Notes under the pieces: generated by a model
The model's database searches: none
Seen by the model: the letters and a program-made list of their open reading frames with translations, nothing else
What the model was told of the DNA's origin: nothing
In this document: in pieces, positions 1-64,000 of the stretch
Numbering within the stretch: position 1 is the first letter of the stretch
How the letters are laid out: every line of letters starts with the position of its first letter
Made by a program: the position numbers and the translations under genes
NCBI GenBank assembly: GCA_051006215.1
Contig: JBPCIO010000141.1
Coordinates: forward strand, 50,455-114,454
Length of the DNA stretch: 64,000 bases
Reading direction: 5' to 3'
From: Chloroflexota bacterium
GTDB lineage: Bacteria > Chloroflexota > UBA6077 > CF-72

Positions 1-1367
1 GTCCTGAGCTCAGGATCCCGCAACGTCTTCGCCAGCCAGATGGATCGGGCTATCGCAATCAGGGCCAGCACAAAGAATGCGATAAACCCGAATGCGCCAG
101 TCTTCATCCACACCCACAGGATGTCGTGATGGGATTCGTAGTTCCAGAATTCAAAGAAGGAAATGTCAGGCACGGTCACGACCTGCAGAAACGGCCGGCC
201 GAAGCCAATCCCGAGCAGTGGGTCGGAGGCGATGGTGGCCCGCACGTTGATTGCCTCTAGGTCTCGCCAGGCGTTCGAGGCTGCATCCCGAGGGTCGGGA
301 GTGCTGATCGAGCGTACTGCGCGGGCACCCTGACCCAGGCTACTGGTGTTAGTCCAGAACAATGGTAAATACACGCCACCCATCAGCAGCGCGGGTAACG
401 CAATAAACAGGAACGCCCTCCGATTGATGGTGATCAGCGAGAGCGTCAACACAGCGAAGGCGATCGCCACGGCGATGATGCCCGCTCGCCGCTCGCTGAC
501 AAGCATGGCGAGCGTCGCGGCCAGCGCCAGGAACGGCCCGACTACGCGCCGCCACTGCGGACCGCTTTTGAACACCTGTTGGGCAACCACCAGCATGACC
601 AGCAAGCCCCAGAACACCACCACCTCGTGCGAGAACCACTGCTCCTGAGCCGTTCCGAGCAGGCCGTTATTGATGAGCGCGAACTTCCGCCAGAGCCCCT
701 CGATGGCCGACAGGCTCACCAGGATGAAGACCAGGCTGGTGAGAGTGCGCACATGCGCTCGCGTGCGAATGGTGTTGGCTGCCAGGATGTATGCCAGGAT
801 CATGCTGAACAGGAAGCGGGACTCCCAGAACGAGTAATTCGGATTTCCGCCGCCGATGAGGCCTCGGACCAGGCCGAACACCAGCGCCCCACCGAACAAG
901 AGCACGGGAGTCCCGAACGCCCCCAGCCGCAAGTCAAACTGGCGGCGTAGGGTCGCGTGTGCCAACCACATCGCTGATGTCAGCAGCACCAGTAACTCCA
1001 TCGGGATGACGATGGCGCCGCTGATATTGAATGTTGTTTGGAGCGAGAAATTGATGTACCGACCTGGCAACATGAGCGGGTCCTGCGAGGTCCCGTCGAA
1101 GAACAGGATGATGCCAAACATCAAGTACAACCCCCAGCGGGGTTGTATGCAGACCGCGATCAGAGCAGCGACCACCAGGAGGCCTGCCACCGCAAATACG
1201 TCCATGCTCAGGACGAGCCGGGCCACAGCCAGGGAAAGTCCTATGACGAGCGCGGTGAGGACGACGAGCCGGCGTCGCTGGGTCGCGTCTAGCCAGCTGG
1301 TCGAGAAATGTCGCCCGTCGAAAGCGGCCGTCGTCAGGACCTTTGAGTCACTCACGTCATGTACCAC
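1..1367 (-). CDS. Wzy-like polysaccharide polymerase / O-antigen ligase-family multi-pass membrane protein (C-terminus runs off the window start)
   Basis: The reverse-strand frame is open from the window edge up to the in-frame stop at 1515-1517. The translation is highly hydrophobic with about 10 predicted TM segments and a Wzy_C/O-antigen-ligase-like loop (NYESHHDILWVWMKTGAFGF). It is absent from the ORF track because it reaches the window edge. The start is set at GTG 1367; it is uncertain and an upstream frameshift is possible. Confidence 0.55.
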   Translation of the reverse strand, partial: MVHDVSDSKVLTTAAFDGRHFSTSWLDATQRRRLVVLTALVIGLSLAVARLVLSMDVFAVAGLLVVAALIAVCIQPRWGLYLMFGIILFFDGTSQDPLMLPGRYINFSLQTTFNISGAIVIPMELLVLLTSAMWLAHATLRRQFDLRLGAFGTPVLLFGGALVFGLVRGLIGGGNPNYSFWESRFLFSMILAYILAANTIRTRAHVRTLTSLVFILVSLSAIEGLWRKFALINNGLLGTAQEQWFSHEVVVFWGLLVMLVVAQQVFKSGPQWRRVVGPFLALAATLAMLVSERRAGIIAVAIAFAVLTLSLITINRRAFLFIALPALLMGGVYLPLFWTNTSSLGQGARAVRSISTPDPRDAASNAWRDLEAINVRATIASDPLLGIGFGRPFLQVVTVPDISFFEFWNYESHHDILWVWMKTGAFGFIAFFVLALIAIARSIWLAKTLRDPELR

Positions 1368-1514
1368 GGGCGGAGGAAGTAGATCGCGGTGAGTGCCACG
1401 GCGATGGCGACGCAGAGCATGGCCTCTCGGCGTTTGAAATCCCTGGCGAACATCCCGACACCGGCTGCTGCGAACATCGCCAGCAGCATCATGCTCATGT
1501 CGGACTACCAGCCC

Positions 1515-2288
1515 TCACAAGCCAGCCAGACGAGACACCCAACCTGGGACAGACGACGCGCTGCCGTTCATCACTACTCCACGCAACTTGCCCGGCTCGA
1601 TCTGCTCGACCGCGCGTTGGTGCAACGCGATCGGCGTGATACCCGCGCGAACGACGCAGATCACGCCGTCGGCCAGGTCCGTCAGCAGGATAGAGTCGCT
1701 GTTGACGAGGATGGCTGGCAAGTCGAGGATGATTATGTCATAGCTCTGCCGCATCGCATCCACGACGGCAGCCATGCGACTGGAGCGCAGCGGTCGGCCA
1801 GGTTCATCCGCAGCCACACCGGCTGGCACGACGTGGAAATTCTCCAGGAATGTCGGCCGACAGGCACTGAGCAGCGGCTCCTCATGCACGAGGCAGTCGA
1901 TCAGGCCAGGGCTAGGGTGCGTACCGAAGTCCTCGGCCAGCACGGGGTGCTGCAGGTCGGTCTCGACCAGCAGCACGCGCCGCTCTGGGAAATCCTGAGC
2001 AATGGTTACCGCGAGCCCAACGCTGACGGTGGTCTTGCCCTCGCCCGCCAGGGCGCTGCAGACGGCCAGTACTTCTGACGAAAAACCAGCTCCAGCCCGA
2101 GTGTAGATACTCCGAAAGAGCTCGTCGGCATCGGGAAACACCCATTCCCGAGAGCCATCACTGCCATTCGCCAGTGCGCTGCTCCGCCTGGAGCGTAGCC
2201 AGGTGTCGGGTCGCGACTCGTCGTCCATGGGCGCCTCGAGCAAACCTGTAGCCGCTTCGCTATTGTCGGAATGGGCAATCGTCGTCAT
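1515..2288 (-). CDS. Tyrosine-protein kinase (BY-kinase) ATPase component, CpsD/CapB/EpsB-like
   Basis: Walker A GEGKTT and Walker B IIILDLPA are present, in a MinD/ParA-type P-loop fold typical of capsule/EPS BY-kinases. The ATG at 2288 overlaps the upstream stop (ATGA). Confidence 0.8.
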   Translation of the reverse strand: MTTIAHSDNSEAATGLLEAPMDDESRPDTWLRSRRSSALANGSDGSREWVFPDADELFRSIYTRAGAGFSSEVLAVCSALAGEGKTTVSVGLAVTIAQDFPERRVLLVETDLQHPVLAEDFGTHPSPGLIDCLVHEEPLLSACRPTFLENFHVVPAGVAADEPGRPLRSSRMAAVVDAMRQSYDIIILDLPAILVNSDSILLTDLADGVICVVRAGITPIALHQRAVEQIEPGKLRGVVMNGSASSVPGWVSRLAGL

Positions 2289-3373
2289 GACTTTGTCCCG
2301 ACGGCCGGCAATGCCATGCCAGCGGTTGCTCCGATAGCTCGGCGCGTGGCCCCGTATCGCAGCTTCTTCGGGACATTCTTGAGATTCAGGAGCGGAACTG
2401 ATCCAAGTAGTCGGAGTCCGGGTGCCAGATCCGTCTCGGAGCGGACCGACCGATCGCTTGCTACCAGGAGCACCATGAGCATCCCACTCAGCATGAGTCC
2501 GGCGATGGCAGCTGCGATCGGAAAAATGACGACCTTCTTGACTTGATTGGTGGGCGCTGTCGGAAGCTCGGGTGGGTCCAGCACCTGAAACCCGTACTGC
2601 AGGCCCTGCACTGACGCCACGGCATCCTGCTGTGCTCGGGTCAGCGCGGCTTCGGCGCTGTTGAAATCCAACTGCGCCGCCTGGACGTTGGACTGAAGGG
2701 CGCTCAGCTTTGGGTCGAGCATCGCGGCCGAGACCGCACCCGCGGCGCGGTCGGGCGAGAGGTCCGCACCATCGGCCTCGCGCGCTGATGTATACCGACG
2801 TAGGTCGCCACTGGCTTTGGTGAGGGCCTGCTGTGCGTCCTGCACCCGCGATTGATAGAAGTCAACTGCCACTCCGGCCTGGTCCGACTGGTCCGCTGCC
2901 GTTTTTTCCTGATAGGCATCCACAATCGACTTGCACAGCTCATACGAAAGCTGCGCAGTTGGTGCTGCAACCTTGATCACAAGGAGGTGCTCGCTCGTGT
3001 TCGGGCCAGTTCCTCCAGGTGCACTGCCGATGGTTACACCCTGCGCGATCAGCGCAGACAGGCGGGCTTGGCCTGCCACGGAGTTGTTCGCCGCAGCCAG
3101 TGAGGTGCGCGAGGCGACATCGGCGACGAAGGCGCGTGTGCGCAACAGTTCGCTCAACCGGCCCGTCTGGGTTTGCACCTCAGTCACCCACGGCGTAGCG
3201 GTGTCTTTGGTAGTCAGGTAGGCAGGCCGGTCAATCCAGACACTCACCGACGTCTCGTAGACGGGTGGGTTGGCCATCACGGCGAGCGGGCTGACAATGG
3301 CTGGAATGAGGACCGCCGGCAGTAACAGCAGCAATTTATGTTTGAAAAATGTCTCGAGTAGTTTCCTAATCAC
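2285..3373 (-). CDS. Polysaccharide co-polymerase / chain-length determinant (Wzz/CpsC-like) partner of the BY-kinase
   Basis: Short N-terminal segment, then a TM helix (LLLLLPAVLIPAIVSPL), a long coiled-coil periplasmic region and a C-terminal TM helix. The gene is immediately upstream of the kinase with an ATGA overlap. The start is chosen as GTG 3373, overlapping the upstream TGA (GTGA); the ORF track's ATG 3490 would overlap the upstream GT gene by 120 nt. Confidence 0.7.
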   Translation of the reverse strand: MIRKLLETFFKHKLLLLLPAVLIPAIVSPLAVMANPPVYETSVSVWIDRPAYLTTKDTATPWVTEVQTQTGRLSELLRTRAFVADVASRTSLAAANNSVAGQARLSALIAQGVTIGSAPGGTGPNTSEHLLVIKVAAPTAQLSYELCKSIVDAYQEKTAADQSDQAGVAVDFYQSRVQDAQQALTKASGDLRRYTSAREADGADLSPDRAAGAVSAAMLDPKLSALQSNVQAAQLDFNSAEAALTRAQQDAVASVQGLQYGFQVLDPPELPTAPTNQVKKVVIFPIAAAIAGLMLSGMLMVLLVASDRSVRSETDLAPGLRLLGSVPLLNLKNVPKKLRYGATRRAIGATAGMALPAVGTKS

Positions 3374-4503
3374 GCGGCCCTCCTGGAAGCTGGTCGAGCT
3401 ACCACTAGCTCTCCGATGAGGTCCAGTAGAAGTCGGTTGTTGCGCTGAGCATCGAATTTCTGTCGCGCCAAGGCGAACCCGGCTCGGCACATACGCTGTC
3501 GTCGGGCCGGGTCGTCGATCAAAGCAGTGAGCGCCGCAGATAACGCGGCATCATCGCCTGCAGGAATGATCAGGCCAGACTGCCCCGGCCGCACGCCTTC
3601 GGTCTGGGCGCCCACGTCGGTCGTAATCACGGGCAACGCCGCAGCTGCAGCTTCCATAAGTACCAGACCTAAACAATCGGCATTGGTTGGCAAGACGAAT
3701 AGGTCCGCTTCCACGAACAACCGTTGGAGTGCGGGGCTATTCGCCTGTAGACCCCGATGTGTGACGACATTCGGCTGCGCTGGCACCTCGAAGTTTGTCG
3801 CAATGTGGAGTTCACAGCGGCGGCCAATCGGGCCCCGCATAGCTTCCAGCAAGGCTGGGCCACCTTTGCGATGGAAGTCATTACCGACGAAGAGGATGCG
3901 TACCGGACCTTCGCGCCGCTCGCCCTCGGGTGCCGACAAGCGGGCATGCCCAACATCGAAAAAGGAGGCTGAGGCACCGGGCGCCAGTACCCGGACTCGA
4001 TGGGCATCGACTCCGTAGTCGTCGATAAGCGAGCGACGTGCCCACTCAGACCAGGTCACCAGGCCCGCGGCGGCATGAAAGGCGCGCCAATTCATCTTGT
4101 ATTTCTGACGATCGATGACACCCGTACCTGCTGGACGGTGATTGTAGTGTTTGCCCAACGTGTCATAGTTGATGGGTGTAGCGTCGAGCGAAATCAGGGT
4201 TGGCACACGACGCATCATGTTGATCGAAAACAGCGACGCGACCTGTGTGTGGAAGACGACGGCGTCGAGCGGGGTTCGCGCCATGGTCGCGTCCAGGGCC
4301 CGCCGAGCGCGCCAACTCGCCCGAACCGACCACGTGTTGCGTAACAGGGGCACGAAGCGCTCCGGGCCGCTCACGTCGAACGGGATCGGCAGCCAAACTG
4401 GATCAATATCGCCCTGCCGATCCGTGAGTTGGCGCAAGTTGTGATAGTGGGTCACGTGGCCGAGAGCCTGTTCCATCACAAACGCGATTCGAGTGGCCGG
4501 CAC
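3370..4503 (-). CDS. Glycosyltransferase family 4 (GT-B, Glycos_transf_1)
   Basis: 377 aa with a C-terminal GT4 motif region (FVLPTNADCLGLVLMEAAAAALPVITTDVGAQTE, E-X7-E like). GTG start at 4503. Confidence 0.8.
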   Translation of the reverse strand: MPATRIAFVMEQALGHVTHYHNLRQLTDRQGDIDPVWLPIPFDVSGPERFVPLLRNTWSVRASWRARRALDATMARTPLDAVVFHTQVASLFSINMMRRVPTLISLDATPINYDTLGKHYNHRPAGTGVIDRQKYKMNWRAFHAAAGLVTWSEWARRSLIDDYGVDAHRVRVLAPGASASFFDVGHARLSAPEGERREGPVRILFVGNDFHRKGGPALLEAMRGPIGRRCELHIATNFEVPAQPNVVTHRGLQANSPALQRLFVEADLFVLPTNADCLGLVLMEAAAAALPVITTDVGAQTEGVRPGQSGLIIPAGDDAALSAALTALIDDPARRQRMCRAGFALARQKFDAQRNNRLLLDLIGELVVARPASRRAA

Positions 4504-4650
4504 TACGCAGCCTCCCTACCGGCTGGTACCCAAGCCAGGTGCAAACAGCGGGAGCTGCACAGCGTTCCCTTGCACGCGCACACCCGCAACTCTTCCCTCA
4601 TCGCGTCCGACATTCTGGTGGCGACCGGCATCCGAGACCGTGTTTCCAGG

Positions 4651-4667
4651 GTTGCGATTCGGTTGAC
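4651..4667 (-). promoter_or_regulatory. Degenerate copy of the 11-bp-spaced direct repeat upstream of the GT4/Wzz/BY-kinase/Wzy operon
   Basis: Plus-strand GTTGCGattcgGTTGAC, which reads on the minus strand as GTCAACcgaatCGCAAC. It lies about 150 nt upstream of GTG 4503. Confidence 0.25.
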
Positions 4668-4696
4668 TGACGCGTCACCCACCTCGCGGCGCGTCA

Positions 4697-5227
4697 TTAT
4701 GGCCGCACCAACTGGACGATCATCCCGTCGAAAATCGACTTCCGGTCAGCAGGTGCGTCGAGCGCCAGCGAGACCAGAATGAGCAAGAGCACCGCCACCG
4801 CGGCTACCATAAGGAGTCCCAGAACGGCTGGCCCGTTCAACGCCGCCAACCGACCCTCCACTGGCCGCTGCTGGAGGGGCAGCCCACGGGCAGCGCCGAA
4901 TACGGGCGCCCGTGGAATGGCGCCGACGCGGCTGGACTGACGCATGCGTTCATGCCGGTGCGCGCGCAAACACTCCAGGTCGTAGCGTGCACGGCCGCTG
5001 GGATCACTCAACACTTCGTAGGCGGCGTTGAGCTGTCGGATGCGGCGTGCTGCCCCCGGCGCGGCATTCACATCAGGATGGTAAGAGCGAGCCAGCACAC
5101 GGTACGCCGCCTGGATTACCTCCTGGCTGGCCCGCGGACTGATTTCGAGAAGCTCATATAAATCGATCAGGTGGTGTGGTTCGGCGGTGCCAGCGGGCGG
5201 CTCCCGGCTTGGCACGTCGTGCGCCAT
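4697..5227 (-). CDS. J-domain (DnaJ-like) protein with a C-terminal transmembrane anchor
   Basis: N-terminal J domain (DLYELLEISPRASQEVIQAAYRVLARSYHPDVN ... AYEVLSDPSGRARYD) including the HPD tripeptide. A single C-terminal TM helix (VLGLLMVAAVAVLLLILVSLAL). The ATG overlaps the upstream stop (TGATG). Confidence 0.7.
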   Translation of the reverse strand: MAHDVPSREPPAGTAEPHHLIDLYELLEISPRASQEVIQAAYRVLARSYHPDVNAAPGAARRIRQLNAAYEVLSDPSGRARYDLECLRAHRHERMRQSSRVGAIPRAPVFGAARGLPLQQRPVEGRLAALNGPAVLGLLMVAAVAVLLLILVSLALDAPADRKSIFDGMIVQLVRP

Positions 5228-7134
5228 CAGGCTGGCCCGGCCATGACCATTTGACCCTCACTCAAGCCACTTACGATCTCCACGCCGGCGCCAGTCGTGA
5301 TGCCGACCTGTACGCTCACCAGTCGGCGGATCGTGCCGTCTTGAACTTCAACCGTATTGCGCCCGCCGCTCTGGTGAACTGCACTTTTCGGAACCACAAG
5401 GACGTCCTGTTTTGAGCCGAGGTTGACAGCCACCTGGACTGGCGTGCCCAGCTTGGGCACCTGGCTATCGGCCCAGGCTACGTTCAGGACCGCCGAGGCG
5501 TCCACGCTCCCATCTTGGGCTGCGGGCGTGACGCTGGCGAGCTGGGCTGGCACAGTTGTCGCCGATGCGCCCGTACCGATTTGAATACTTGCCGTCTGCC
5601 CCACGTTAATGCGCCCGGCTTGAGTGTCATCAAGGTCGACGCGCACGATCGGCGGCCCTGGCCTCGCCAGAATGACCACAGGTTTGGATGGGACCGGCAT
5701 TTCGCCTGGCCTGGCCCTAACCGAAACGACTGTCCCATCAAACGGCGCTCGCAGGTGCGTGTTTTCCAGCGACGCCTCTGCTGCCGCTACGTCTGCCTGG
5801 TCCTGGCTGATGACCTGCTGCAAAGGACCAAGGTCGAGTCCCGCGGCAGCCATCGCTGGTGTGACTTCACGCGCATTGTCCAGCACTACCTGGGCCGCAC
5901 GAACCTGATCCTGGGCCTGATTCAGCTCGGCCTTGGTCGGATGACTGTAGACCTCATCGCGTGCCCCCGTAAGCTGGGCGAGGCCGCGCTTCGCCGCCTG
6001 CATCTGGCGTTGTGCGGCGTCGATGGCGGCCTGATCTGGACCCGCTTGGAGCGCATCCAGCCTGTCCTGGGCGTTCTGCACGGTCGTTTGAGCGTCGATG
6101 ACTTTGAGCTGGGCAGCCTGCACGTCGACCTCCGCTGGGGGCTGCTTGAGCTTGGCGAGCTGAGCCTGGGCATTGTCCAGGCCGGCCTGTGCCTCCTGAA
6201 TCGCATTGTCATTCTGCATCTTGGCCACTGTGGAATCCGGTGCTTTAGGGTCGATCTTGGCGGCTTGGGCCAGCTGCAGCACGGACTGCGCCCGCAGCAC
6301 CGCCGTCGTCGCGGTGCGCACGGCCAACGCATCCGGGCCTCGGGTCAGAGCATCGAGATCAGCCTGAGCTCTGCTCAGCGTAAGCTGCGCATTTGCGACA
6401 TCGCGCTGAGCTGCGCGGATTGTATTGTCGTCCGGTCCAGCCATGGCCAGGTCCACCGCGTTTTGCGCGGACGCCATGTTCGTCGCCAGGTACTCAGTGA
6501 CGGCCGCGTCGGCGGCCTGCTTCTCGGTCGCTGATTTGCCAGCTTGTACCTTGGCCAGGTTCTCCTGGGCTCGGGTAACTGCAAGCTGCGCGTCCAGCAC
6601 TGCCTGCTGTTGCTTCTTCTGTTCGGCGGCCACACGCTGGGCGATCTCGTCCTGAGACGTTTGCGCCTGGGTTTGGGCTAGCGCGAGACTTGCCGTATCT
6701 ACCTGGAGCTTCGCACGCGCCGCGGCGAGCTTTGCCGGAATCTCGCCTTGGCTGAACTCAACCAGGATGTCGTCCTGCTTCACCGGTTGGCCAGCCTTGA
6801 CCTTCACATCGTCGACGATAGCGCGCCAGGCATAGTTGATCGGCTCCTGCGCCGGAGCGGTGGCCGTGCCGTCGAGAGCAAGTGTCTCGGTCAGGCTATT
6901 GCGCGTGACCGGGACAAATCGCACCCCACCCGTCCGCACCTTGACCGGGGTGGCCGTCGCGTTGGCCGTGTCTTGCCCGGCGATGGAGGCTGGTTGGCCT
7001 AGGCCGGCAGCGGTGTCTGAGTCCGCACCGGACTGCACCAGGGGCAAACTGATTGGGCCACATGCGGCAGAAGCGCCGATCGCCAGCAAGCTCAGAGCAG
7101 CCAGAGAGGTCGCCCTCCACAATCGAATAGCCAT
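5227..7134 (-). CDS. HlyD-family periplasmic adaptor-like lipoprotein with a very long Ala/Gln-rich coiled coil
   Basis: Lipoprotein signal with lipobox (LLAIGASAAC). Strong GAGGGG Shine-Dalgarno 9 nt upstream of ATG 7134; the ORF-track start 7218 is an N-terminal over-extension. The C-terminal beta-barrel/lipoyl-like region is typical of HlyD/membrane-fusion proteins. The central region has repeated GPD...AQ...LDAL hairpin-like units. Confidence 0.65.
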   Translation of the reverse strand: MAIRLWRATSLAALSLLAIGASAACGPISLPLVQSGADSDTAAGLGQPASIAGQDTANATATPVKVRTGGVRFVPVTRNSLTETLALDGTATAPAQEPINYAWRAIVDDVKVKAGQPVKQDDILVEFSQGEIPAKLAAARAKLQVDTASLALAQTQAQTSQDEIAQRVAAEQKKQQQAVLDAQLAVTRAQENLAKVQAGKSATEKQAADAAVTEYLATNMASAQNAVDLAMAGPDDNTIRAAQRDVANAQLTLSRAQADLDALTRGPDALAVRTATTAVLRAQSVLQLAQAAKIDPKAPDSTVAKMQNDNAIQEAQAGLDNAQAQLAKLKQPPAEVDVQAAQLKVIDAQTTVQNAQDRLDALQAGPDQAAIDAAQRQMQAAKRGLAQLTGARDEVYSHPTKAELNQAQDQVRAAQVVLDNAREVTPAMAAAGLDLGPLQQVISQDQADVAAAEASLENTHLRAPFDGTVVSVRARPGEMPVPSKPVVILARPGPPIVRVDLDDTQAGRINVGQTASIQIGTGASATTVPAQLASVTPAAQDGSVDASAVLNVAWADSQVPKLGTPVQVAVNLGSKQDVLVVPKSAVHQSGGRNTVEVQDGTIRRLVSVQVGITTGAGVEIVSGLSEGQMVMAGPA

Positions 7135-7263
7135 ATCGCCTAGTCCCCTCTCTCGCCGCCCATTACGCGACCTCACAGCCCCGACGCCGAGCGCTGTACT
7201 TCTCATTGGCACCTGCACGTGATGCTACGCACGGGCCGTTGAATGCGGTGATGTCGTGGATTG

Positions 7264-7287
7264 GTTGAGCATTGAGAATTGGTTGAG
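7264..7287 (-). promoter_or_regulatory. Triple CTCAAC repeat upstream of the HlyD-like lipoprotein / J-domain operon
   Basis: Minus-strand reading: cctCTCAACcaattCTCAATgCTCAACcaatcc. It lies 130-150 nt upstream of ATG 7134. Confidence 0.4.
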
Positions 7288-7304
7288 AGGCCAACGCTTC
7301 GGTG

Positions 7305-7931
7305 TCAGGCGGCGTACCACGCCGCGATGCGCGGAAACAGCGTATGCGCCAGCGCGGCGACATCGTCGTTTAGGCGTGGATCGAGTGGGTCCGTTTGAGC
7401 GGTCAAGTACAGTTTGTAGTAGTCGTTCGGGCGACCCAGGATGGCATCGAATACGGCCAGGCTCCAGGGCAGCGGCCCGTTACCGAGGAGTCCGCGGCGC
7501 TCCCCGTAGGCGTACATGACGAGCCAGTGCTGCTGGCCCTGCTCGGCTATCAGGCCGCTCACCCCGTCGCCAACGCCTAACTGCGGATCACCAGACGCCG
7601 GCTCCACGGTGTACCCGCCCCCCAGGAACGGCACCTCGGCCCCCGAGCCGTACAGCTTCGGCGCCTGGTTTGAAAGAACCGTCAACGTGGCCGTGCCGCG
7701 ATCAGAGCTACGGTACACACGCGAAACTTGACGCGTGGCCAAACCCGCGTGGTTGGTGTTTTCTTCGACGACTTCGCCGCCCACCGCCCACGGCTGGACC
7801 TGGTACAGGTCGTCGGCCACTGGCCAGCGCGCGGCTCCAGCGCCAGGAGGCTCGCCGGCAGCCGCGTAGAGTCCGGCGCTGATCAGTAGCCCTGCAATCA
7901 GAATGAAGTAGCGATGGTGGGGAGTTTGCAT
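7305..7931 (-). CDS. Exosortase-associated EpsI-like protein (putative)
   Basis: About 200 aa with an N-terminal TM/signal segment (YFILIAGLLISAGLYAAA). It lies immediately downstream of the exosortase gene and overlaps it by about 33 nt, the usual position of EpsI in exosortase loci. The assignment is by context and size, not by a diagnostic motif. Confidence 0.45.
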   Translation of the reverse strand: MQTPHHRYFILIAGLLISAGLYAAAGEPPGAGAARWPVADDLYQVQPWAVGGEVVEENTNHAGLATRQVSRVYRSSDRGTATLTVLSNQAPKLYGSGAEVPFLGGGYTVEPASGDPQLGVGDGVSGLIAEQGQQHWLVMYAYGERRGLLGNGPLPWSLAVFDAILGRPNDYYKLYLTAQTDPLDPRLNDDVAALAHTLFPRIAAWYAA

Positions 7932-8770
7932 CCAACGGTCCGGCTCAACACGAGCAGGCCCACCACAGCCAATCCAAACAGGACCAGGCTGGATGCGCCA
8001 TGAAAGAACCCGAGTGCAGCATCCTGGCCAAAGTCGGCGGCAACCACAAGGACCAGGGTCACACGCAGGGTATTGGCGAGGATCACCAGGGGCACCACGC
8101 CCAGGAACACGGCCAGCTTGCCTGGCAACGGTCCTCGAGTGGCATAGATCCAGAGTGCAGCCACGGACAGCAGAGAAAGCAGCGAGCTCATGCCTGAACA
8201 GGCCTGAGCCACCACGAACGCGTACTGGGGCGTGTCAGCTGCCGAATGCAGTAACAAGCCATCCCGAACCACGTCCAAGCCGATGGCATGTCCGGACAGC
8301 GCGGCGCCTTTGGCTGTCACGTCCTGCAGAGCGAATCCGACCGAATTGAGCAAGCCGCGGTACAGGCCTAGGCCAAACACCAGGAATGAGGCCGGAAATG
8401 CCACGATGCGTGCTGCGCGCCAGCCCCACAGGTAGACGACTACGCCGACCAGCAGCGGGCTGACTGCGAGTCCGGCCAGCGTGTTGATCCCGGTACGGCG
8501 GCTGACCAGTGTCACAAGGATCGCCCCGGCCACCATCAGCAGCCCTATGCCACTGCCCGCGCCGATACTGCGTCGTAGGGCGCCGCGGCGCCACCCCACA
8601 ATGGCTAGCGCAATTGGAGGTATGACAAACCCATATGTGAACTCCTCGTCTGTCGACCACACCTCGACCGCATGAGCGAAGGCCGGGTAGACCACGACGA
8701 CGAGCGCCAGGATCAGCCCCAGCCGGACGACTACTGCCCACCCACGGCCGCGGGCCAGGACGGTTGGCAT
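7898..8770 (-). CDS. Exosortase (EpsH/Xrt family) transpeptidase
   Basis: 290 aa, 8 predicted TM helices. Conserved N-terminal motif region (VWSTDEEFTYGFVIPP, variant of W..D..YSHG.L.P). Catalytic Cys in AQACSGMSSLL. Conserved Asn/Arg in ILANTLRVTL. ATG at 8770. Confidence 0.75.
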   Translation of the reverse strand: MPTVLARGRGWAVVVRLGLILALVVVVYPAFAHAVEVWSTDEEFTYGFVIPPIALAIVGWRRGALRRSIGAGSGIGLLMVAGAILVTLVSRRTGINTLAGLAVSPLLVGVVVYLWGWRAARIVAFPASFLVFGLGLYRGLLNSVGFALQDVTAKGAALSGHAIGLDVVRDGLLLHSAADTPQYAFVVAQACSGMSSLLSLLSVAALWIYATRGPLPGKLAVFLGVVPLVILANTLRVTLVLVVAADFGQDAALGFFHGASSLVLFGLAVVGLLVLSRTVGCKLPTIATSF

Positions 8771-8774
8771 AGGC

Positions 8775-10286
8775 TCAGTATGCGCCGCGGCTGGTCAGCA
8801 CCGCGGGGATCGTCCGCAGCAAGATCTCGAGATCAAGTGCCAGCGACCAGTTCCGGATGTAATGCAGGTCGAGTCGGACCATGTCATGGAACGGCACCTC
8901 GCTGCGGCCGCTGACCTGCCAGAGACCCGTCAGACCAGGCACGGCACGCAACCGGCCCAGTTGCCAGTCTTCATACTGCTCAACCTCGGCTGGGAGCGGC
9001 GGGCGCGGTCCAACCAGGCTCATCTCACCTTTGAGCACGTTCAACAACTGCGGAAGTTCATCAAGGCTCCAGCGGCGAAGGAGGCTGCCTACGCGTGTCA
9101 CCCGTGGATCGCGTCGCATCTTGAACAGTGGGCCAGACGCTTCGTTGTGCTGCCGCAGCGTCTCGAGACGATGCTCGGCGTCCGCACACATCGAGCGAAA
9201 TTTCAACATCTTGAAGCGCTGCCCGTCCTTGCCTACGCGATCTTGGCGGTAGAACACCGGTCCAGGCGAGTCAAGCTTGATCGCTACGGCGATGATCGAC
9301 AGGACCGGCGCGAGGACGATGAACCCCGCACTCAGCACGACCAGGTCCATTGCGCGTTTGACCCAGCTCACTGCCGCAGCCGGCATGTAGCCGATGTACT
9401 GCCGGCCGCCAAAGGTTTGGACATGGAAGCGTTCCGGCAGTCGTCCACCTAGCTCGGGCAGGAGTTTCACCTGCACGTGACGCCGAAAGCCGCGCGCCAG
9501 AACGCCGCTGACCTGTTCGCGGCGGCCGCTGGGTAGGGCGATGATGAGCTCGTCGACAGCGTACGCCTGGACCATATCTTCAAGTTGAGCAATCGGACCG
9601 AGCAGTGGCAACTCGAGAGTCTCGAGGTCACTGCCGTTATCCACGTAGCCGACCACCTCGTAGCCAGTCTTGAGCTCGTCGGCCAGTTCTCGGCCCAGGC
9701 GATTGGCGCCGACAATCAGCACCCGATTGGCTGGGAAGAGCGCGTCGCGGAGCACTTGATATAGGCGATGCGCAAGCGCTCGCCAGATGACCAATGCGGT
9801 CACCGAAATCGCCCACCCACTGACTAACCAGAGGCGCGAGAATGCCTGGTCGCCCAGGAAGTACGAGGCGCTGAAGCCCAGCACCAGCCCCGTAGAACTT
9901 GACGAGGCAATGCCCCGCAGGCGAAACGGCCAGGGCTGAGGTCGTTCGAGGTCGTACAGGCCGTGCGTAGCAAGGAGGGCACTCGTGAACAGCCCTACGA
10001 GCGCGGCCAGACGGATGTAGCGGTCCAATCCGAGCGTGGGCAAGCTGTCGTCGGCGGCGAACCGTCCGACATAAGCCAGCATGAAGGCACTCGCTACGAA
10101 GACCACGTCGGCGACGGCCACACAGGCACTGCCCAACCCGGGGAGCACCCGCCGGCGACGCCTGTTGATGGTTGCGCTGGAGCGTTGCTGAGGTGCCTCG
10201 TCGGCCCACACGCTCGGGTCGTCGGCACGTAGTTGGGCGGTGCTCATACTGGCGAGCTGTTGCGCGCCACACGGGTTGCTATCCAT
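8775..10286 (-). CDS. Polyprenyl glycosylphosphotransferase (WbaP/EpsB-like initiating sugar-phosphate transferase)
   Basis: N-terminal TM helices, a CoA-binding-like central domain, and a C-terminal bacterial sugar transferase domain (KFRSMCADAE...LDELPQLLNVLKGEMSLVGPRP). The start is uncertain: the ORF-track TTG is at 10403, and in-frame ATGs lie at 10286 and 10247. Confidence 0.8.
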   Translation of the reverse strand: MDSNPCGAQQLASMSTAQLRADDPSVWADEAPQQRSSATINRRRRRVLPGLGSACVAVADVVFVASAFMLAYVGRFAADDSLPTLGLDRYIRLAALVGLFTSALLATHGLYDLERPQPWPFRLRGIASSSSTGLVLGFSASYFLGDQAFSRLWLVSGWAISVTALVIWRALAHRLYQVLRDALFPANRVLIVGANRLGRELADELKTGYEVVGYVDNGSDLETLELPLLGPIAQLEDMVQAYAVDELIIALPSGRREQVSGVLARGFRRHVQVKLLPELGGRLPERFHVQTFGGRQYIGYMPAAAVSWVKRAMDLVVLSAGFIVLAPVLSIIAVAIKLDSPGPVFYRQDRVGKDGQRFKMLKFRSMCADAEHRLETLRQHNEASGPLFKMRRDPRVTRVGSLLRRWSLDELPQLLNVLKGEMSLVGPRPPLPAEVEQYEDWQLGRLRAVPGLTGLWQVSGRSEVPFHDMVRLDLHYIRNWSLALDLEILLRTIPAVLTSRGAY

Positions 10287-10446
10287 GCAAGCGGCGGCAG
10301 TCCGCTCAATAACCAGAGTGATCCCCAGACCACGCCCGTGGCCACCATGAGCAGGCCTGTGGTTAGCCCACCCGAGCAGTTTTCCTTGTCCTGCTCGTTC
10401 CAACCAAGGTCCCCAGACAGGCCGGCCGTTTGCAATCTCGCGTCCA

Positions 10447-11340
10447 TCATGAAGTCAAAGCGACCGCATCAGGCGGTTCACCTGAATCACTTGGGCCGGC
10501 CCATACGAGGCGGCCGAGCATCGGCAGGTCATTCACCAGGTATCGGCGCCAGAGGCGTTGCGGCTCACGGCTCAAGCGGAAGGCCCATTCCAGGCCAGCC
10601 CGCTGCATCCACAGGGGTGCACGGCTCACGGCGCCTGCCAGCAGGTCGAGTACGCAACCAACGCCCATGGCGATGGGCATCTGCAATTGCGCCTGGTGCT
10701 CGCGGATCCATACATCTTGGCGCGGCGCGCCAAGCGCGACGAACAGGAAATCGGCTCCCGAAAGACGAACCATGTCCACGATGCGCTGGTTCTCCTCGCG
10801 CTGCAGGGGCCCGATGGGTGGTGAATACGCCCCGGCGACGCGCAAACCCGGCTGCAGACTCTGCAATCGGCGACCCGCAGCCTCGGCTACGCCCGGCCCA
10901 GCGCCCAACAGGAACACGCTTCGATCTAGCTCGGCAGCCAGTCGGCAACTGGCGATGACCAGCTCAACACCCGCCACACGCTCGGGTAGGGGTTGACCTC
11001 GCAGACGCGACAGCCAAACCAGCGGCATGCCGTCGGCGACCGCCAGGTCCGCGGCATTCAGGGTCGCCCGGAACTCGTGATTGCGCTCAGCTATGCTCAA
11101 GAAATCGAGGTTTACGGTCACAACCTGATGTGCCTGGCCCGAGCGCGCAAACTCACCGATGCGCTCGACCGAGCCGGCCAGGTCAACCTGATCGATCAGG
11201 ACGCCGCCGAGCTCCACGCGGTTGCGCGAACTCTCGCCGCCTTCCGCATACCCCGCCACTTTGGGAGGTACCTCCGGCGACGGGCTCAGGAGTGCGTGCT
11301 GCGACAGCGTAGCTGTCGACACCACTGCCTCAGTCGCCAT
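10447..11340 (-). CDS. WecB/TagA/CpsF family glycosyltransferase (GT26)
   Basis: Characteristic GT26 core (VTVNLDFL...ADGMPLVW...FLLGAGPGVAE...ADFLFVALGAPRQDVW). ATG 11340 is preceded by a GGAGGA SD; the ORF-track start 11373 is less likely. Confidence 0.8.
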   Translation of the reverse strand: MATEAVVSTATLSQHALLSPSPEVPPKVAGYAEGGESSRNRVELGGVLIDQVDLAGSVERIGEFARSGQAHQVVTVNLDFLSIAERNHEFRATLNAADLAVADGMPLVWLSRLRGQPLPERVAGVELVIASCRLAAELDRSVFLLGAGPGVAEAAGRRLQSLQPGLRVAGAYSPPIGPLQREENQRIVDMVRLSGADFLFVALGAPRQDVWIREHQAQLQMPIAMGVGCVLDLLAGAVSRAPLWMQRAGLEWAFRLSREPQRLWRRYLVNDLPMLGRLVWAGPSDSGEPPDAVALTS

Positions 11341-11518
11341 GCTCAATTCCTCCTCTGGCGGTGGACCAACCACGCGCTCGTACTTGAAGCCTCATTGTTT
11401 GGTCGGGCGGTGGGGCATCCGTACAGCCGAAGTTACGATTTGGTTGCGCCACTCTTGCCGTTGTCCCGAGTGCTGCAATGGCTTCTCAACCCGCGCCCAA
11501 GGCGCCGGCGTACACGTG

Positions 11519-12832
11519 CTACTCAGGACTGGCGCCAGCTGCCGTCCGCGCGGTGCGGACCCAGGCCGTGGTGCGCGTGCTGAAAATCGAGACGGCGTAT
11601 AGCCCGACTTTCCAGACCACGTAGGCTGGCGCGATGCCCAGGGTCAGATAGATGCGAAACGGCGCGCGCACAAGCGCCAGGGCGGCCACGACATACAGCA
11701 CGTAGCCGACCAGGCACGCCGTCGCCACGCCGGCCAGGGCTGGGCTACCCAAGAGCCAGCTGCCGATCGCCGCTAGCGCGCTCATCGCAAATGGCACGGA
11801 CAAGGGCGGAATCAGCTGTTCGAGCGCTGCATCGACCTGCATCCAGGAACGTCGCCGCACACCCAGCCACAACAACCTCAGCACATGCTGACGAACCAAC
11901 TGCAACCGGCCACGCTCCCAGCGCGCGTTCTGGCTCGCCGACTGGCGCAGCGTCACCGGCATATCCGCCTTGACCCACGTCTCGGGCGCGAACTCGACAG
12001 GAATGCCGTGTTCGACCAGCGCCAGGTGAAACTCGACGTCCTCCGCGAGGCTGAACCATCGCCATGCGAAGCGCTCGACGATGGCAGCCGTAAAGCACAT
12101 GCCGTTACCCTTGAGGCCAGCTGACAGGCCGAACGTCGAGCGCCCGAGCGGACGCAAGTAGTGCACGGCTGAAAGGGCTGCGTAACGCAACCCGGCCACA
12201 GACGAGTGGTGCAGGTTGAGTACCGAGTAGTACGCCTGGACAGCCTGTGCACCCGCCTCCAAGCGGGCGTTCATGCACCGCAGGAAGTTCTCGGCCACGA
12301 CGGTATCGGCGTCGACCACGACGTAGGCGTCATATGCCTGGCCCTCGTCTTGGAGCTGCTGAATCAACCAGCGCAGGGCAAAACCTTTGGCGCGTTCCGC
12401 CGTGTCCCAGCGCTCGTACACCCGAGCACCGAGTGTGCGCGCGATCGACGCTGTCGCGTCGTTACAGTTGTCGGCAACAACGCACACGTCGACCGACTCG
12501 GGCGGATAGTCCAGCTGACCAATGCTCGTTAGCACGCGCGCGATTACGCCCTGTTCGTTGTGCGCCGGCACCAGCACAGCGAATCTCCTGATTTCGGCAT
12601 TGGCCGCGCCGCGCAGCTGGCGAGGTCGCGCAACCAGTGCCGCCGACGTGAGGAACAGCAGATACCCAAGTAACAAGACCTGTGAGGTAATCAGTGCCGA
12701 CAGCAGGGCAGTACTCACGAGTGAGACATACAGCACGATGGTTGGTACGGCTTTCTGCGGGCTACGCCGACGGCGCCGGGGCCCACATTGGCGCGAGAGC
12801 TTCTCGTCCGGCCGTGGCGTCAACCAGCTCAC
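11519..12832 (-). CDS. Membrane-embedded GT2 glycosyltransferase (processive synthase-like, PgaC/IcaA/cellulose-synthase-like architecture)
   Basis: N-terminal TM helices. GT2 catalytic core (VLVPAHNEQ ... VVDADTVV ... QxxRW-like QNARWERGR). C-terminal TM helices. The start is uncertain; the ORF-track start overlaps the upstream gene by about 70 nt. Confidence 0.7.
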   Translation of the reverse strand: MSWLTPRPDEKLSRQCGPRRRRRSPQKAVPTIVLYVSLVSTALLSALITSQVLLLGYLLFLTSAALVARPRQLRGAANAEIRRFAVLVPAHNEQGVIARVLTSIGQLDYPPESVDVCVVADNCNDATASIARTLGARVYERWDTAERAKGFALRWLIQQLQDEGQAYDAYVVVDADTVVAENFLRCMNARLEAGAQAVQAYYSVLNLHHSSVAGLRYAALSAVHYLRPLGRSTFGLSAGLKGNGMCFTAAIVERFAWRWFSLAEDVEFHLALVEHGIPVEFAPETWVKADMPVTLRQSASQNARWERGRLQLVRQHVLRLLWLGVRRRSWMQVDAALEQLIPPLSVPFAMSALAAIGSWLLGSPALAGVATACLVGYVLYVVAALALVRAPFRIYLTLGIAPAYVVWKVGLYAVSIFSTRTTAWVRTARTAAGASPE

Positions 12833-13925
12833 GCAGCCGGGCTGCGAAGTGATCCACGGTCAACAAGCGCTCGACCGTCCGGCGGCCCGCGGCGCCGAGC
12901 CGGTGGCGTTCCTCAGGCTGGTCCAGCAGGTGTGTGATCGCCCGCCGCAGAGCCGCCGGATCCTCGGGCGGCACGTAGTAGCCAGTCGGCTCGAGCGCGA
13001 CGCCGGCCAGCTCAGCGAAAGTTCGCACCAGGCTGGGTGGACGCACGCGTGGCTGGGCGCCCCGGGTGGCGGCGCGGCGATCCTCAATCACATCCGTCTG
13101 CCCCAGGCTGTGCGTCACGATGACCGGTTTGGCCATCGCCATCGCTTCGAGGATCGTGGTCACCCCAGCTTGAAAGTCGATGTCGTCTAGCGGCACGACG
13201 ACGATGCTCGATCGGGCATACAGGGACCGCAGCGCAGGATAGTCAAACTTGGAGACGTGCACGTTCACAGGCAGGGCGGGGCCCGCGGCGGTGTTGCGAC
13301 GTTTCGACCAGTGGCTGGCGGCGCCTATCACTACTTCCACGTCCAGGCCGTCCACAGCGCTTACAAGCGTGGGATAATCCCGGAACTCCAGGCCGGCGCT
13401 GCAAATCAAGCGTTCCTCGACCCCGGCCTGCGGGCACCAAAAGTTCGCGTCGACCTGGTACGGAATCAGCGCGAGCTGCTGGGCGGGAATTCCAAGGTCC
13501 CGAATGGCGAGGTCGTATTGCACGCGAGAATGCAGCGCGATGCAGTGGATGTGCGAGTGGGCCTTGAGCCACTTGAAAAACGGACGCTTCTTGGCCGCCG
13601 TCAGACGGTGCCCGATCGTCAAATGAGCCACTTTCGAGCGCGTCGCTTTCAGCAGGAGAGCCAGCGGAATCCCGATGTGCTCACCGTCGGTGACGATCAC
13701 GTCAAAGTGGGCCCGCTCACGGAAAGCGAGCCAGGCCTGCAAGACCGGCACGCCAATCCACCGAGCTAGGCGCCCCAGCAGGCCCGGTCCCTGGACATTC
13801 GAGCGATCGATGGTCGCCGCACTCAGCTCCTTGGCCAGCACGTCGTAGTCTTTGCGGGGCCCGGAGCCAAGGGGAGCGCCGACGTGGTCAGCACTGATCA
13901 CAAGAAGAACTCGCGGATTTGGCAC
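12762..13925 (-). CDS. Glycosyltransferase family 4
   Basis: The GT4 C-terminal domain is evident. The start is GTG 13925, directly after the upstream epimerase stop at 13928. The first ~160 aa of the ORF-track entry are an artefact overlapping the epimerase gene. Confidence 0.75.
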   Translation of the reverse strand: MPNPRVLLVISADHVGAPLGSGPRKDYDVLAKELSAATIDRSNVQGPGLLGRLARWIGVPVLQAWLAFRERAHFDVIVTDGEHIGIPLALLLKATRSKVAHLTIGHRLTAAKKRPFFKWLKAHSHIHCIALHSRVQYDLAIRDLGIPAQQLALIPYQVDANFWCPQAGVEERLICSAGLEFRDYPTLVSAVDGLDVEVVIGAASHWSKRRNTAAGPALPVNVHVSKFDYPALRSLYARSSIVVVPLDDIDFQAGVTTILEAMAMAKPVIVTHSLGQTDVIEDRRAATRGAQPRVRPPSLVRTFAELAGVALEPTGYYVPPEDPAALRRAITHLLDQPEERHRLGAAGRRTVERLLTVDHFAARLRELVDATAGREALAPMWAPAPSA

Positions 13926-13927
13926 CC

Positions 13928-14878
13928 CTAGCCCATGACCGCGACAGGCACCGCAGCGGGCACCCCGACTAGCTCGGCTAGCTTGCCAAGCGGATCCAGC
14001 AGTGGTTCGACCAGCAGGATCCGTCGCATGCGCTCGACATCGGCGATGAAGCGGGTCACTTCCATGTGACGCGCCTGCTCCAGGTGAATCTTCGGTTGGC
14101 ATTCCGCCAGGCGGCCGATCCGTCGAGCAAGATCGATGATGCGCGTGCCTGTACCGCTGCCAATGTTGATCGGTGGAATTGGCCCCTCGAATGTGCCGGC
14201 ACGTACCAGCGCCTCGACTACCTGGCCCACCCACACAAAGTCGAGCACCTGCTTCCCTCCGAAAACGGACATCTGTTGCCCGGCCTGCGCTTGAGCTAGC
14301 CAGGTCGGGATGACCCGGCCAACGTCTCGCAATCCGTAGACGCTGGCCAGCCGCAGAATCACGGTCTGCAGCCCGAACTCGCGACGGAAGGCTCGGCAAT
14401 ACACCTCCCCAGCTACTTTGCTTGCGCCGTAAGAATTTATGGCCAGCAAGGGCGAGTCCTCTTCGACAGGCAACTCGACCGCCTCGCCATACACATCCCG
14501 AGACGAAGTGAAGACGACACGTGGCACACCGCTCTCGACGGCCGCCCGCAGGACGTTGAAGGTGCCACGGACGTTCGTCTGGAAGGTGTATTCGGCGTCG
14601 CGCACTGCACCCATCAGGGTTGATTGCGCCGCCAGGTGGTAGACAAGGCTGGCTCCGCGCACCGCCTGGGAGACGGCGGACTGGTCCTGCACGTCGCCCT
14701 CGATGAGCTCAAAGGCCGGCTCACTGGCCAGATGGGCCACGTTGTCCAGGCGTCCGCGCGAGAGGTTGTCGAACCCGACCACATTGCCTGCACCATCGGC
14801 TAATAGGCGATCGACGAGGTGGCTCCCGATGAACCCGGCCCCGCCGGTTACTACGATCCTGGGGACGAGTCGCGACAT
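13928..14878 (-). CDS. NAD-dependent epimerase/dehydratase (extended SDR, UDP-sugar 4-epimerase-like)
   Basis: N-terminal Rossmann motif VTGGAGFIGSHLVDRLL and a YxxxK motif (YGASK). Confidence 0.85.
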   Translation of the reverse strand: MSRLVPRIVVTGGAGFIGSHLVDRLLADGAGNVVGFDNLSRGRLDNVAHLASEPAFELIEGDVQDQSAVSQAVRGASLVYHLAAQSTLMGAVRDAEYTFQTNVRGTFNVLRAAVESGVPRVVFTSSRDVYGEAVELPVEEDSPLLAINSYGASKVAGEVYCRAFRREFGLQTVILRLASVYGLRDVGRVIPTWLAQAQAGQQMSVFGGKQVLDFVWVGQVVEALVRAGTFEGPIPPINIGSGTGTRIIDLARRIGRLAECQPKIHLEQARHMEVTRFIADVERMRRILLVEPLLDPLGKLAELVGVPAAVPVAVMG

Positions 14879-14924
14879 TGAGCCCAGTATCAGCCGCGTC
14901 TCTCCTGCGTGTTGTTAGCCCCCG

Positions 14925-14941
14925 GTTGAATTGGCGTTGAG
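14925..14941 (-). promoter_or_regulatory. CTCAAC-N5-(T)TCAAC direct repeat (candidate operator) oriented toward the minus-strand epimerase operon
   Basis: Plus-strand GTTGAA-N5-GTTGAG, which reads on the minus strand as CTCAACgccaaTTCAAC. Half-site spacing is 11 bp. It lies about 50 nt upstream of the epimerase start. Confidence 0.4.
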
Positions 14942-14979
14942 GACACCGAAAGGGTCCTCACCTGAACGCAGTCGGATCG

Positions 14980-14997
14980 CTCAACCTTAAATCAACC
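14980..14997 (+). promoter_or_regulatory. CTCAAC-N5-TCAACC direct repeat (candidate operator) upstream of the methyltransferase gene
   Basis: gCTCAACcttaaaTCAACCg with 11-bp spacing, about 100 nt upstream of GTG 15094. It is the second copy in the same divergent intergenic region. Confidence 0.4.
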
Positions 14998-15093
14998 GAC
15001 GGGCAACTGCCCACTTGCCGAGCGGCCGCATAGTAAGGGCGGCTGGTGGAGCTGTGGTCCACCGTAGCGTGTATATAGGAAAGAGGAATCGCA

Positions 15094-15927
15094 GTGAGCG
15101 AAAATCGGCGCGACGTATGGAAGTCTGGACCCGCGCCGCAGATGCTTACGCGTCCGTATTACGAGCGTTTGCACTCCCTGGAACAACGGCACGGATGGCA
15201 TCGCGGGATGCGGGCGTACTCCAATGCGTTGCTCGCACCCCTGCTTAGGGGTGGGGCGGTTCGACACGTGTTGGACGTTGGCTGCGGCACGGGCGGCATG
15301 CTGGCGTGGCTGCGCAGCTTCCCCGGCGTGCGGAGTGTCGGACTCGAATACACGCGCGACGCACTCGCCTTCTGCCGCGCAGGTGGCCACCATGAGTTGA
15401 CTGAGGCATCTGCGCTCACACTTCCGTTTCGGAGCGGCGTTTTCGACCTGCTGGTGTGTACGGATGTCCTGCAGCACTTGCCCTACCCGCCGGGCCCCGA
15501 GGCCGCGTTGGCTGAAGCCCTGCGTGTTCTGCGACCGGGCGGGCACCTATTCCTGCGCACCAACAGCGCGTGGGGTGAGACGTCGAGTCAGGCAGCGACA
15601 TACCGCCGTTACCTGCGCAGCGACCTGGTGGCGGAAGTGCGTGCTGCAGGCTTCATCGTTCAACGCGCGAGCTATGCCAACCTTGTGCCCGCGCTGCCGA
15701 CCCTGGCCCGCCGCCGTTTCTTACCACGCGCGGCCGGGCACGTTCATGTCGAGCATGACCCTGGGCTGCAGCTCCAGACACGGTCCCCCAAACTCAAGTG
15801 GATCGACGACGCGCTCGCTGGCGTACTGCGCGGGGAGGCGGGAGTTCTTTCAAACGTTGGCGTCGACCTCCCGCTGGGCGATTCGCTGCTCCTTCTGGCG
15901 GGCAAACCCGCTGGTGCAGGGACGTAA
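15094..15927 (+). CDS. Class I SAM-dependent methyltransferase
   Basis: SAM-binding motif I (VLDVGCGTGGM) and a later motif (LRPGGHLFL). GTG start with an AGAGGA SD. Confidence 0.75.
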   Translation: MSENRRDVWKSGPAPQMLTRPYYERLHSLEQRHGWHRGMRAYSNALLAPLLRGGAVRHVLDVGCGTGGMLAWLRSFPGVRSVGLEYTRDALAFCRAGGHHELTEASALTLPFRSGVFDLLVCTDVLQHLPYPPGPEAALAEALRVLRPGGHLFLRTNSAWGETSSQAATYRRYLRSDLVAEVRAAGFIVQRASYANLVPALPTLARRRFLPRAAGHVHVEHDPGLQLQTRSPKLKWIDDALAGVLRGEAGVLSNVGVDLPLGDSLLLLAGKPAGAGT

Positions 15928-15931
15928 GCCA

Positions 15932-17047
15932 GTGGACCTCGCGGTGAACGGCCTGCGCCTCACAGGTAAGCGCTTTGGGGTGGGACGCTATGTGGAGTAC
16001 CTGCTCCGTCACTGGGGTACTGCCGAAAGGCTCCCGTTTGATCGGATCAAGGTTTATACGCCACACAAGATCGAGCCGACTGCGGAAATTCCTGAAGGCT
16101 TCGAGCCGCACGTCATCCCCGCCCCGGGACCCAATGGGTTGTGGGAGCAGGTGTTCCTTCCGTGGCACCACCACCCCGGCGATCTCCTGTTCTGCCCCAG
16201 CTATACCGTCCCGCTGGCTGCCAGAGGCAAAATCGTCGTCACCCACCTAGGCTCATATGAGGCCGTACCCCACGAATTTGCCTGGCGTGACCGACTCAAA
16301 ACGCGGATTCTGTACCAGCTCAGTGCACGGAAAGCGCACCGGGTGATCACCGTGTCCGACTCATCGAAACACGACATCCAGCGATATTACGGAATCCCCG
16401 AGGCAAAGGTCAGGGTCATCCCGCTCGGTGTGGACCCTGCCTTTCGGCCGCTCAATCGTGACGATTTGAACGATGCGGTCCGCCTGCGCTTCTTTGGCAC
16501 TCCGCAACCGTACATCCTGTTTGTGGGGAAGCTCTCCAGACGGCGGAATATCCCCGATCTGATCCGGGCCTTTGGCATGCTGCGCAGCGAAAACGGCACC
16601 ACCCACGGGCTGCTGCTGGTCGGCGAGAACACGGTTGGGTATGACCTGAATGCGCTCGCCCGAGCCAGCGGCGTCGAGGGCCTCGTGCAACACGTGCCAT
16701 TCGCTACTCACACCGAGCTCGTTGGGATCTACAACGCGGCCGAGCTGTTCGTATACCCGTCTTCGTATGAGGGATTTGGAATCCCGGTGCTCGAAGCGAT
16801 GGCATGCGGCGTCCCAACCATCACTCTGAATAACACCGCCTTCCGCGAGTTCGCCAAGGACGCGGCGATACTCGCGGACAACGGTTCCGCAGAGGCGATG
16901 TACCCAGCCATGGCGAAAGTTCTGCAGTCGCAAGAAATTCGGCATGAGATGTCCGCGCGCGGATTGCGACGGGCGGAGCGCTTCGGCTGGGCTGGCATCG
17001 CCCAACGCACAATGGATGTGCTCGCCGAAGTGGCTGGGGTCAGCTAG
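15932..17047 (+). CDS. Glycosyltransferase family 4
   Basis: GT4 C-terminal motifs (FVYPSSYEGFGIPVLEAMACGVPTI). The start is GTG 15932, just after the upstream stop at 15925-15927; the ORF-track start 15464 is an over-extension inside the methyltransferase gene. Confidence 0.8.
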   Translation: MDLAVNGLRLTGKRFGVGRYVEYLLRHWGTAERLPFDRIKVYTPHKIEPTAEIPEGFEPHVIPAPGPNGLWEQVFLPWHHHPGDLLFCPSYTVPLAARGKIVVTHLGSYEAVPHEFAWRDRLKTRILYQLSARKAHRVITVSDSSKHDIQRYYGIPEAKVRVIPLGVDPAFRPLNRDDLNDAVRLRFFGTPQPYILFVGKLSRRRNIPDLIRAFGMLRSENGTTHGLLLVGENTVGYDLNALARASGVEGLVQHVPFATHTELVGIYNAAELFVYPSSYEGFGIPVLEAMACGVPTITLNNTAFREFAKDAAILADNGSAEAMYPAMAKVLQSQEIRHEMSARGLRRAERFGWAGIAQRTMDVLAEVAGVS

Positions 17048-17048
17048 A

Positions 17049-18314
17049 GTGCGTGTACTCGTACTCGCGAGGAACTATCCGAGTCAAATGCTGCCGCAGC
17101 TCGGACTCTGGACACAGCGTTTGATCCAGTGCGTAACCCCTTTCGCGGAGCTCAAGGTGCTGGCACCCATACCTAGCGCCCCACCTCGAGTTTTGGCGCG
17201 CTTCGCGCCCTACTACGAACGCTACCGTGCAGCCGCACCGTCACGATGGGATGGCCCAGTCGAGGTGCTCCATCCGCGCTTCCTGACCGGGCCGGGCCAG
17301 AGCCTCTACGCTGTTGAGACCGCCAGCTATCTCGCTGCCGCACTGCCATACGTCATGCGGCTGCGGGCCAGGTTCCGGTTCGACCTTATCCACGCCCACT
17401 TCACCTATCCGGATGGAGTTGCAGCGGTGGCACTGGGGCGCTTGTTCCGAGTGCCCGTAGTCATCACCGAGCACGTCCTTTGGCTGCCCTGGATGAACGA
17501 TCAACCAGTCGTTCGACGCCAGGCCGCTTGGGCCGCCAGAGAATGCGCCGCGCATCTGGCAGTCAGTCACAGCGTTCGCCAGCATATCGGCCAGGTGACG
17601 GGCCGGCCGGATCGCGTGCATGTCGTGCCAAATGTTGTCGACGGCTCAGTCTTCACTCCGGCCGCGGGCCGCCACCCCGCTCCGAGGCAGATCCTTTTCG
17701 TGGGAGCAGTTCGGGTGTCGAAGGGGGTCGACGTCCTGCTGGAGACGCTGGCTCTGTTGCGGCGAAGGGGCGCCGACGTGCGTCTGACCCTGGTCGGCGA
17801 ACCCTACTACCGCGCCTACCAGCGTGAGGCGGAGCGACTGCGAGACCTCGCTGAGGCACTCGGTGTGACCGAATTCATCGACATGCTCGGCGGCCGACCA
17901 CCTGCCGAGGTGGCGCGGCTTATGGCCGAGAGTGCTGTCGTTGTGCTGCCCAGTCGTCGCGAAAGCTTCGGCGCTGTGCTGATCGAGGCGCTCGCCTGCG
18001 GCACGCCCGTGGTGGCCACCCGCTGTGGCGGCCCCGAGGAGATCGTGATGCCCGAAGTTGGCAAGCTTGTCGCACCCGAGGACCCGGCCGGCTTGGCCGA
18101 CGCACTTTTCGACGTACTCGAAGACGCACACGCCTATGATCCGCAAGCGTTACGGGAATATGCCCTCACACGCTTTGGTCCGGCGACGATCGGACAACAA
18201 ATCGCGACCCGGTATGACGTGGCGTACCGGGACGGCACATCGTTGTCGGCAACCACGGCCACCAAACGTGGGCGCAAGACCAAACGGAGTGGATACCATG
18301 AACACGCCCGATAG
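17049..18314 (+). CDS. Glycosyltransferase family 4
   Basis: N-terminal Glyco_trans_4-like domain plus a C-terminal Glycos_transf_1 domain (VVLPSRRESFGAVLIEALACGTPVVATRCGGPEE). GTG start 2 nt after the upstream stop. Confidence 0.8.
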   Translation: MRVLVLARNYPSQMLPQLGLWTQRLIQCVTPFAELKVLAPIPSAPPRVLARFAPYYERYRAAAPSRWDGPVEVLHPRFLTGPGQSLYAVETASYLAAALPYVMRLRARFRFDLIHAHFTYPDGVAAVALGRLFRVPVVITEHVLWLPWMNDQPVVRRQAAWAARECAAHLAVSHSVRQHIGQVTGRPDRVHVVPNVVDGSVFTPAAGRHPAPRQILFVGAVRVSKGVDVLLETLALLRRRGADVRLTLVGEPYYRAYQREAERLRDLAEALGVTEFIDMLGGRPPAEVARLMAESAVVVLPSRRESFGAVLIEALACGTPVVATRCGGPEEIVMPEVGKLVAPEDPAGLADALFDVLEDAHAYDPQALREYALTRFGPATIGQQIATRYDVAYRDGTSLSATTATKRGRKTKRSGYHEHAR

Positions 18315-19107
18315 CAAGCTCCGTGAAACGTCGGTGGTCAGCGCGAGGCTAGCTGCGCGAAATCTGGCCGCACCGGCGCTGCGTGTACTGGTGCTGTCCA
18401 GCAGCTACCCCAGTGGGGTCCTTCCACAAGTCGAGCTTTGGGCGCGCCGCCTGGTCCAGTCGGTGACCGGTTTCGCCGAGGCCAAGGTGGTAGCGCCCGT
18501 GCCATATGTCCCAGCCCTGCTGGATCGCTCCTCTCGGAATAACGCCCAATACAAAGACGTGCCGCGGCACCGTTGGGACGGGAAAGTAGAAGTGTTCCAT
18601 CCGCGCCTGCTGACTGGACCTGGCCAGAGCCTGTACGGGTTGGAAGCAGCGAGCTACGCCTGCACGGTGCTACCCACCGTCCACCGGCTGCGGCGTGAGT
18701 TCCCTTTCGACGTGATCCATGCTCACTCTAGCTACCCCGATGGCGTGGCCTGGGTGTTGTTAGGGCACCTGTACGGAATCCCGGTCATCATTACCGAGCA
18801 TCACCCGTGGTTGCCGAGGATGCGCCAGCTACGCCTGGTCCGCCAGCAAGCGGTGTGGGCCGCGCGCGAGTGCAATGCTCACATCGCGACGAGCCAGGCC
18901 GTCCGCGATCACATTGGCCAGTTCACTGGAGATCCCGAAAAGGTCAGTGTAATCCCCAACGTGATAGACCCGGCAGTGCTTGCTCCCACACTCCACCAGA
19001 GGCGAAACCCTGACCAGAACCTGTGGCTCGGAAAGCAATATGCGGCACTGGTTGGGCCGGTACTTCGATCGAATTTGCAGGCACGGTTCGCCGCCGCCTT
19101 GATCTAA
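18298..19107 (+). pseudogene. Truncated tandem paralogue of the preceding GT4: N-terminal domain only, catalytic C-terminal domain missing
   Basis: 270 aa aligning residue-for-residue with the N-terminal half of the 17049..18314 protein (RVLVLSSSYPSGVLPQVELW / RVLVLARNYPSQMLPQLGLW ... DVIHAHSSYPDGVAWVLLG / DLIHAHFTYPDGVAAVALG). It terminates where the paralogue continues into the E-X7-E domain. Confidence 0.5.
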
Positions 19108-19167
19108 CGAGACAACCACTCCAGGTGCGTAGGAAGGAGCGGCCAGCTTACGACTGCCACAGCGCAG

Positions 19168-19184
19168 TTCAACCGCGTCTCAAC
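19168..19184 (+). promoter_or_regulatory. TTCAAC-N5-CTCAAC direct repeat (candidate operator)
   Basis: agTTCAACcgcgtCTCAACcg with 11-bp spacing, about 70 nt upstream of ATG 19253. Confidence 0.4.
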
Positions 19185-19252
19185 CGCCCTTTGACGGCGC
19201 AGGTGGCAGGGTCCGCCTAGCCTTTGCACGTAGCGTAAAACGGAGTGAACCT

Positions 19253-20290
19253 ATGCGATTCTGGAACGACAAAAACGTCCTCGTCACCGGTGGGGCATCA
19301 TTCATTGGAAGCCATCTGGTCGATCGGCTTGTAGAGGCCGGCGCCCGGGTCCGAGTAGCCGACGACCTGTCCAGCGGGCGAGAGGCCAACCTGAGCGGGA
19401 GCCGCTCGGAGGTGGATCTCATGGTTGGGGACCTCCGTGAGCGCGAGTTCGCCCATACGGTCATGGCTGGCCAGCAGGTGGTCTTTCACCTGGCCGCCTG
19501 CCATGGCGGCCGCGGTTTCATCGACACCCACCCAGCAGACTGCGCCTCAAATATGGTCCTCGACGGAATGGTATTCGACGAGGCCTGCAAAGCGGGCGTA
19601 GACAAAATCGCTTTTGCGTCCTCCGCTTGCGTCTATCCCACTCGCCTGCAGGAGGCGCCAACCAACGGCGTGACGACATACCTCAAAGAGGAATGGGCCG
19701 ACCCGTTCAAAGAAGGTGCGGCGGGTGCGGACGGTGAGTACGGCTGGGCCAAACTTATGGGCGAAATGACGCTGCGTGCCTATAACAAGCAGCACGGTCT
19801 GCGGTCGGTAGCGTGCCGTCTGTTCACCGTGTACGGTGAGCGCGAGAACGAAAGCCACGCCATCATCGCTTTGATAGCCAAAGCGTTCACTGGTATGGAT
19901 CCGTACCCGATCTGGGGCAACGGGCAACAGGACCGCAACTTTACCTACGTCGGCGACATCGTGGAGGGCATGCTTCGTGCGGCCGCCTCAGATATCGATG
20001 ACGGCTCAGCTCTCAATATTGGTACAGCCGAGCACGTGAAGATCATCGAGAGTGCACACATGATCTTTGAAGAGACTGGCTTTCAGCCTGACAAGATCGA
20101 TTTTGACTTGAGCAAGCCAGTCGGCGTGTTCAGTCGCGCGGCGGATCTCAGCCGCACCCGTGCCCGTCTGGGCTGGGAGCCGAGCACTCGCTTTCGGGAT
20201 GGTCTCCGAGCGACCATCCGCTGGTATTACGATACCCACGATCGCAAGCACGTGGCCTCGCAACTGAACCGCTTGCTCACCGAGCGCTAG
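19253..20290 (+). CDS. NAD-dependent epimerase/dehydratase (extended SDR; UDP-glucuronate decarboxylase / sugar 4,6-dehydratase-like)
   Basis: VTGGASFIGSHLVDRL Rossmann motif. A YGWAK motif. A GGAG SD lies 8 nt upstream of the ATG. Confidence 0.85.
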   Translation: MRFWNDKNVLVTGGASFIGSHLVDRLVEAGARVRVADDLSSGREANLSGSRSEVDLMVGDLREREFAHTVMAGQQVVFHLAACHGGRGFIDTHPADCASNMVLDGMVFDEACKAGVDKIAFASSACVYPTRLQEAPTNGVTTYLKEEWADPFKEGAAGADGEYGWAKLMGEMTLRAYNKQHGLRSVACRLFTVYGERENESHAIIALIAKAFTGMDPYPIWGNGQQDRNFTYVGDIVEGMLRAAASDIDDGSALNIGTAEHVKIIESAHMIFEETGFQPDKIDFDLSKPVGVFSRAADLSRTRARLGWEPSTRFRDGLRATIRWYYDTHDRKHVASQLNRLLTER

Positions 20291-20331
20291 ACAGAAAGCT
20301 GGCTCCGCCCCATGCAACCCCAACGACGGCT

Positions 20332-21393
20332 GTGATCGAGAACGCTCCGCGTGTCCGGCCGCTGGTGTCGGTGGTCATGCCGGTCTACAACGGTGAGCGA
20401 TATCTGGCGGAGAGTCTCGACTCGGTACTCGCCCAGACCTACCCGAACTTCGAGGTGCTCGTCATGGACGACGCTTCAACCGACGGTACCTGGGCGATTG
20501 CCGAGGGGTACGGCAGCCGCGTGCGCGCACACCGGCAGCCAACCAATCGTGGTATCTACGCCAACGCCAATGCTGGCATCGACATGGCCAGAGGTGAGTA
20601 CATCGCGTTTTACCACGCCGACGACGTCTACGAGCCGACCATTATCGAAAGCGAAGTAGCCGTCCTCGAGGCCCGGCCTGAGATTGGCGCGGTTTTCTGC
20701 AAGGACCTGTTCATCGACGCTGCGAGCCAAGTGTACGGCCGCCTGGAACTCCCACCGGAGCTTCGGGGGAGTAGCGCTGTGGGCTATTCGGATGTGCTGA
20801 ATGCGCTGCTCACATATAAGAACGCGTTTTTGCGTTGTCCAAGCTGCCTGGCGCGTGCGTCCGTGTATCGCAGTGTGGGACTGTACCGCCAGGACGAGTT
20901 TCGGAATACCGCCGATCTTGACATGTGGCTGCGCATATCGCGCGCCTATCCCATCGTCGTCCTGGACGAGTACCTGTTCCGCTACCGTCACAATGTCGGC
21001 AATTCCGGACAACGGTACCGCCACCTGCGTACGGATCCCGAACGATTCTTCGCGATCATGGATCTCTACCTCCAGTCGGCCGAAGACCGGCGGTTGGTAC
21101 GTCGCAGCGCCCTCACGGCGTACGAAGGCCACCGCGCACAGGACAACCTGATGCGCGCGATCAGCTACTACGTGTTGGGTCAGGTTCCAGAGGCCGCCCG
21201 GGTGCTGCGCGAGGTGGATGGGCGGCGCTTGCTGGCAAGCCCGCGCTCCCAGCGCGTGCGCATGTTGGCCCTGCTGGGTGTGCTGCTGCTCCTGGTACGG
21301 CTGCCACGCGTACCGGGCGCGGCCGACGCGATGTATCGCCGCTGGCACGCCCAGACCGCTCCAGCGGCGGCGTCGCATCCGGCGCAAGGCTGA
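20332..21393 (+). CDS. Glycosyltransferase family 2
   Basis: N-terminal GT2 signature VSVVMPVYNGERYLAESLDSVLAQTY...VLVMDDASTDGT and a DxD-like motif. Confidence 0.8.
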   Translation: MIENAPRVRPLVSVVMPVYNGERYLAESLDSVLAQTYPNFEVLVMDDASTDGTWAIAEGYGSRVRAHRQPTNRGIYANANAGIDMARGEYIAFYHADDVYEPTIIESEVAVLEARPEIGAVFCKDLFIDAASQVYGRLELPPELRGSSAVGYSDVLNALLTYKNAFLRCPSCLARASVYRSVGLYRQDEFRNTADLDMWLRISRAYPIVVLDEYLFRYRHNVGNSGQRYRHLRTDPERFFAIMDLYLQSAEDRRLVRRSALTAYEGHRAQDNLMRAISYYVLGQVPEAARVLREVDGRRLLASPRSQRVRMLALLGVLLLLVRLPRVPGAADAMYRRWHAQTAPAAASHPAQG

Positions 21394-21398
21394 CCAGC

Positions 21399-23294
21399 AT
21401 GTGCGGCATCGTCGGCGTACTCTCGCGCGAACCGATCGACGTGGGCCTGGTGGAGCATATGCGCGATCGCATGCTCCACCGCGGTCCGGACCACGGTGGT
21501 AGCTGGCGTTCGAGCGATGGTCACGTCTGTTTCGGTCACCGGCGGCTAGCGATTGTCGACCTGACACCCGAGGCCAACCAACCCTTCGTTTCGCAGGATG
21601 GCCGCTTCGTCGTCACCTACAACGGCGAGATTTACAACTTCAAAGTCCTGCGCCACGAGCTACAGGCCTCTGGCGTGCACTTCACGACTCAGTCCGACAC
21701 CGAGGTCCTGGTGGAAGCCTATCGCCGGTGGGGTAGCGCCTGCGTCGAACGCCTGTCCGGCATGTTCGCGTTCGCGCTCTGGGACCAACTCGAGCATCGC
21801 CTGTTCTGCGCCAGAGATCGAGCCGGCGAAAAGCCGTTCTACTACTCGCTGGCACACGGCAGCTTCATCTTCGCCTCCGAGCTCAAAGGGCTTGTGGACT
21901 GGCCGGGCTTCCGCAGGGTCCCGAACTACGCGGCGCTCATCGACTACCTTTCGCTGGGTTTCGTGGCTGACCCCAAGAGCATCTGGGAAGGGGCCAGCAA
22001 ACTCCCACCGGCACACTCGATGTATGTCACGTTCGATGACTCGGGGTTGCCAGTCGTCCACCCGCCGGTTGCGTACTGGGATCTCGAGTTCGACCCAGAT
22101 TACACGATCTCGGACTGGGGCTCTCCCATCCGTGAGACGCTCCAGGCAGCCAGCCGCGAGATGGCCTTTGCAGATGTACCCGTCGGCGCGTTCTTGAGCG
22201 GGGGGGTGGACTCGTCCTCAGTCGTGGCCGCCCTCAGCCAGGGTGGCCACGACGTTCGGAGCTTCACGATCGGCTTCGACGAGAGCGGGTACGACGAGCG
22301 CGGGTGGGCCCGTGCTGTGGCTCGCCAGTATGGCGTCTCGCATACCGAGCGAGTGGTCGTGGCCGACGACATCGATCCGGTCTTCAATCGGCTTGTCTGG
22401 CACTACGACGAGCCATTCAATGACTACTCCTACCTGCCCACGTACTACCTGTGTCGGGAAGCGCGCCGCAACGTCACTGTCGCGCTGTCGGGGGATGGGG
22501 GCGACGAAGTCTTCGCCGGCTACCGCAAGTATCAGCGGCTTGCGCTGCGCGCGCACGTACGTGGCCTGGTGCCGTCGCCGCTGAGCTCGCTCATGGCAGC
22601 AACGGCCCAGGCGCTCTTACCCGCGGCAAGCCAGTTGCGGCGAACCGTGAGGCAGTATGGCCTCTCCGAACCCGAGGCCTTCGCCGATATGCTCACGACC
22701 GGCCTCAGCATACCGATGCTTCGCTCAGCTGCGCGCGGTCCGCTGGCCGAGGCATTGCGCCATTACACGCCGCTGGACGCTGTCGAACCTCTCGTACGCC
22801 ACGCCTCCCCGAGTCGTGTCGGTGCCATCAACACCATGCGCTATCTCGACCTGAAGCTCACCCTGGCCGGCGACATCCTGACCAAGGTCGACCGGGCGAG
22901 TATGGCTGTGTCGCTCGAAGTCCGCGCGGTTTTTCTGCATCGTGATCTCATGGACCTCGCCCGGCGGATCCCACCTGAACTGCTCGCGGATCGGTGGCAA
23001 GCCAAGCGCGCTTTGAAGTCAGCTCTCGAACCTTGGCTGCCCAACTCCGTTCTCTATCGGCGGAAGATGGGGTTCGCCATGCCCCTCAAGGCATGGATCG
23101 ACGGGCGCCCGGACGCGCTACCCGAAGATGGCGGCAGAGCGGCGCTGCGCGAGCTACTGGACGAAGGTCTCATGGACCGCATGCTCCGCGGCCACGCCGC
23201 GGGAAAGGCGGATCTGAGCGCCGCAATTCACGGTCAACTCTTCCTCCAGAGCTGGCTGCATACCTGGATGGATAGTGCAAAGCCAGCGGCCTGA
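21399..23294 (+). CDS. Asparagine synthetase (glutamine-hydrolysing)-family amidotransferase
   Basis: Starts MCGIVG (N-terminal nucleophile Cys of class II glutamine amidotransferases), followed by an AsnB-like synthetase domain (SGGVDSS). The ORF-track entry 20925.. is an over-extension. Confidence 0.85.
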   Translation: MCGIVGVLSREPIDVGLVEHMRDRMLHRGPDHGGSWRSSDGHVCFGHRRLAIVDLTPEANQPFVSQDGRFVVTYNGEIYNFKVLRHELQASGVHFTTQSDTEVLVEAYRRWGSACVERLSGMFAFALWDQLEHRLFCARDRAGEKPFYYSLAHGSFIFASELKGLVDWPGFRRVPNYAALIDYLSLGFVADPKSIWEGASKLPPAHSMYVTFDDSGLPVVHPPVAYWDLEFDPDYTISDWGSPIRETLQAASREMAFADVPVGAFLSGGVDSSSVVAALSQGGHDVRSFTIGFDESGYDERGWARAVARQYGVSHTERVVVADDIDPVFNRLVWHYDEPFNDYSYLPTYYLCREARRNVTVALSGDGGDEVFAGYRKYQRLALRAHVRGLVPSPLSSLMAATAQALLPAASQLRRTVRQYGLSEPEAFADMLTTGLSIPMLRSAARGPLAEALRHYTPLDAVEPLVRHASPSRVGAINTMRYLDLKLTLAGDILTKVDRASMAVSLEVRAVFLHRDLMDLARRIPPELLADRWQAKRALKSALEPWLPNSVLYRRKMGFAMPLKAWIDGRPDALPEDGGRAALRELLDEGLMDRMLRGHAAGKADLSAAIHGQLFLQSWLHTWMDSAKPAA

Positions 23295-24450
23295 GCATGA
23301 GCTGGATGCTCGTGACACTCACGTGGTGAGCCCGAAGCGGGTCGCACTGTACATCGACCCTCCTTCGCACCACTTCCGCAACGATCGCCTTTTCCAAGTA
23401 GACGATTGGCGCCCCAACGGCGACCGCATGAACGCACCTTACGCGCACCTCCGGTCGCTTCTGTCCCAATACGGCGTGGCTACCCATACCGGCGATCTGA
23501 TGCCGCCCGAGTCTGCCGTGGACGGAACCACCAAAGTGTTTGTGTCGATGGGTACGCTCTCGAACTACCACGCAGTGGGGCGACGCCAGGACACCATCCT
23601 CAGCGCCTTCTTTGCGATGGAATGTCCCATCATCGAACCGTCGATTTTTCGTGCTCTGCCAGAAGTACAGCGCCATTTCCGACATGTCTTGTCCTGGAGT
23701 GACGGTCCAGCGCTGCAGGAATTCACCGGGGGCGAACTGCTCGGCTGCGAGCCGTTTCGGTGGCCGCAAGGATTCGACGACGTCCATCCGGTGTGGAGCC
23801 GAACGGCCGATCGCAAGTTCCTGGTGATGATCAACAGCAACAAGTTGCCCCAGCTCTATCGCCGCGAGCTCTACACCGAGCGTTTACGGGCGGTCGAGTT
23901 TTTCGAGCCGTTCGGCGAGATTGACCTCTTTGGACCTGGCTGGGACCAACCTTCAAATCGCGTCGGTAGCACCTGGATTCCGTATACCGGCCGTCTACTG
24001 CTGCGCAAGGTGGCCGCCGGCTGGCAGCGGCTACGACCGAATCCGCGGCTCCTGGCGGCCAGGCGGGTGTGGCGCGGGCTGGCCAGATCCAAGGCCGAAA
24101 CACTCGGCGGGTATACCTACGCACTGTGCTTTGAAAACATGATTATGAAGGGCTGGATCACGGAAAAAATCTTCGACTGCTTGTTCGCAGGCACTGTACC
24201 CATCTATTGGGGCGCGCCAGAGATTGCCGAGGTCATTCCGCCAGAGTGTTTCATCGATATGCGCAACTTCGCTGGCTACGCCGACCTGCGCCGTTTTCTG
24301 AAAGCGCTCGGCCCCATGGACGTTCAGCGCTATCGTGAACATGGCCGCGACTTCGTGCATTCGGCAGCCTTTCGCCCTTTCTCCATGGACGCTTTTGCGC
24401 AAATATTCTGCCAGCTGATCGAACAGGACGCCGGGATCCGGCTGCGCTAG
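23275..24450 (+). CDS. Putative fucosyltransferase-like glycosyltransferase (GT10-like C-terminal motif)
   Basis: C-terminal region YALCFENMIMKGWITEKIFDCLFAGTVPIYWG resembles the alpha-1,3-fucosyltransferase motif (F.L.FENS...Y.TEK). The start is uncertain: alternative GTGs at 23320/23323 avoid overlap with the upstream gene. Confidence 0.5.
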   Translation: MQSQRPEHELDARDTHVVSPKRVALYIDPPSHHFRNDRLFQVDDWRPNGDRMNAPYAHLRSLLSQYGVATHTGDLMPPESAVDGTTKVFVSMGTLSNYHAVGRRQDTILSAFFAMECPIIEPSIFRALPEVQRHFRHVLSWSDGPALQEFTGGELLGCEPFRWPQGFDDVHPVWSRTADRKFLVMINSNKLPQLYRRELYTERLRAVEFFEPFGEIDLFGPGWDQPSNRVGSTWIPYTGRLLLRKVAAGWQRLRPNPRLLAARRVWRGLARSKAETLGGYTYALCFENMIMKGWITEKIFDCLFAGTVPIYWGAPEIAEVIPPECFIDMRNFAGYADLRRFLKALGPMDVQRYREHGRDFVHSAAFRPFSMDAFAQIFCQLIEQDAGIRLR

Positions 24451-24460
24451 CCGAAAGCGC

Positions 24461-26005
24461 ATGCTCCGCGTCATCGCCGGCATCGGCGCCCTTCAGGTTG
24501 CCGTAACCCTCGTCAACATGCTTCGGTCGAAGGCAGTCGCCATTCTCCTCGGCCCGGAAGGGGTTGGGGTGATCGGCCTGGTCGACCAGCTCGTGCAGCT
24601 CGTACTGTACGTGAGCACGCTCAGTCTGCCGTTTGCGGCTGTCCGCTTTCTCTCGCGCGCCCACAGTGAAGGCCACGCAGCGTTTGCTCAGAGCTTTGGC
24701 AGCTTCTTGCGGGCGCTGCTCATGTTGACCACCATCGGCGCAATTATCGGCGGTGGACTCGCGGTGTTTCGCCCGGACCTTCTCGGCCAACAGCTGTCCG
24801 ATTACCGCACGTTCCTTATTCCGGCCCTGGTCGGAGTCCCGGCCATGGCACTGCACGGATTGTTCAGCAACGTTCTGGCCGCCGCCCGCCGCACCCGGGC
24901 GGCGGCGCTCATGGCGATGGTCATCGCGCTGACGCTCTCCGGAGCAACCGTGATCGGCATTCTGCTGGATGGGGTACGCGGTTTTTACTGGGGTGCCCTC
25001 ATTGCGAATGTGCTGATAGCGGTCGGTGTGGCAGTCTACCTGCGGCGGAGTTTGAACCTGCTCCTGTTCGGCCGCGACCACGGCGTCCGCCAGGAGCTGC
25101 GCAAAAATCCGGACATCTTGCCGTTTGCGTTCTGGTTCTACGGGGGATCGCTCGCCTATTCGTTCGCCTTCTTTGTGGCCCGCTACGCCGTACTGTCGAA
25201 TTTCGGGGCAGCCGAGGCCGGGCGCCTTCAGGTCGGGATCGCCCTGTATACGGCCCTCAATCTCGTGCTCGGACCAGCCAACGGACTGTATCTCACGCCG
25301 ATTCTGAATCGACGCATCCCCCTGGTCGAGAAGTTCGCCGCCGCGCTTGAGTTTCAGCGCAAGCAATGGCTGGTCATCCTCTTGCTGGCTATGGGCATGG
25401 TGCTTTTTGCGCACCTCGCAGTGGTCGTCCTGTTCTCGACAGCTTTTCTGAGCGTGGCCGGCGTCGTGGCTCTGTTCGTGATAGCGCAGACCATTTATCA
25501 GTTGGCCGCCGTCTTGCAAGCCCTGATAATCGGCCTCGACGACCTGCGCCTGTACGGGACGACCGCCGTCGTCGGCCACCTTGCTCTCGCTGGTCTAGCC
25601 TGGGTGCTGGCACCGTCTTTGGGAATCATGGGGGTCGGCATAGCGTTCCTGGTGAGCGCCATACTCCACGTGGCGATGACCTTCTCGCGTCTGCGCCTGC
25701 ACTTCGGGATGATGCTGTCGCGCCGGCACGTCGTCGCAGTCGTGTACGGCATCGGGGCCCTGGCGCTGGCAGCGCTACTCACCAGTTCGCTCGATCCCTG
25801 GCAACCGCAGGGGATAGCGGTCCGCATCCTGGCGTACGTCGCCTTTGCGGTCAGCCTGCTCGCGCTGCTCGAGGGTCGCGAGCTTCGACAACTGGTCGTA
25901 CGCGGCCAATCCGTCTGGTTTCCCCAAGGCACGGAGCGCGTGCCCAGGATGGGTGGGGCGACCTACCGACGTCTGACCCGACGCTTCTTCCCCGAAGTCT
26001 GGTGA
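24461..26005 (+). CDS. Wzx-type polysaccharide flippase (MOP/PST family)
   Basis: 514 aa with about 12-14 predicted TM helices, matching the polysaccharide-biosynthesis-protein (MOP superfamily) architecture. Confidence 0.8.
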   Translation: MLRVIAGIGALQVAVTLVNMLRSKAVAILLGPEGVGVIGLVDQLVQLVLYVSTLSLPFAAVRFLSRAHSEGHAAFAQSFGSFLRALLMLTTIGAIIGGGLAVFRPDLLGQQLSDYRTFLIPALVGVPAMALHGLFSNVLAAARRTRAAALMAMVIALTLSGATVIGILLDGVRGFYWGALIANVLIAVGVAVYLRRSLNLLLFGRDHGVRQELRKNPDILPFAFWFYGGSLAYSFAFFVARYAVLSNFGAAEAGRLQVGIALYTALNLVLGPANGLYLTPILNRRIPLVEKFAAALEFQRKQWLVILLLAMGMVLFAHLAVVVLFSTAFLSVAGVVALFVIAQTIYQLAAVLQALIIGLDDLRLYGTTAVVGHLALAGLAWVLAPSLGIMGVGIAFLVSAILHVAMTFSRLRLHFGMMLSRRHVVAVVYGIGALALAALLTSSLDPWQPQGIAVRILAYVAFAVSLLALLEGRELRQLVVRGQSVWFPQGTERVPRMGGATYRRLTRRFFPEVW

Positions 26006-26116
26006 TCGCGGCCGGCTCAACCCAAACTCAATCCCGCGCAGACTGCAGCAAACGCCTCGCCCCTCACTATTCCGCAGATTAGCGGATGCCTACCAGTCGA
26101 GGGTCGTGGACACGCC

Positions 26117-27337
26117 ATGCGGAATGACAGTTACCTTCGCGCCCTGACCGGGTTGCGCTTCTTTGCCGCGCTGCACGTCGTTGGACTTCACCTCCTGGCG
26201 GCCGGGCACCTGGAGAGGATGCCCGTTTTCGTACGTGACATGATTGCCCACGGGTACATGGCGGTGGGACTGTTCTTCGTGCTGTCCGGCTTTATTCTCA
26301 CTTACACCTAGCTGGGCAACGCGAGTGGAACGCTCGGAACATCTGGCCGCCGGCGCTTCTGGATCGCGCGATTCGCCCGCGTCTACCCCGTGTACGTGCT
26401 CGGCCTGGCACTGACCAGCCCCTTCTACTTTCCCGAGGCAATCCGCGACAACATCGCGCAAACCCTGTCGTCGATCGTCCTGGTGCCCACCATGCTTCAG
26501 GGCTGGACGCCGATGACCGCCACACTCTGGAACCCACCCGCCTGGTCTCTCTCGGCCGAAGTCTTCTTCTATCTGCTTTTCCCAGCGATCGGCCCATGGT
26601 TGGCCGGCCGACGTACTACCTGGCTGTTTGGCGCGTTGCTCGGCTCCTGGGCCCTGGCCTTTGTCGGCCCGACTGCCTATCAGGTGGCCTTCCCATCCGG
26701 CCCGCCCGCGGACCCCCACCTCGTGTCAATCGGCGGCCTGGCGCAGAGATTCGTGCTCTTTGGCCCACTGTTTCACTTACCCGAGTTCCTGGTCGGTATC
26801 GTGCTGGGCCACCTCTTTGTTCGTCATCCTGGACTGGCAGAACGCGCAGGTGCATTCCGGGCCATAGCGGCCGGCCTCGCGCTAGTCGGGGTCATCGCCT
26901 ACGTCGGCGGCGCCGGCGCTAGCGCGTCCCTGCCGCTCGTGTTCGTCCAGGCGATCTTTCTCCCCGTGTACGCGATCCTGGTGTGGAGCCTGGCGGTCGG
27001 GCGGCAGGGCCTGGCACGATTCCTGTCCCTACCCGGCATGGTGTTGCTCGGCGAGGCAAGCTACTCCCTGTACCTGCTGCACCTACCGGTGATCTGGTCG
27101 GTTGACTGGCTCGTCCAATTGCTTGCCGACCGAGGCGTATCACTTGGCCAGACGCGATGGATCGCTGCACTCGACCTCACGCTCGGGATTGCGCTATCCG
27201 TAATCGTGTTCCTTTATCTGGAGCGTCCGCGTCGTATCGCCATCAGGCGTCGCTTCGAACGGGCATATTTACCTCAACCAGGCAAGCATCCGCAATCCAG
27301 GTGGCGGTTTGGTATCACTCATTCAGCAGAAGCATGA
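26117..27337 (+). pseudogene. Acyltransferase family 3 (OatA/WecH-like O-acyltransferase) interrupted by an in-frame TAG at 26309-26311
   Basis: The ORF-track entries 26117..26311 and 26390..27337 are in the same frame and together align with the intact paralogue 28269..29516 (LFFVLSGFILTYT*LG.. versus LFFVLSGFVLTYTYTG..). The TAG replaces a Tyr codon of the paralogue. Confidence 0.55.
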
Positions 27338-27373
27338 CTCGGAGTCCCTGGGCGAGTTGGACCGCTCTGGGCG

Positions 27374-28072
27374 GTGCTCACCGACGCGGACAAGAAATTC
27401 GGCCGCTGGGGATTGCAGGCGTTCTTCGACCGCGGGCAGGGGGAGATTGATCGCGCCATGGAGACAGCGACACGCCTGGGCTATCCGAGCGGCCGCGAAT
27501 GTGCACTCGACTTTGGATGTGGCGTCGGCCGACTGACGCGCGCCATGGCCACGTACTTTGGCCACTGCGACGGTGTCGACATTGCCGAGAGTATGGTTCG
27601 GCGCGCGAGAGAGCTGAACGCTGACGTGCCGGCGTGCACCTTTCTGTTGAACGACAGGCCAGATCTGCGCATGTTCGAGGATGACCGGTTCGACTTCGTC
27701 TTCACCACCCAGGTACTTATGCACATGCCCACACATGCCATCATCACGGGCTATATTGCGGAGTTCCTGCGGGTTATCAGACCTGACGGGATCGCCGTCT
27801 TCCAACTGCTGAGTCATGCGCCAGTTCTGGACCGTGTCCAGCCTCGCCGACGCGTGTGCGAGCTACTTCGCAAGCCGGGCGTCCCAGAGCAGATGCTCTT
27901 CACGAAATTCGGATATGCACCGATGAATATCAGATTCTTCCCCGAAACAGACGTCAGGCGGTTCGTCGAGAGCATTGGTGGCAAGATTCTCGAGGTCGAG
28001 GGTCACACCATCCCCGCCATGCTACCCGGCACGCACCGCATCAGCCGAACCCCCTACATGACTCGAGCGTAG
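27374..28072 (+). CDS. Class I SAM-dependent methyltransferase
   Basis: Motif I LDFGCGVGRLT. GTG start. Confidence 0.7.
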   Translation: MLTDADKKFGRWGLQAFFDRGQGEIDRAMETATRLGYPSGRECALDFGCGVGRLTRAMATYFGHCDGVDIAESMVRRARELNADVPACTFLLNDRPDLRMFEDDRFDFVFTTQVLMHMPTHAIITGYIAEFLRVIRPDGIAVFQLLSHAPVLDRVQPRRRVCELLRKPGVPEQMLFTKFGYAPMNIRFFPETDVRRFVESIGGKILEVEGHTIPAMLPGTHRISRTPYMTRA

Positions 28073-28199
28073 GCAGGGCCCCAACGCCCGTGCTGGTTGG
28101 ATATTACGTTCGTTGTTGACGAAGCACTTCCCAAACAGCCAGCGAGGTTCCCCGGGTAGAGTTCGTGCAGCATGTGCGGCCCATCTCGAATCGGCGCCG

Positions 28200-28216
28200 C
28201 TCAACCACGCCTCAAC
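28200..28216 (+). promoter_or_regulatory. CTCAAC-N5-CTCAAC direct repeat (candidate operator)
   Basis: cgCTCAACcacgcCTCAACgg with 11-bp spacing, about 55 nt upstream of GTG 28269. Confidence 0.45.
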
Positions 28217-28268
28217 GGGGAGTGAACACATCCAGACCTCGCGTAGTCAACAATGACTAACTACATTC

Positions 28269-29516
28269 GTGCACGTCGCTCCTGCCAGCCGGCCTCCGCT
28301 CCCCGCACAGCTGAAGCCGCTTACAGGGCTCCGCTTTGCGGCGGCGCTGCACGTTGTGTTCGTCCACCTGCTGGTTATTGGCCACCTCGATGGCCTGCCT
28401 GCGGCGCTCAAGGCGTTCGTCGAGCGTGGCTATATGGCCGTGCCTCTTTTCTTTGTGCTTTCGGGGTTCGTGCTGACCTATACGTATACCGGGGTTCGAT
28501 CGCGAACTGGGTCCAACCAGGACCTCAACCGCCGCGCGTTCTGGGTCGCACGCTTCGCCAGAATCTACCCGGTATACGCCCTGAGTCTGCTACTGGCTAT
28601 TCCCACGTACTTCACCCGAGCATCGCTCTCCGAGCCTCTTGCGACGCTCGGCGTGGCTGTCCCGGTGCTGCTGATGCTTCAGGGATGGTTTCCGGGCATT
28701 GTGCAAGCCTGGCTGTCGCCCGCCTGGTCTCTTTCGGCAGAGGCGTTGTTCTACCTGCTGTTTCCATTTGTCGTTCCACTGATCGCACGTGTCAGGCTGC
28801 CAAAACTGACCTTCAGCTTAGCGCTGCTCTGGTTCGCATCCGTTGTCGCCCCACTCGCTTACCCGCTTGTTTTTCCGAACGGCGAAGGTGAACCGGGTAC
28901 TGTCCGATGGCTATGGGCGATGGCCGTGTACTTTGGTCCGTTACCCCACCTGCCAGAGTTCCTGACGGGTATTGTGTTAGGACGCATCTTTCTGGCGCGA
29001 TCCAGTCGCACGACCAAGGCCCAACCTGCAAGGGTGCTCGCGGCCGTCGGCGCGACTCTGGGGGTCGTCGGCTACATCCTGGCAGCGTATGCCGGCGGCG
29101 ACTGGCTGGTGCCTCGCTTGCTTACCCACACGGGTGCCTTTTTGCCAATCTACGCGGTTCTTGTCTACAGCCTGGCCCTGGGCGGGGGGCCGATCGGACG
29201 TGTTCTTGGCACGCGACCATTGCTTGTGCTGGGCGAGGCGAGTTATGGGCTGTACCTGCTCCACTTTCCGGTGTTCTGGTGGACCGAGCGAGTGATCCGC
29301 CGCCTACCGGTGGCCGATGCGATTTTCGCCAGCGGATGGGTGTTCCCGTTGATCGAATTGTGCATGGCCGTCGCAGCCTCTGTCGTCGTCAATCTCGCCT
29401 TCGAGCGCCCGGCGCGGCGTCTTCTCAGACGAGTCCTCACCAGTCGCACCAGCGGCGCTCCCGCCCCAGAGGGTCCAGCCGGACAGAGCCCGGTCGGTGT
29501 CGGCGCCCTCAGTTAG
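28269..29516 (+). CDS. Acyltransferase family 3 (membrane O-acyltransferase)
   Basis: About 10 TM helices. Conserved N-terminal LTGLRF.AAL.VV..H motif typical of Acyl_transf_3. Intact paralogue of 26117..27337. Confidence 0.8.
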   Translation: MHVAPASRPPLPAQLKPLTGLRFAAALHVVFVHLLVIGHLDGLPAALKAFVERGYMAVPLFFVLSGFVLTYTYTGVRSRTGSNQDLNRRAFWVARFARIYPVYALSLLLAIPTYFTRASLSEPLATLGVAVPVLLMLQGWFPGIVQAWLSPAWSLSAEALFYLLFPFVVPLIARVRLPKLTFSLALLWFASVVAPLAYPLVFPNGEGEPGTVRWLWAMAVYFGPLPHLPEFLTGIVLGRIFLARSSRTTKAQPARVLAAVGATLGVVGYILAAYAGGDWLVPRLLTHTGAFLPIYAVLVYSLALGGGPIGRVLGTRPLLVLGEASYGLYLLHFPVFWWTERVIRRLPVADAIFASGWVFPLIELCMAVAASVVVNLAFERPARRLLRRVLTSRTSGAPAPEGPAGQSPVGVGALS

Positions 29517-29610
29517 CGGCCACATGGAAACCCACGTCCCATCGGCCTCGCGTCGGCCATTACCACGTTTGGCCACCGCCGGCACTCCTAGCCGGCGTGC
29601 TGTCCCAGTC

Positions 29611-31179
29611 ATGAGCCGCCTCACCTCAGTGGTGCGGGTTGGCCTGGGAATCCTCCGTCATCTCTGGCCGGCATATGTACTTGCCTCCATCCTGATCCTC
29701 TACGGTTTCGGGTGGGGGTTGCCAGACAACCAGTACCAGAACCTGTCGTTCCACGCCGACGAGAACGCGATCGTTGGCGGCATCCGAGGCATGCAGTTCC
29801 CCAGGCTGTACCCGGGTTTCTTCGCCTGGGGCACAGCAGTCTTCTATCAGGTCTGGGCCATCCAGGGCATAGTTACCCTCCACCACCTCGTTCAGCTCCC
29901 GGGCGACGCGTTGTACCTCATCGGTCGAGCCACCGTCTACGTCTATGCGCTGGGAACGCTCACGTTGACGTTCGTCCTCGGCCGCAGATTGTTTGGGGAC
30001 GCGACCGGAAGAATGGCCGCAACCACGCTTGCGGTAATGCCAGGCTTCGTACAGAGTAGCCACTACTTCAAAACGGACGTACCGACGACGTTTTGGCTTG
30101 TGGCTGCGCTGCTGGCCGCCTACCAGACGCTGACGTCACGCCGAGCGCTGTACGTCGGACTTCTAGGGCTCCTGCTGGGGTATGCAGCGTCGACGAAATA
30201 TACGAGCATCGTCGTCTTCCCCGTGGGTCTCGCGGCGATCTGGATGGCGCGCCCGCTTGCCCTCAGTTTTCCGCGTGCGGTGCTGCTCTACCTGGCTGCT
30301 GTTGGCGTGGGATTCCTGGTTGGCACGCCCTACGCGGTGCTGCGTCCGCAGGAGATTATAAACGCCGCTCTGGATCACGCAGACCTGAGTGCGACCGTGG
30401 CGAATTCGGCGTCGCCGATCGGCGCGCCGGCGTGGTTGGACTACATCATCAGGGTCCTGCCACTCTCAGCCACGTTGACTCTTGCGATGCTTGCCGCAGC
30501 TGGTCTGTTGTGGTCGCTGCTGAGGTTCGACCGCCGGCTGCTGCTGGTGTGGGCCTTCGTCATTTGTTACTTCGGCTACCTTTCCGTCGACAACTATCGG
30601 ATGGTCCGTTACACCGTTCCGTTGTTGCCCTTCGTTGCGCTGTTCATTGCCTACCTGGGAAGCTGCCTGAACAGAGCCAAATTGACTCGCGTCCTGGGCT
30701 CGATCGGTGGCATTGCCGTCATCGGCTATGCCTTTCTGTTTTCGTTTTCGTACGTGCAGGTAATGGCTGAGGTCGATCCGCGCATCCAAGCTAGCCAGTG
30801 GATTGCCACCCACATCCCCACAACCGAGCCGGTGCTTGTCGAAGACACGTCGCCGACTGACAGTCCGCGTTTCGATACCTTCGGGTACACCTCGATTCAG
30901 GTCGATTACCGCGCGGACAGAGTGCGGCACGCCACTGGCTCGTCGTACCTCCTGGTGTCGGAGTATGCCACCCGCCCATTCGGCCGCGTTACCACTGCGA
31001 CAGACGCCGAAGAGCAGGCGTTCTGGAGTCTTGTCGCCACCGACTTTGTGGAAGTGGCTCGCTTTGAAAACTCCCAGAGGCTGCTCTGGTTGGACAGCAA
31101 AAAGGACCCGGCCTCGATCACTCACGACTGGCTCCAGCCCAACCCGCGAATCACACTGTATCAGCGCGTTGGCGGCTGA
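29611..31179 (+). CDS. GT-C superfamily membrane glycosyltransferase (ArnT/PMT-like, polyprenol-phosphate-sugar dependent)
   Basis: N-terminal multi-TM region with ArnT/PMT_2-like loop motifs (DENAIVGG..., KYTSIVVFP) and a C-terminal soluble domain. ATG 29611 is preferred over the ORF-track start 29497. Confidence 0.6.
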   Translation: MSRLTSVVRVGLGILRHLWPAYVLASILILYGFGWGLPDNQYQNLSFHADENAIVGGIRGMQFPRLYPGFFAWGTAVFYQVWAIQGIVTLHHLVQLPGDALYLIGRATVYVYALGTLTLTFVLGRRLFGDATGRMAATTLAVMPGFVQSSHYFKTDVPTTFWLVAALLAAYQTLTSRRALYVGLLGLLLGYAASTKYTSIVVFPVGLAAIWMARPLALSFPRAVLLYLAAVGVGFLVGTPYAVLRPQEIINAALDHADLSATVANSASPIGAPAWLDYIIRVLPLSATLTLAMLAAAGLLWSLLRFDRRLLLVWAFVICYFGYLSVDNYRMVRYTVPLLPFVALFIAYLGSCLNRAKLTRVLGSIGGIAVIGYAFLFSFSYVQVMAEVDPRIQASQWIATHIPTTEPVLVEDTSPTDSPRFDTFGYTSIQVDYRADRVRHATGSSYLLVSEYATRPFGRVTTATDAEEQAFWSLVATDFVEVARFENSQRLLWLDSKKDPASITHDWLQPNPRITLYQRVGG

Positions 31180-31211
31180 TACGGCTGTGTCTCAGGTGCT
31201 GATTTGAGCCC

Positions 31212-32012
31212 TCAGGCCACGCGACCTGGAGCGGCGACGAAGTCGTAGTATTCGTCTACTGCAGAATGCGTCCCGCGCTCGAATATGGCGAAGTCGCCCA
31301 GGCGCATCTTCTGGAGTCGGAACTTGACGGACGTCATCAGCACGCCCAGGCCATACGTCAGGCTGCGTCGGAAATTGATCGAAGACGCTTCAGCGAAGTA
31401 GCTGGTGGGGCACGAGATCTCGCCAATGCTGTACCCGAAATACGTGACCTGAGCCAGCATCTGATTGTCGAAGACAAAGTCGTCCGAGTTCTCTTCGAGA
31501 GGCAGCGTCTCCAGCACCTCACGCCGAAAGGCTCGATAACCGGTGTGATACTCCGACAGCTTCTGGCCAAGCAGGACATTCTGGATCGCTGTTAGTACAC
31601 GATTCGAAACATATTTGTAACGCGGCATTCCGCCCCTGAGAGCGCCCCCGCCCAGAATGCGAGAGCCCAGCACCACGTCGTAGCCGCCATACGCGATCAT
31701 CCCGACCATGGGCACAACCAGCCGCGGCGAGTACTGATAATCGGGATGTAGCATCACCACCACGTCCGCGCCTCGGCGCAGTGCCTCGCGGTAGCAGGTC
31801 TTCTGATTGCGGCCATAGCCCAGGTTTTGCTTGTGGTGGAACGTGGTCAGGCCAAGGTCCCGGGCCATGTGCACCGTCCCATCCGAGCTGTAGTCGTCCA
31901 CAAGGAGCACCTCGTCGACGATCTCGGAGGGGACTTCACTGACAGTGCGCTGCAATGTCTTGGCGGCATTGTAGGCCGGCATGACGACGACGATCTTTTT
32001 CCCGTTAAGCAC
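31212..32012 (-). CDS. GT2 polyprenol-phosphate sugar synthase (DPM1/ArnC-like)
   Basis: [14 protein letters not shown]...[11 protein letters not shown]. Size and motifs match dolichol-phosphate-mannose synthase-like enzymes. GTG start with a GGAGGG SD. Confidence 0.8.
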
Positions 32013-32178
32013 GCCTTGCCCTCCAGAGCTTTACCGTCGCACGAACCTGCTCGCGCAATCCCACGCTCGGAAGCGTTGCAAGCGCGCGTCTTGACCGCTG
32101 TTGGAGGTCGGTTGCGAAGTAGTTGGCCTGCAAGTCTCTACCGTGGGTCAACCAGCGCTCTACGGACGGCCGAGCAGC

Positions 32179-33993
32179 ATGGCCTACTGTGCTCGTCAGA
32201 TGTCCCACACAGGGTCGGCGCTCGTGGACCAACTGGCCGCGGCGGGCCGCCAGAACCCCACACTGCCGACCATCCGCAGCGTCGCAGATGCTCCTTTCGA
32301 TTGGTGCCGACGCAACGTCACGGCTGCATGGCTGATGGTCGCCGTAGTCCTCGGCCTGCTGCAGGCGGCGTACTTCCGCGACTTCATCAATCCCGACGGC
32401 ATTGCGTACCTCGACATGGGCGACGCCTATCTGCGGGGTGATTGGCTGACCGCCATCCGCGGCCACTGGAGTCCTCTGTATGCATGGCTGATCGCCGCGG
32501 TGGTCCGAGTCCTCCAGCCACCGCCCAGCCTCGAATTCCCGCTCGTCCACGTGGTAAACGCAGGTATCTACCTGGTTGCCCTGGGGACCTTCACGTTCCT
32601 GCTGCGTCAGATCGAAGCCACGCTCAGCACTCCTGCTCTCACGAGCACCGCCGCGCAGGCGACCCGCTTGCCGGCTTGGGTCTGGAAGTCTCTGGGTTAT
32701 GCGGTCTTCCTGTGGTGCACACTGCGATACGGTCTGCTGGAACTGGTGACACCGGACCTTCTGGTGTCGGCGCTGGTCTACGCAATTGGAGGGGTTGTGT
32801 TGCGGGTGCGGCGAAGGTCCGGATGGCAGTCATCGGTGCTTCTGGGCGCGTTGCTCGGGCTCGGGTACCTTGCCAAGACCCCCATGTTGCTGCTGGCGCC
32901 TGTATTCGTGGCCGCCAGCGTTTTGCTCATTCCGGGGCGTGCCAAGCGGCTCGTACACGCAGGTCTCACGCTGTCGGTACTGGCCCTGGTAGCAATCCCA
33001 TTCGTGCTAGTGCTGTCGCTTGCCAAGGGCAGGCTGACGGCTGGCGACAGCGCGATGCTGAACTACCTCTGGCTCGTCGACGGAGTGACGCCCTACCTTC
33101 ACTGGCAAGGAGGCCCCGCAGGGTCAGGTCAGCCCGTGCACCGGGACCAGGTTCTGTTGGAGCAACCAGCCGTCTACGCCTTCGACAGCCCGTTCTGGGT
33201 CACCTATTCGGCCTGGTACGCGCCTGATTACTGGTACGAGGGCGGCACACCTCACTTCGTTCTCAGCGGGCAAGTCCGAGCGATTCTTGGCGGACTGACG
33301 GTGTACGAGAGCATGGCGAAGCAGCTTGCTCTGCCGTTGGTGGGGACTGCCGTGCTGGTGTTGATGCGGCCACGGGGTTGGAGCTCAGGATTTGCACCAG
33401 CGTTGACCTTGATTGCTCCATCGATTACCGCACTCTGCATGTATTCGATCGTGATTGTGGAGGAGCGCTACGTGGGGCCCTTCGTCGTCCTGTTGTTTGT
33501 CGCGCTACTCGGTTTGATGATCCAACTGCCGTTATCCAAGTGGAGTCGCACCGTCGTCACCGGCGTAGCGGCCGTGATGCTGGTGTCGCTGATGCTCCCA
33601 GCGGGTAAGGCTGCATCCGAACAAGGGAGCTCCGTTAGCACGGACGTTACTCGTGACCACCTCCTTGCGCCAGACGAGCAAGCGCAAGTCGCTATGGGCC
33701 TCCGAGCGGCTGGTCTTCAGCCAGGTGACCCGGTGGCTAGCGGGGGTCGCGCTATCGACGACGCCTGGGCACGACTGGCTCGCGTCAGAATCGTGGCCGA
33801 AGTAGGCGACCGGGAGGGCGCGACCATGCTTGCCACGGATGCGGACGCACGCGCACGGGTGCAGGCGGCGCTTCTGCAAACCCATGCCGCGGCAATCGTA
33901 GCCCGCGACTGGCCAGGGCTCACCGGCGACCCAGGCTGGGTTGGTATAGGCGGCACGAGCTACTTCTATTACCTCATGCCCAGTCGGTCGTAA
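32179..33993 (+). CDS. GT-C-like multi-pass membrane glycosyltransferase (putative)
   Basis: About 12 TM helices with periplasmic loops. It is divergent from the DPM1-like gene. The start is uncertain (ATG 32179 or 32203); the ORF-track TTG 32101 is less likely. Confidence 0.55.
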   Translation: MAYCARQMSHTGSALVDQLAAAGRQNPTLPTIRSVADAPFDWCRRNVTAAWLMVAVVLGLLQAAYFRDFINPDGIAYLDMGDAYLRGDWLTAIRGHWSPLYAWLIAAVVRVLQPPPSLEFPLVHVVNAGIYLVALGTFTFLLRQIEATLSTPALTSTAAQATRLPAWVWKSLGYAVFLWCTLRYGLLELVTPDLLVSALVYAIGGVVLRVRRRSGWQSSVLLGALLGLGYLAKTPMLLLAPVFVAASVLLIPGRAKRLVHAGLTLSVLALVAIPFVLVLSLAKGRLTAGDSAMLNYLWLVDGVTPYLHWQGGPAGSGQPVHRDQVLLEQPAVYAFDSPFWVTYSAWYAPDYWYEGGTPHFVLSGQVRAILGGLTVYESMAKQLALPLVGTAVLVLMRPRGWSSGFAPALTLIAPSITALCMYSIVIVEERYVGPFVVLLFVALLGLMIQLPLSKWSRTVVTGVAAVMLVSLMLPAGKAASEQGSSVSTDVTRDHLLAPDEQAQVAMGLRAAGLQPGDPVASGGRAIDDAWARLARVRIVAEVGDREGATMLATDADARARVQAALLQTHAAAIVARDWPGLTGDPGWVGIGGTSYFYYLMPSRS

Positions 33994-34006
33994 ACCCTGC
34001 CACCTG

Positions 34007-34249
34007 GTGGCCGATATCGACTTCTGGAGCCTGGCCACTGCATTGCGGGGGCGCGCGTCTATGTTGGCGATCGTCGACTGCGCCGCTTCGGTGACAGTGG
34101 TGGCAGTATCGGATGGCGTCTACACCATTGACGACACCGGCACGCAGCACCGACTGTTACTTGGCTCCTCGTTGTCCATCCACAGCTTGACGGCCCAGGG
34201 ATCCGCACCCCCTGCTGCATGGTCAGGCCATTGTTGTACTCGCGGATGA
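34007..34249 (+). CDS. Hypothetical small protein (80 aa)
   Basis: The ORF occupies the gap between two genes. Its third-position GC bias is consistent with coding. There is no homology evidence. Confidence 0.2.
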   Translation: MADIDFWSLATALRGRASMLAIVDCAASVTVVAVSDGVYTIDDTGTQHRLLLGSSLSIHSLTAQGSAPPAAWSGHCCTRG

Positions 34250-34337
34250 CCTCGGTGTCGCTAACACGTTCACCTCGGAGCTGCTGGCGGCTCTCTGGCA
34301 AGCGGCCTGCCCTGTCTCCGCCTGTTAGGATCCGAGT

Positions 34338-35090
34338 GTGGTCTGGGACAAGGGCTGGTGGCAGGTGCGGAGTGGCAGCCCAGCGCAGCGCCATCGTCTA
34401 GGCTGGCGCCTCGTCTGGCATCACCTCGGCCTGGCCTGCGTGAGTGTGGTACTCGGCGCCGCTATCTATGCCGCCTTGCCGGGTCCGGACGAACACTTCC
34501 GCCTCAGCATGGCAACGGCCTACGTGGGGCTGGCGTTTCTCGCGGTCACGTTGCTGATCGGCCCGTTGAAAGTGTTGCGTCGCCAACGCGGGGCCCTTTC
34601 GGACGATCTGCGGCGAGATGTCGGTCTCTGGACTGCTCTTCTGGGTGGGCTACACGTTATCGTCGGCATCCAGGTCCATATGGGGTCGCCCTGGCTGTAT
34701 TTCTTCTATGGCGCCGGTCAGCGGCCAGCCTTCTGGCCGCTGCCAGTCCGCATCGATGTGTTTGGGCTCGCCAACGACACTGGATTGGCGGCAACGCTCA
34801 TTCTCGGTGTGCTGCTGCTGGCGTCGAACGACGTCTCTATGCGCACGCTCGGCAATCGTTGGTGGAAACGAGTGCAGCAGCTGAATTACGGGCTGCTGGC
34901 TTTAGTCGTGCTGCACGGGATTGTGTACCAGCGCATCGAGGGACGCGACCCGGGCTGGGTGCTCCTATTCTGGGCAGCCTGGCTCGTAGCCGCCGGACTC
35001 CAGTTGGTAGGTTTCCGAATTCGCAGTTCTCAAAAGCGCGGGCGCGGCTCGACTCTTGCCGCAGCTGATCTTGCGGAGTCGAGGCGGTGA
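34338..35090 (+). CDS. Ferric-reductase-like transmembrane protein (MsrQ/YedZ-like heme-binding membrane subunit, putative)
   Basis: About 6 TM helices with conserved His residues inside helices (GLHVIVGIQVH, LALVVLHGIVYQ). The size of about 250 aa is typical for the family. Confidence 0.4.
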   Translation: MVWDKGWWQVRSGSPAQRHRLGWRLVWHHLGLACVSVVLGAAIYAALPGPDEHFRLSMATAYVGLAFLAVTLLIGPLKVLRRQRGALSDDLRRDVGLWTALLGGLHVIVGIQVHMGSPWLYFFYGAGQRPAFWPLPVRIDVFGLANDTGLAATLILGVLLLASNDVSMRTLGNRWWKRVQQLNYGLLALVVLHGIVYQRIEGRDPGWVLLFWAAWLVAAGLQLVGFRIRSSQKRGRGSTLAAADLAESRR

Positions 35091-35092
35091 GT

Positions 35093-36202
35093 ATGCGTGT
35101 GGCACTGGTCGGGTTGGGAAACGCCGGATTCACTCTCCATCTGCCGGCGCTAGCAGGCCTGCCATCGGCGAATGTGGTGGGTGCTTGCGATCTGGATGCC
35201 GTGCGGCGGGCCCGCGCCGAAGCAAGTTTCCGGGTACCGAGCTTTTCGGACTTCGACGAGATGGTGGCGCGCACCCAGCCGGACGTGGTCGTGATCGGCA
35301 CCCCGCCAGCCACACATGCGGACTACTGCCTGCGCGCTCTTGCCGCGGGCAGTCACGTGATCTGCGAAAAGCCGTTCGCCTCGAGTGTTGAGGAAGCCGA
35401 CCGGATCATCGGCGTCGCGAAAAACGTTGGTCGTCGCGTAGCGCTCAACCATGAATTTCGCCAGATGCCCATCTTCCGAGCCATCATCGAGGCTACCAGT
35501 GGCTCGCCGGATCGCGAGGTGGTCTTCGCCCAGGTGTGGCAACTCATGGATCTGCCGCCGTGGGCGGAGCCAGGCTGGCGCGGGGCCATGCTGCAACGTA
35601 CCCTGTACGAGGCGGGTGTTCACCTCGTGGACTTCCTCCTGGCACTCTTCCGTGAGAAGCCAGTCGCAGTTTCGGCAACCGTCTCCACCTGCGGAGTTCG
35701 GGAGGGCGAGAGTGATGCCGTCGCGGTGGCGACGTTCGAGTTCTCGCGCGGCCGACTTGCGCAGCTCGTGCAGAATCGACTGTGTAAGGGCGAGACGCAA
35801 TACTTCGAGGTACGCGCGGACACCCCCAGCGGCTCACTCAGAGCCTCGTTCGGCGGCCGCGCCCGGCTAACAGCCGGACTGTTCCGCAGTACGCGTCCAC
35901 ACGTCCGGTTCGAATTCGGGAAAGCCGGCATCGCCTGGCGCGAGGTCGGAACGCGGCGCAGATTGCTAGCGCGTAACCCGAACGATCCGGGCATGCTGGC
36001 CACGCGCGCGGTGTTTGAGCGGAGTTTAGCCGCCTTTGCCTCAGGTGGTGCACCGCCTGCAAGCGCCGATGATGGCCGAGCGGTGCTCGAAGTCATCGCG
36101 GCGTGTTACCTGAGCGCCACGACCGGGCGTCGGATCCGGCTGGATGACGCCGAGGCAGCCGAGCTCGCGTCGATGCGCATGGGCGCCCAACAGGGCGGGT
36201 GA
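35093..36202 (+). CDS. Gfo/Idh/MocA family NAD(P)-dependent oxidoreductase
   Basis: N-terminal Rossmann motif VALVGLGNAG and an EKP motif (VICEKPFA). Confidence 0.8.
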   Translation: MRVALVGLGNAGFTLHLPALAGLPSANVVGACDLDAVRRARAEASFRVPSFSDFDEMVARTQPDVVVIGTPPATHADYCLRALAAGSHVICEKPFASSVEEADRIIGVAKNVGRRVALNHEFRQMPIFRAIIEATSGSPDREVVFAQVWQLMDLPPWAEPGWRGAMLQRTLYEAGVHLVDFLLALFREKPVAVSATVSTCGVREGESDAVAVATFEFSRGRLAQLVQNRLCKGETQYFEVRADTPSGSLRASFGGRARLTAGLFRSTRPHVRFEFGKAGIAWREVGTRRRLLARNPNDPGMLATRAVFERSLAAFASGGAPPASADDGRAVLEVIAACYLSATTGRRIRLDDAEAAELASMRMGAQQGG

Positions 36203-37194
36203 CTGATCGCTGGCCGGTCCGCGCCGGGGTGGTGGGCGCCGGCCGCATGGGCAGATGGCACGCAGCAGCGATCTCGCGGGCTGGCGGGATCGTGGCGGCG
36301 GTGGTCGATCACAGCCTGGCTGCCGCACAAGCACTGGCGGCGACCTATCCAGGTGCTCGGGCGGGAACCGAGCTAGCGGAGATACAGCGTGCTGCCGCGT
36401 TGGACGTCGTGCACCTGTGTACGCCGCTGGACACGCACGCCCGGCTGGTTCGCCAGGCCCTGGAGGCCGGCCTGCACGTGCTGGTTGAGAAACCGTTGGC
36501 AGAGACTGCCGCTGTCACAGCGGAGCTCCTGTCTCTAGCATCTGAGCACGCTCGAATGCTGTGCCCTACCCACCAGTTCCTGTATCAGCCTGGCGTGCAA
36601 CGTGGTCTTTCGGCTCTCGGTCGCCTCGGTCCGTTGCTCCACGTGGACAGCGTGGCGTGCTCCGCGGGAGCTGTCGGCCCGTTCGCAAGTACCCCGGACA
36701 GCTTGATCGGTGAGATTCTGCCGCACCCGCTGGCCTTGCTGACGCGCATGTTCCCCGGCGCGCTGACCAAGGTCGACTGGCACATCGACCACCCACGCCT
36801 TGGGGAGATGCGCGCTGCCGGCTGCATCGGCTCCATGTCGGTAGCCGTGCTCGTGTCAGCTCACGGCCGGCCGACGGCGAACAGCATGCGGGTGATCGGT
36901 GAGCGCGGAACCTGGGAAGCGGACCTCTTTCACGGCTACGCGATACTCGAAGGCGGCACCGTCTCGCGTGGGTACAAGATCGCACGGCCGTTCATCCGAT
37001 CCGGAAAGACATTCGTCGCGGCGGGCCACAACCTGGCGTGGCGAGCCGTTCGACGGGAGTCAGCCTATCCTGGCTTGCGGGCGTTGATCGATCGCTTCTA
37101 CCGCGCTGTGCGAGACAAATCAGCCACGCCCATCACACCAACCGAGATCCTCGACGTCGCGATCGCGCGAGATGCGCTCATGGCGGGGTTGTGA
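36199..37194 (+). CDS. Gfo/Idh/MocA family oxidoreductase (second copy)
   Basis: AGVVGAGRMG and VLVEKPLA motifs. The GTG start overlaps the upstream stop (GTGA). Confidence 0.75.
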   Translation: MTDRWPVRAGVVGAGRMGRWHAAAISRAGGIVAAVVDHSLAAAQALAATYPGARAGTELAEIQRAAALDVVHLCTPLDTHARLVRQALEAGLHVLVEKPLAETAAVTAELLSLASEHARMLCPTHQFLYQPGVQRGLSALGRLGPLLHVDSVACSAGAVGPFASTPDSLIGEILPHPLALLTRMFPGALTKVDWHIDHPRLGEMRAAGCIGSMSVAVLVSAHGRPTANSMRVIGERGTWEADLFHGYAILEGGTVSRGYKIARPFIRSGKTFVAAGHNLAWRAVRRESAYPGLRALIDRFYRAVRDKSATPITPTEILDVAIARDALMAGL

Positions 37195-37228
37195 CAGAGA
37201 CTGCAGCGTCAATGGCTCGAGCAGCGAC

Positions 37229-37708
37229 CTACGGAATGGGTTCGAAGTGCTCGATGTTGCGGCGCAGGCCCTCGTATATCAGAACGGGGATCCAGAGGAT
37301 CAGCATAGCCAACACTGCTTCGACCACCACCGCGTATCCGGGACCCACCAGAATCTGGCCCTGGCCGATGTTCAGCCGATGCGCCACCGCGACTACCAGC
37401 ACCAGCAGTAGCGAGACAGCAACATAGATCGGCACCGGCCTTCGGGTGCGATCTGCCAGGACGCGGAAGCCAGCCAACCAGAACGTACCGAACAGCAGCG
37501 AAAGCGGCAGCAGGATTGCCGCCTGTACGACCGGTGAGACCGTGAAGTACGTCCCCGTCCACCAGCCAGCCCACAGCGCCAGAACGTATACGCCAGCGAC
37601 CAAACCGGTCAGGACGGCCGCCGTGCCAAGGACAAGTAATCGATCGGCATGGCCGCGCTGACGCGCCCAGATGACGAGGCCACCCACGATCAAGACGGTG
37701 GCCAGCAT
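37229..37708 (-). CDS. Small 4-TM membrane protein of unknown function
   Basis: Strong GGAGAGGGGGAG SD upstream of ATG 37708. About 160 aa, four hydrophobic helices. The ORF-track start 37966 is an over-extension. It is divergent from the His-Asp repeat protein. Confidence 0.5.
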   Translation of the reverse strand: MLATVLIVGGLVIWARQRGHADRLLVLGTAAVLTGLVAGVYVLALWAGWWTGTYFTVSPVVQAAILLPLSLLFGTFWLAGFRVLADRTRRPVPIYVAVSLLLVLVVAVAHRLNIGQGQILVGPGYAVVVEAVLAMLILWIPVLIYEGLRRNIEHFEPIP

Positions 37709-38031
37709 GACTGCTGCTCCCCCCTCTCCGGATCGGAGAAACGCTATGTACCCCGTGCTTGCATGGTCCACCTGAGTCAAGCACCTAATCCTACGCGGTC
37801 GCGGCGCTGCGTCATCACGATATGCTCGGGCTGGCTCGGCCTCGCCCTCGTCACCGGAGCGGCACAACCCATCTCCAACTGGTAACGGCGAGGCCGGCCA
37901 GGACGCCGAGCAACCAACATTCGACCGTAGGGTTGACGGAAGCTCTATGAGCGTGGCGCCAAACACAGGGGGTGTGTGCGATTATTTGAGTACGCAAGCT
38001 TGCTCACGCAGCCTTGCCTATAGGAGGAACG

Positions 38032-38757
38032 ATGCAACACCGACTGATCAGCATGGCTGCAGGCGTAGCCTTGCTGCTGACTGCAGGCGGGGGCGCCGCG
38101 CACGCGCAAACAACCAGCGACGCCGCCACCCACGACGTGACCACTGACGGCGTCCACGACGCCACCCCCGACCCAATGCATGACGCCACGCCCGACGCAA
38201 TGCATGACGGCGTGCATGACGTGACCGTTGACGGCGTGCATAACCCCACGCCCGACGACGCGATGCATGACGTGAGTGCTGAGGGTGTCCATGACGCCCC
38301 GCCCGACCCGATGCACGACGCCACCCACGATGTGACCACTGACGGCGTACATGACGCCACTCCGGACCCGATGCATGACGCGACCACCGACGGCGTGCAT
38401 GACGCCACGCCCGACCCGATGCATGACGCCACCCACGATGTCGTCCCCGGCGCCACGCACGACGTCAACCCCAGCGCCACGCACGACGCCAACCCGGGTG
38501 CCGCGCATGACGCCACCCACCCCGGCGCTACGCACGACGTGAACCCCGGCGCTACGCACGACGTCAATCCCGGCACGACGCACGATGTCAACCCTGGTCC
38601 GACGCACGATGTGAGTCACCCCGCGCCGAGCGCCACGCCTGAGCTGGACAGCCTTTTCTTGTTCGGCACCGGTGCTACTGGCGCAGCCGGCTATGGGCTC
38701 ATGCGAGTTCGCGCTGGCCGGCCCAAACAGTCTACAGCCGACGACTCAGAAAGCTAA
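38032..38757 (+). CDS. Secreted His-Asp octad-repeat protein with a C-terminal PEP-CTERM-like (PEL variant) sorting signal; candidate exosortase substrate
   Basis: AGGAGG SD 6 nt upstream of ATG 38032. Signal peptide (MQHRLISMAAGVALLLTAGGGAAHA). About 25 HD dipeptides at 8-residue spacing. The C-terminus reads PELDSLFLFGTGATGAAGYGLMRVRAGR (Pro-Glu-X motif, hydrophobic helix, Arg cluster) followed by an acidic tail. Confidence 0.75.
   Translation: MQHRLISMAAGVALLLTAGGGAAHAQTTSDAATHDVTTDGVHDATPDPMHDATPDAMHDGVHDVTVDGVHNPTPDDAMHDVSAEGVHDAPPDPMHDATHDVTTDGVHDATPDPMHDATTDGVHDATPDPMHDATHDVVPGATHDVNPSATHDANPGAAHDATHPGATHDVNPGATHDVNPGTTHDVNPGPTHDVSHPAPSATPELDSLFLFGTGATGAAGYGLMRVRAGRPKQSTADDSES
38100..38630 (+). 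repeat. 24-nt (8-codon) tandem repeat array encoding the His-Asp octads
   Basis: Repeated units such as gacgccacccccgacccaatgcat / gacgccacgcccgacgcaatgcat, and a later variant cacgacgtcaaccccggcgctacg. This array generates mirror-image spurious ORFs on the opposite strand. Confidence 0.7.
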
Positions 38758-38773
38758 GTGAGACTCCCGCCCT

Positions 38774-40051
38774 GTGCTTTCCGGAATGGCCGGGGCTCGG
38801 GACTCCCTCCACGCCCGGCTCGCTGTGCAACCATCGGCTAACGGTGGCGGCGGCTTGATCCGCTGGTGGTTCGCCGCCGCTGTCGTAGGCATGGGCGCCC
38901 TGGCGGCCGGTTGGTTGAGCTACGAGTTCTGGCGGCTGCTCTTCCAGCCGGGCATCATGGGCGCCGTCGACCTCCTGCTGCGCCGGGACGAAGTGCACCG
39001 CTGGTTCGGCGGCCTGCCCGTGTACAGCGAGCTCAGGACTGCCACGTACCCGCCCGCAAGCATGGTCTTGCTGTGGCCGTTGGTTGGCTGGCTGGACGCC
39101 ACGGCCAGCCGCTGGCTGTGGGCGATTAGCACGATCGGGGCGCTGGCCTGGCTGGTGTGGTTGGTGGTGCACGCGAGTGGGGCCAGGACCCGCTTCGAGA
39201 TTGCCTTCGTAGCGTTGCTGCCCCTGGCGTCTTATGCCGCTGGCGCTGCCATCGGCAACGGGCAGCTGATCGTACAGGTGCTGCCGATCCTGCTGGCCGC
39301 CGTGCTCTTGCTCCGGTCAAACGAGTTACGCGGCTGGAAGTGGAGAATTCTCGCGGCCGGACTGCTCCTGGCCAGTCTGGTGAAGCCAACCCTGGCTACT
39401 CCGTTCTTCTGGATTGCGCTGTTCGCCGCCGGCTCACCCTGGCCAGTCGTGTTCGCGAGTGCGGGTTACGTTGGGCTTACACTCCTGGCCGCCCAGTTTC
39501 AGCCCACACCTTTGCCGATACTTCTGCGCGAATGGCTCGCGCGCAGCCAAATCACAGCGACTGGCAGTAGCGGAGCCAACCTTCACGCGTGGCTTGCAGC
39601 GCTGGGACTTGGTGATTGGATCCCAGCGGCGTCACTGCTGGTCCTCCTGTTCTTGGGAGCCTGGGTATACCGCCATCGCCACGCTGATCTCTGGCTGCTT
39701 CTGGGCGTCACGAGCATCGTCACCAATATGTGGTCGTATCACCTCTGGTACGACGACCTCATCGTGGTCCTGGCCGGCATCAGCGTCTTTCGGCTCGCCC
39801 GCTCGGTCGCGCCTACACGCCCCCTGATGCTGACCCGCGCGCTGCTCGCGGCGTTGGTCCTGACCAGCCTGGCCCCGGGTGGACTGTACACTCTTCCGCC
39901 ACCCTGGAATGGGGTGTACGTGTGGTTGCAAACCGTCGTTCGGGTGGCTGTCCTGGTGTACCTCATCGGCGAGACCCGGCGACAATCGGCTCTGAGTGTT
40001 GCACACCCATTGCCGGCGCCGAGAGCATCGACGGCGCAAACGATCGTCTAA
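38774..40051 (+). CDS. DUF2029/GT87-like multi-pass membrane protein (putative polyprenol-phosphate-sugar dependent glycosyltransferase)
   Basis: 425 aa with about 10 TM helices. Its size and topology resemble GT87/PimE-like mannosyltransferases. It lies directly downstream of the PEL-CTERM protein. Confidence 0.45.
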   Translation: MLSGMAGARDSLHARLAVQPSANGGGGLIRWWFAAAVVGMGALAAGWLSYEFWRLLFQPGIMGAVDLLLRRDEVHRWFGGLPVYSELRTATYPPASMVLLWPLVGWLDATASRWLWAISTIGALAWLVWLVVHASGARTRFEIAFVALLPLASYAAGAAIGNGQLIVQVLPILLAAVLLLRSNELRGWKWRILAAGLLLASLVKPTLATPFFWIALFAAGSPWPVVFASAGYVGLTLLAAQFQPTPLPILLREWLARSQITATGSSGANLHAWLAALGLGDWIPAASLLVLLFLGAWVYRHRHADLWLLLGVTSIVTNMWSYHLWYDDLIVVLAGISVFRLARSVAPTRPLMLTRALLAALVLTSLAPGGLYTLPPPWNGVYVWLQTVVRVAVLVYLIGETRRQSALSVAHPLPAPRASTAQTIV

Positions 40052-40099
40052 CTACGCGAAAAGTCGGCGCGGACGGTAGCAAGGCCTCTTCCGACTTCG

Positions 40100-40116
40100 C
40101 TCAACGGTAACTCAAC
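40100..40116 (+). promoter_or_regulatory. CTCAAC-N5-CTCAAC direct repeat (candidate operator)
   Basis: cgCTCAACggtaaCTCAACgtgg with 11-bp spacing, about 90 nt upstream of the oxidoreductase start. Confidence 0.45.
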
Positions 40117-40209
40117 GTGGCGTAAACCTGCGTTGCTCGCCGCGCCCATCAGACTCCCATCACCAAACGTGACGCTCAATTGTCAGTACTCATGCGGGAA
40201 AGAAGTGAG

Positions 40210-41664
40210 ATGGTAGAAACTGGTCAGCGCACAGCAGTCATCATGGGAGCCGGTCCAGCGGGGCTCGCAACAGGCCTGGCTCTGGCACGCGCTGGCTGGT
40301 TTGTTCACGTCGTTGAGCAAGCCTCGGTCGTCGGCGGCCTGGCGCGAACGGTGGAGCAGGACGGCTTCCGTTTCGATATCGGCGGACATCGCTGGTTCAC
40401 CAAGAAAGATGTTCTCAACCACTTCCTCATCGACCTGCTCGGCGACGAGATGGTGATGGTCGACCGCATCAGTCGAATTTTCTTCGACGGCACGTATGTG
40501 GACTACCCGCTCCGCGCGGCCAACGTACTGTCCCACATTGGACCGATGACCAGCGCGCGTGCCATCGGTGATTTCGTCGTGTCGAAGGCTACCCAGCGGT
40601 TGTCCAACAAGCCCGTGGTGTCCATGGAGGACGCCTACGTGGGCCAGTTCGGACGCACGCTGTACGAGCTGTTTTTTCGCAACTACTCCGAAAAGGTATG
40701 GGGCGAGTCATGCTCCGAGCTCTCGGGTGACTGGGTCACCCAGCGCAGCAAGGGTCTGTCGCTATTTACCGCGGTCAAGGACGCCTTCAAACGCAGCGAC
40801 GGCGAGGTCGAGAGCCTAGTCGACAGGTTCATGTACCCGGCTCTGGGTTTCGGTCGCATATCCGAGCGCATGGTTGAGGACATCGAAGCCACTGGCGGGC
40901 GCGTGGATCTCGGCCAACGCGTCATCCGCGTCGACCACGATCACGGCCAGGTGAGCGGGATTACCGTCAGCGACGGTGCGCGTGAGCGCCAGATCAACGG
41001 CGATGTCTTCGTCTCCTCTATTCCGATGACCGAGCTGGCCCAGGTCCTGGCGCCGGCTGCCACATCCGGCGTCCTCGAAGCCAGCCGCAGCCTGACCTAT
41101 CGCGACCTGATCACGGTCAATCTGTTGCTGGACCGTCCCCAGGTAACCAACGACACGTGGGTCTACGTCCACGATCCGAGCGTATCGTTCGCCCGCCTCC
41201 ACGAGCCACGCAACTGGAGCAGCCAAATGGCGCCTGAGGGTAAGACATCGCTCGTGCTCGAGCTCTTCTGCGAAGCTGGCGACCAGCTCTGGCAGCGCAC
41301 CGACGATGATCTGGTCGAGCTCGTTTCAGGAGATCTGGCTGACAAGCTCCACTTCATCGAGCGGAACGAGGTAATGGGTGGATTCGCCATCCGCAGCCGC
41401 GACGCCTACCCTCGGTATGGCCTTGAGTACCGCGACGCGGTCGCTCAGATCAAGAGCTGCCTGGGCAGTTTCGCGAATCTGAACATCGTTGGGCGGGGTG
41501 GCACCTTCCGCTACAACAACACCGACCACGCAATCGAGACCGGCTTGTTGGCCGCTCGGCACATCCTGGGCGAGGACGTGGATGTCGATTCCGTCAACAG
41601 CGAACAGGAGTACCTCGAGGAGCGACGGGTTCCAGCGCGGCTCTCGCGGGCTGCCGTTGCCTGA
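40210..41664 (+). CDS. FAD/NAD(P)-binding oxidoreductase (amine-oxidase / UDP-galactopyranose-mutase-like superfamily)
   Basis: N-terminal dinucleotide-binding motif VIMGAGPAGLATGLALA...VVEQASVVGG. The start is uncertain (ATG 40210 or 40192; the ORF-track TTG is at 40180). Confidence 0.65.
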   Translation: MVETGQRTAVIMGAGPAGLATGLALARAGWFVHVVEQASVVGGLARTVEQDGFRFDIGGHRWFTKKDVLNHFLIDLLGDEMVMVDRISRIFFDGTYVDYPLRAANVLSHIGPMTSARAIGDFVVSKATQRLSNKPVVSMEDAYVGQFGRTLYELFFRNYSEKVWGESCSELSGDWVTQRSKGLSLFTAVKDAFKRSDGEVESLVDRFMYPALGFGRISERMVEDIEATGGRVDLGQRVIRVDHDHGQVSGITVSDGARERQINGDVFVSSIPMTELAQVLAPAATSGVLEASRSLTYRDLITVNLLLDRPQVTNDTWVYVHDPSVSFARLHEPRNWSSQMAPEGKTSLVLELFCEAGDQLWQRTDDDLVELVSGDLADKLHFIERNEVMGGFAIRSRDAYPRYGLEYRDAVAQIKSCLGSFANLNIVGRGGTFRYNNTDHAIETGLLAARHILGEDVDVDSVNSEQEYLEERRVPARLSRAAVA

Positions 41665-41692
41665 GCTCGGGCCCCATTCGCCGGGGCCAACG

Positions 41693-42751
41693 GTGGCGCC
41701 AGCGATCAGCGTGGTCGTTCCCGTCTACAACGGCGGCGCCGCCTTCCAGCGCTGCCTGGCGGCTCTGGCCGGCAGCCGCGACATAGCCTGGGAGCTGGTC
41801 GTGGTCGACGATGGTTCGACTGACGATTCCGCCGAGACCGCCCAACTGACGGGTGCCCGCGTCCTGACCACGGACCGCGCGCGCAGCGGACCCGGACCCG
41901 CCCGCAACCTGGGTGCCCGCGTCGCTCGCGCTCCGATCCTGTGTTTCATCGATGCTGACGTCCTTGCTCGCTCGGACACGCTGGCAAACTTTGCGGCGCT
42001 CTTCGCCGCCGACCCCGGCCTCACCGCCGCATTCGGTTCGTATGACCCGCAACCCGCCCACCCTGGTCTTCTCTCCCAGTATCGGAACTTGCTCCATCAC
42101 TTCGTCCACCAGACGGGCCAGGAAGAGGCCTCAACCTTCTGGAGCGGCTGTGGCGCTATCCGCCGCCAGGCGTTCCTGGACCTGAACGGGTTCGACGCCG
42201 CGTATACGCGCCCGAGCATCGAGGACATCGAGCTCGGCTATCGCGTCCTGGCCGCTGGTGGTCGCATCCGACTGGCCAAGCACATTCAGGTAAAACATTT
42301 GAAGCACTGGACGTTCTGGAACATCCTTCAGACGGATATCCGTGACCGGGCCCTGCCCTGGACGCAGTTGATCGTGCGAACGGGACAGCTTCCGAATGAC
42401 CTGAACCTTCAGACCGCCAGTCGCGTCAGCGCGGTATGCGTGTATGGGCTGTTGGTCAGCGCGGGTCTCAGCATCTGGCAGCCTCTGGCGCTTCTGGCCA
42501 CAATCCCGCTGGTGGCGCTGCTGCTGGTCTGTAACCAGCACCTGTACTCGTTCTTGCTGGGCCAGCGTGGGTTCCGTTTCCTGCTGTGTGTGCTGCCCAT
42601 GCACTGGCTGTACTACGGCTACTCGGCCCTGGTCTTCAGCGCTGGCATGGCCTTCGAAAAAGTGCGCGCCCGGCGACGGGCCGCGACCGCGCCAGTCCTT
42701 GTGCGTTCGAACGGCGGCGTCGCCTCGTCTGACGTCGAGCTCGCGCTCTGA
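41693..42751 (+). CDS. Glycosyltransferase family 2
   Basis: ISVVVPVYNGGAAFQRCLAAL...LVVVDDGSTDDS...CFIDADV. C-terminal TM helices. The start is uncertain (GTG 41693 or TTG 41657); the ORF-track start 41489 lies inside the upstream gene. Confidence 0.75.
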   Translation: MAPAISVVVPVYNGGAAFQRCLAALAGSRDIAWELVVVDDGSTDDSAETAQLTGARVLTTDRARSGPGPARNLGARVARAPILCFIDADVLARSDTLANFAALFAADPGLTAAFGSYDPQPAHPGLLSQYRNLLHHFVHQTGQEEASTFWSGCGAIRRQAFLDLNGFDAAYTRPSIEDIELGYRVLAAGGRIRLAKHIQVKHLKHWTFWNILQTDIRDRALPWTQLIVRTGQLPNDLNLQTASRVSAVCVYGLLVSAGLSIWQPLALLATIPLVALLLVCNQHLYSFLLGQRGFRFLLCVLPMHWLYYGYSALVFSAGMAFEKVRARRRAATAPVLVRSNGGVASSDVELAL

Positions 42752-42769
42752 GCAGGCATAATCCCGTAC

Positions 42770-43675
42770 GTGGGAGTGGGGCCGCCTGGGCGCCGAATTT
42801 CGATCCTCATCGCCGCCCGAGACACCCGCGCCGATACACGCGAGTGTCTCGCGGCCCTCGCCCCCCAGGTCGACTCGCAAACAGAAGTGCTGGTGGTGTG
42901 TGGCTCGGAGGATGGGACCGCCGAGATGGTGAATCGCGACTTTGGCTGGGCACGCTCACTCCAATATCCGGTGGGTACCGGCTTCGGCGAGTTACGCGCG
43001 CATGGGCTGGCCAGCGCCACGGGTGATCCGATTGTCTTCCTGGATGTGTACTGTCGGGTGCGTCCAGGCTGGCTCGCCCGCTGGCGCGAGGAGCCCTGGG
43101 AACGCTATGCAGCGGTGGGCGGCCTGGTCGAACCGGCGCCCCGCCCCAGTCTGGCGGACTGGGCCGCCTTCTTGAGCGAGTATGGTCCGTACCTCCCCCC
43201 CCTGCCGGCAGGCGAGACAGACCACCTCCTTGGCAACAACGTCGGCTTTCGCCGCGCCGCGCTGGAGCGGGCTGGCTTGATCGGTGCGGCCGAGTTCTGG
43301 AAAACCTTCGCGCTCTGGGCACTGTCCGCGCAGGGTGAACACTGCTGGACGGACCCACGCCAGCTCGTGTCTCACGTCCGGTCCATTCAGCCGGGCGAGT
43401 TCAGCATTCACCGCTACTGGCACGGGCGATGTTTCGGCGCGACCCGAACCCTGAGGAGCAGGTGGCGAGTGCGTCTCGCGCGCGCTGCGAGCTGTCCCGC
43501 CGTGCCGTTGCTCCTGACCGCGCGACTGGTCCGCGACGTGCACCCCAATCGAGCCTATCGACGTGTCCTGTGGCGGAGCCTGCCTTTCGCGCTGCTCTAC
43601 CATGCCGCCTGGGCGCTGGGCGAGCTCGACGGCTACCTGCGCGGTGCGGGCGGCGCGTGTGCCCGCCTGGCATGA
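42770..43675 (+). CDS. GT2-like (GT-A fold) protein, single domain, paralogous to the two domains of the 44817 gene
   Basis: ISILIAARDTRADTRECLAALAP...VLVVCGSEDGT and LADWAAFLSEYGPYLPPLPAG are shared with both halves of 44817..46718. Confidence 0.55.
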   Translation: MGVGPPGRRISILIAARDTRADTRECLAALAPQVDSQTEVLVVCGSEDGTAEMVNRDFGWARSLQYPVGTGFGELRAHGLASATGDPIVFLDVYCRVRPGWLARWREEPWERYAAVGGLVEPAPRPSLADWAAFLSEYGPYLPPLPAGETDHLLGNNVGFRRAALERAGLIGAAEFWKTFALWALSAQGEHCWTDPRQLVSHVRSIQPGEFSIHRYWHGRCFGATRTLRSRWRVRLARAASCPAVPLLLTARLVRDVHPNRAYRRVLWRSLPFALLYHAAWALGELDGYLRGAGGACARLA

Positions 43676-44757
43676 CTGAGGAGCGTGTGAACGACCCGGA
43701 CGCTGGGTTGATCAGCTTCTGCTGTCCTCGCTGCAGCGGTCCGCTTGCGACGCGTTCCAGCGAATATCACTGTAGTGCCTGCAGCCACACCTACCCGGTC
43801 ATACTCGGAATTCCCGACTTCCGCGTTTTCCCGGATCCGTACATCGACTACGCAGATGACCGAGCCAAGGCCGGGCGCGTCCTGCACGGCATGGACAACG
43901 CCTCGTTTGCGGCGTTGGTGCGCCGCTACTGGGACCTCACCCCCGACGTTCCGCGCCACCTGGTCGACGGCTATGTCAGCCATGTCCTAATGGCCGGCGA
44001 GCGTGCCAGCTCGATTCTCGATGAGGCGCGACGTGCTGGGAATCGCATGGGCGCGCGGCCGGCCCTCGGAAGCGGTGCCATCCTCGAAATCGGATGCGGG
44101 ACAGGCGGCTTGTTGATCGCCGCCGCCCGCGAGTATCAGCAGGTTGTGGGGGTCGACATCGCCTTCCGCTGGATCGCGATCGCCACCCGCCGCGTGCAAG
44201 AGGCGGTCACCAACGGCCAGTTGACACCCGAGCAAGCTCGTCGCGTCCGACTCGTATGCGCCTGCGCGGAAAGCTTGCCTCTGCCGTCAGGCGCGTTCGA
44301 TCTGGTGGTGGGCGCTGGCGTTGTCGAGCACGCCAGCCGCCAGCCCGACCTGCTACGGCAGGCGCGTCGAGCGCTACGCCCTGGCGGACTACTCTTCCTC
44401 ACCACGGTCAACCGCCTGAGCCTGGCACCCGAGCCGCACGTCGGGGTCTGGGGTGTGGGTTTCCTACCCCGCCGCTTGATGGAACCCTACGTACGCCGGG
44501 TGCGAGGTGTTCCGTACCGCTATATTCGATTACACTCCGCCCTGGGTCTCGCTGGCCTCCTGCGTAGCGCTGGGTTCGCCCGCTGGGAGGTTCAGCCACC
44601 GCCAGTGGCGGACGGTGACATGCGCCGCTACTCTGCCGGCGTCCAGGCGTGCGGCCGGCTGTACAACCGGGTGCGGCAACTGCCTGGTCCTCGCCAGGTA
44701 CTCAGTTTGGTCGGTCCGCTGCTCCAGATCGCAGCCGTCCGTGGCAACGAACCGTAA
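43672..44757 (+). CDS. SAM-dependent methyltransferase with an N-terminal Cys4 zinc-ribbon (Trm112-like) segment
   Basis: CPRCSGPL...CSACSHTYP followed by methyltransferase motif I ILEIGCGTGGL. The ATG overlaps the upstream stop (ATGA). Confidence 0.75.
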   Translation: MTEERVNDPDAGLISFCCPRCSGPLATRSSEYHCSACSHTYPVILGIPDFRVFPDPYIDYADDRAKAGRVLHGMDNASFAALVRRYWDLTPDVPRHLVDGYVSHVLMAGERASSILDEARRAGNRMGARPALGSGAILEIGCGTGGLLIAAAREYQQVVGVDIAFRWIAIATRRVQEAVTNGQLTPEQARRVRLVCACAESLPLPSGAFDLVVGAGVVEHASRQPDLLRQARRALRPGGLLFLTTVNRLSLAPEPHVGVWGVGFLPRRLMEPYVRRVRGVPYRYIRLHSALGLAGLLRSAGFARWEVQPPPVADGDMRRYSAGVQACGRLYNRVRQLPGPRQVLSLVGPLLQIAAVRGNEP

Positions 44758-44760
44758 CGG

Positions 44761-44777
44761 CTAAACCACGTCTCAAC
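44761..44777 (+). promoter_or_regulatory. CTAAAC-N5-CTCAAC direct repeat (candidate operator)
   Basis: CTAAACcacgtCTCAACcgagcgttgacgg with 11-bp spacing, about 45 nt upstream of GTG 44817. Confidence 0.35.
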
Positions 44778-44816
44778 CGAGCGTTGACGGGTCGGTTGGC
44801 CGCCGCGGCCTAGGCT

Positions 44817-46718
44817 GTGCGCGTGTCAACTGTCCAGCGCGTCTCGGTTGTGGTCGCTTCGCAGAGCGCGCTCGCTCAAGTTGAGCGCTGCCTCGCCGCT
44901 CTGGAGGCCCAGCGCCAGCAGGGCATCGGCCAGATCATCCTGGTTGGCAATACCATCGAGGGGATTGGTGAGGCAGTTCGAGAGAGCTTTCCGTCAGTTG
45001 AAATCGTCGATCGCCCAAGCCATGTGCTGGTGCCCGAGTTGTGGGCCGAGGGTGTCGGACGCAGTCGGGAGGCAGTCATCGCGTTGACCACAGCTGACAT
45101 GCTGCCTGACCCTGGCTGGGTGGCGGCGATACTGAGGCAGTACGAGCGCGCGTCGTGGGCCGGCGTCGGCGGCGTCATTCTCCCGAGCCCTGGGCTTGGG
45201 TCGCTGGACGCGGCTGTGTACTGGTTGCGCTACCACCGTTTCGCCTCACGCCAGCCGGCCGGAGCTGTGCGCGATATCGCTGGCGACAACGGCAGCTATC
45301 GCCGCCAGGAGCTCATCCCATACCTCGAACGTATCGCCCGAGACGGTTTCTGGGAGTACGAGTTGAACCAGGATCTCGGGTCGGCTGGCAAACTGCTGTG
45401 CCTGGAACCGGATGCCGTCGTGCGCTACCAGGGTGGCGAGTCATTCGCTGTCTTCGCCCGCCAGCGGCTTACCCACGGCCGTCGCTTTGGCGCCGAACGT
45501 TTTGCACGAGCCACGGGTCTGCGCCGTTGGCTGTTGCTGGCGGCATGGCCACTCACACCAGCCGCCATGCTGATGCGCATCTCGCGTGGCGTTGTAGCGG
45601 CTGGAGCTGTTGGCGGGTTGGGCCGAGCCGTGCCGCCACTGCTTGGTCTGGTTGCCTGCTGGAGCACAGGCGAGCTACTCGGGTATCTCAGCGGAGCGTC
45701 GCATGCGCTCCGCAGTTCCGCGCGCGCCAATCCCTTGGCTAGCCTCACGCCCACTCCCACTCGCACTCTGGCGCGTCCACCAGCGGTCGAGCCTACGTCC
45801 GGAGCCGCGGCCGCGACGGACGATCATCCGACTCTGTCGGTCGTCATCGCCTCGGTCAACGGGCCCGACTATCTCGACGCTTGCCTGGCGGCGCTCTCCG
45901 CCCAGCACGGGACGGTTCTCAGCGAAGTGGTGGTTGCCGACAGTTATGGGCCAGCCACCGCGAAGCTCGTGGCCGAGAAGTACCCGCACGTGCGCCTGTA
46001 CTCCTTCGCCGAGCGGTTGACGATTCCGCAGCTACGCGCCGCGGCGATAGCCCAGAGCCGAGGCGATCTCATCGTCATGACCGAAGATCACTGCGTGCCC
46101 GCCCAGGACTGGTACGAGCGTATCGTGGCGACGCACCAGCAGCAGCCCTATCTGGCTATCGGCGGGGCTATCGAAAACGCGGCCACCGCCAGGCTGGTGG
46201 ATTGGGCCGCGTTCCTGTGCGAATACAGCGCCTTCGTGCGGCCCCTCGCCCCAGGCGTCGCCCACGATATTCCCGGGCCTAACGTGGCGTACAAGCGGGC
46301 TGCGCTCGAGCACATTCAGGATCTACTTGACGATGGGCGATGGGAAAACTTCCTGCATGCTCGCCTCGAGGAGCGGGGCTTCGAGCTGTATCAAGACCCC
46401 AGCGTAGTGGTCTATCACCGCAAGTTCTTCTCGCTCGGCGAGTTCCTCTCGCAGCGGTATCACTACGGCCGCGGATTCGCTGGCATGCGCGTGCAACGCG
46501 CGCCACTCTGGCGCAAAGCGGTCTTCGCGGCTGGCTCGCCCGTTCTTCCACCGGTCATCCTATGGCGCCTGGGCTCGCGCCTGTTCGGTCGACGGCGACA
46601 TCGGCTGATCTTCCTGTGCGCGTTGCCTCAGCTCGCGCTGTTTACGCTCAGCTGGAGTCTGGGCGAGCTCGTCGGCTACGTTCTGGGTCCAGGTGACAGC
46701 CTGGCCAAGGTCGAGTGA
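44817..46718 (+). CDS. Didomain GT2-like protein (two tandem GT-A-like domains)
   Basis: Two internal repeats of the domain seen in 42770..43675 (VSVVVASQSALAQVERCLAALEA... and LSVVIASVNGPDYLDACLAALSA...), joined by a Pro/Thr-rich linker. Hydrophobic segments follow each domain. Confidence 0.6.
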   Translation: MRVSTVQRVSVVVASQSALAQVERCLAALEAQRQQGIGQIILVGNTIEGIGEAVRESFPSVEIVDRPSHVLVPELWAEGVGRSREAVIALTTADMLPDPGWVAAILRQYERASWAGVGGVILPSPGLGSLDAAVYWLRYHRFASRQPAGAVRDIAGDNGSYRRQELIPYLERIARDGFWEYELNQDLGSAGKLLCLEPDAVVRYQGGESFAVFARQRLTHGRRFGAERFARATGLRRWLLLAAWPLTPAAMLMRISRGVVAAGAVGGLGRAVPPLLGLVACWSTGELLGYLSGASHALRSSARANPLASLTPTPTRTLARPPAVEPTSGAAAATDDHPTLSVVIASVNGPDYLDACLAALSAQHGTVLSEVVVADSYGPATAKLVAEKYPHVRLYSFAERLTIPQLRAAAIAQSRGDLIVMTEDHCVPAQDWYERIVATHQQQPYLAIGGAIENAATARLVDWAAFLCEYSAFVRPLAPGVAHDIPGPNVAYKRAALEHIQDLLDDGRWENFLHARLEERGFELYQDPSVVVYHRKFFSLGEFLSQRYHYGRGFAGMRVQRAPLWRKAVFAAGSPVLPPVILWRLGSRLFGRRRHRLIFLCALPQLALFTLSWSLGELVGYVLGPGDSLAKVE

Positions 46719-46750
46719 GAACACGCGCCGCCTCGGCCCACCACAGGCCG

Positions 46751-47968
46751 ATGCGCATCGGCATCGACCTGGCGTGTTGGGCGAACAATCGCGGCTATGG
46801 GCGGTACACCCGCAACCTGATCCGCGCCCTGCTAGCCACCGACAGGAGCCATGACTATCTTGGCTTCGGCGATCACGCGACATTGCAGGCCAACACCTTC
46901 CCGACCGGATTGGAGCTCGTCGCCGTGGCGCTGTCGGAAGCCCCCGCGCAGGCAGCGGCCTCGGATGGTCGGCGTCGGGCGATCGATCTGTGGCGCATGG
47001 CTCGGGCCGTGCAGCGTGCCAAGCTAGACGTGGTGTTCTTCCCTTCCAGCTATACCTATTTCCCGGTGCTTGGTCACGCACGCGCGGTCGTCGTGGTGCA
47101 TGACGCGATTGCCGAACGCATGCCTCAGCTCATCTTTCCCAATCGTGCGGGGCGGCTGGCCTGGACACTCAAGACTCGGCTTGCTTGCTGGCAGGCCCAA
47201 CGCGTGGTCACCGTCTCGCAGGCGGCCGCGGGTGCCATCGAGCAGCACCTGCCGATCGCGCACAGCCGCATACGCATTATCCCCGAAGCGGCCGATCCGA
47301 TCTTCGGGCCGCCCGCCCAAGACGTGGTTGCTCGAACGCGGTTGGCCGCGTTGCGTAAACGCTTCGGGATTCCGCCTGAAGCGCAAATCGTCCTGTACGT
47401 GGGCGGATTCGGTCCCCACAAGAACGTGGGGACGTTGATCGAAGCATTTTCACGACTCGTCAGCAGCGTCGAGCTGCCACTCCACCTGGTACTGGTCGGG
47501 CAATCCGTGGGCGAGGTGTTCCATTCCGAAGTTGGCGCGCTGCAAGAGCAGCTCCGGCGCCAGAGCCTGGGGGATCGAGTCACCTTCACAGGCTTCGTGC
47601 CCGACTCTGAGCTGGTCGACTGGTATCACGCTGCCGCGTGCCTCGTGCTGCCGTCTCGCGACGAAGGGTTTGGGCTGCCGGTCGCCGAGGCTATGGCATG
47701 CGGCACCCCGGTTGTCGCCAGCCGTGTGGGTGCGCTGATGGAGATGGTCGGCGATGACGCGGGGTTGCTGTTCGACCCCGACCGGCCCGAACAACTGGTC
47801 GCGGCGCTGATGCGACTCGTCAGCGGCGACGAGGCTGTCCAACGTCAGCTCAGTGTTGCCGGGCTGAGGCGCGCGGCCACATTTAGCTGGGAGAAGGCCG
47901 CTCTGGCGCTGCGCGCCATTTTCGACGAGCTCGATCCACACCAGAGTCTCGCCTTGGAAACCTCTTGA
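46751..47968 (+). CDS. Glycosyltransferase family 4
   Basis: MRIGIDLACW start and C-terminal GT4 motifs (LVLPSRDEGFGLPVAEAMACGTPVVASRVGA). ATG 46751 is preferred over GTG 46715. Confidence 0.8.
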   Translation: MRIGIDLACWANNRGYGRYTRNLIRALLATDRSHDYLGFGDHATLQANTFPTGLELVAVALSEAPAQAAASDGRRRAIDLWRMARAVQRAKLDVVFFPSSYTYFPVLGHARAVVVVHDAIAERMPQLIFPNRAGRLAWTLKTRLACWQAQRVVTVSQAAAGAIEQHLPIAHSRIRIIPEAADPIFGPPAQDVVARTRLAALRKRFGIPPEAQIVLYVGGFGPHKNVGTLIEAFSRLVSSVELPLHLVLVGQSVGEVFHSEVGALQEQLRRQSLGDRVTFTGFVPDSELVDWYHAAACLVLPSRDEGFGLPVAEAMACGTPVVASRVGALMEMVGDDAGLLFDPDRPEQLVAALMRLVSGDEAVQRQLSVAGLRRAATFSWEKAALALRAIFDELDPHQSLALETS

Positions 47969-49626
47969 TGCGCCGCGAGCTGGGCTTCGCGCTGTTCTGC
48001 CTCCTGATCTATGTCATCAGTGGTACAGGTGTCGTCACGCATGTAGACGGGGTGGTGTACTACGCGCTTGCCCGGCGCATGGTTGACAATGCCACGTTTT
48101 CGCTCGATCGCGGCGATCCTGCCCTGATCACAAATCCAGAGATTATCACTGGCCCCGACGGCATGGGTTACGCACACTTCAATCCGGGTCTACCGATGCT
48201 CATCGCACCTCTTTACGAGATCGGCAAAGTCCTGAGTCCGTGGCTGCCACACGTGTCCGAGTTCACTGCCGCCGACTTTCTGGTGAGCATGACCAATGCC
48301 GTCGTTACAACCGGCGCCGTCTTGCTGGTCGTGCTCCTGGTGCGCGAGTTGGGCTACCCGTTGCGGGCCGCGCTGCTCGCTGGCGCCGCGTTGGGCTTCG
48401 GTAGCATGACCTGGAATTACGCCACCACGCTGTTCACCGAGCCAGCTACGGGTGTGTGCGTCTTGTTGAGCGTGCTGCTACTGGTCCGGTCGCGCCGCAA
48501 CCCTCGACCGGCGCAACTCATCTTCGCGGCCGGCCTGGCCGCGGGCGGGGCGCTGCTGATGCGCGTGAGCGGCCTCGTCTTCATGCCGGGCTTGGCCGTG
48601 TACCTGGTGCTGGCTCACCGCCGTCTTGGTTGGCGCCTGATCTGGCTGCTGGCTGCCTTCAGCCTCGGGTGCGCAGTGCTTGTCGCGGCCACCGGATGGT
48701 ACAACTTCGCTCGTTTCGGCAATGTGCTCGAAACGGGTTACACCATTACCACCAATACCGCCCACAGCAGTGACCGCAACGAGCTGGCCGATGGTCTGGC
48801 CACGCGGGTGGGCGGGCATGGCCTGGACCAGATCCTGTACGCGCTCGTAGCTTTGCTGATCAGCCCTGGTCGAGGGGTGTTGCTGTTCGCGCCCGTGCTG
48901 ATCCTGGGGCTGCTCGGATTACCTGCCCTCGCACGCCGCTGGCCATTGGAGGCGGCCTTGTTGGTAGTGTTGAGCGGCTCACTGCTGGTGGCGGAGGCAA
49001 TTCTGCCATTCGACTACTGGTTCGGCGGATGGAGCTACGGGCCGAGATATCTGGTGCCGATGCTCGGGCTGGGGGCCGTGTCCGCTGCCGCCTGGTTCGC
49101 CCGGGTGAGCCGAGGACCCGCGATTGGATTGCTAGGGGGTGGCGTGCTGGCGCTCATGGTCGCGCTGCAACTGCCGACCGTTTTGGCCAACGTGAACACC
49201 ACCTATTATCGTGCTCAGGTGGCGCGCGGTACGCCTCTGGACCACGTCTACCTGGTCGAATCATGGCAGGCATCGACGTATGTCGGAGCGTGGCTCGAGT
49301 CGGCGCTGGTGACCCAGCGCACGCTGCGCGGCCAGCCGGTGCCCCGCGGGCGTCTGGGTGATTTCCAGGATCCGTCCGCAGCGCTCGAGCAATCGGAGGT
49401 ATTGAATACCTTCCAGCCGTGGTGGCTACGACTGGCGCAAACTGGCCGGCTCGTGGGTGCTGCTCGGCTCGGCATGTTCGGCCTGGTTGGGATGCTACTC
49501 GTCGCGGCCGCGCTCGCCTTGCGAGTGGCCACCGGTGCTTCACTTCTGAGACCCAGCCGTCGCTCCGATAGGCCCGCGACAATTGGTATCCATGTCGATC
49601 GACTGGAAGAGCGCGGTAGTGCTTGA
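47968..49626 (+). CDS. GT-C-like multi-pass membrane glycosyltransferase (putative)
   Basis: About 550 aa, 12 or more TM helices, with large loops containing DxD-like or acidic motifs. The ATG overlaps the upstream stop (TGATG). Confidence 0.5.
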   Translation: MRRELGFALFCLLIYVISGTGVVTHVDGVVYYALARRMVDNATFSLDRGDPALITNPEIITGPDGMGYAHFNPGLPMLIAPLYEIGKVLSPWLPHVSEFTAADFLVSMTNAVVTTGAVLLVVLLVRELGYPLRAALLAGAALGFGSMTWNYATTLFTEPATGVCVLLSVLLLVRSRRNPRPAQLIFAAGLAAGGALLMRVSGLVFMPGLAVYLVLAHRRLGWRLIWLLAAFSLGCAVLVAATGWYNFARFGNVLETGYTITTNTAHSSDRNELADGLATRVGGHGLDQILYALVALLISPGRGVLLFAPVLILGLLGLPALARRWPLEAALLVVLSGSLLVAEAILPFDYWFGGWSYGPRYLVPMLGLGAVSAAAWFARVSRGPAIGLLGGGVLALMVALQLPTVLANVNTTYYRAQVARGTPLDHVYLVESWQASTYVGAWLESALVTQRTLRGQPVPRGRLGDFQDPSAALEQSEVLNTFQPWWLRLAQTGRLVGAARLGMFGLVGMLLVAAALALRVATGASLLRPSRRSDRPATIGIHVDRLEERGSA

Positions 49627-49660
49627 AAACGCTCGCGACCAGGCGTCTCGCTCCTTCTGC

Positions 49661-50896
49661 ATGGTCACGACGTTTTATCCGCCCTACCACTTCGGCGGTG
49701 ACGCGATGTTCGTGTACCGACTGGCAAACGAGCTGGCCAGCCGCGGCCACCGCGTCACGGTTGCCCACTGCGTCGACGCGTATAAGAGCCTGCAGCCTCG
49801 TGCGCCAACAGCCACATTCGCCAACCATCCAAACGTGACCGTACGCCGACTGAAAAGCAGGTGGGGAACGCTTTCTCCGATGGTTACGTATCTGACCGGC
49901 AAGCCCGGGCCAAAGGCGCCGGCGCTACGGGCGCTCTTCGCACGGGAGCAGTTCGACGTTACACACTTTCACAACATCTCTTTGATTGGCGGGCCCGCCG
50001 TGCTGCGCTATGGATCGGGCGTCAAGCTGTACACAATGCACGAGCACTGGCTGGTGTGCCCGATGCACGTCCTCTGGAAAAACAATCGCGAGCCGTGTGT
50101 CACTCCAGAGTGCTTCAAATGCACGCTCGCGTTTCGACGCCCTCCACAACTGTGGCGTTACAGCGGCTTGATGGCGCGCGAGCTACCCCGGGTCGATCTT
50201 TTTCTCTCGCCGAGTCTCTTTACCGAAAACGAGCACCGCAAGCGAGGCTTCACGCTGCCGATTCGGCACCTTCCGCACTTCTTGCCAGTGCCTGAAGCCA
50301 GTCCGCTCAGCCCGGGCACGGCAGCCACCACGCTCGGCCGACCGTACTTCCTGTTCGTCGGGCGCCTCGAACAGATCAAGGGCCTACCCACGCTGCTGGA
50401 GGTGTTCCGTCGCTACCCTCAGGCTGACCTCGTTGTTGCCGGCGACGGTGAGTCCGCGCAGGCATTTCGCCAACAGGCAGCCGATCTTCCCCACGTTCGC
50501 TTCCTAGGCCACGTTCAGCCCAGCAGTCTCGGCCACCTGTACAGGAATGCCATCGCCTTGCTCGTTCCCTCACTGTGCTACGAGGTTTTTGGTCTGGTTA
50601 GCCTGGAGGCTTTCGCCCAGCGCACCCCGGTGATCGTGCATGATTGGGGCGCTTTGCCCGAATGCGTCGAACAAAGCGGGGGCGGCTTCACCTATCGGAC
50701 CCAGGCAGAGCTCGTACACGCCATGCAGCGTTTGCAGCAGGACCCGGCGCTGCGGTCCGAGCTGGGCGAGCGTGGATACCAGGGCTTCTTGCGGTGGTGG
50801 TCGGCCGGACCCCACCTGGACGCCTACTTCGCCGCGATCGACGAGGCTGCCGAGCTCCACCGCCGCCGAGAGGATATGTGCACCTCCCAATCCTGA
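49661..50896 (+). CDS. Glycosyltransferase family 4
   Basis: The N-terminus reads MVTTFYPPYHFGGDAM (GT4 N-terminal domain); the C-terminal motif is LLVPSLCYEVFGLVSLEAFAQRTPVIV. Confidence 0.75.
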   Translation: MVTTFYPPYHFGGDAMFVYRLANELASRGHRVTVAHCVDAYKSLQPRAPTATFANHPNVTVRRLKSRWGTLSPMVTYLTGKPGPKAPALRALFAREQFDVTHFHNISLIGGPAVLRYGSGVKLYTMHEHWLVCPMHVLWKNNREPCVTPECFKCTLAFRRPPQLWRYSGLMARELPRVDLFLSPSLFTENEHRKRGFTLPIRHLPHFLPVPEASPLSPGTAATTLGRPYFLFVGRLEQIKGLPTLLEVFRRYPQADLVVAGDGESAQAFRQQAADLPHVRFLGHVQPSSLGHLYRNAIALLVPSLCYEVFGLVSLEAFAQRTPVIVHDWGALPECVEQSGGGFTYRTQAELVHAMQRLQQDPALRSELGERGYQGFLRWWSAGPHLDAYFAAIDEAAELHRRREDMCTSQS

Positions 50897-51648
50897 TGTA
50901 CCACAGCCTCGATGAGACCGGGTCGCGGGTATCGATCGCCCCATACACATTCGAACGGCAGCTTCGCCGTCTCCGCGACTCGGGCTACAGCGTGCTGCCC
51001 CTGGGCGAGGCGTTGGCTGGGCGGGCGTCCACGTCGGCCGCTCGGCACTCAACCCCGCGCGTAGCCGCGCTGACTTTTGATGACGGCTACGCCTCCGTGT
51101 ACCAGATTGCGGCGCCTCTGCTGGCGAATTTCGGTTGGCGCGCCACCCTCTTCCCCGTGAGCGACTATATCGGTTCGCACAACCAGTGGCCCGGCCAGGC
51201 CTCTTTTGTCCCCCGGGCGCAACTGCTGTCGTGGACCCAACTCAATGAGCTCGCGGGCGCCGGATGGGAAATTGGCGCTCACACCCGTACACATCCGGAC
51301 CTCACCCGCTTGGCGCCGCACGAACTACAAGCAGAGGTGGTAGGTGGCAAGCGCATCCTGGAAGAGCGTTTGGGGCGCACCGTCGATCTGTTCGCCTACC
51401 CCTCGGGACGGTACGACGCGCGCGTACGAACGACCGTCCGCCACCACTTCCGCGCGGCATGCACAACCGACATGGGCATCGCATCGGAGACCAGCCCGTG
51501 GGACGCCCTGGAGCGTATCGAGATGTGGGATTTTGCCCGACCCGGCACGCACTGGCTGCTAGGATCGAAGCTGATGTCCCCGTACGTCGCTGCGTGCCGG
51601 GCTGCCCGGATGCTCAAGTCGACAGTTACCATGCGTGGCATCGGCTGA
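50878..51648 (+). CDS. Polysaccharide deacetylase (CE4/NodB-homology domain)
   Basis: ILMYHSL start region, LTFDDGY motif, and later His-containing motifs (GAHTRTHPDL). The start is uncertain: GTG 50878, or ATG 50896 overlapping the upstream stop (TGATG). Confidence 0.8.
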   Translation: MHLPILMYHSLDETGSRVSIAPYTFERQLRRLRDSGYSVLPLGEALAGRASTSAARHSTPRVAALTFDDGYASVYQIAAPLLANFGWRATLFPVSDYIGSHNQWPGQASFVPRAQLLSWTQLNELAGAGWEIGAHTRTHPDLTRLAPHELQAEVVGGKRILEERLGRTVDLFAYPSGRYDARVRTTVRHHFRAACTTDMGIASETSPWDALERIEMWDFARPGTHWLLGSKLMSPYVAACRAARMLKSTVTMRGIG

Positions 51649-51663
51649 GGGAATCACACCTGC

Positions 51664-52800
51664 ATGCGCGTTCCGCTAGTTGATTTAGCAGCCCAGTTCC
51701 AGCCCATCAAACACGAAGTGATGCGGGCGATCGAAGACGTCCTGGGCGACATGCATCTATTTCTCGGTCCAAACACCCATGCGTTCGAAGAGGAGTTCGC
51801 CGCCTACTGCGGCGTGCCCTTCTGTGTCGCCGTCGCCAATGGCACAGACGCGCTGCACCTGGCTCTGCGGGCGGCGGGGGTGGGCCAGGGTGATGAAGTG
51901 ATCACCGTCGCGCACACCTTCTTCGCTACGACCGAAGCGATCGTGATGGCTGGGGCCACGCCCGTGTACGTGGACATCGATCCACGCACCTTTACCATGG
52001 ACGTCAGCCAGATCGAAGCGCGGATCACACCCCGCACCAAGGCCATCATGCCGGTACACCTGTACGGCCAGATGGCCGATATGGACCCGATCATGGACAT
52101 CGCCGCACGCTACGACCTGGTCGTCGTCGAGGACGCCGCCCAGGCCCACGGCGCCGAATACACCGGCCGCCGCGCGGGATCGATTGGGCAACTGGGGGCT
52201 TTCAGCTTCTACTACTCCAAGAACCTCGGCGCGTACGGCGAAAGCGGCGCGGTCGTCACCTCCGACCCCGAGCTCGCCCGCCGACTGCGTCTGTACCGTG
52301 ACCACGGGTCTGAGCAGCGCTACCACCACCTCGAATTCGGCTTCAACTCGCGCATGGACGAGATCCAGGCGGCTGTGCTGCGTATCAAACTACGCCATCT
52401 CGAGTCCTGGAATGTTCAGCGCCGCCAGCACGCGGCTGTCTACGATCGTTTGCTTGCCAACACGAATGTGGCACTTCCCGCAACCGCGCCTGGACGCACC
52501 CACATTTATTACGTCTACGTGGTTCGAAGCGCCGACCGCGACGGGTTGCAGCAGGCCCTTGCCGAGCACGACATAGGAACCGCGATTCACTTCCCCATTC
52601 CCAATCATCTGCAGGCGGCCAGCCGCAGGCTGGGCTATCACGAGACTGACCTGCCGCATACGGAGCAGGCCGCGCGCGAAGTACTGTCGATTCCGATGTA
52701 TCCGGAGCTCACTGGCGATCAGCTGGAGTGGATCGCCGCGTGTATCAGCCAGCACGTCGGGGTGGGTAACAGCTTCGAGTCGCACGTTCCCGTTTCTTGA
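51664..52800 (+). CDS. DegT/DnrJ/EryC1/StrS-family PLP-dependent sugar aminotransferase
   Basis: Typical N-terminus VPLVDLAAQF and a YSKNLGA motif containing the PLP-binding Lys. Confidence 0.85.
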   Translation: MRVPLVDLAAQFQPIKHEVMRAIEDVLGDMHLFLGPNTHAFEEEFAAYCGVPFCVAVANGTDALHLALRAAGVGQGDEVITVAHTFFATTEAIVMAGATPVYVDIDPRTFTMDVSQIEARITPRTKAIMPVHLYGQMADMDPIMDIAARYDLVVVEDAAQAHGAEYTGRRAGSIGQLGAFSFYYSKNLGAYGESGAVVTSDPELARRLRLYRDHGSEQRYHHLEFGFNSRMDEIQAAVLRIKLRHLESWNVQRRQHAAVYDRLLANTNVALPATAPGRTHIYYVYVVRSADRDGLQQALAEHDIGTAIHFPIPNHLQAASRRLGYHETDLPHTEQAAREVLSIPMYPELTGDQLEWIAACISQHVGVGNSFESHVPVS

Positions 52801-52861
52801 CGCATCCTACGCCACCCTCGGCACTCGACTGAGATGTAACACCCGGGTGGACGCGAGCTGA

Positions 52862-52896
52862 AGGGGTCCAGCGCGCGGCCCTCGGGCGTTTTTTTG
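52862..52896 (+). terminator. Possible intrinsic terminator between convergent genes (GC-rich stem followed by T7 run)
   Basis: cgcgcggccctcgggcg followed by ttttttt. The T7 run is conspicuous in a GC-rich genome, but the stem is weak. Confidence 0.3.
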
Positions 52897-55200
52897 TCAG
52901 CGGACGCTCACCGTCGCAGCGCTGGCGTTCCAGCTGTAGAGCGTCCCCCAGCCAGGCGAGAACACGCCGATCATGACCGTGTACCTACCGCTGTTCGCAT
53001 CGGCAGACACCTGCCACGTGGCAGTCAGGCTGCGTGTCTGACCGGCGCTGAACGATCGGTTGTCCCACGCTTGCTGAAACACCTTGGTGCCCGAGGCGTC
53101 GTACACCTCGAGGTCGACCAGCGCCGAGATCGCCGTGTTACTCCTCACCCGCGCCGTGAGTGCCACGTTGGTGCCCCGCTGGGCGACCGCTGGGGTGATG
53201 GCGCGGGTGGTGAATCCGATCTGGGTCGAGCCCGGCGTTGGTGTTGGCGTTCTGGTTGGCATCAAAGTCGACGTACTGGTGGCAACTGGCGTATTGGTGG
53301 GCACCGGCGTGCTGGTCGGCTTCGGAGTTGACGTGTTCACCGGGCTCGTCGTCGCAGTCGCAGTCGACGCCACGTCGGCGGTGACCGAAAACGTGCCGGC
53401 TGAGCTATTCCAATTCTCGAGCGCGCCCCAGCCCGGACCAAAGACGCCAACCATGATCGTGTACGTCCCGGTGGCAGCGGTACTGGGCACCTGCCAGGAC
53501 GTGCTGAACAGCCTCGGTTGTCCGGCGCTGAAGGCCTGGTTGTCCCAGTACTGCTGCGACACCTTGGTAAACGACGGGTCGTACACCTCGACGTCGATCA
53601 GCGCTGGCGATGCTGGCGGATTCGTGACCGTCGACGCTATCGAAACGATCGCACCCCGCGCGATCGGATTTGGTGAAGCGGCGGCGCTGCTGGAAAACCC
53701 CGATTGCCCCGGCTGCGTAGCCGTGGCAGTCGGCGTGACCGCAGGGCTCGGAGTGGAAGTCGGGCCGGTTGTCGGTGTGGAGGTCGGGCCTGTGGTTGGC
53801 GCCGAGGTTGGCGTACTCGTCGGCGGCGGCCCGCCGCTCAGCGGAATCGGGTTCGTGTAGTACGCCTGCCCCTGCAGACGGACGTAGCCACCATCGTCGT
53901 CCGGCACGCTTGACACGTGCGTATTGCAGATCTGTCCGGAGCTGATGCCGTCTGAGGTGCAGAAAGAAGCTGGATTCGTAATCCCATCGTTCTTGGAGTC
54001 GGTGTACGTCGTGTTTCCGGCATTGCCAGCGCCAAACATCGCACCCACGATGCCAACATTGATCAGCTCCTGAACGTGGCCGAAAATGTACTCGGCGCGG
54101 TTGTCCTGGAAATGACCGTCGGTATTGTTTTCGGTATCGAAGTACTGGTTGCCGAGTGGGACCTGCCACAGCAGCATCGGCCGGTTGGCGTCGGCCACAA
54201 TTGCAGCCTGCAGGTACTGCTCCCACCTGGCGAAGTTCGGAAAGCTCACGTTGTTGCGGTCCCACCACCGGTTTTGCCCAAACTGGACTTTGTACTGCCC
54301 GGCATCACGATCCAACGGATCGTTGAACAGCAGCTCGTGGGCTCCGAATTGGCTCACGAAGGCGCCCACCTGTTGCCCCAGCGCAGCCGCGTTGGTGTTG
54401 GAGCTGGTGTCCGTACCGATGTCGATGCCCGTCGCCCAGGCGGACACGTGGTACGCCAGCAACACGTTCGGCGCATACATGTCGCGGATGTGCGCCAGGG
54501 CCTGCGTGAACCCAGCGTAGGTGTTCGAATACACCGCCACGTCGGCGTAGCCAGAGCTACTTACTGACGCTTTCAGCAAACCAGGGTCGTTGCCCTGCCC
54601 GGTGCAGAAGCCGAAGCACGCGCCCACGTTGTTGTTGACCGCTTGCATGGCGTACCCGCCAGTGAAATCTGGCTCGAGGTCAATCAAGGCCGTCTTGCCA
54701 AAACCCTGGACACCGTCGTATGTGCCCGTCCCGAGGCGCTTCATGAGCAGGGCAAAGTTCTGGTAGTACGCGCTCATGAGCGGGACCGTATTCAAATTGG
54801 TGATGTCCTTCTGATTCTCGTTGCAGTTGGTGCAGCTGCCACTACTCTGCAGCAGCTCGTAGTATGGAAACACGGGTATGTAGCCGTGTTGCGCGGACTC
54901 CAGCGCATAGTTCGAGGCAAACGTTCCACTGGAATTCCATGTCTCCCAACCCGCTCCGGTGTTGACTCCGCCGACCAGGTACTGGTACCGGTAGTCCCAG
55001 CGAATGCCACTCTGCGGCATCCACGTGTCACCCTGCCCGGCCGCCAGGCCAAATCCGAAATGCGAAGGCAGGCCACTCGGTACGGTCTGGGCTGGGGCAG
55101 CCTGCAAGGGCAGGCCGAGTGGCACAGCAAAGACGAGGGCGGTCAGGCAGCTCAGAGCTGTCCGTGTGGCCGAAAACGGGTATTTTGCAGATAACAGCAT
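52897..55200 (-). CDS. Secreted multidomain carbohydrate-active protein: N-terminal putative glycoside-hydrolase-like domain, Pro/Thr linkers, two tandem C-terminal beta-sandwich (CBM-like) repeats
   Basis: Signal peptide from ATG 55200 (MLLSAKYPFSATRTALSCLTALVFAVPLGLPLQAAPA). Two PT-rich linkers. Two ~100-aa repeats at about 55% identity (…LIDVEVYDPSFTKVSQQYWDNQAFSAGQ… / …LVDLEVYDASGTKVFQQAWDNRSFSAGQ…). Confidence 0.6.
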   Translation of the reverse strand: MLLSAKYPFSATRTALSCLTALVFAVPLGLPLQAAPAQTVPSGLPSHFGFGLAAGQGDTWMPQSGIRWDYRYQYLVGGVNTGAGWETWNSSGTFASNYALESAQHGYIPVFPYYELLQSSGSCTNCNENQKDITNLNTVPLMSAYYQNFALLMKRLGTGTYDGVQGFGKTALIDLEPDFTGGYAMQAVNNNVGACFGFCTGQGNDPGLLKASVSSSGYADVAVYSNTYAGFTQALAHIRDMYAPNVLLAYHVSAWATGIDIGTDTSSNTNAAALGQQVGAFVSQFGAHELLFNDPLDRDAGQYKVQFGQNRWWDRNNVSFPNFARWEQYLQAAIVADANRPMLLWQVPLGNQYFDTENNTDGHFQDNRAEYIFGHVQELINVGIVGAMFGAGNAGNTTYTDSKNDGITNPASFCTSDGISSGQICNTHVSSVPDDDGGYVRLQGQAYYTNPIPLSGGPPPTSTPTSAPTTGPTSTPTTGPTSTPSPAVTPTATATQPGQSGFSSSAAASPNPIARGAIVSIASTVTNPPASPALIDVEVYDPSFTKVSQQYWDNQAFSAGQPRLFSTSWQVPSTAATGTYTIMVGVFGPGWGALENWNSSAGTFSVTADVASTATATTSPVNTSTPKPTSTPVPTNTPVATSTSTLMPTRTPTPTPGSTQIGFTTRAITPAVAQRGTNVALTARVRSNTAISALVDLEVYDASGTKVFQQAWDNRSFSAGQTRSLTATWQVSADANSGRYTVMIGVFSPGWGTLYSWNASAATVSVR

Positions 55201-55710
55201 TGCTTGAACCTCGGGCCTGGTCCCGTCTGAACCGACCACGTCAGATACACGGCGCGTGCGTGTCTAAGGGGACGGCTTGAAGGCCTTCCCGTCGTCGCCA
55301 CCTGGAGATGTATCAGGCGGCCTCGGAGCGACTTAGCTGCACGCTGGAGTCCCACATGGACTCCAATCTCGGACAGTTTCGTCCGATTTGCTCACCGGCA
55401 GGTAACGGAGCCGTGAGCCAACTGTGCACGCCACGACAACAAACGCGCCTGCGCGCCCGATGGTTATGGGCGGAGCGACCGAATTCAAGTGCGGCCGGCA
55501 AGGAGGTGGAGCTGCGCGGACGGCGTGCGCCAACGTGACCGGCAACACTGCCAGCCCCGCTCAGGTCCAGTGCCTGAGGCGTTTGAGTTCGATCGGACTC
55601 AGCCCCTGCTTCAACTGGGCTGGCAGGGCCAGGTTGTCTGTCAGATTGGTGACCAGGGGGCAGCCGAGCCCCAGGGGCGCTCGGAAGCGAAGCTAGCTCG
55701 TCCAGGGCAC

Positions 55711-55745
55711 GAAAAAGGGGCCACCTGGTGGTGGCCCCTTTCGTT
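55711..55745 (-). terminator. Rho-independent terminator for the response-regulator gene
   Basis: Perfect 12-bp stem aaaggggccacc/ggtggccccttt with a 4-nt loop. On the minus strand it is followed by TTTTT. It lies 35 nt downstream of the stop at 55780. Confidence 0.6.
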
Positions 55746-55779
55746 CCCCGAAGGGTAGTCGTCGTATGTGGTTGCGGTG

Positions 55780-56463
55780 CTAGCCGCGGGATAGGCTGTA
55801 GCCTACCCCTAGCACCGCTTTGATGCCGCGCTTGCCGCTTGGCGCGAGCGACAGCTTTTTACGGATGTGGCAGATGTGGGTCTTGAGCAGGTTCGAGTTG
55901 CCCTCGTCGTAGTAGCCCCAGGCGTACTCGATCAGCCGCGAGTAGGGGATGATGCGACCCTCGTTGAGCGCCAGCATATACAAGATGCGAAACTCGAGCC
56001 GGGTCAGCTGGACTGGCTTACCGGCTTTGGTCACTTCGTGCGACTGCAGGTCGAGGACAAGGTCGCCAACGCTCACCTGACTGGCTGGCTGACGGTAGGG
56101 ATCCGTCTGGCAGCGGCGCATGACCGCCTTCATCCGCGCAGCCAACTGCTTGGCGCTGAACGGCTTGGTCATGTAGTCGTCGGCACCGATCTGCAAGCCG
56201 CGCAGGATGTCCTCTTCCTCGTCCCGCGCCGTGAGCATGATGATCGGCGTCTTCGACTCGTGGCGAATGCGGCGGCAGACCTCGAATCCGTCAATCTTGG
56301 GCAGATTGCCGTCCAACAGGACGATATCCGGACTCTCACTCTCCCAACGTTGCAGGGCCTGCTGGCCGTCGACAGCCGCGAGTACGTTGTAGCCTTCGCG
56401 CCGCAGCGCGTAGGTCATCAGATCCAATAAATCAACGTCGTCGTCGACGACCAAAACCTTCAT
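55780..56463 (-). CDS. OmpR-family response regulator
   Basis: Receiver domain (VLVVDDD...DIVLLDGNLPKIDG...KPF) plus a winged-helix Trans_reg_C domain. Confidence 0.85.
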   Translation of the reverse strand: MKVLVVDDDVDLLDLMTYALRREGYNVLAAVDGQQALQRWESESPDIVLLDGNLPKIDGFEVCRRIRHESKTPIIMLTARDEEEDILRGLQIGADDYMTKPFSAKQLAARMKAVMRRCQTDPYRQPASQVSVGDLVLDLQSHEVTKAGKPVQLTRLEFRILYMLALNEGRIIPYSRLIEYAWGYYDEGNSNLLKTHICHIRKKLSLAPSGKRGIKAVLGVGYSLSRG

Positions 56464-56485
56464 GTGGGGAATCCTTGTCTTTGGG

Positions 56486-57301
56486 TTAGGAAACGATGCT
56501 CAGGTGCGATTTTGCGGCTAGGCCTCGAGCATTTGCGGGGATGGAAAACCAGAACCGAGCGCCACCACCACGGCGGCTCTCGACGCCCACGTCGCCGCCA
56601 TGGGCTTCGACGATAGACTTGACGATTGACAGGCCGAGGCCCACACCGTCCTTCCCACTATCGGCAGTTGCCGGGTCTCGATAATAGGGTTCGAACAAGC
56701 GATCTGCCTGGTCTGGCGAGACGCCAGGCCCGCGATCCGCGACGCACACCCGCACCGCACCAGGGCGAATCGAGATAGACAGGTCAATGGGTGTCTTGGC
56801 ACTGCTGAATTTGCTCGCGTTCATAATTAGATTGATGAGCACCTGGCCCAGGCGGCGGCTGTCTGCCAGCACTTCGGGCAGGCCGGCGCCGATGCGAACC
56901 CGCAGGCGCTGCCCGCGCTGCGCCAGGAGCGGCCCGACCACGGCATCGACATCGGCAAGCAGGTCCGACACGCTCAGCGACTGGCGGTACAGCTTCAGCC
57001 GACCTTCCAGAATTGTGGCGGCGCACAGCAGGTTCTCCACCAGCCCTTGCAGCCATAGCGTGCGTCGGTGCATCGCGCCCAACATGCTTTTGATCTGTTC
57101 GGGGTCTAGCTGCAAGAAGTCTTCTGCCAGTAGCTCGGACGACTGGGCCAGAGCGGTCAGCGGCCCACGCAACTCATGCGCCACGGTCGCAAGGACGGTG
57201 AGCTCATGCGCGGGTTGGGGTAAAGAAGGAGTGTTCAAGGCTTCAGGTAGGACTGGGGTGAGTCGCATGCTCGTCGCGGACCACTCTTGCGCCATATGCA
57301 T
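56486..57301 (-). CDS. Sensor histidine kinase (cytoplasmic, HisKA + HATPase_c, no obvious sensor domain)
   Basis: H-box AHELRGPLTAL. N-box LINLIMNASKF. G-boxes DRGPGV and GVGLGLSI. ATG 57301 is preferred; the ORF-track start is 57373. Confidence 0.8.
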   Translation of the reverse strand: MHMAQEWSATSMRLTPVLPEALNTPSLPQPAHELTVLATVAHELRGPLTALAQSSELLAEDFLQLDPEQIKSMLGAMHRRTLWLQGLVENLLCAATILEGRLKLYRQSLSVSDLLADVDAVVGPLLAQRGQRLRVRIGAGLPEVLADSRRLGQVLINLIMNASKFSSAKTPIDLSISIRPGAVRVCVADRGPGVSPDQADRLFEPYYRDPATADSGKDGVGLGLSIVKSIVEAHGGDVGVESRRGGGARFWFSIPANARGLAAKSHLSIVS

Positions 57302-57802
57302 TTTCAAGTCCAGGGGATCATACGTGTAGAACACGTAAAGCCTCGTAACAGAGACCGTGACAATGCCGTACAAGCGGCTGGCCGGGTTACAGGCGCGTTA
57401 CAAAACGACGTGGGGGTTGCGGGCGCGTTCACTTCGAGCCCGGGCCGGCGCCCTGCCGTCGTCAGGGTGCGCGCCATCTGCAATTTTCGCCTGGTCAACA
57501 GATTGCTAACGCGGCGTGAACTCATTCGCAACACCTGGCTCGCCGGCAGCGACGCTCAAGGGCGCCGGGTGGTTGAGGCAGTCGCGGTTACGACCCGGTA
57601 GCGCCCCAGCGCAGCGGTCAAGGCAAGTGTGGTTCATACCTCCGCCACGATTTGATCGAGTAGCACACTGCCGGCATGGCAGATCTGGCACTCAACTGGC
57701 AGCCCGCAAGCTGAGCCTCGGCGAGTGCATGCCGCACTGAAGCTCTTCCGCGACCGCTCCTCGAATCGTGGCTGCTGGCATTCTGGGCGATGGCCGTCGT
57801 GC

Positions 57803-58567
57803 TCAGTCGACGTGGCCCGGGCCGGATTCTGAACCCGGACCCGTGCTGCCTGGCTCGTCGTCTTCGGCGCTGAGCCTGACGCCGACGCCAGGGATGGTAT
57901 GCAGCAATTGCGGCCGCGCGGGATCCTGTTCGAGCTTGCGGCGCAGGCGGTGGACCGTCACCCGCACCACGTCCGACCCGCCTGGATCGTTGTAACCCCA
58001 CACCTGCGTGAGCAGCGTGCCCGTCCGAACCACCGTTCCAGCATTGGTCATGAGGCAGTGCAGCAAGCGAAACTCGGTCACCGTCAGACTCACCGCCTGG
58101 CCCGACTTGGTGACCGAGTGTTGAGCCAGATCGAGGGTGATACTGCCAACTTGTAGCCGCATCTCGGGCGCGCGCCGCACGGGCATTTCGCGACCACTAC
58201 GGCGGAGATGCGCACGAATTCGGGCCACCAGCTCGCGATGACTGAATGGCTTGGTTAGGTAGTCGTCGGCCCCGGCCTCCAGGCCACGTACCTTGTCTTC
58301 TTCGGAATCCAGAGCGGTCAACATGATGACCGGCAGTTGCGAGCGGCGGCGCAGCTCCTTGAGCACCTCCAAACCGCTAGACGCGCCCAGGTTGATGTCC
58401 AAGACGACCAAATCGGGTGTTCGTTCGTCGAGCAGACGCAGCGCGGTCACCGCGTCGTGAGCTCCAATCGGGTCCAGGCCGGCCCGTTTGAGCGCAAACG
58501 CCAGCAGGTCGATCAGCTCGCGGTCGTCGTCAACCAGCAGAATGCGCACTGCGCTTCGCGTCCTCAT
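57803..58567 (-). CDS. OmpR-family response regulator
   Basis: ILLVDDDRELIDLL...DLVVLDINLGASSG...KPF, followed by a winged-helix domain. ATG 58567 is preferred; the ORF-track 58807 start is an over-extension. Confidence 0.8.
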   Translation of the reverse strand: MRTRSAVRILLVDDDRELIDLLAFALKRAGLDPIGAHDAVTALRLLDERTPDLVVLDINLGASSGLEVLKELRRRSQLPVIMLTALDSEEDKVRGLEAGADDYLTKPFSHRELVARIRAHLRRSGREMPVRRAPEMRLQVGSITLDLAQHSVTKSGQAVSLTVTEFRLLHCLMTNAGTVVRTGTLLTQVWGYNDPGGSDVVRVTVHRLRRKLEQDPARPQLLHTIPGVGVRLSAEDDEPGSTGPGSESGPGHVD

Positions 58568-59780
58568 GTGCCGGCCGCGGAGCGGTGGGTAAGGTGAACC
58601 AAACCGCGGTGCCACTCCCGATGGCGCTGGCGATGCCGATCGTGCCGCCGTGCGCCTCGACGATGCCCTTGGCGATAGCCAGTCCGAGTCCAACCCCAGG
58701 CGCATCGTTTTCGTTTCGAATGCGATAGAACCGTTCGAATAGCCCAGCCTGCTGATCGAACGGGATGCCCGGACCTTCGTCTTCCACAGTGATGCGAACC
58801 ATAGCATCGGTGAAACCCGCGCTCACACGGATCTCGGCCGCTTCGGGGCTGTACTTCGAGGCGTTCGCCAGCAGGTTGGACAGCACTTGGCGCGCATAGC
58901 GCCGATCAGCCAGCACCTGCGGCAGGTCCGAAGGCACGTCGATCTGGATCCGTTGCCGACGACCCTGCGTGGCCGGGGTGACGATCTCGAGAGCATCGTC
59001 CAAAATGCGTCGCAGGTCGACCTTGCGCGGGGCGACCACAAAATGACCTGACTGAATACTGCCGGCGCTGAGTAGATCTTCCATCAGCGAGTGCATGCGG
59101 TGAGCGGTGCGCCTGGCCGAGCCGAGCACCTGAGCGAATTCTTGGTTGGTGAGATTCGGGTACTCGGTTTCCAGGATCTCGAGCGCACTGTCGAGCACCA
59201 TCAGTGGTCCGCGGAGCTCGTGAGCAACGCTGTACAACAGTTGCTCCCGCAAGCGGTTGACCTCCGCATGCCGTGAAATGTCGTGGACGACATACACTGC
59301 ATACCCCTCGTCCGCGCCCTCGTGCCTCACCGTGCGGCTGACTTCCAGGTCGACCGTGCGGCCCGTAGCATCGGCCAGCCTGCCCTGCACGTCTCCAGAG
59401 ACCAGGTCGCGCGGGTCGGCCGCGAATGGCAAGAGTTCGCGAATGGCGCGACCATACAGACGGGCTGGGCTGCCGAACATGGCCACGGCAGCGGCGTTGA
59501 AGCCGGTCACCCGGCCGCTGAGCGACGTCGTGACAATCGGCGTCCGGATCGCCTCGAGCAGCTCGCGACGGTGCGCTGCCTGTGACGCGAGTTCCGATGG
59601 CCCAGCGCCCCTCGCGACCAGCCCTGGTGCGGGTGAGGGCTCGTCCGACACGTGTAGGGTCTCCTCCTCCGTGGTGCTTACCTTGCTCCGACCACGTGGA
59701 CAGTTCGGACCATAAATCGCGCATGCCGCTTCGTCAAGCAGGAGGCCGTATTGTTGGCCGAAGTTAGCCTGATCAGTCAA
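58530..59780 (-). CDS. PAS-domain sensor histidine kinase
   Basis: N-terminal PAS-like region. H-box AHELRGPL. HATPase motifs LSNLLANASKYS, DEGPGIP and GVGLGLAIAK. The 3' end overlaps the downstream regulator start. Confidence 0.8.
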   Translation of the reverse strand: MTDQANFGQQYGLLLDEAACAIYGPNCPRGRSKVSTTEEETLHVSDEPSPAPGLVARGAGPSELASQAAHRRELLEAIRTPIVTTSLSGRVTGFNAAAVAMFGSPARLYGRAIRELLPFAADPRDLVSGDVQGRLADATGRTVDLEVSRTVRHEGADEGYAVYVVHDISRHAEVNRLREQLLYSVAHELRGPLMVLDSALEILETEYPNLTNQEFAQVLGSARRTAHRMHSLMEDLLSAGSIQSGHFVVAPRKVDLRRILDDALEIVTPATQGRRQRIQIDVPSDLPQVLADRRYARQVLSNLLANASKYSPEAAEIRVSAGFTDAMVRITVEDEGPGIPFDQQAGLFERFYRIRNENDAPGVGLGLAIAKGIVEAHGGTIGIASAIGSGTAVWFTLPTAPRPAHEDAKRSAHSAG

Positions 59781-59973
59781 AACTCACCTGAATCCCCATC
59801 CGTCCTCAACCATCACGTTTGCCTCGCCATGCAACTCTCTACCTTCCGTGGCCACTGGCGCACGCCCAACCGAGGAGGCCCAAGAAGCGGGTTGATCATG
59901 CTTAGTACCTACACCTGGATACGTTTGCCAAGCCGATCCGGTTCAGACGCTCAGCCACGGTTGCGGGCAGACC

Positions 59974-60789
59974 GTGGCTAGAAACCCGCAGTTTGGCGAT
60001 CGGACCGGCAATCCGCACGCGCCAGGCGCGACCATCCTGCTGGTCGAGGACGATGCTGCGACGGCGCTCATGCTCACCAACGTGCTCGAGTCGGCCGACT
60101 ACCGTGTCCGCACCGCGGTCACCGGAGCGGCGGCGCGCGCCCTGGTCGAGCAACTCGAGCCCGACCTGATTATCCTCGAGCTTGTCTTGCCAGACGAGGA
60201 TGGACTTGTGCTGTGCAGCGTGCTCAAGAGCATGGCGGATGTACCCGTCTTGATCTGTAGCGGCACGCAGCGCCGTCGAGACGCCTTTTTGAGTCTGAAA
60301 CTGGGCGCCGACGACTTCATCGCCAAACCATTTGATGCCTACGATGTGTTGGCACGAGTCGAAGTTCTCCTCAGGCGTGCCACCCAGCGCCACGCCGGTG
60401 AGTTAAGCCTCTCGGGTGGTCCGATTCGGATCGGCGAGCTGCGCATCGATCACTCCCTGCATGAGGTCATGGTGGCGGATGCGCGCCTGCAGTTGACACC
60501 CACGGAGTATCGGCTACTGACCGTATTGGCCGAGCGGCCGGACCAGGTCGTGCCGCGAGATGCCCTGGCCAAGTTGGTCTGGGGCGATCCTGATACAGGC
60601 ACTAGTCGTACGATCGACGTGCACATCGGGCGCCTGCGAGTGAAGCTCAGCCAGAGTGGCCAGGCGGCCCCCCAAATCGTGTCCGTACGCGGGTTCGGAT
60701 ATAAGCTTGTGCGCCCCGCCAGCAGCCCTAGCGCGAGCTCAGACGAGGCAGCCTACCGAAGCCGACTTGCTGACGGACGTCTCGGCTGA
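59974..60789 (+). CDS. OmpR-family response regulator with Glu in place of the phospho-acceptor Asp (atypical receiver)
   Basis: Receiver domain ILLVEDDAAT...PDLIILELVLPDEDG...CSG...KPF. The canonical Asp of the (I/V)LD motif is Glu (ILELVLP); the other receiver residues are conserved. Winged-helix C-terminal domain. GTG start. Confidence 0.75.
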   Translation: MARNPQFGDRTGNPHAPGATILLVEDDAATALMLTNVLESADYRVRTAVTGAAARALVEQLEPDLIILELVLPDEDGLVLCSVLKSMADVPVLICSGTQRRRDAFLSLKLGADDFIAKPFDAYDVLARVEVLLRRATQRHAGELSLSGGPIRIGELRIDHSLHEVMVADARLQLTPTEYRLLTVLAERPDQVVPRDALAKLVWGDPDTGTSRTIDVHIGRLRVKLSQSGQAAPQIVSVRGFGYKLVRPASSPSASSDEAAYRSRLADGRLG

Positions 60790-60898
60790 GCACCCGGGCG
60801 GCCCTGCGTCCGGCTGACGCCAACTGGCAACCCAAGTACCATCCTGCTGTTAGCATGACGCTGAGCGGGTACGCTGGTTGAGTCGGAGGTTTGCTGAG

Positions 60899-62740
60899 AT
60901 GGTGCCACGGCAGGCAGGGGGCGGCCGCTTCTGGCGCGCGCTGCAGCGCGTTCGCAATTGGTCGCCCAGCCTCGCGCTAGGGGTCTCGCTCGTGCTCGGC
61001 GCTGTGCTCGGCCAATCGTCGCTGGCGACGGCGCAGCCTGCCGGACCTGGACTCGACTCGGGCTTCTTCCCGGCCACTGGCTACCGCATTGGCTCGCCCG
61101 AGGTACTTGCCTACTTCGAGCATCGAGGCGGCGTGCGGACGTTCGGCTACCCCGTGTCAAACGAGTTCCCGTTGCTGGGCCAACGCGTGCAGATCTTCCA
61201 ACGTCAGATGGTCCGGCTAGCCGCAGACGGGACGGTCAGTACCGCCAACATCCTCGACCCTGACGTGCTGCCCGTCAGTCACATCGACGGGCTGAGCCTA
61301 CCCTCGGCTGACCCCGAACTGCTTGGCGGGGCACCCGTTGCCGGCAGCGACAACTACACTGCGCAGGCGCTGTCGTTCGTCAGCGTGTACGTACCCGACA
61401 CCTGGAATGGCCTGAACGTGAATTTTCAAACCACGTTCTTGAATACGGTCACGTGTGCCGACGCCTATGGCGCTGACCCGTGCGACGAGTCGCAGCTGCC
61501 GGTCCTGGCGCTCGAGCTGTGGGGCCTTCCGACCAGCCTGCCGACGACGGATCCTGTGAATGCCGACTTCGTCTATCAGCGGTTCCAAAAAGGGATCATG
61601 CACTTTTCACGCGCAACTGGCTTCACCCAGGGGTTGCTGATCGGAGATTGGCTCAAGCGTATCCTGGTGGGTGTCGACCTGTCGCCTGACATTGGCATGG
61701 ACGTCCGCCATTCACGTTTCTTTGCGCAGTACGCACCGTCGCGCCCGTTGGCTCTGGATCGACCGGCCGACCTACCAGATACGTCTCTGGCGCAAGCCTT
61801 CCGAGCCGACACCCTGTCTGCGGCTGGCCAGACCCAGCTCGAGCCGACGCTACCCGCCAACGTCGCGTCGACGGCGACTTCCGTGGCGCTGACGGCTACC
61901 GCCATAACCGCAACCCAGGTGTCCTTTCAGAGTACGCAAACGGGGCTCCAGGGAACCCAGGTGGTGCTCACCCAAACCGCGGCCGCGCTCGCCGCGACCG
62001 CCCTGGTCGGGCAGTTCACGCCGACGCCGACCCCAATGGCGGCCGTCAGCACCGTACCAGTGGTCAACCTCGGCTGTATGGGCGATGAACAGTTATGGTT
62101 TACCCCCCGCAGGCCGAACATAGGCGTCCACGTCGACATCTCGGTCACTTCCCAACGCCACCACGACGCGCGCTCCATGCGATTGACCGGTCCCCTCGAT
62201 CCTGGCCCAGTCACTGAACGTACGGGCCCGCTGGGTTTTGTCTGGACCTGGACCGTGGTCCCGGCAGTCGAAGACTTCCACCAGTGGACCTTCTACGCCG
62301 ATGGCCTGCGGCCGTGCATCACCTCCGGCTTCAATGCGTACCTGCCACTCGGCGCGACGTCCACGCCCACGCTTACCCCACAGGCGACCAATACGCCGGG
62401 GCCGACCTCCACGCCCACGTCGACGGTGGTTCCGATGCCGAGCGTTGCCAACGCGACCCAGAACGGGACCTGCGGCTCGGTGATCACCGTCGTTGGCAGC
62501 AACTTTGGTTCGCCGCCTTCCAATGTGGGCACCAACGTCCAGTTGCTGGCTGGTCCGAGTAACGCCGGCACGCCCAAGCTGCTGAACCTTATTGGCGGGT
62601 CGAACACGCAGCTGACCGCCACGTTGCCGAGCAACGGCTTGGTTTCGGGTGGCGGCTATGCCCTCATCGTGTCCAATAACGGCGGCGCTTCGAACACCGT
62701 ACCCTTTACCGTAACCGGCGCGCCAGGCACGACCTGTTAG
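60899..62740 (+). CDS. Secreted protein of unknown function with PT-rich linker and C-terminal IPT/TIG-like domain
   Basis: GGAGG SD upstream of ATG 60899. Signal peptide. Thr/Pro-rich linkers. A C-terminal Ig-like segment (GTCGSVITVVGSNFGSPPSNVGTNVQLL). Confidence 0.5.
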   Translation: MVPRQAGGGRFWRALQRVRNWSPSLALGVSLVLGAVLGQSSLATAQPAGPGLDSGFFPATGYRIGSPEVLAYFEHRGGVRTFGYPVSNEFPLLGQRVQIFQRQMVRLAADGTVSTANILDPDVLPVSHIDGLSLPSADPELLGGAPVAGSDNYTAQALSFVSVYVPDTWNGLNVNFQTTFLNTVTCADAYGADPCDESQLPVLALELWGLPTSLPTTDPVNADFVYQRFQKGIMHFSRATGFTQGLLIGDWLKRILVGVDLSPDIGMDVRHSRFFAQYAPSRPLALDRPADLPDTSLAQAFRADTLSAAGQTQLEPTLPANVASTATSVALTATAITATQVSFQSTQTGLQGTQVVLTQTAAALAATALVGQFTPTPTPMAAVSTVPVVNLGCMGDEQLWFTPRRPNIGVHVDISVTSQRHHDARSMRLTGPLDPGPVTERTGPLGFVWTWTVVPAVEDFHQWTFYADGLRPCITSGFNAYLPLGATSTPTLTPQATNTPGPTSTPTSTVVPMPSVANATQNGTCGSVITVVGSNFGSPPSNVGTNVQLLAGPSNAGTPKLLNLIGGSNTQLTATLPSNGLVSGGGYALIVSNNGGASNTVPFTVTGAPGTTC

Positions 62741-62871
62741 CTCGCGGCTCGTCTCATCCCGCCAGCCTTTGCAACCCTGGCGCGGGCCGCGGCGTCTAAA
62801 TCAAAAGGCCGTGTCGGTGAAAGGGCGTTCACCCGAAAACGCTTGCCTGATGATCCTAAGGAAGGCTCCTG

Positions 62872-64000
62872 AATGATGCGTACTCGCGGTCGATCCTCCC
62901 TCAGACCGTTGCTGTTAGCCGGCGCGCTCGCCAGCACTCTGCTCGTGGCGGCGTGTGGAGCCCGTCCACCCGCGGCGCCTGCCGCGGCACCCACCCCGGT
63001 GCCGGCTTCACCAGTCAGCGCTCAGATAGTCACGTGTGGGGTCATTCAACAAACGCTGTCCTACAGCGGCGATATCCGCGCTCGCGAACAGATCAGCGTG
63101 CTACCCAAGAACACTGGTCGTGTCGCTCGCATGCTGGTCGACGTTGGGAGTACGGTCAAGGCTGGCGATACGCTAGCGACGCTCGAGCAGGAGACTGCGC
63201 AGATTAGCTCCTTGCAGGCCAAAGCTACGCTGGCCGGGGCCCAGGCCAAGCTGGTCACGCTCCAGGCGGGCGCGAAGTCTGACGACGTCGCCGCCGCGGA
63301 AGCAGCCCTCGTCCAGCAGCAGGTGCATCTGCAGAGCATGCAATCCGGCGGTCGCGCCGAAGACATCCAGCTCGCCCAGGCAGCGCTCGATGCGCAGCAG
63401 GCCAAGCTCGACTTGATGGTTCAGGGCGGACGCCCAGAAGCTGTCCAGCAGGCCCAGGACGCGCTCGACTCGGCCAATGCCAAGCTGACTGCGCTCCAGA
63501 ATGGTGCCACCAGCGACATCAAGCAAGCCGCCCAGAGCGCCGTTGACTCAGACCAGGCCGCGCTCGCCAGCGCCGAAGCAGCGTATGCGGCCATCGGCGG
63601 CAACAACGCCGCCGACCTGCAAGCCGCCCAGAGTCAGGTCGATACGCTCACCGCCGCGGCCCAGTCAGCACAGGCAGCGGTGGCTTCAGCCGACGCCGCA
63701 CTCAGCAACTTGCAGGGCACCGCGCCGGCCGACATCCAACAAGCCCAAAGCGCATTAGATCAAGCGCAGGCCCAACTGAAGTCCGCTGAGGCAGCACTGA
63801 CGCAAGGCTTCAACCCGACTCAGGCGTCGATCGCCCAGGCCCAGGCAGCGGTGGAACAGGCGCAAGCCGGGCGGCAATCGGCAGAATCCCAGCAGACTGC
63901 CCTCGAACAGGGCGTCGCCCAGCCGTGCGCCAACACGAGCGTTGCCCCTGGCGTCACGATCAGCCGCAACAGCACTGCCTGCGGCGAGGCGAAAGCGTCA
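62872..64000 (+). CDS. HlyD-family periplasmic adaptor-like lipoprotein with Ala/Gln-rich coiled coil (paralogue of 5227..7134), 3' end beyond window
   Basis: GGAAGG SD. Lipoprotein signal MMRTRGRSSLRPLLLAGALASTLLVAAC. A beta-strand segment, then repeated ~24-aa coiled-coil units. Open to the window end, so absent from the ORF track. Confidence 0.6.

Follow-up and report, generated by a model that had tools for sequence, protein, structure and literature searches.

The 64,000-nucleotide stretch of a Chloroflexota MAG analysed here (the window) probably carries an extracytoplasmic, lipid-donor-dependent glycosylation system within a large cell-surface polysaccharide locus. Four GT-C-type membrane glycosyltransferases (named A, B, C and D) are encoded in the window, and a candidate polyprenyl-phosphate-sugar synthase of the GT2 type lies between the genes of A and B. 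On the best reading, the GT-C enzymes would decorate a cell-surface glycan on the membrane's outer face in the manner of the Gtr, Arn and mycobacterial systems, and the locus would by analogy be another instance of a three-component extracytoplasmic glycosylation that is already well described (PMC11127046). The genes and gene groups that bear on this reading are as follows.

7305..10403, minus strand: EpsI-like DUF3485 protein, exosortase and EPS priming phosphoglycosyltransferase (context genes)
29611..31179, plus strand: A, GT-C protein of 522 aa, ArnT/PMT_2-like (Pfam, family profile)
31212..32012, minus strand: soluble GT2 of 266 aa, candidate polyprenyl-phosphate-sugar synthase (Pfam Glycos_transf_2, PDB matches)
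32179..33993, plus strand: B, GT-C protein of 604 aa (NCBI start 32200), family without a Pfam model, assigned by predicted fold
34338..35090, plus strand: ferric-reductase/MsrQ-like haem membrane protein (Pfam, NCBIfam)
35087..36202 and 36199..37194, plus strand: two GFO/IDH/MocA oxidoreductases (Pfam, NCBIfam)
37229..37777, minus strand: small membrane protein (about 182 aa, five hydrophobic segments), no family match
38032..38757, plus strand: secreted His/Asp/Thr/Pro 8-residue-repeat (HD-repeat) protein with a signal peptide and a PEP-CTERM-like tail
38825..40051, plus strand: C, putative GT-C protein of 408 aa, GT87/DUF2029 family (Pfam, NCBI name)
40180..47968, plus strand: upstream part of the D cassette, with an FAD amine-oxidase-like protein (PRK07208), two GT2 proteins, a methyltransferase, a fused double GT2 and a GT4 (Pfam, NCBIfam)
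47968..49626, plus strand: D, GT-C protein of 552 aa with a predicted ArnT-like fold, rare family with 14 homologues
49583..52800, plus strand: downstream part of the D cassette, with a GT4, a polysaccharide deacetylase and a DegT aminotransferase (Pfam)

The five open reading frames singled out by the sequence-only reading (A to D and the GT2) are all present in the window with the 3' ends given there, and only the start codons of B and C are slightly off relative to the NCBI calls, which begin B at 32200 (597 aa) instead of 32179 (604 aa) and C at 38825 (408 aa) instead of 38774; the NCBI call of D is 552 aa long and starts at 47968. That these genes belong to an EPS locus with an exosortase is borne out by their surroundings, which contain an exosortase (matched at 4.5e-46 in one search and over the 8TM_EpsH cut-off in another), an EPS priming transferase (8775-10403, a WbaP/EPS-type phosphoglycosyltransferase) and approximately 12 GT2/GT4 genes. 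The exosortase and priming genes lie upstream of the GT-C genes at a distance of about 20-30 kb.

The GT-C fold or family of the four proteins was established by fold for B and D, by profile for A and by Pfam only for C. Each of the four is polytopic with 7-13 hydrophobic segments in a crude hydropathy scan, and the helix maps of the predicted B and D models are consistent with that scan. In a fold search the B and D models resembled solved GT-C enzymes in three dimensions; ArnT is the best solved match of the D model, and the B model includes an alpha/beta domain at the C-terminus. Non-GT-C folds for most of the proteins had been named in advance as the outcome that would speak against the assignment, and GT-C folds were predicted for both modelled proteins. 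These matches provide fold-level annotation for two families, B and D, that are otherwise listed as "hypothetical protein". A matches Pfam PMT_2 with 38.9 bits (gathering score 26.1), and its family, which comprises 5685 relatives at E ≤ 1e-3, was represented by a profile of 32 sequences that matches ArnT (5ezm) at 1.1e-8 as well as AglB, PMT and STT3. The D family aligns with the A family with a probability of 97.9% in hhalign; the alignment of the B family with the A family is weak (22.9%), yet the loop-1 and "GLxxxxK" segments line up, and the C family aligns significantly with neither the A nor the D family. C matches Pfam GT87 with 28.3 bits (gathering score 25) over profile positions 2-223 of 237, is named "glycosyltransferase 87 family protein" in NCBI, and most of its 118 homologues have a precomputed PF09594 match. 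A profile of 38 members of the C family found no match at E ≤ 1 among the PDB sequences, a set that includes PimE (9dm5), and C is accordingly a putative GT-C enzyme by one Pfam match 3 bits over threshold and by its family annotation.

The loop that follows the first transmembrane segment (TM1) is acidic in all four proteins. The D50-E51 pair of A (nt 29758-29763), D73 of B (nt 32395-32397, within the motif NPDGIxYLDMGDAY) and D49 of C (nt 38969-38971) are invariant in their families, as are K187 and D311 in the C family, and D27 of D (nt 48046-48048) is nearly invariant, being kept in at least 90% of the sequences. [quoted passage not shown] With the exception of the oligosaccharyltransferases, GT-C families all take lipid-phosphate-monosaccharide donors (PMC10920833), and the extracytoplasmic glycosylation proposed in the sequence-only reading is the chemistry expected of such enzymes.

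The GT2 gene converges on A across a gap of 32 bp and diverges from B across one of 166 bp. The assignment of its product to the polyprenyl-phosphate-sugar synthase type agrees with the PDB search, in which the only matches at E ≤ 1e-3 were the Dol-P-Man synthase 5mlz (1.3e-8) and three ArnC sequences, so that synthases of the DPMS/ArnC type are its sole solved relatives; a control GT2 from the same window (41489-42751) first matched generic GT2 structures (chondroitin synthase, GalT1 and others). The best NCBIfam matches are AglJ, PpgS, Dol-P-hexose transferase and ArnC, all far below the curated cut-offs (e.g., PpgS at 1.1e-17, where the match scores 64 bits and the cut-off is 370). No TM segment was predicted in the GT2 by hydropathy, and it lacks the anchors by which GtrB, ArnC and archaeal DPMS are held in the membrane. 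The DxD motif is likewise absent; an HPD triplet aligns with the DAD of DPMS, the second Asp and the Gln are retained, and HPDYQY is invariant in 81 members of the GT2 family. The family, very conserved (62-72% identical across many phyla) and anchor-less, is a probable group of lipid-sugar synthases.

Gene order in related metagenome contigs ties this GT2 to A and C. A adjoins the GT2 in 12 of the 16 contigs that have enough downstream sequence (these relatives share 41-82% identity with A, and the contigs include several near-duplicates), and a module of AsnB, GT10, ..., A and GT2 is seen repeatedly in related loci. In the contigs L097/L098 the genes of A, C and the GT2 follow one another, and L008 groups the GT2 with the small membrane protein and C. 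The small membrane protein is conserved directly upstream of the GT87 gene in divergent orientation, with orthologues of 72-81% identity in L008 and L089. Two GFO genes, the GT87 gene and a Ferric_reduct gene also stand together in L006, and the ferric-reductase-like and GFO/IDH/MocA genes of the window (34338..37194) are probable sugar-tailoring genes. Overall, the conserved gene order favours a functional coupling of the GT2 to A and, in two lineages, to C, and A and C are most likely the enzymes fed by this GT2. D is part of a separate conserved cassette that occurs elsewhere with no exosortase nearby and has no DPMS-type GT2 of its own: the upstream genes recur at 62-90% identity in L003, L008 and L089, and the D orthologue has a GT4 and a deacetylase behind it in L003/L004, which is the order of the window, and ahead of it in L005. 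D may use the same donor or another. Orthologues of B (55% identity) stand alone among transport and catabolic, non-glycan genes with no linkage to GT2 or glycan genes seen, and B may be a housekeeping GT-C that happens to sit here.

On the favoured reading of outer-face decoration, the soluble or peripheral GT2 (31212-32012) would load a monosaccharide onto polyprenyl phosphate at the cytoplasmic face, a putative transporter would flip the lipid-sugar across the membrane, and the GT-C enzymes at the outer face would draw on it to attach side-chain or capping sugars to a glycan built by the cytoplasmic GT2/GT4 enzymes on a carrier primed by the 8775-10403 transferase. In this scheme the identity of donor sugar and acceptor, the flipping of the lipid-sugar and the membrane topology are inferred. 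The Pfam and NCBIfam searches gave no GtrA, SMR or MATE match in the window. The small membrane protein (37229-37777) was considered as a GtrA-type flippase and has no match in either collection, as is the case for an 11-TM protein at 24461-26005; these 5-TM and 11-TM proteins are flippase candidates by position alone.

In mycobacteria PpgS (Rv3631) works with Rv3779, and PimE and Rv2181 are among the GT87 mannosyltransferases that work with Ppm1. These systems share with the reading proposed for the locus a short polyprenyl-phosphate-sugar synthase that feeds GT-C enzymes, including GT87 members, and the use of several GT-C enzymes to build or decorate one envelope glycan, but the sequence similarity is remote (PimE, although in the PDB set, is not matched by the C profile) and the glycan of the locus would be primed by a WbaP/EPS-type phosphoglycosyltransferase in an exosortase locus. 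ArnC and ArnT (GT2 and GT83), which modify lipid A with aminoarabinose, are close by structure, ArnC being among the sole solved relatives of the GT2 and ArnT the solved structure that best matches A (by profile) and D (by predicted fold). However, no ArnT or ArnC equivalog model of NCBIfam is reached, Arn sugar-nucleotide genes in an arn-operon arrangement are absent, and the organism has no known lipid A. The Gtr system of O-antigen glucosylation (flippase GtrA, Und-P-Glc synthase GtrB and the GT-C enzyme GtrC; related systems are covered in PMC11127046) also places a DPMS-like GT2 beside a GT-C enzyme in a surface-polysaccharide locus and shares the logic of outer-face glycosylation after assembly, whereas the GT2 studied here lacks TM helices and has HPD in place of DxD, no GtrA, SMR or MATE flippase is recognisable, up to four GT-C enzymes are present instead of one, and the host is a Chloroflexota bacterium. 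No earlier description of this type of locus in Chloroflexota was found in the literature. If the favoured reading holds, surface-glycan loci of uncultured soil Chloroflexota would join assembly in the cytoplasm to several GT-C steps on the outer face, as in actinobacteria and enterobacteria. Flagging the anchor-less GT2 family as probable lipid-sugar synthases is useful for annotation and for choosing targets in glycan chemistry, and leaves the current understanding of these pathways unchanged.

The cytoplasmic Wzy-pathway assembly assumed in the sequence-only reading was not confirmed, as the searches of the window recognised no domain of the Wzy type. This gap leaves room for some of the four, especially D and possibly B, to act on polyprenyl-diphosphate-linked oligosaccharides and so to fill the place of the polymerase, ligase or oligosaccharyltransferase that the locus lacks, and the lack of a DPMS-type GT2 in the D cassette points the same way. 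Such a role is nevertheless unlikely: the WWD motif, a hallmark of oligosaccharyltransferases, is present in none of A, B, C and D, the D model has no large C-terminal periplasmic domain, and D is nearest in sequence to the ArnT-like A family.

The clustering might also be largely incidental, with the four GT-C enzymes serving unrelated envelope targets (lipids, wall polymers or other glycans) within a mosaic glycan island. The solitary B orthologues among transport and catabolic genes fit this explanation, as do the separation of the D cassette from the C neighbourhood in other contigs and the different gene orders around the GT2 in the window, L008 and L097/L098. It carries little probability against the A-GT2 and C-GT2 linkages kept across lineages, the recurrence of the module from AsnB to the GT2, and the recurrence of multi-GT-C glycan clusters in relatives (e.g., three PMT_2 proteins within 22 kb in L005).

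A protein rather than a glycan might be the acceptor, as the sequence-only reading proposed in suggesting an O-mannosylation-like modification of the exosortase cargo. In this case one or more GT-C enzymes would O-glycosylate the HD-repeat protein on the outer face, making the cargo a glycoprotein, and C is the most plausible of them because its gene starts 67 bp downstream of the HD-repeat gene on the same strand. The HD-repeat gene contains 24-nt tandem repeats and has an AGGAGG ribosome-binding site, and its product, rich in Thr and Pro, carries a signal peptide and a tail (PEL, a hydrophobic stretch and RAGRPK) that is the only PEP-CTERM-like one in the window by a hand-made pattern, in a locus that also encodes an exosortase. 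However, the tail matches no NCBIfam PEP-CTERM model at E ≤ 0.1, and the HD-repeat gene lies upstream of C in this genome only: in the three relative lineages examined, L089 (C at 74% identity), L008 (71%) and L006/L007 (60%), the small membrane protein or a GT4 precedes C with neither space for nor trace of an HD-repeat gene. No HD homologue, PEP-CTERM-like tail, exosortase, EpsI or priming transferase was found in the flanks (≤10 kb) of the related loci, which counts against the link to the HD-repeat protein and not against the link to the exosortase, located 20-30 kb away in the window. Judged by sequence, the features of a protein O-mannosyltransferase are missing from all four enzymes: in contrast to GT39 (eukaryotic Pmt1-4 and actinobacterial Pmt), PF02366, MIR and PMT_4TMC gave no Pfam match at E ≤ 0.01 in A to D, the only PMT-related Pfam match in A, B and D is the generic PMT_2 (PF13231), and the analysis turned up no protein substrate with a conserved link. 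PimE and Rv2181, the GT87 enzymes that have been characterised, act on lipoglycans, not proteins, and the non-glycan contexts of the B orthologues and the occurrence of the D cassette with no exosortase nearby add to the case against cargo glycosylation, which is very unlikely. The specific version in which C, fed by the HPD-motif synthase, O-glycosylates the HD-repeat protein before or during exosortase processing is also quite improbable; if true, it would be the first link of GT-C protein glycosylation to PEP-CTERM/exosortase sorting, in a Chloroflexota bacterium.

The gene neighbourhoods of 80 GT2 orthologues from many phyla gave almost no BLASTP match to A, B, C or D, and a criterion of length and TM count (at least 380 aa and at least 6 TM) was therefore used to identify large polytopic proteins. 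Such a protein is encoded within two genes of the GT2 orthologue in 44 of the 80 genomes, with a frequency of 19-28% at positions ±1 and +2 and 8% at position -2, compared with 2-6% at positions ±6 to 8. Most of these neighbours are not recognised by Pfam and are for that reason only putative GT-C enzymes. The enrichment of large polytopic neighbours and the conserved pairing with A and C lend indirect support to the proposed activity of the GT2, in which a nucleotide sugar would give up its sugar to polyprenyl phosphate. A weaker variant of the improbable cargo reading concerns the HPD GT2 family as a whole, which might make lipid-sugar donors for many GT-C families that still lack annotation, the B family among them.

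Genes were called by ORF finding and a codon-position G+C filter, followed by Pfam and NCBIfam scans, which placed a glycan locus of ~51 kb at roughly 1.5 to 52.8 kb of the window (G+C ~63%; source contig 142,513 bp, from a Chloroflexota metagenome-assembled genome). The locus contains the following features:

Minus-strand block: chain-length-determinant-like protein and its ATPase
Minus-strand block: exosortase (PF09721, 4.5e-46; exceeds the 8TM_EpsH cut-off)
Minus-strand block: EpsI-like DUF3485 protein
Minus-strand block: EPS priming phosphoglycosyltransferase (TIGR03025, 415 bits vs cut-off 295)
Minus-strand block: WecG-family transferase, GT2 and GT4 genes
Plus-strand run: GT4 and GT2 genes, GT10-like protein
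Plus-strand run: asparagine-synthase-like amidotransferase (nearest to the XrtA-system type)
Plus-strand run: 11-TM protein, acyltransferases, methyltransferases
29611-31179 (+): membrane protein A
31212-32012 (-): candidate polyprenyl-phosphate-sugar synthase (the GT2)
32179-33993 (+): membrane protein B
38032-38757 (+): secreted HD-repeat protein
38825-40051 (+): membrane protein C
47968-49626 (+): membrane protein D

The 3' ends of A–D agree with the sequence-only reading and their starts differ trivially from those at NCBI, where three exact matches were found (B, ACR2IK_09835; D, ACR2IK_09900; C, "glycosyltransferase 87 family protein"). The GT-C nature proposed for all four stands, no non-GT-C fold having been obtained. 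Protein A passed the Pfam PMT_2 gathering score (38.9 bits vs 26.1), and its family profile, built from 32 of 5685 relatives found at E ≤ 1e-3, matches ArnT at 1.1e-8 as well as archaeal AglB, a PMT and several STT3 proteins. B and D are similar to the ArnT/PMT/ALG/Aft/OST class, which according to a published table uses lipid-P-monosaccharides, oligosaccharyltransferases excepted (PMC10920833). C passed the GT87 gathering score (28.3 bits vs 25) and most of its homologues contain the domain; its family profile matched no PDB sequence, hhalign comparisons with the A and D families were not significant, and judged from sequence C is the weakest, marginal GT-C assignment of the four. A few residues beyond TM1, an acidic position is conserved in every family (A, D50-E51; B, D73 in NPDGIxYLDMGDAY; C, D49; D, D27). 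All four proteins have Arg residues ahead of TM1, a pattern suggestive of an N-in orientation that would place the acidic loop outside. The B family, which has at least 228 members in the Chloroflexota, Acidobacteriota, Gemmatimonadota and Methylomirabilales, is without a Pfam model; the motif around D73 is strongly conserved and a C-terminal alpha/beta domain is present.

The GT2 protein consists of 266 residues with no predicted TM segments. Among solved structures, only the Pyrococcus Dol-P-Man synthase (DPMS) and three ArnC sequences match it at E ≤ 1e-3, whereas for a control GT2 (41489-42751) the leading matches are chondroitin synthase, GalT1 and further generic GT2 structures, and ArnC appears only at ~2e-3, a difference that supports the proposed DPM1-like polyprenol-phosphate-sugar synthase type. 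The top NCBIfam matches (AglJ, PpgS and a Dol-P-hexose transferase) all score far under cut-off, and no curated equivalog model covers this family. GTDB species genomes yielded at least 595 matches; the 80 best are 62-72% identical and span the Acidobacteriota, Planctomycetota, several proteobacterial classes, Nitrospirota, Gemmatimonadota, Myxococcota and others. An invariant HPDYQY motif aligns with the DAD of DPMS, placing HPD where DPMS and ArnC have DxD. Overall, the family is extremely conserved and has no membrane anchor.

Of 16 metagenome contigs that carry an A relative (41-82% identical) and extend at least 1 kb downstream of it, some of them near-duplicates, 12 have the GT2 gene next to A, and the pair is mostly convergent, as in the window. 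In contigs L097/L098, A is followed by C (48% identity) and the GT2 on one strand, and contig L008 starts with the GT2 C-terminus, followed by a 5-TM protein and C (71% identity). A large polytopic protein (at least 380 aa and at least 6 TM segments) is encoded within two genes of the GT2 orthologue in 44 of the 80 genomes (19-28% at positions ±1 and +2 and 8% at -2, vs 2-6% at ±6 to 8). Few of these neighbors are recognized by Pfam: DUF6798 occurs in one cluster and a TPR tail in another, and still others gave no match. Incidental clustering of the GT-C genes, which is considered unlikely, would fit the contexts of B and D. B orthologues (55% identity) are surrounded by transporter and catabolic genes, with no glycan genes or GT2 nearby. 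D belongs to a cassette (amine-oxidase-like PRK07208 protein, GT2, GT2, methyltransferase, D, GT4, deacetylase) that is flanked by copper ATPase and RHS genes in contigs L003/L004, and a 46%-identical D relative comes from a cluster that contains three PMT_2 proteins and dTDP-rhamnose genes. Close B orthologues are stand-alone genes. In a delta-proteobacterial genome (L079, 13931-15760, +), a 609-aa protein adjoining the GT2 orthologue combines a polytopic N-terminal half with a C-terminal TPR array, of which Pfam detects the TPRs only; this architecture recalls the eukaryotic TMTC O-mannosyltransferases.

The simplest explanation is the known route of extracytoplasmic glycosylation (PMC11127046), in which the DPMS-like GT2 would form a polyprenyl-P-sugar, the lipid-sugar would be flipped across the membrane, and the GT-C enzymes would add the sugar to an outer-face glycan. 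The anchor-less synthase, HPD in place of DxD, the marginal assignment of C and the lack of a recognizable flippase remain weak points. Two proteins could be relevant here. The 11-TM protein (24461-26005, +; 514 aa), which had no Pfam or NCBIfam match even at lenient thresholds and follows the GT10-like gene in L006/L007 (47% identity) and L097/L098 (34%) as well, could be the flippase or polymerase of the locus. The 5-TM protein (~180 aa; 37229-37777, -; L008 226-753, -; L089 2-304, -), which has no family match and whose gene is conserved just upstream of the GT87 gene in divergent orientation (72-81% identity), may be a flippase or an accessory subunit. D or B might act like a polymerase or ligase, which would accord with the absence of any recognized Wzy-type domain from the 64-kb window; this is improbable, however, as B and D are closer to the class named above than to ligase or SEDS-type enzymes and the WWD motif is absent from A–D.

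Glycosylation of the HD-repeat protein had been proposed as an O-mannosylation-like modification of exosortase cargo. The gene has a good ribosome-binding site and encodes a signal peptide, 8-residue His/Asp/Thr/Pro repeats (HDATPDPM/HDVNPGAT type; 24-nt tandem repeats in the DNA), the composition of which hints at metal binding, and the only PEP-CTERM-like tail in the window (PEL, hydrophobic stretch, RAGRPK), which matched no curated PEP-CTERM model. The one point in favor of this proposal is the position of the gene 67 bp upstream of C, and this adjacency is not conserved: the divergent 5-TM gene directly precedes C in L089 (74% identity) and L008 (71%), a GT4 gene does so in L006/L007 (60%), and searches of the related loci, with flanks of at most 10 kb, found neither an HD homologue nor a PEP-CTERM-like tail. 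Pfam scans also found no GT39 hallmarks in A–D; the O-mannosylation-like reading is not supported, and protein glycosylation of the cargo, although possible, is the least probable of the explanations.

The components and logic of the extracytoplasmic route are known and C was annotated beforehand. Modestly new are the assignment of families B and D at fold level, the evidence for a partnership between GT-C genes and a GT2 family that is anchor-less and extremely conserved, and the presence in a Chloroflexota bacterium of an EPS island of the exosortase type with up to four GT-Cs.

Several other genes of the locus were noted. A ferric-reductase/MsrQ-like haem membrane protein and two GFO/IDH/MocA oxidoreductases (34338-37194, +) and an FAD amine-oxidase-like PRK07208 protein (40180-41664, +) also accompany the GT87 gene in L006 (60% identical); that they might carry out redox tailoring of a sugar or lipid-linked sugar, loosely like DprE1/DprE2, is pure speculation. 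At the edge of the locus, a 780-aa secreted protein (52897-55239, -) has an N-terminal region of ~450 residues (about half) without a family match, Pro/Thr-rich linkers and two C-terminal Ig-like domains of the MG2/BsuPI type. An Acyl_transf_3 ORF (26390-27337, +) covers only profile positions 112-324 of 326; it resembles a paralogue of the complete acyltransferase at 28269-29516 that has lost its N-terminus, unless its start is mis-set. A 633-aa fusion of two GT2-like halves (44817-46718, +) corresponds to separate 321-aa genes in L008 (5324-7274; 63% and 81% identity).

Follow-up and report, generated by a model that had tools for sequence, protein, structure and literature searches.

What is a secreted protein made almost wholly of evenly spaced His-Asp pairs doing in an exopolysaccharide (EPS) locus of an uncultured Chloroflexota, and where did it come from? 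The gene lies in the window, that is, the whole stretch of 64,000 nucleotides analysed here. A sequence-only reading of it had described a secreted, C-terminally sorted, non-globular repeat protein in an exopolysaccharide context; this description holds, and His and Asp prove to be the selectively maintained positions. On balance we lean towards a lineage-specific protein that a Chloroflexota exosortase system takes as its substrate, with a role in binding metals in the matrix.

The repeat gene and its surroundings

The gene is complete. It occupies positions 38032–38757 (+ strand), from an ATG at 38032 to a stop codon ending at 38757, and specifies 241 amino acids; the ORF list and the translation of the window agree exactly with the coordinates first given for it. 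A Shine-Dalgarno sequence (AGGAGG, 38022–38027, +) can be read 4 nt before the ATG. The proposed signal peptide is present, as judged by inspection: in the Sec-type sequence MQHRLISMAAGVALLLTAGGGAAHA (38032–38106, +) the n-region is charged (R4), the hydrophobic core spans 17 residues and cleavage is predicted between AHA and Q. It is homologous to the N-terminus of the metagenomic protein P0020.

Downstream, at a distance of 17–68 nt, lies a gene for a GT87-like membrane glycosyltransferase (38774–40051, +; Pfam PF09594); its product matches P0275, which comes from a Chloroflexota MAG at NCBI, with 100% identity. The two genes are on the same strand and are probably co-transcribed; the terminator scan revealed no + strand terminator-like site between them. 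It returned two terminator-like sites only, both on the minus strand inside the repeat gene and within chance expectation. No sigma-70-like promoter appeared in the promoter scan of the repeat gene region, and the sole palindrome nearby, upstream of the gene (GCAAGCTTGC), is not significant. No metal-responsive regulator, transporter or recognisable operator is found beside the gene, and its regulatory surroundings thus give no hint of a connection with metals. The Rfam and tRNA scans of the whole window were empty.

The His-Asp array

The array is real, but it is neither as long nor as regular as the roughly 25 His-Asp pairs at strict eight-residue spacing initially claimed. The translation contains 22 units (21 HD and one HN), and the spacing between them is eight residues in 16 of the 21 intervals, four in three (GVHD, ATHD, ATHD) and nine in two. 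Chance nonetheless comes nowhere near explaining the octad periodicity: the autocorrelation of residues reaches 0.54 at lag 8 as against 0.03 at lag 7 and 0.06 at lag 9, the HD count of 21 compares with 4.5 expected and a maximum of 11 across 10,000 shuffles, and spacings of eight number 15 where shuffling gives 0.1 on average and never more than 4.

Both repeat dialects quoted in the sequence-only reading are correct. The first (residues 32–136; 38125–38439, +) consists of xxxD tetrads paired into octads (VTTD-GVHD, ATPD-PMHD), and includes three four-residue half units, one nine-residue unit and a diverged duplication of a 22-amino-acid block. The second (residues 137–193; 38440–38610, +) is composed of seven VNPGATHD octads, one of which has nine residues. 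At the DNA level TRF returned the predicted 24-nt repeat as three arrays (38158–38209, 38350–38438 and 38427–38594; matches 77–92%), together with higher-order periods of 12, 48, 108 and 135 nt. Slippage is less likely than had been implied, since the DNA repeats are degenerate (60–92% identity).

The His residues of the array lie 8, 4 or 9 apart and never form HH, HxH, HxxH or HxxHxH, which sets it apart from histidine-triad and poly-His proteins, and with a period of eight, no GGxGxD and no Pfam repeat family it is not of the RTX type.

Coding strand and selection

The two copies of the 22-amino-acid block are identical in protein sequence and differ at eight nucleotides, all eight of which are synonymous in the + frame (pS 0.51, pN 0). 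The + frame is the coding frame, and it is constrained. An in-register antisense ORF (37945–38619, –) was considered as a gene and rejected, as the same eight differences all change amino acids in it; codon usage is no help in choosing between the frames, at 0.141 versus 0.122 bits per codon.

The same pattern extends over the octads. The His column is retained in 16 of 16 with mixed codons (CAC 7, CAT 9), its pairwise differences amounting to 63 synonymous and no non-synonymous, and the Asp column is kept in 15 of 16. Pairwise pN/pS among units is 0.36 in dialect 1 and 0.22 in dialect 2. Purifying selection has thus kept the His-Asp positions in place, although the synonymous sites have drifted apart. 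Gene conversion cannot account for the conservation of the array, because it would have erased the synonymous differences as well. Repeat drift with loss of His and Asp in orthologs had been named beforehand as an argument against a metal-ligand role; among the paralogous repeats within the gene such drift is not seen, an outcome that favours the role.

The C-terminal tail and its family

The sequence-only reading assigned the protein a sortase-type C-terminus. A C-terminal sorting signal is indeed present, but the type is wrong: the sequence contains no LPXTG-like pentapeptide and its layout is that of an exosortase substrate. The linker VSHPAPSA and the signature TPELDS (38611–38652, +), presumably the site of exosortase recognition and cleavage, are followed by the hydrophobic, Gly-rich membrane segment LFLFGTGATGAAGYGLM and the basic cluster RVRAGRPK (together 38653–38727, +; family consensus LFG[TS]GxxGxxGYxLxRxRAxRR). 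The tail thus reads as T-P-E-L-D-S, 17 hydrophobic or small residues and RVRAGRPK, a tripartite PEP-CTERM-like arrangement, with the basic cluster nine residues from the C-terminal end. These last nine residues, 3' of the cluster, make up a short acidic extension (QSTADDSES, 38728–38754, +). Similar extensions are carried by some other members of the tail family (P0020, P0051).

About 100 metagenomic proteins share the TPELDS-type tail, and the only one with a named taxon is from Chloroflexota. A metagenome locus search, run with a six-sequence tail alignment as one of 27 sequences was too diverse, recovered 62 loci. Across 45 tail representatives T-P-E-x-x-S...Y...R is invariant, so that T, P, E and S of the signature are common to all; the residue that follows T-P-E is L in 42 of them, with V, M and P once each. 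The signature is therefore P-E-L instead of the Pro-Glu-Pro of PEP-CTERM, PEP itself occurring in one member, P0124.

Neither the repeat protein nor its tail matches the curated PEP-CTERM models (TIGR02595, PF07589) even at E 10. When 27 family tails were compared with curated models, PEP-CTERM-type models led the weak matches, among them floc_PepA with 7 of 27, PF07589 with 4 (best E 0.022) and TIGR02595 with 2 (best E 0.0045). Besides these there were lone weak matches to other models of C-terminal anchors and to some unrelated families. One tail weakly touches TIGR01167 (E 0.01), which is attributable to the shared hydrophobic-plus-basic layout. These matches suggest that the tail is remotely related to PEP-CTERM and is a variant of the exosortase signal.

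The exosortase and the EPS locus

The presumed processing enzyme is an EpsH-family exosortase encoded at 7898–8770 (–; Pfam PF09721, E 4.5e-46), 30 kb from the repeat gene in the same EPS locus. Next to it is an EpsI-like (DUF3485) exosortase partner (7305–7931, –; PF11984, E 2.5e-5), which at 24.5 bits falls just under the cut-off of 26.1. The exosortase passes only the generic models TIGR02602 (119.5 versus 105.55) and TIGR04178 (58.2 versus 23), and none of the subtype models, XrtA (135.1 versus 208) or other Xrt; two XrtA accessory models are likewise below cut-off, those for the amidotransferase (TIGR03108, 548.9 versus 816.9) and the chain-length determinant (TIGR03007, 48.3 versus 278.85). 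Cys190, Arg235 and His256 of the exosortase are invariant in 13 members of its clade.

The repeat gene had been placed next to an EPS locus; judging by the polysaccharide genes on the window it lies inside one, and so co-occurs there with an exosortase gene. The locus specifies a priming sugar transferase, a chain-length determinant, a Wzy-like protein, an amidotransferase and many glycosyltransferases, and includes two PMT_2-like GT-C genes.

In eight of the 62 metagenome loci the tail gene is followed, after 22–100 nt and in the same orientation, by the start of an exosortase gene whose product is 60–74% identical to that of the window. In three of these (L047, L049 and L058) an EpsI homolog comes next after the exosortase. 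A weakly matching EpsI gene also follows the exosortase in L072. Since genes with the same tail stand directly upstream of this exosortase's homologs in eight loci, a substrate relationship between the repeat protein and the exosortase is supported.

The resemblance to the PEP-CTERM/exosortase (EpsH) system (Haft et al. 2006, PMC1569441; TIGR02595, PF07589) is extensive. It includes the signal peptide, the tripartite tail of Pro-Glu motif, hydrophobic segment and Arg cluster, the Thr-rich low-complexity mature region, and the setting in an EPS locus with an EpsH-family exosortase having the conserved Cys, Arg and His. The differences lie in the motif (T-P-E-L-D-S rather than PEP), the failure of the tail to reach any curated model, the Chloroflexota host, and an exosortase which passes the generic TIGR02602 and no named Xrt subtype. 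Genes for sigma-54-type PrsK/PrsR/PrsT regulators were not noticed among the window ORFs scanned.

Relatives and origin of the array

The repeat gene is an orphan, so far one of a kind and represented by a single MAG contig. A HMMER scan of 1.84 billion representatives gave 217 hits, all of which matched in the tail alone or else were unrelated xxHDxxxx repeats of low complexity; none combined a signal peptide, an HD array and the tail, so the search for other HD-octad proteins yielded no second protein of this architecture. A word-index protein search found tail matches only, plus a eukaryote-like NDATHDAS repeat protein (P0001). Nothing was recovered by a metagenome scan with HD-repeat peptides or by exact look-ups of the repeat protein in a large protein collection, and a PDB sequence search gave nothing meaningful. 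The literature on His-Asp repeat proteins returned unrelated "HD domain" and Huntington papers only. A genome-collection scan with the GT87 neighbour identified only a distant Deltaproteobacteria MAG, without synteny, and tblastn against the plasmid collection with a DegT-type aminotransferase from the window gave nothing but hits of <60% identity, scattered across many genera.

At the syntenic site the repeat gene is absent from two relatives, L005 and L006. Alignment of the divergent intergenic region places the missing segment at approximately 37800–38770, comprising the gene and about 230 bp upstream, with conservation ending near 37800. The starts of the membrane-protein gene and of the called GT87 gene are at 753 and 871 in L006, and at 304 and 480 in L005. 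No flanking direct repeats mark an insertion. Absence of the gene from relatives that keep the exosortase had been proposed as evidence against a substrate relationship. The gene is absent from both relatives, on contigs too short to show the exosortase, and this check is in any case weak because one exosortase serves many substrates.

A source for the array is suggested by P0020, a protein of 93 amino acids which matches both ends of the repeat protein: 17 of 30 N-terminal residues are identical (tblastn against the window, E 7e-7), the linker is SPHLPST as compared with SHPAPSA, and the tail is 72% identical over 32 residues. This sharing of both ends suggests tandem expansion inside a mini-protein. 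Units of 12 and 24 nt would have been amplified within a P0020-like gene, specifying a signal peptide, a short low-complexity linker and the tail, at a site between the conserved membrane-protein gene and the GT87 gene. P0020 and the (NG)n proteins of loci L010–L019 have a homologous signal peptide and the same overall architecture, but mature parts of 20–40 Asn/Gly/Gln-rich or Cys-containing residues, in contrast to the core of 163 residues of HD octads. The His-Asp protein would then be a clean natural case of an array born by tandem expansion in a mini-protein and thereafter held by selection. The weight of the case is limited by its occurrence on one metagenome-assembled contig and the finding of no orthologs.

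The variety of cores in the tail family raises the question of whether the octads matter at all. The other members carry (NG)n, (QG)n or short Cys-containing peptides and no HD repeats, so the family as a whole needs no His or Asp, and the copy number of (NG)n differs between near-identical loci. Perhaps only the signal peptide and the tail are important, for instance if attachment through the exosortase needs a primer or carrier, the octads being the outcome of a recent, nearly neutral expansion; their occurrence in one genome and absence from the syntenic relatives would fit. We think this improbable in view of the eight synonymous and zero non-synonymous differences between the duplicated blocks, the full retention of His and the low pN/pS of both dialects, for which gene conversion, as argued above, is no alternative explanation.

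Composition and proposed function

The mature part (residues 26–204, about 179 residues) is rich in His, Asp, Thr, Pro and Ala but contains no Lys, no Arg, no Cys and no aromatic residue. The absence of a globular domain noted originally is borne out: the repeat protein has no Pfam, NCBIfam or PDB match, and AlphaFold2, run without homologs and giving no usable model, returned a mean pLDDT of 47.6 and no secondary structure. The mature region is predicted to be disordered.

From this composition a metal-binding function in the EPS matrix or slime layer is plausible, and the protein may also nucleate mineral or be glycosylated. Following Sec export the tail would keep the protein in the membrane until the exosortase, through its conserved Cys/Arg/His set, cleaved at or near the PEL motif and handed the mature polypeptide on, either to the surface of the cell or to the EPS matrix. 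In that place the polyanion, being disordered, could bind divalent cations via roughly 22 imidazole-carboxylate pairs, the likeliest ligands being the transition metals Zn, Ni, Cu, Co and Fe(II), and so might store or buffer cations within the matrix, or cross-link it.

A different function would follow if the spacer, not the His-Asp pair, were the working part. Thr (14.5%) and Pro (12.8%) are abundant in the mature part, TP, TT and ATPD motifs recur, and glycosylation of Ser/Thr-rich substrates has been proposed for PEP-CTERM proteins (PMC1569441, PMC7726332). A mucin-like Thr/Pro-rich spacer O-glycosylated by the membrane GT-C enzymes of the locus, candidates being the GT87-like product and the two PMT_2-like proteins, would yield a hydrated matrix glycoprotein in which the HD pairs are incidental or are recognition elements for the enzyme. 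However, the invariant columns are His and Asp while Thr and Pro vary between units, and the GT87-like gene is not dedicated to the repeat protein, because it and its neighbours are kept in relatives which lack the repeat gene. We consider a glycosylation scaffold unlikely as the main function, though it is compatible with metal binding and the two are not mutually exclusive.

The charge of the mature part admits yet another role. The computed value is about -33 at pH 7, -15.5 at pH 5.5 and -1.5 at pH 4.5 (pI 4.4), and the xxxD tetrad register spans residues 32–136. Conceivably, Asp at every fourth residue cross-links EPS via Ca2+ or Mg2+, and titration of His, which takes the charge to about zero between pH 7 and 4.5, tunes matrix swelling or the nucleation of carbonate or phosphate mineral. 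The sequence offers nothing to tell such a polyelectrolyte from the transition-metal reading. Pfam and inspection of the sequence revealed no EF-hand, RTX or thrombospondin-type calcium motifs, and it is in Zn, Ni or Cu sites, more than in Ca sites, that an invariant His beside Asp is typically seen. We therefore regard the polyelectrolyte as quite improbable and retain the binding of transition metals as the preferred reading.

A bolder proposal joins the tail and the array. The unclassified exosortase clade would constitute, with the TPELDS tail, an undescribed, Chloroflexota-centred exosortase subsystem that has a signal of its own and, in many cases, a founder substrate encoded alongside; within it the HD octad protein would be a new extracellular, covalently matrix-attached "metallo-mucin," whose disordered array, with about 22 single His-Asp sites, captures transition metals or templates mineral in the EPS of a soil bacterium. 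As a whole this proposal is speculative, and we hold it rather doubtful. If true, exosortase/PEP-CTERM-type sorting extends to an uncultured Chloroflexota clade with its own TPELDS signal, and annotators gain a motif-enzyme pair in which the exosortase is one that no curated subtype model captures. The His-Asp protein would in addition be a candidate metal-binding polymer of the matrix, one that is simple and expressible.

Comparison with other metal-binding and matrix proteins

His-rich metal-binding repeat proteins include Plasmodium HRP2, with its AHHAAD repeats, Helicobacter Hpn and the His-rich loops of ZnuA. Like the repeat protein these sequences are Ala/His/Asp-rich, of low complexity and probably disordered, and present many imidazole and carboxylate ligands. 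They share no homology with it, and it differs from them in having single H-D pairs every eight (or four) residues, in being presumably extracellular and in bearing an exosortase signal.

The flocculation protein PepA (NF033554), involved in floc formation by Aquincola and Zoogloea (PMC9850573), is an exosortase-dependent matrix protein from an EPS context, and its model is the curated one most often weakly matched by the family tails. These matches are confined to the tail and far below any cut-off, and the mature regions are unrelated.

A functional parallel may be ZepA of Anabaena, for which a role as a zinc-handling PEP-CTERM exoprotein is experimentally supported (PMC10957091). It too is an exported protein handling a divalent metal, with a flexible His/acidic stretch at its mature N-terminus. 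ZepA is, however, conserved and globular, has a defined His site and a canonical VPEP motif, and lies in Zur-regulated contexts, whereas the repeat protein is repetitive, disordered and an orphan, and the two show no sequence similarity. A further precedent comes from Geobacter, in which PEP-CTERM genes are induced by Co(II) (PMC7726332).

The His-Asp repeat gene and its product

The gene for the His-Asp repeat protein (HD protein) is an intact ORF (38032–38757, +) specifying 241 residues, with an AGGAGG box 4 nt ahead of its ATG. The product possesses a typical Sec-type signal peptide (MQHRLISMAAGVALLLTAGGGAAHA, followed by Q), as the sequence-only reading had proposed, a short lead-in (TTSDA), a repeat array of 162 residues (32–193), a linker (VSHPAPSA), the motif TPELDS, a Gly-rich hydrophobic segment of 17 residues, the basic cluster RVRAGRPK and, at the extreme C-terminus, nine acidic or polar residues. 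Upstream of the gene, 29 nt from its start (37994–38003), lies a perfect 10-bp palindrome, GCAAGCTTGC, nested in a 24-nt imperfect one; it occurs once in the window but is not significant, since 11 of 100 shuffles yield such a palindrome.

The array comprises 21 HD pairs and one HN, the spacing from one H[DN] to the next being 8 residues in 16 of 21 cases, 4 in three and 9 in two. The periodicity noticed earlier is real; the count of about 25 and the strictness of the spacing were overstated. Residue autocorrelation reaches 0.54 at lag 8. With 21 HD pairs against 4.5 expected (maximum of 11 in 10,000 shuffles) and 15 eight-residue spacings against 0.1, the periodicity is far beyond chance. In the first two thirds Asp ends every tetrad (xxxD), and the tetrads pair up into octads (VTTD-GVHD, ATPD-PMHD); the last third is built from VNPGATHD. 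At the DNA level, TRF revealed 24-nt arrays (77–92% matches) with higher-order periods of 48, 108 and 135 nt. Long repeat copies are merely 60–79% identical.

Coding strand and selection

An antisense ORF of 224 codons (37945–38619, −) overlaps the HD gene in perfect register and resembles it in GC3 and codon score; codon usage did not discriminate between the two frames. A 22-residue block, ATHDVTTDGVHDATPDPMHDAT, which is present twice in the array (residues 32–53 and 97–118), served as an internal control for the coding strand. Between its two DNA copies there are 8 differences; every one is silent when read as + (pS 0.51; pN 0 over approximately 50 non-synonymous sites), and every one alters the residue encoded in antisense. 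Gene conversion was rejected as the source of this pattern because it would erase synonymous differences as well, and cannot yield silent-only divergence. The + frame is the coding frame of the HD gene, and the repeats are old enough for divergence to have built up; the antisense ORF, rejected as the gene on account of those 8 changes, is a by-product of the repeats and a trap for gene callers.

All 16 units of eight residues have His in the His column (7 CAC, 9 CAT), where pairwise differences amount to 63 synonymous and no non-synonymous; the Asp column contains 15 Asp and one Asn, and the remaining six columns vary freely. Comparing units pairwise inside each of the two repeat dialects gave pN/pS of 0.36 and 0.22. 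It is the His-Asp pair on which selection in the array acts. That the array is nearly neutral filler remains as a rival reading, but this selection signal contradicts it.

The C-terminal tail

The tail matched three proteins in a first search and, in a scan of 1.84 billion representatives, approximately 45 of the 150 top-ranking hits. The consensus for this family reads P-x-P-[SA]-A-T-P-E-L-D-S-L-x-L-F-G-[TS]-G-x-x-G-x-x-G-Y-x-L-x-R-x-R-A-x-R-R, with T, P, E, S, Y and one Arg strictly conserved. In 42 of 45 tails Leu takes the place of the second Pro of PEP, PEP itself occurring in one member. PEP-CTERM signals are defined by a tripartite layout of short motif, membrane segment and Arg cluster (PMC1569441). 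The tail of the HD protein shares this layout but lacks the canonical PEP motif and falls below the curated thresholds. Weak matches of the family to curated models are led by those of PEP-CTERM type: floc_PepA is weakly matched by 7 of 27 tails, PF07589 by four (E 0.022) and TIGR02595 by two (E 0.0045). There are also single weak matches to other C-terminal anchor models and a few unrelated families, and the HD protein's own tail matches no curated model.

The HD protein would work like PEP-CTERM substrates, to which it is remotely related. It had been assigned a sortase-type C-terminus; it contains no LPXTG, and its tail is an exosortase-type tripartite signal. With that correction the sequence-only reading, which described a real feature mostly accurately, is partly supported in its interpretation: the protein is predicted to be exported, C-terminally sorted and non-globular, and its His and Asp are under selection. 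By analogy with PEP-CTERM systems, and given gene architecture and adjacency here, the protein would be exported, anchored by its tail and cleaved by the exosortase, which would release it into the surface or exopolysaccharide layer.

The exopolysaccharide locus and its exosortase

The whole window is one large exopolysaccharide locus, so that the placement of the gene beside such a locus in the earlier reading was correct. It encodes a Wzy-like protein, a chain-length determinant, an HlyD-like protein, a priming sugar transferase, an XrtA-like amidotransferase, about a dozen GT2/GT4 glycosyltransferases, three GT-C membrane enzymes, acyl- and methyltransferases, a deacetylase, an EpsI-like protein (7305–7931, −) and an EpsH-family exosortase (7898–8770, −; PF09721, E 4.5e-46). 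The exosortase passes generic models only (TIGR02602, 119.5 vs 105.55; TIGR04178, 58.2 vs 23) and no named Xrt subtype model (XrtA, 135 vs 208). An NCBI protein from a “Chloroflexota bacterium” MAG (142,513-bp contig) matches it at 100% identity, and hundreds of relatives do so at 60–86%, those with a taxon name all being Chloroflexota or Chloroflexi. Thirteen clade members all share Cys190, Arg235 and His256. The window exosortase and its homologs P0155–P0274 make up a large clade with the appearance of an unclassified subfamily.

When metagenomes were scanned with an alignment of six tails, 62 loci were recovered. In eight of these (L010, L020, L022, L023, L047, L048, L049 and L058) an exosortase homolog, 60–74% identical to that of the window, starts 22–100 nt downstream of the tail gene on the same strand, followed in three by an EpsI homolog. 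This adjacency ties the TPELDS tail to the window exosortase clade, and the HD protein is the sole ORF in the window with such a tail. We class the finding as a family of TPELDS tails that pairs with a Chloroflexota-centred clade of unclassified exosortases, the HD array being a unique cargo inside the family.

The tail genes upstream of the exosortase-EpsI pair in the eight loci resemble a “founder substrate.” They encode either globular proteins of approximately 180–370 residues, measured on ORFs delimited by stop codons of which several are truncated where the contig ends, or (NG)n mini-proteins. No gene lies directly upstream of the exosortase in the window or in locus L072; in the closest exosortase relative (contig of P0156, 86% identity) this position is taken by a gene for an uncharacterised protein of 232 aa.

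Several other products of the locus deserve mention. A ferric-reductase-like transmembrane protein (PF01794; 34338–35090, +), an unusual companion of glycosyltransferases, has a counterpart adjoining the GT87 gene in 60%-identity relatives (L007:11255–11944, −). Four large ORFs (52897–55239, −; 60878–62740, +; 32101–33993, +; 24461–26005, +) have little or no family assignment; they include a 780-aa protein with weak MG2/BsuPI-like matches and three proteins of 514–630 aa outside any Pfam family.

Composition and putative function

The predicted mature protein (179 residues) is composed largely of D (18.4%), T (14.5%), H (13.4%), A (12.8%), P (12.8%) and V (10%), and is devoid of K, R, C, W, F, Y, L and I. 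Its pI is 4.4, with a computed charge of −33 at pH 7 and −15.5 at pH 5.5. No family or PDB match was found, and AlphaFold2 returned a pLDDT of 47.6 with no secondary structure, in agreement with the earlier view that no globular domain is present and consistent with an intrinsically disordered polyanion.

Since the array is a regular series of selected imidazole-carboxylate pairs, it is most simply read as a multivalent binder of divalent cations, with His favouring transition metals. There are two precedents for metal-related PEP-CTERM proteins: Anabaena ZepA, which handles zinc (PMC10957091), and Geobacter PEP-CTERM genes which are induced by Co(II) (PMC7726332). Nothing in the neighbourhood of the HD gene points specifically to metals, so that its physiological role is one which we infer. 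A pH- or Ca-responsive polyelectrolyte remains an alternative, inseparable from the cation binder by sequence alone. An O-glycosylated mucin-like scaffold also remains as a reading, and would suit the Thr/Pro-rich mature part and the GT-C neighbours, but conservation falls on the H and D columns, and the glycosyltransferase genes are kept where the HD gene is absent. The tail-exosortase pairing at the system level and the clean selection signal are what make the finding worthwhile; the HD gene itself, however, is a single-genome orphan with a putative role.

Relatives and origin

The combination of signal peptide, HD array and tail was not found by word-index search, in an exhaustive search of representatives, in a metagenome scan with HD-repeat peptides or among 54 tail ORFs of metagenome loci; other “HD octad” matches were mixed, unrelated low-complexity proteins. 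The HD protein itself is absent from a 15-billion-protein collection in which neighbours from the same contig are present.

Homologs of the downstream GT87-like gene led to two syntenic relatives, L005 (75% identity) and L006 (71%; Chloroflexota MAG GCA_036391945.1). In both, the gap between a divergent, conserved membrane-protein gene and the GT87 gene is just 118–176 bp, whereas in the window it is approximately 1 kb and is occupied by the HD gene. More distant relatives (L007–L009, L073) have different neighbours and no HD gene. The membrane protein is multi-pass, of approximately 175 aa and without family assignment, and in three genomes its gene and the GT87-like gene form a divergent pair (window 37229–37966, −; L006:226–753, −; L005:2–304, −); its upstream end in the window lacks an equivalent of the Met start seen in L006.

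P0020, a 93-aa member of the tail family, resembles the HD protein in its signal peptide (17 of 30 residues identical; E 7e-7 in tblastn against the window), linker and tail (72% identical), with about 23 residues between. Many other members are comparable mini-proteins built around (NG)n or (QG)n cores, whose copy number differs among near-identical loci. Thus in L012–L019 near-identical TPELDS-tail mini-proteins differ solely in Asn-Gly repeat number (103, 105 and 107 aa in one group, 114 vs 120 aa in another; examples are L014:1270–1578, L016:607–927, L017:1683–1997 and L019:3779–4087), which indicates that the low-complexity cores of this family expand and contract. The HD gene was probably born by repeat expansion. 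In the simplest history a 12/24-nt unit would have been amplified in tandem inside a P0020-like mini-protein, and the repeats would then have diverged under selection for His-Asp.

Long degenerate arrays of the octad xxSxxH[DNE]x, outside all Pfam models, occur in two giant proteins from the representative search, P0030 (2019 aa) and P0017 (2410 aa), one with a signal-peptide-like N-terminus and the other with a VWA domain; they may constitute a separate, structured His-Asp octad repeat family. A non-secreted protein on a eukaryote-like contig (P0001; L002:5001–5615) contains nine perfect NDATHDxS octads, its 8-residue HD period having apparently arisen by convergence.

Follow-up and report, generated by a model that had tools for sequence, protein, structure and literature searches.

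An OmpR-type response regulator that carries Glu in place of its phospho-acceptor Asp could be a dedicated phosphorylation-independent regulator, or it could be a single-lineage allele within a family that still depends on phosphorylation. The gene that raises this question, here called RR3, lies in a 64,000-nucleotide stretch of an uncultured soil Chloroflexota genome (the window), beside two histidine kinases (HK1 and HK2) and two further regulators (RR1 and RR2). The original prediction described it as an orphan regulator that could be independent of phosphorylation or constitutively active.

Examination of the ORF list and translations confirmed that RR3 is present as described, with a GTG start and a product of 271 amino acids. 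This product is 100% identical to an NCBI protein (P0001) annotated as “response regulator transcription factor,” which is encoded on a 142.5-kb contig of a Chloroflexota MAG. Pfam analysis revealed a receiver domain at residues 21 to 129 (Response_reg, PF00072; 81.1 bits, with a cut-off of 30.2) and a winged-helix DNA-binding domain at residues 171 to 245 (Trans_reg_C, PF00486; 84.2 bits, with a cut-off of 26.2). In an AlphaFold2 (AF2) model of the receiver, the strands and helices follow the canonical order of the (β/α)5 fold. The pLDDT exceeds 90 over most of the domain, strands 1 to 3 included, and the model superposes on solved OmpR-family receivers (2a9o, 1xhf, and 1zh2) with an rmsd of about 1.0 Å over 116 to 119 residues. 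RR3 has both domains of the OmpR/PhoB family and the remaining active-site residues but lacks the acceptor Asp. As a profile-recognized receiver without that residue, it falls within the sequence definition of an aspartate-less receiver (ALR), or pseudo-receiver. No named NCBIfam equivalog matched RR3 at its cut-off. The best match, to MtrA (NF040689), scored 177.8 bits, far under the cut-off of 300, and RR3 was ruled out as an MtrA equivalog on this score. The features of the gene and its surroundings are collected in Table 1.

Table 1. RR3 and neighboring features, with positions in the window and the evidence for each
Feature	Position	Strand	Basis
RR1, canonical OmpR-type regulator, Asp acceptor	55780..56463	-	co-directional with and downstream of HK1
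HK1, short soluble HisKA-HATPase_c kinase	56486..57373	-	Pfam, synteny; likely start ~57298
RR2, canonical OmpR-type regulator, Asp acceptor	57803..58567	-	co-directional with and downstream of HK2
HK2, soluble PAS-HisKA-HATPase_c histidine kinase	58530..59780	-	Pfam; divergent from RR3 in L001-L007
Conserved 30-nt non-coding motif between the divergent HK2 and RR3 genes, ACTCACCnGAAnnnCnATnnnTyCTCAACC	59782..59811	.	8-locus alignment
Upstream ORF (uORF), 29 codons, stop overlaps RR3 start	59892..59981	+	8-locus comparison
RR3, OmpR/PhoB-family response regulator	59974..60789	+	ORF; Pfam REC + Trans_reg_C; identical NCBI protein P0001
RR3 receiver (REC), residues 21-129	60034..60360	+	PF00072; AF2 (β/α)5 fold; ~1.0 Å rmsd to solved receivers
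Acid pocket E25-D26-D27 after β1	60046..60054	+	E25/D26 align with OmpR D11/D12
Glu69 codon GAG, phospho-acceptor column	60178..60180	+	alignment, PDB matches, AF2; orthologues have Asp (GAC or GAT)
Ser96, conserved Thr/Ser closing β4	60259..60261	+	aligns with OmpR/PhoB T83; invariant in family; AF2
Lys118, active-site Lys after β5 (KPF); F115, aromatic switch at K-3	60325..60327	+	alignment, conservation, AF2
RR3 winged-helix Trans_reg_C, residues 171-245	60484..60708	+	PF00486; every family-invariant residue kept
ORF620, 620 aa, candidate target or operon partner	60878..62740	+	conserved synteny; 88 bp 3' of RR3

Alignment of RR3 by MAFFT with Escherichia coli OmpR and PhoB and with RR1 and RR2 matched Glu69 of PDLIILELVLPDEDG to D55 of OmpR and D53 of PhoB. 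The same register was obtained by phmmer against the solved structures of MtrA (2gwr) and BaeR (4b09) (“dliilelvlp” versus “dlvlldlmlp”). In the AF2 model, Glu69 is the last residue of β3 (residues 65 to 69), E25, D26, and D27 follow β1, S96 ends β4 (residues 92 to 96), and K118 follows β5. The other active-site residues are canonical: S96, K118, and F115 align with OmpR T83, K105, and Y102, and P73 (D+4) and G77 (D+8) are kept. These results confirm that Glu69 occupies the phospho-acceptor column of RR3 and bear out the original prediction on this point, as they do for retention of the acid pocket, the Ser, and the Lys; F115 is intact as well. That D74 or D76 of the adjacent LPDEDG segment is the real acceptor and the register wrong, which the original prediction had named as the finding that would overturn it, has nothing but closeness in sequence in its favor and can be set aside with near certainty, as both residues lie in the β3-α3 loop of the model and not at the end of β3 where an acceptor is needed, PDEDG is also present beside Asp69 in the orthologues (ILDLVLPDEDG), OmpR has LPGEDG after D55 and with it the second Asp of the segment, and Pfam, phmmer, and MAFFT agree on the register.

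We then examined the acceptor column in the best 120 protein matches to RR3, a set that includes RR3 itself and spans 68 to 81% identity (about 70% at the 120th). The close homologues form a large family, and all of the matches listed come from Chloroflexota MAGs or soil metagenomes. Asp was present in 118 of the 120 sequences and Glu in two, RR3 and a protein designated P0098; no other residue occurred in the column. A further 12 related loci at 46 to 81% identity, among the matches listed from species-representative genomes and metagenomes, all encode Asp, with GAC or GAT as the codon. Across the 120 homologues, D26, D27, S96, K118, P119, and F120 do not vary, and conservation is 90% or higher at E25, T98, and F115. 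Because Asp is found in 118 of 120 homologues and in every one of the further loci, the family is best described as canonical and phospho-accepting, and the Glu appears in it as a tip-level, lineage-specific variant. The answer to whether the Glu is conserved in orthologues, which the original prediction had posed as a check, is that it is not.

These counts bear directly on a stronger reading of the original prediction, in which RR3 would belong to an evolved, conserved family of phosphorylation-independent regulators like ChxR, HP1043, and GlnR. The presence of Glu at the acceptor position together with the absence of a co-directional kinase would fit such a family, as would the occurrence among distant relatives (30 to 56% identity) of Glu clusters with degenerate pockets. 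In the established atypical families, however, the non-canonical site is conserved throughout the orthologous group, and in that of RR3 it is Asp that is conserved. For the orthologous family, the Asp counts refute this reading. It is further opposed by the set of active-site residues, which is invariant or nearly so, and by the orthologous loci, in which the gene always adjoins HK2, and we give it very little credence.

Comparison of codons and relatives suggests how the two Glu alleles came about. Both carriers use GAG, one base away from GAC; the acceptor codon is GAC or GAT in 16 related loci and GAC in most of the orthologous loci read. Shared descent of the two alleles was rejected: the carriers are not sisters, and each has closer relatives with Asp, namely P0002 (87%) and the neighbor-joining sister P0005 for RR3, and P0011 (86%) for P0098, which is encoded at the locus designated L001. 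Because, in addition, the clade descending from their most recent common ancestor spans 104 of the 120 tips, and the sequences around the two GAG codons show many synonymous differences, the two Glu residues reflect two independent, conservative single-base events.

A change of one base could also stem from faulty assembly or sequencing, or from a minority variant picked up in the MAG consensus, in which case the real protein would have Asp. A single base does separate GAG from the orthologue codon, and the species is represented by a single sample, the databases containing no relative of RR3 with more than 90% identity (cluster size of 1). Several observations argue against an error. RR3 lies on a long contig of an NCBI MAG, and the identical conservative change occurs independently in another lineage (L001) with many synonymous differences around it. 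An error would need to have struck this exact base, since 6 of the 8 non-synonymous single-base neighbors of GAC encode residues other than Glu, and fewer than 0.1 such events would be expected per 120 sequences if between 1e-4 and 1e-3 of the consensus bases were wrong, a rate assumed here and not measured. Sequencing error is an unlikely source of the GAG, and the prospect that the real protein has Asp seems slight.

More distant relatives suggest that Glu can be tolerated at this site. An exhaustive HMMER search over 1.84 billion cluster representatives (clustered at 50% identity) yielded 1574 proteins at an E value of ≤1e-30. In the best 150 of these, which have 30 to 56% identity to RR3, 130 have Asp as the acceptor residue, 12 (12/148) have Glu, and 6 have Asn. 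The clade is Chloroflexota centered and carries the signature LPDxDGLVL...CS[GA]...DDF[IV]AKPF. Its Glu representatives are scattered across a neighbor-joining tree of the single-domain members. Most of them also lack the second pocket acid (DSD, DGD, GHD, DPD, EPD, or ERN at the pocket), and two, P0301 and P0349, keep the pocket as RR3 does. One of the pocket-keeping clusters includes 4 different sequences with Glu, spread over at least 7 contigs. The 12 representatives out of 148, and this cluster that keeps its Glu, indicate that Glu at the acceptor site is viable and recurrent in the OmpR-type clade of RR3. Published figures put Glu as the commonest replacement, at 26% of ALRs, with about 2% of REC-OmpR proteins being ALRs (PMC4395418). 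The expected share of Glu would accordingly be about 0.5% (2% × 26%), versus the 8% seen among the nearest cluster representatives; because clustering at 50% identity over-weights fast-evolving sequences, this apparent enrichment is a modest lead on the evolution of pseudo-receivers and not a result.

Pairwise dN/dS ratios between RR3 and its orthologues were 0.10 to 0.18, with dS of at least 1, indicating purifying selection across the whole gene, along branches too long to date the Glu. Neither a frameshift nor an internal stop is present, every family-invariant residue is retained in both domains, and the α4-β5-α5 face is intact. At columns conserved at 95% or more, RR3 has five deviations (N36, D42, E69, V125, and V167), which is toward the high end of the 120 sequences and may be a hint of some relaxation. 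V125 (L125V), however, also occurs in its Asp-bearing sister P0005. P0098 has no deviation at conserved columns apart from the Glu. A test for relaxed constraint on both Glu carriers in the 120-sequence alignment gave no clear signal of decay.

The gene neighborhood agrees with most of what had been predicted for it. Two canonical kinase/regulator pairs adjoin RR3, HK1/RR1 and HK2/RR2, each composed of a kinase with HisKA and HATPase_c domains and a regulator with Asp, and the gene map shows that RR3 alone of the three regulators has no adjacent co-directional kinase. The term “orphan” holds only in this narrow sense. HK2 adjoins RR3 divergently, and the unit [RR2<-HK2]<->[RR3->ORF620] is kept in all of the orthologous loci with enough flanking sequence (designated L001 to L007). 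RR3 is therefore no stray orphan but the fixed third regulator of a two-kinase, three-regulator cluster. The HK1-RR1 pair usually lies upstream of the unit and in L007 lies downstream of ORF620, and RR1 is 96 to 99% identical across the orthologous loci. The true start of HK2 is probably downstream of the listed TTG.

The α1 helix of the receiver is the main kinase-specificity surface, as established by work on two-component specificity. RR3 shares 2 to 3 of 14 α1 residues with RR1 and RR2, versus 6 of 14 shared between RR1 and RR2. Because its α1 is unlike that of either neighbor, we assign no kinase to RR3, and the same applies to the Asp-bearing orthologues; the loci available for predicting a partner from α1/DHp residues were too few for a covariation test. 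A Pfam scan of the window ORFs did not find an unpaired kinase.

On its other side, RR3 is followed by ORF620, whose counterparts in the orthologous loci are 600 to 730 amino acids long. A homologue search identified ORF620 as a member of a hypothetical family found only in Chloroflexota, and searches of Pfam, NCBIfam, and PDB gave no sequence match other than an insignificant one to LGFP. In the AF2 model, an N-terminal helix (membrane or signal) is followed by a domain predicted with confidence at about residues 55 to 280, a disordered linker, and an Ig/IPT-like C terminus; Foldseek returned only Ig/IPT-like matches to the C-terminal part. Conserved synteny, the one basis for naming targets here, makes this predicted surface protein most plausibly a target or operon partner of RR3, and it suggests ORF620 and the promoter region of the divergent HK2-RR2 pair as likely targets.

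The DNA between HK2 and RR3 has features of its own. The 30-nt motif found by aligning eight loci occurs once in the window, where none would be expected by chance, and may be a putative regulatory site or part of the 5' leader or ribosome-binding site (RBS) of HK2. A scan of positions 59600 to 61000 for promoters and terminators found one weak promoter-like site on the minus strand and no terminator, and Rfam gave no matches in the whole window. Upstream of RR3, the TAG stop of a short uORF (positions 59979 to 59981) overlaps the GTG start of RR3: GTGGCTAG. A conserved GGAGG lies about 13 nt upstream. A stop overlapping RR3 codons 2 and 3 is present in 7 of the 8 loci, as TAG in six and as TAA in locus L086, and a scan found a uORF start preceded by GGAGG in 5 of those 7. 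The encoded peptides are 10 to 46 amino acids long and not conserved in sequence. Translational coupling between the uORF and RR3 is possible.

Considering all of these observations, we think it probable that RR3 carries a real, lineage-specific Asp-to-Glu allele of a canonical phosphorylation-dependent family and is unphosphorylatable, fixed, and probably partly “on.” RR3 would belong to a conserved family of ordinary OmpR/PhoB regulators of Chloroflexota that depend on phosphorylation, and in its lineage a single third-position change (GAC or GAT to GAG) would have swapped the acceptor Asp for Glu. RR3 most likely still functions as a DNA-binding regulator, because the gene shows purifying selection and its product has an intact Mg2+/acid pocket, Ser96, Phe115, Lys118, α4-β5-α5 face, and DNA-binding domain. 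Homologues such as Mycobacterium tuberculosis MtrA, in which D56E blocks phosphorylation and DNA binding is retained (PMC9045223), suggest that RR3 no longer takes a phosphoryl group. As Glu presumably cannot receive this group, the output of RR3 would be uncoupled from the kinase and fixed at a level set by the Glu side chain. The most probable level would be a partial, constitutive “on” state in which Glu contacts Ser96 and Lys118, by analogy with OmpR D55E, which is constitutively activated (PMC3310775), and with E53 of Clostridioides difficile CmrT, for which constitutive activity has been inferred (PMC12548384). Glu replacements are often phosphomimetic (PMC4395418, PMC12632262). Among the points against this proposal are that no relative above 90% identity provides independent confirmation of the Glu and that the carriers are single tips, a pattern that is also expected of mildly deleterious or transient alleles.

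Alternatively, the allele might be real and its function lost. The Glu would then be neither phosphorylatable nor mimetic, RR3 would be locked in an inactive state, and this branch of the regulatory cluster would be lost or left with basal activity. The closest characterized relative by NCBIfam and PDB searches is MtrA, and in addition to the block of phosphorylation by D56E in M. tuberculosis, D53E abolishes the function of Streptomyces venezuelae MtrA (PMC9045223). Asp-to-Glu alone is likewise insufficient for activation in PhoB, CheY, and Spo0A (PMC4395418). The two isolated tips among 120 fit a slightly deleterious variant at least as well as they fit the proposal of a partly active RR3, and the mild excess of conserved-column deviations in RR3 points the same way. 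What speaks against loss of function is the absence of any frameshift, stop, or change of an invariant residue from both domains, and the fact that the other Glu carrier has no further deviation. Moreover, the orthologue column contains only Glu besides Asp and never Asn, Ala, Gly, Val, His, or Tyr, although most of the single-base neighbors of GAC would encode something else, and Glu-bearing paralogous clusters persist. We regard an inactive RR3 as possible but doubtful. The characterized homologues conflict over “on” versus “off,” and the choice is not one that can be made in silico because Asp-to-Glu has opposite effects in OmpR and Streptomyces MtrA.

The proposal of a partly active allele can be extended. 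Among the Glu receivers of its clade, RR3 looks like the earliest stage, judging from its sequence. It might be a nascent pseudo-receiver, a naturally selected locked-on allele that has taken only the first step, its Mg2+ pocket, Ser, Lys, and kinase neighborhood being unchanged, in a clade prone to switch, an idea that we offer tentatively and would not expect to hold. If the Glu alleles were selected locked-on variants, the clade would provide a graded natural series toward phosphorylation independence.

By itself, RR3 matters little, as Glu-for-Asp receivers have already been catalogued and include OmpR-type cases studied experimentally. Assigning the Glu to one lineage of a canonical family does, however, correct the view of RR3 as a regulator dedicated to phosphorylation-independent control. 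Since the Asp-bearing orthologues are only 20% diverged, RR3 and its orthologues also form a clean natural E/D pair for the effect of Asp-to-Glu in an otherwise unaltered receiver.

Among characterized regulators, ChxR of Chlamydia trachomatis resembles RR3 in its REC and winged-helix architecture, in having Glu (Glu49) at the acceptor position, and in lacking a co-directional kinase. ChxR and other characterized ALRs have the non-Asp residue fixed throughout their families, usually together with further changes in the active site or dimer interface, whereas in RR3 the Asp alone is changed and the orthologues retain it. The activity of ChxR is independent of its Glu (PMC4395418). CmrT (Glu53, encoded in cmrRST) is likewise an OmpR-family protein with a Glu acceptor, located in a cluster that has more regulators than kinases and includes a canonical Asp regulator. 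It differs in having a DGD pocket and no Pro at D+4, where RR3 keeps E-D-D, P73, and G77. The two are from different phyla and have no close sequence relation, and the cluster of RR3 consists of two kinases and three regulators.

The substitution in RR3 is the one that was engineered into otherwise canonical receivers as OmpR D55E, NtrC D54E, and CmrR D52E, and these variants have phosphorylation-independent, often partial activity (PMC3310775, PMC4395418, PMC12548384). They are laboratory mutations, whereas E69 of RR3 is a natural allele, known from sequence. MtrA of Actinobacteria is the closest characterized homologue (2gwr, E = 1e-39; Foldseek, E = 4.7e-15; NCBIfam score as given above, under 300). 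It belongs to another phylum, and its MtrB/LpqB context is absent at RR3. MtrA does not predict the outcome for RR3, because the Glu variant of the S. venezuelae protein loses function and that of the M. tuberculosis protein keeps DNA binding.

About 4% of receivers are without the acceptor Asp. Pseudo-receivers are intermingled with typical regulators in phylogenies and arose many times (PMC12632262), and the pattern at RR3 matches this view exactly. RR3 is a lineage-specific example of the well-described aspartate-less receivers and not a new class of regulator.

The start of RR3, the OmpR/PhoB-type regulator with Glu69 in its phospho-acceptor column, is overlapped by the stop codon of a short upstream open reading frame (ORF). 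Of 8 loci, 7 retain this stop, as TAG in six and as TAA in L086, and the overlap persists even with the N-terminus of RR3 diverging among the loci. The overlap uses an AGA arginine codon, and AGA should be rare at the genome GC content of 63.5%. In five of the seven loci with the overlapping stop, a scan identified a start with a GGAGG about 13 nt ahead of it. The peptides encoded in these five loci would be 10 to 46 amino acids long, and no sequence conservation was found among them. Together, the retention of the stop and the GGAGG-preceded starts suggest translational coupling or a leader peptide for RR3. At the locus of the only other Glu69 carrier (L001, about 600-760), the leader region is absent, and so are the GGAGG and the stop that overlaps RR3. 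In this single case, only about 35 nt separate the conserved intergenic motif from the start codon.

That motif, 30 nt long, is conserved in all eight of the aligned regions between RR3 and HK2, the divergently encoded kinase gene. It occurs once in the window, with a chance expectation of 0, and had no match in Rfam. It abuts the listed start of HK2, whose ribosome-binding site could be supplied by GGTGAG at the minus-strand end of the motif. Another possible role of the motif is that of a binding site for a regulator. On the other side of RR3, ORF620, encoding a 620-amino-acid protein, is always found just downstream of RR3 in the orthologous loci. Its family comprises 352 proteins at an E value of 1e-5 or better and is restricted to the Chloroflexota. 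The N-terminal domain (about residues 55-280) is predicted to fold with confidence (pLDDT about 90); it matched nothing in Pfam, NCBIfam or the PDB sequences, and a Foldseek comparison with the PDB gave no clear hit.

Features of the window discussed in the text
Feature	Position	Strand	Remarks
Wzc-like AAA_31 ATPase	1515-2288		
Exosortase EpsH	7898-8770		
Priming sugar transferase	8775-10403		
WecG/TagA	10447-11373		
Asparagine-synthase-like gene	20925-23294		
DegT aminotransferase	51664-52800		
780-aa secreted-looking protein	52897-55239	-	between glycan cluster and two-component cluster
RR1	55780-56463	-	
HK1/RR1 and HK2/RR2	55780-59780	-	
30-nt motif	59782-59811		ACTCACCnGAAnnnCnATnnnTyCTCAACC; HK2/RR3 intergenic region; from alignment of loci
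Upstream ORF	59892-59981	+	TAG stop (59979-59981) overlaps RR3 codons 2-3 (GTGGnTAG; RR3 GTG at 59974)
ORF620	60878-62740	+	shortly after RR3

The two kinase/regulator pairs beside RR3, HK1/RR1 and HK2/RR2, appear to be paralogous: identity is 43% between RR1 and RR2 and 39% between the two kinases, the alpha1 and H-box helices are similar between the pairs, and both kinases contain ...VAHELRGPL.... Cross-talk between the pairs is conceivable. No membrane segment was apparent on reading the HK1 and HK2 sequences, and Pfam returned no sensor domain other than the PAS domain of HK2; both are predicted to be soluble kinases. RR1 is 96 to 99% identical at the protein level across the window and L002, L003, L005, L006 and L007, whereas RR2, RR3, HK1, HK2 and ORF620 are only 64 to 86% identical across the same loci. 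In the orthologous loci, dN/dS was 0.01 to 0.04 for RR1 versus 0.10 to 0.18 for RR3, at similar dS. By these comparisons, RR1 is a regulator under unusual constraint, and it may be an essential master regulator of the lineage.

Most of the window (about 1500-52800) is a large exosortase-type surface-polysaccharide cluster, with many GT2, GT4, GT87 and PMT_2 glycosyltransferases, acyltransferase_3 genes and methyltransferases. The first six entries of the table, from the Wzc-like ATPase to the DegT aminotransferase, also belong to this cluster. The 780-amino-acid protein encoded next to it has Pro/Thr-rich linkers and, at its C-terminus, two repeated Ig-like modules with weak Pfam matches to MG2/BsuPI; the orthologous loci L002 and L003 do not have it at the corresponding place.

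Among the nearest cluster representatives of the more distant RR3 relatives (P0241-P0390), the acceptor column holds Glu in 12 of 148 and Asn in 6 of 148. Four of these relatives, P0286, P0330, P0321 and P0332, form a small group of neighboring tips that combine a Glu acceptor with a pocket lacking the second acidic residue (DGD, DPD or EPD). This group looks like an established pseudo-receiver subfamily.
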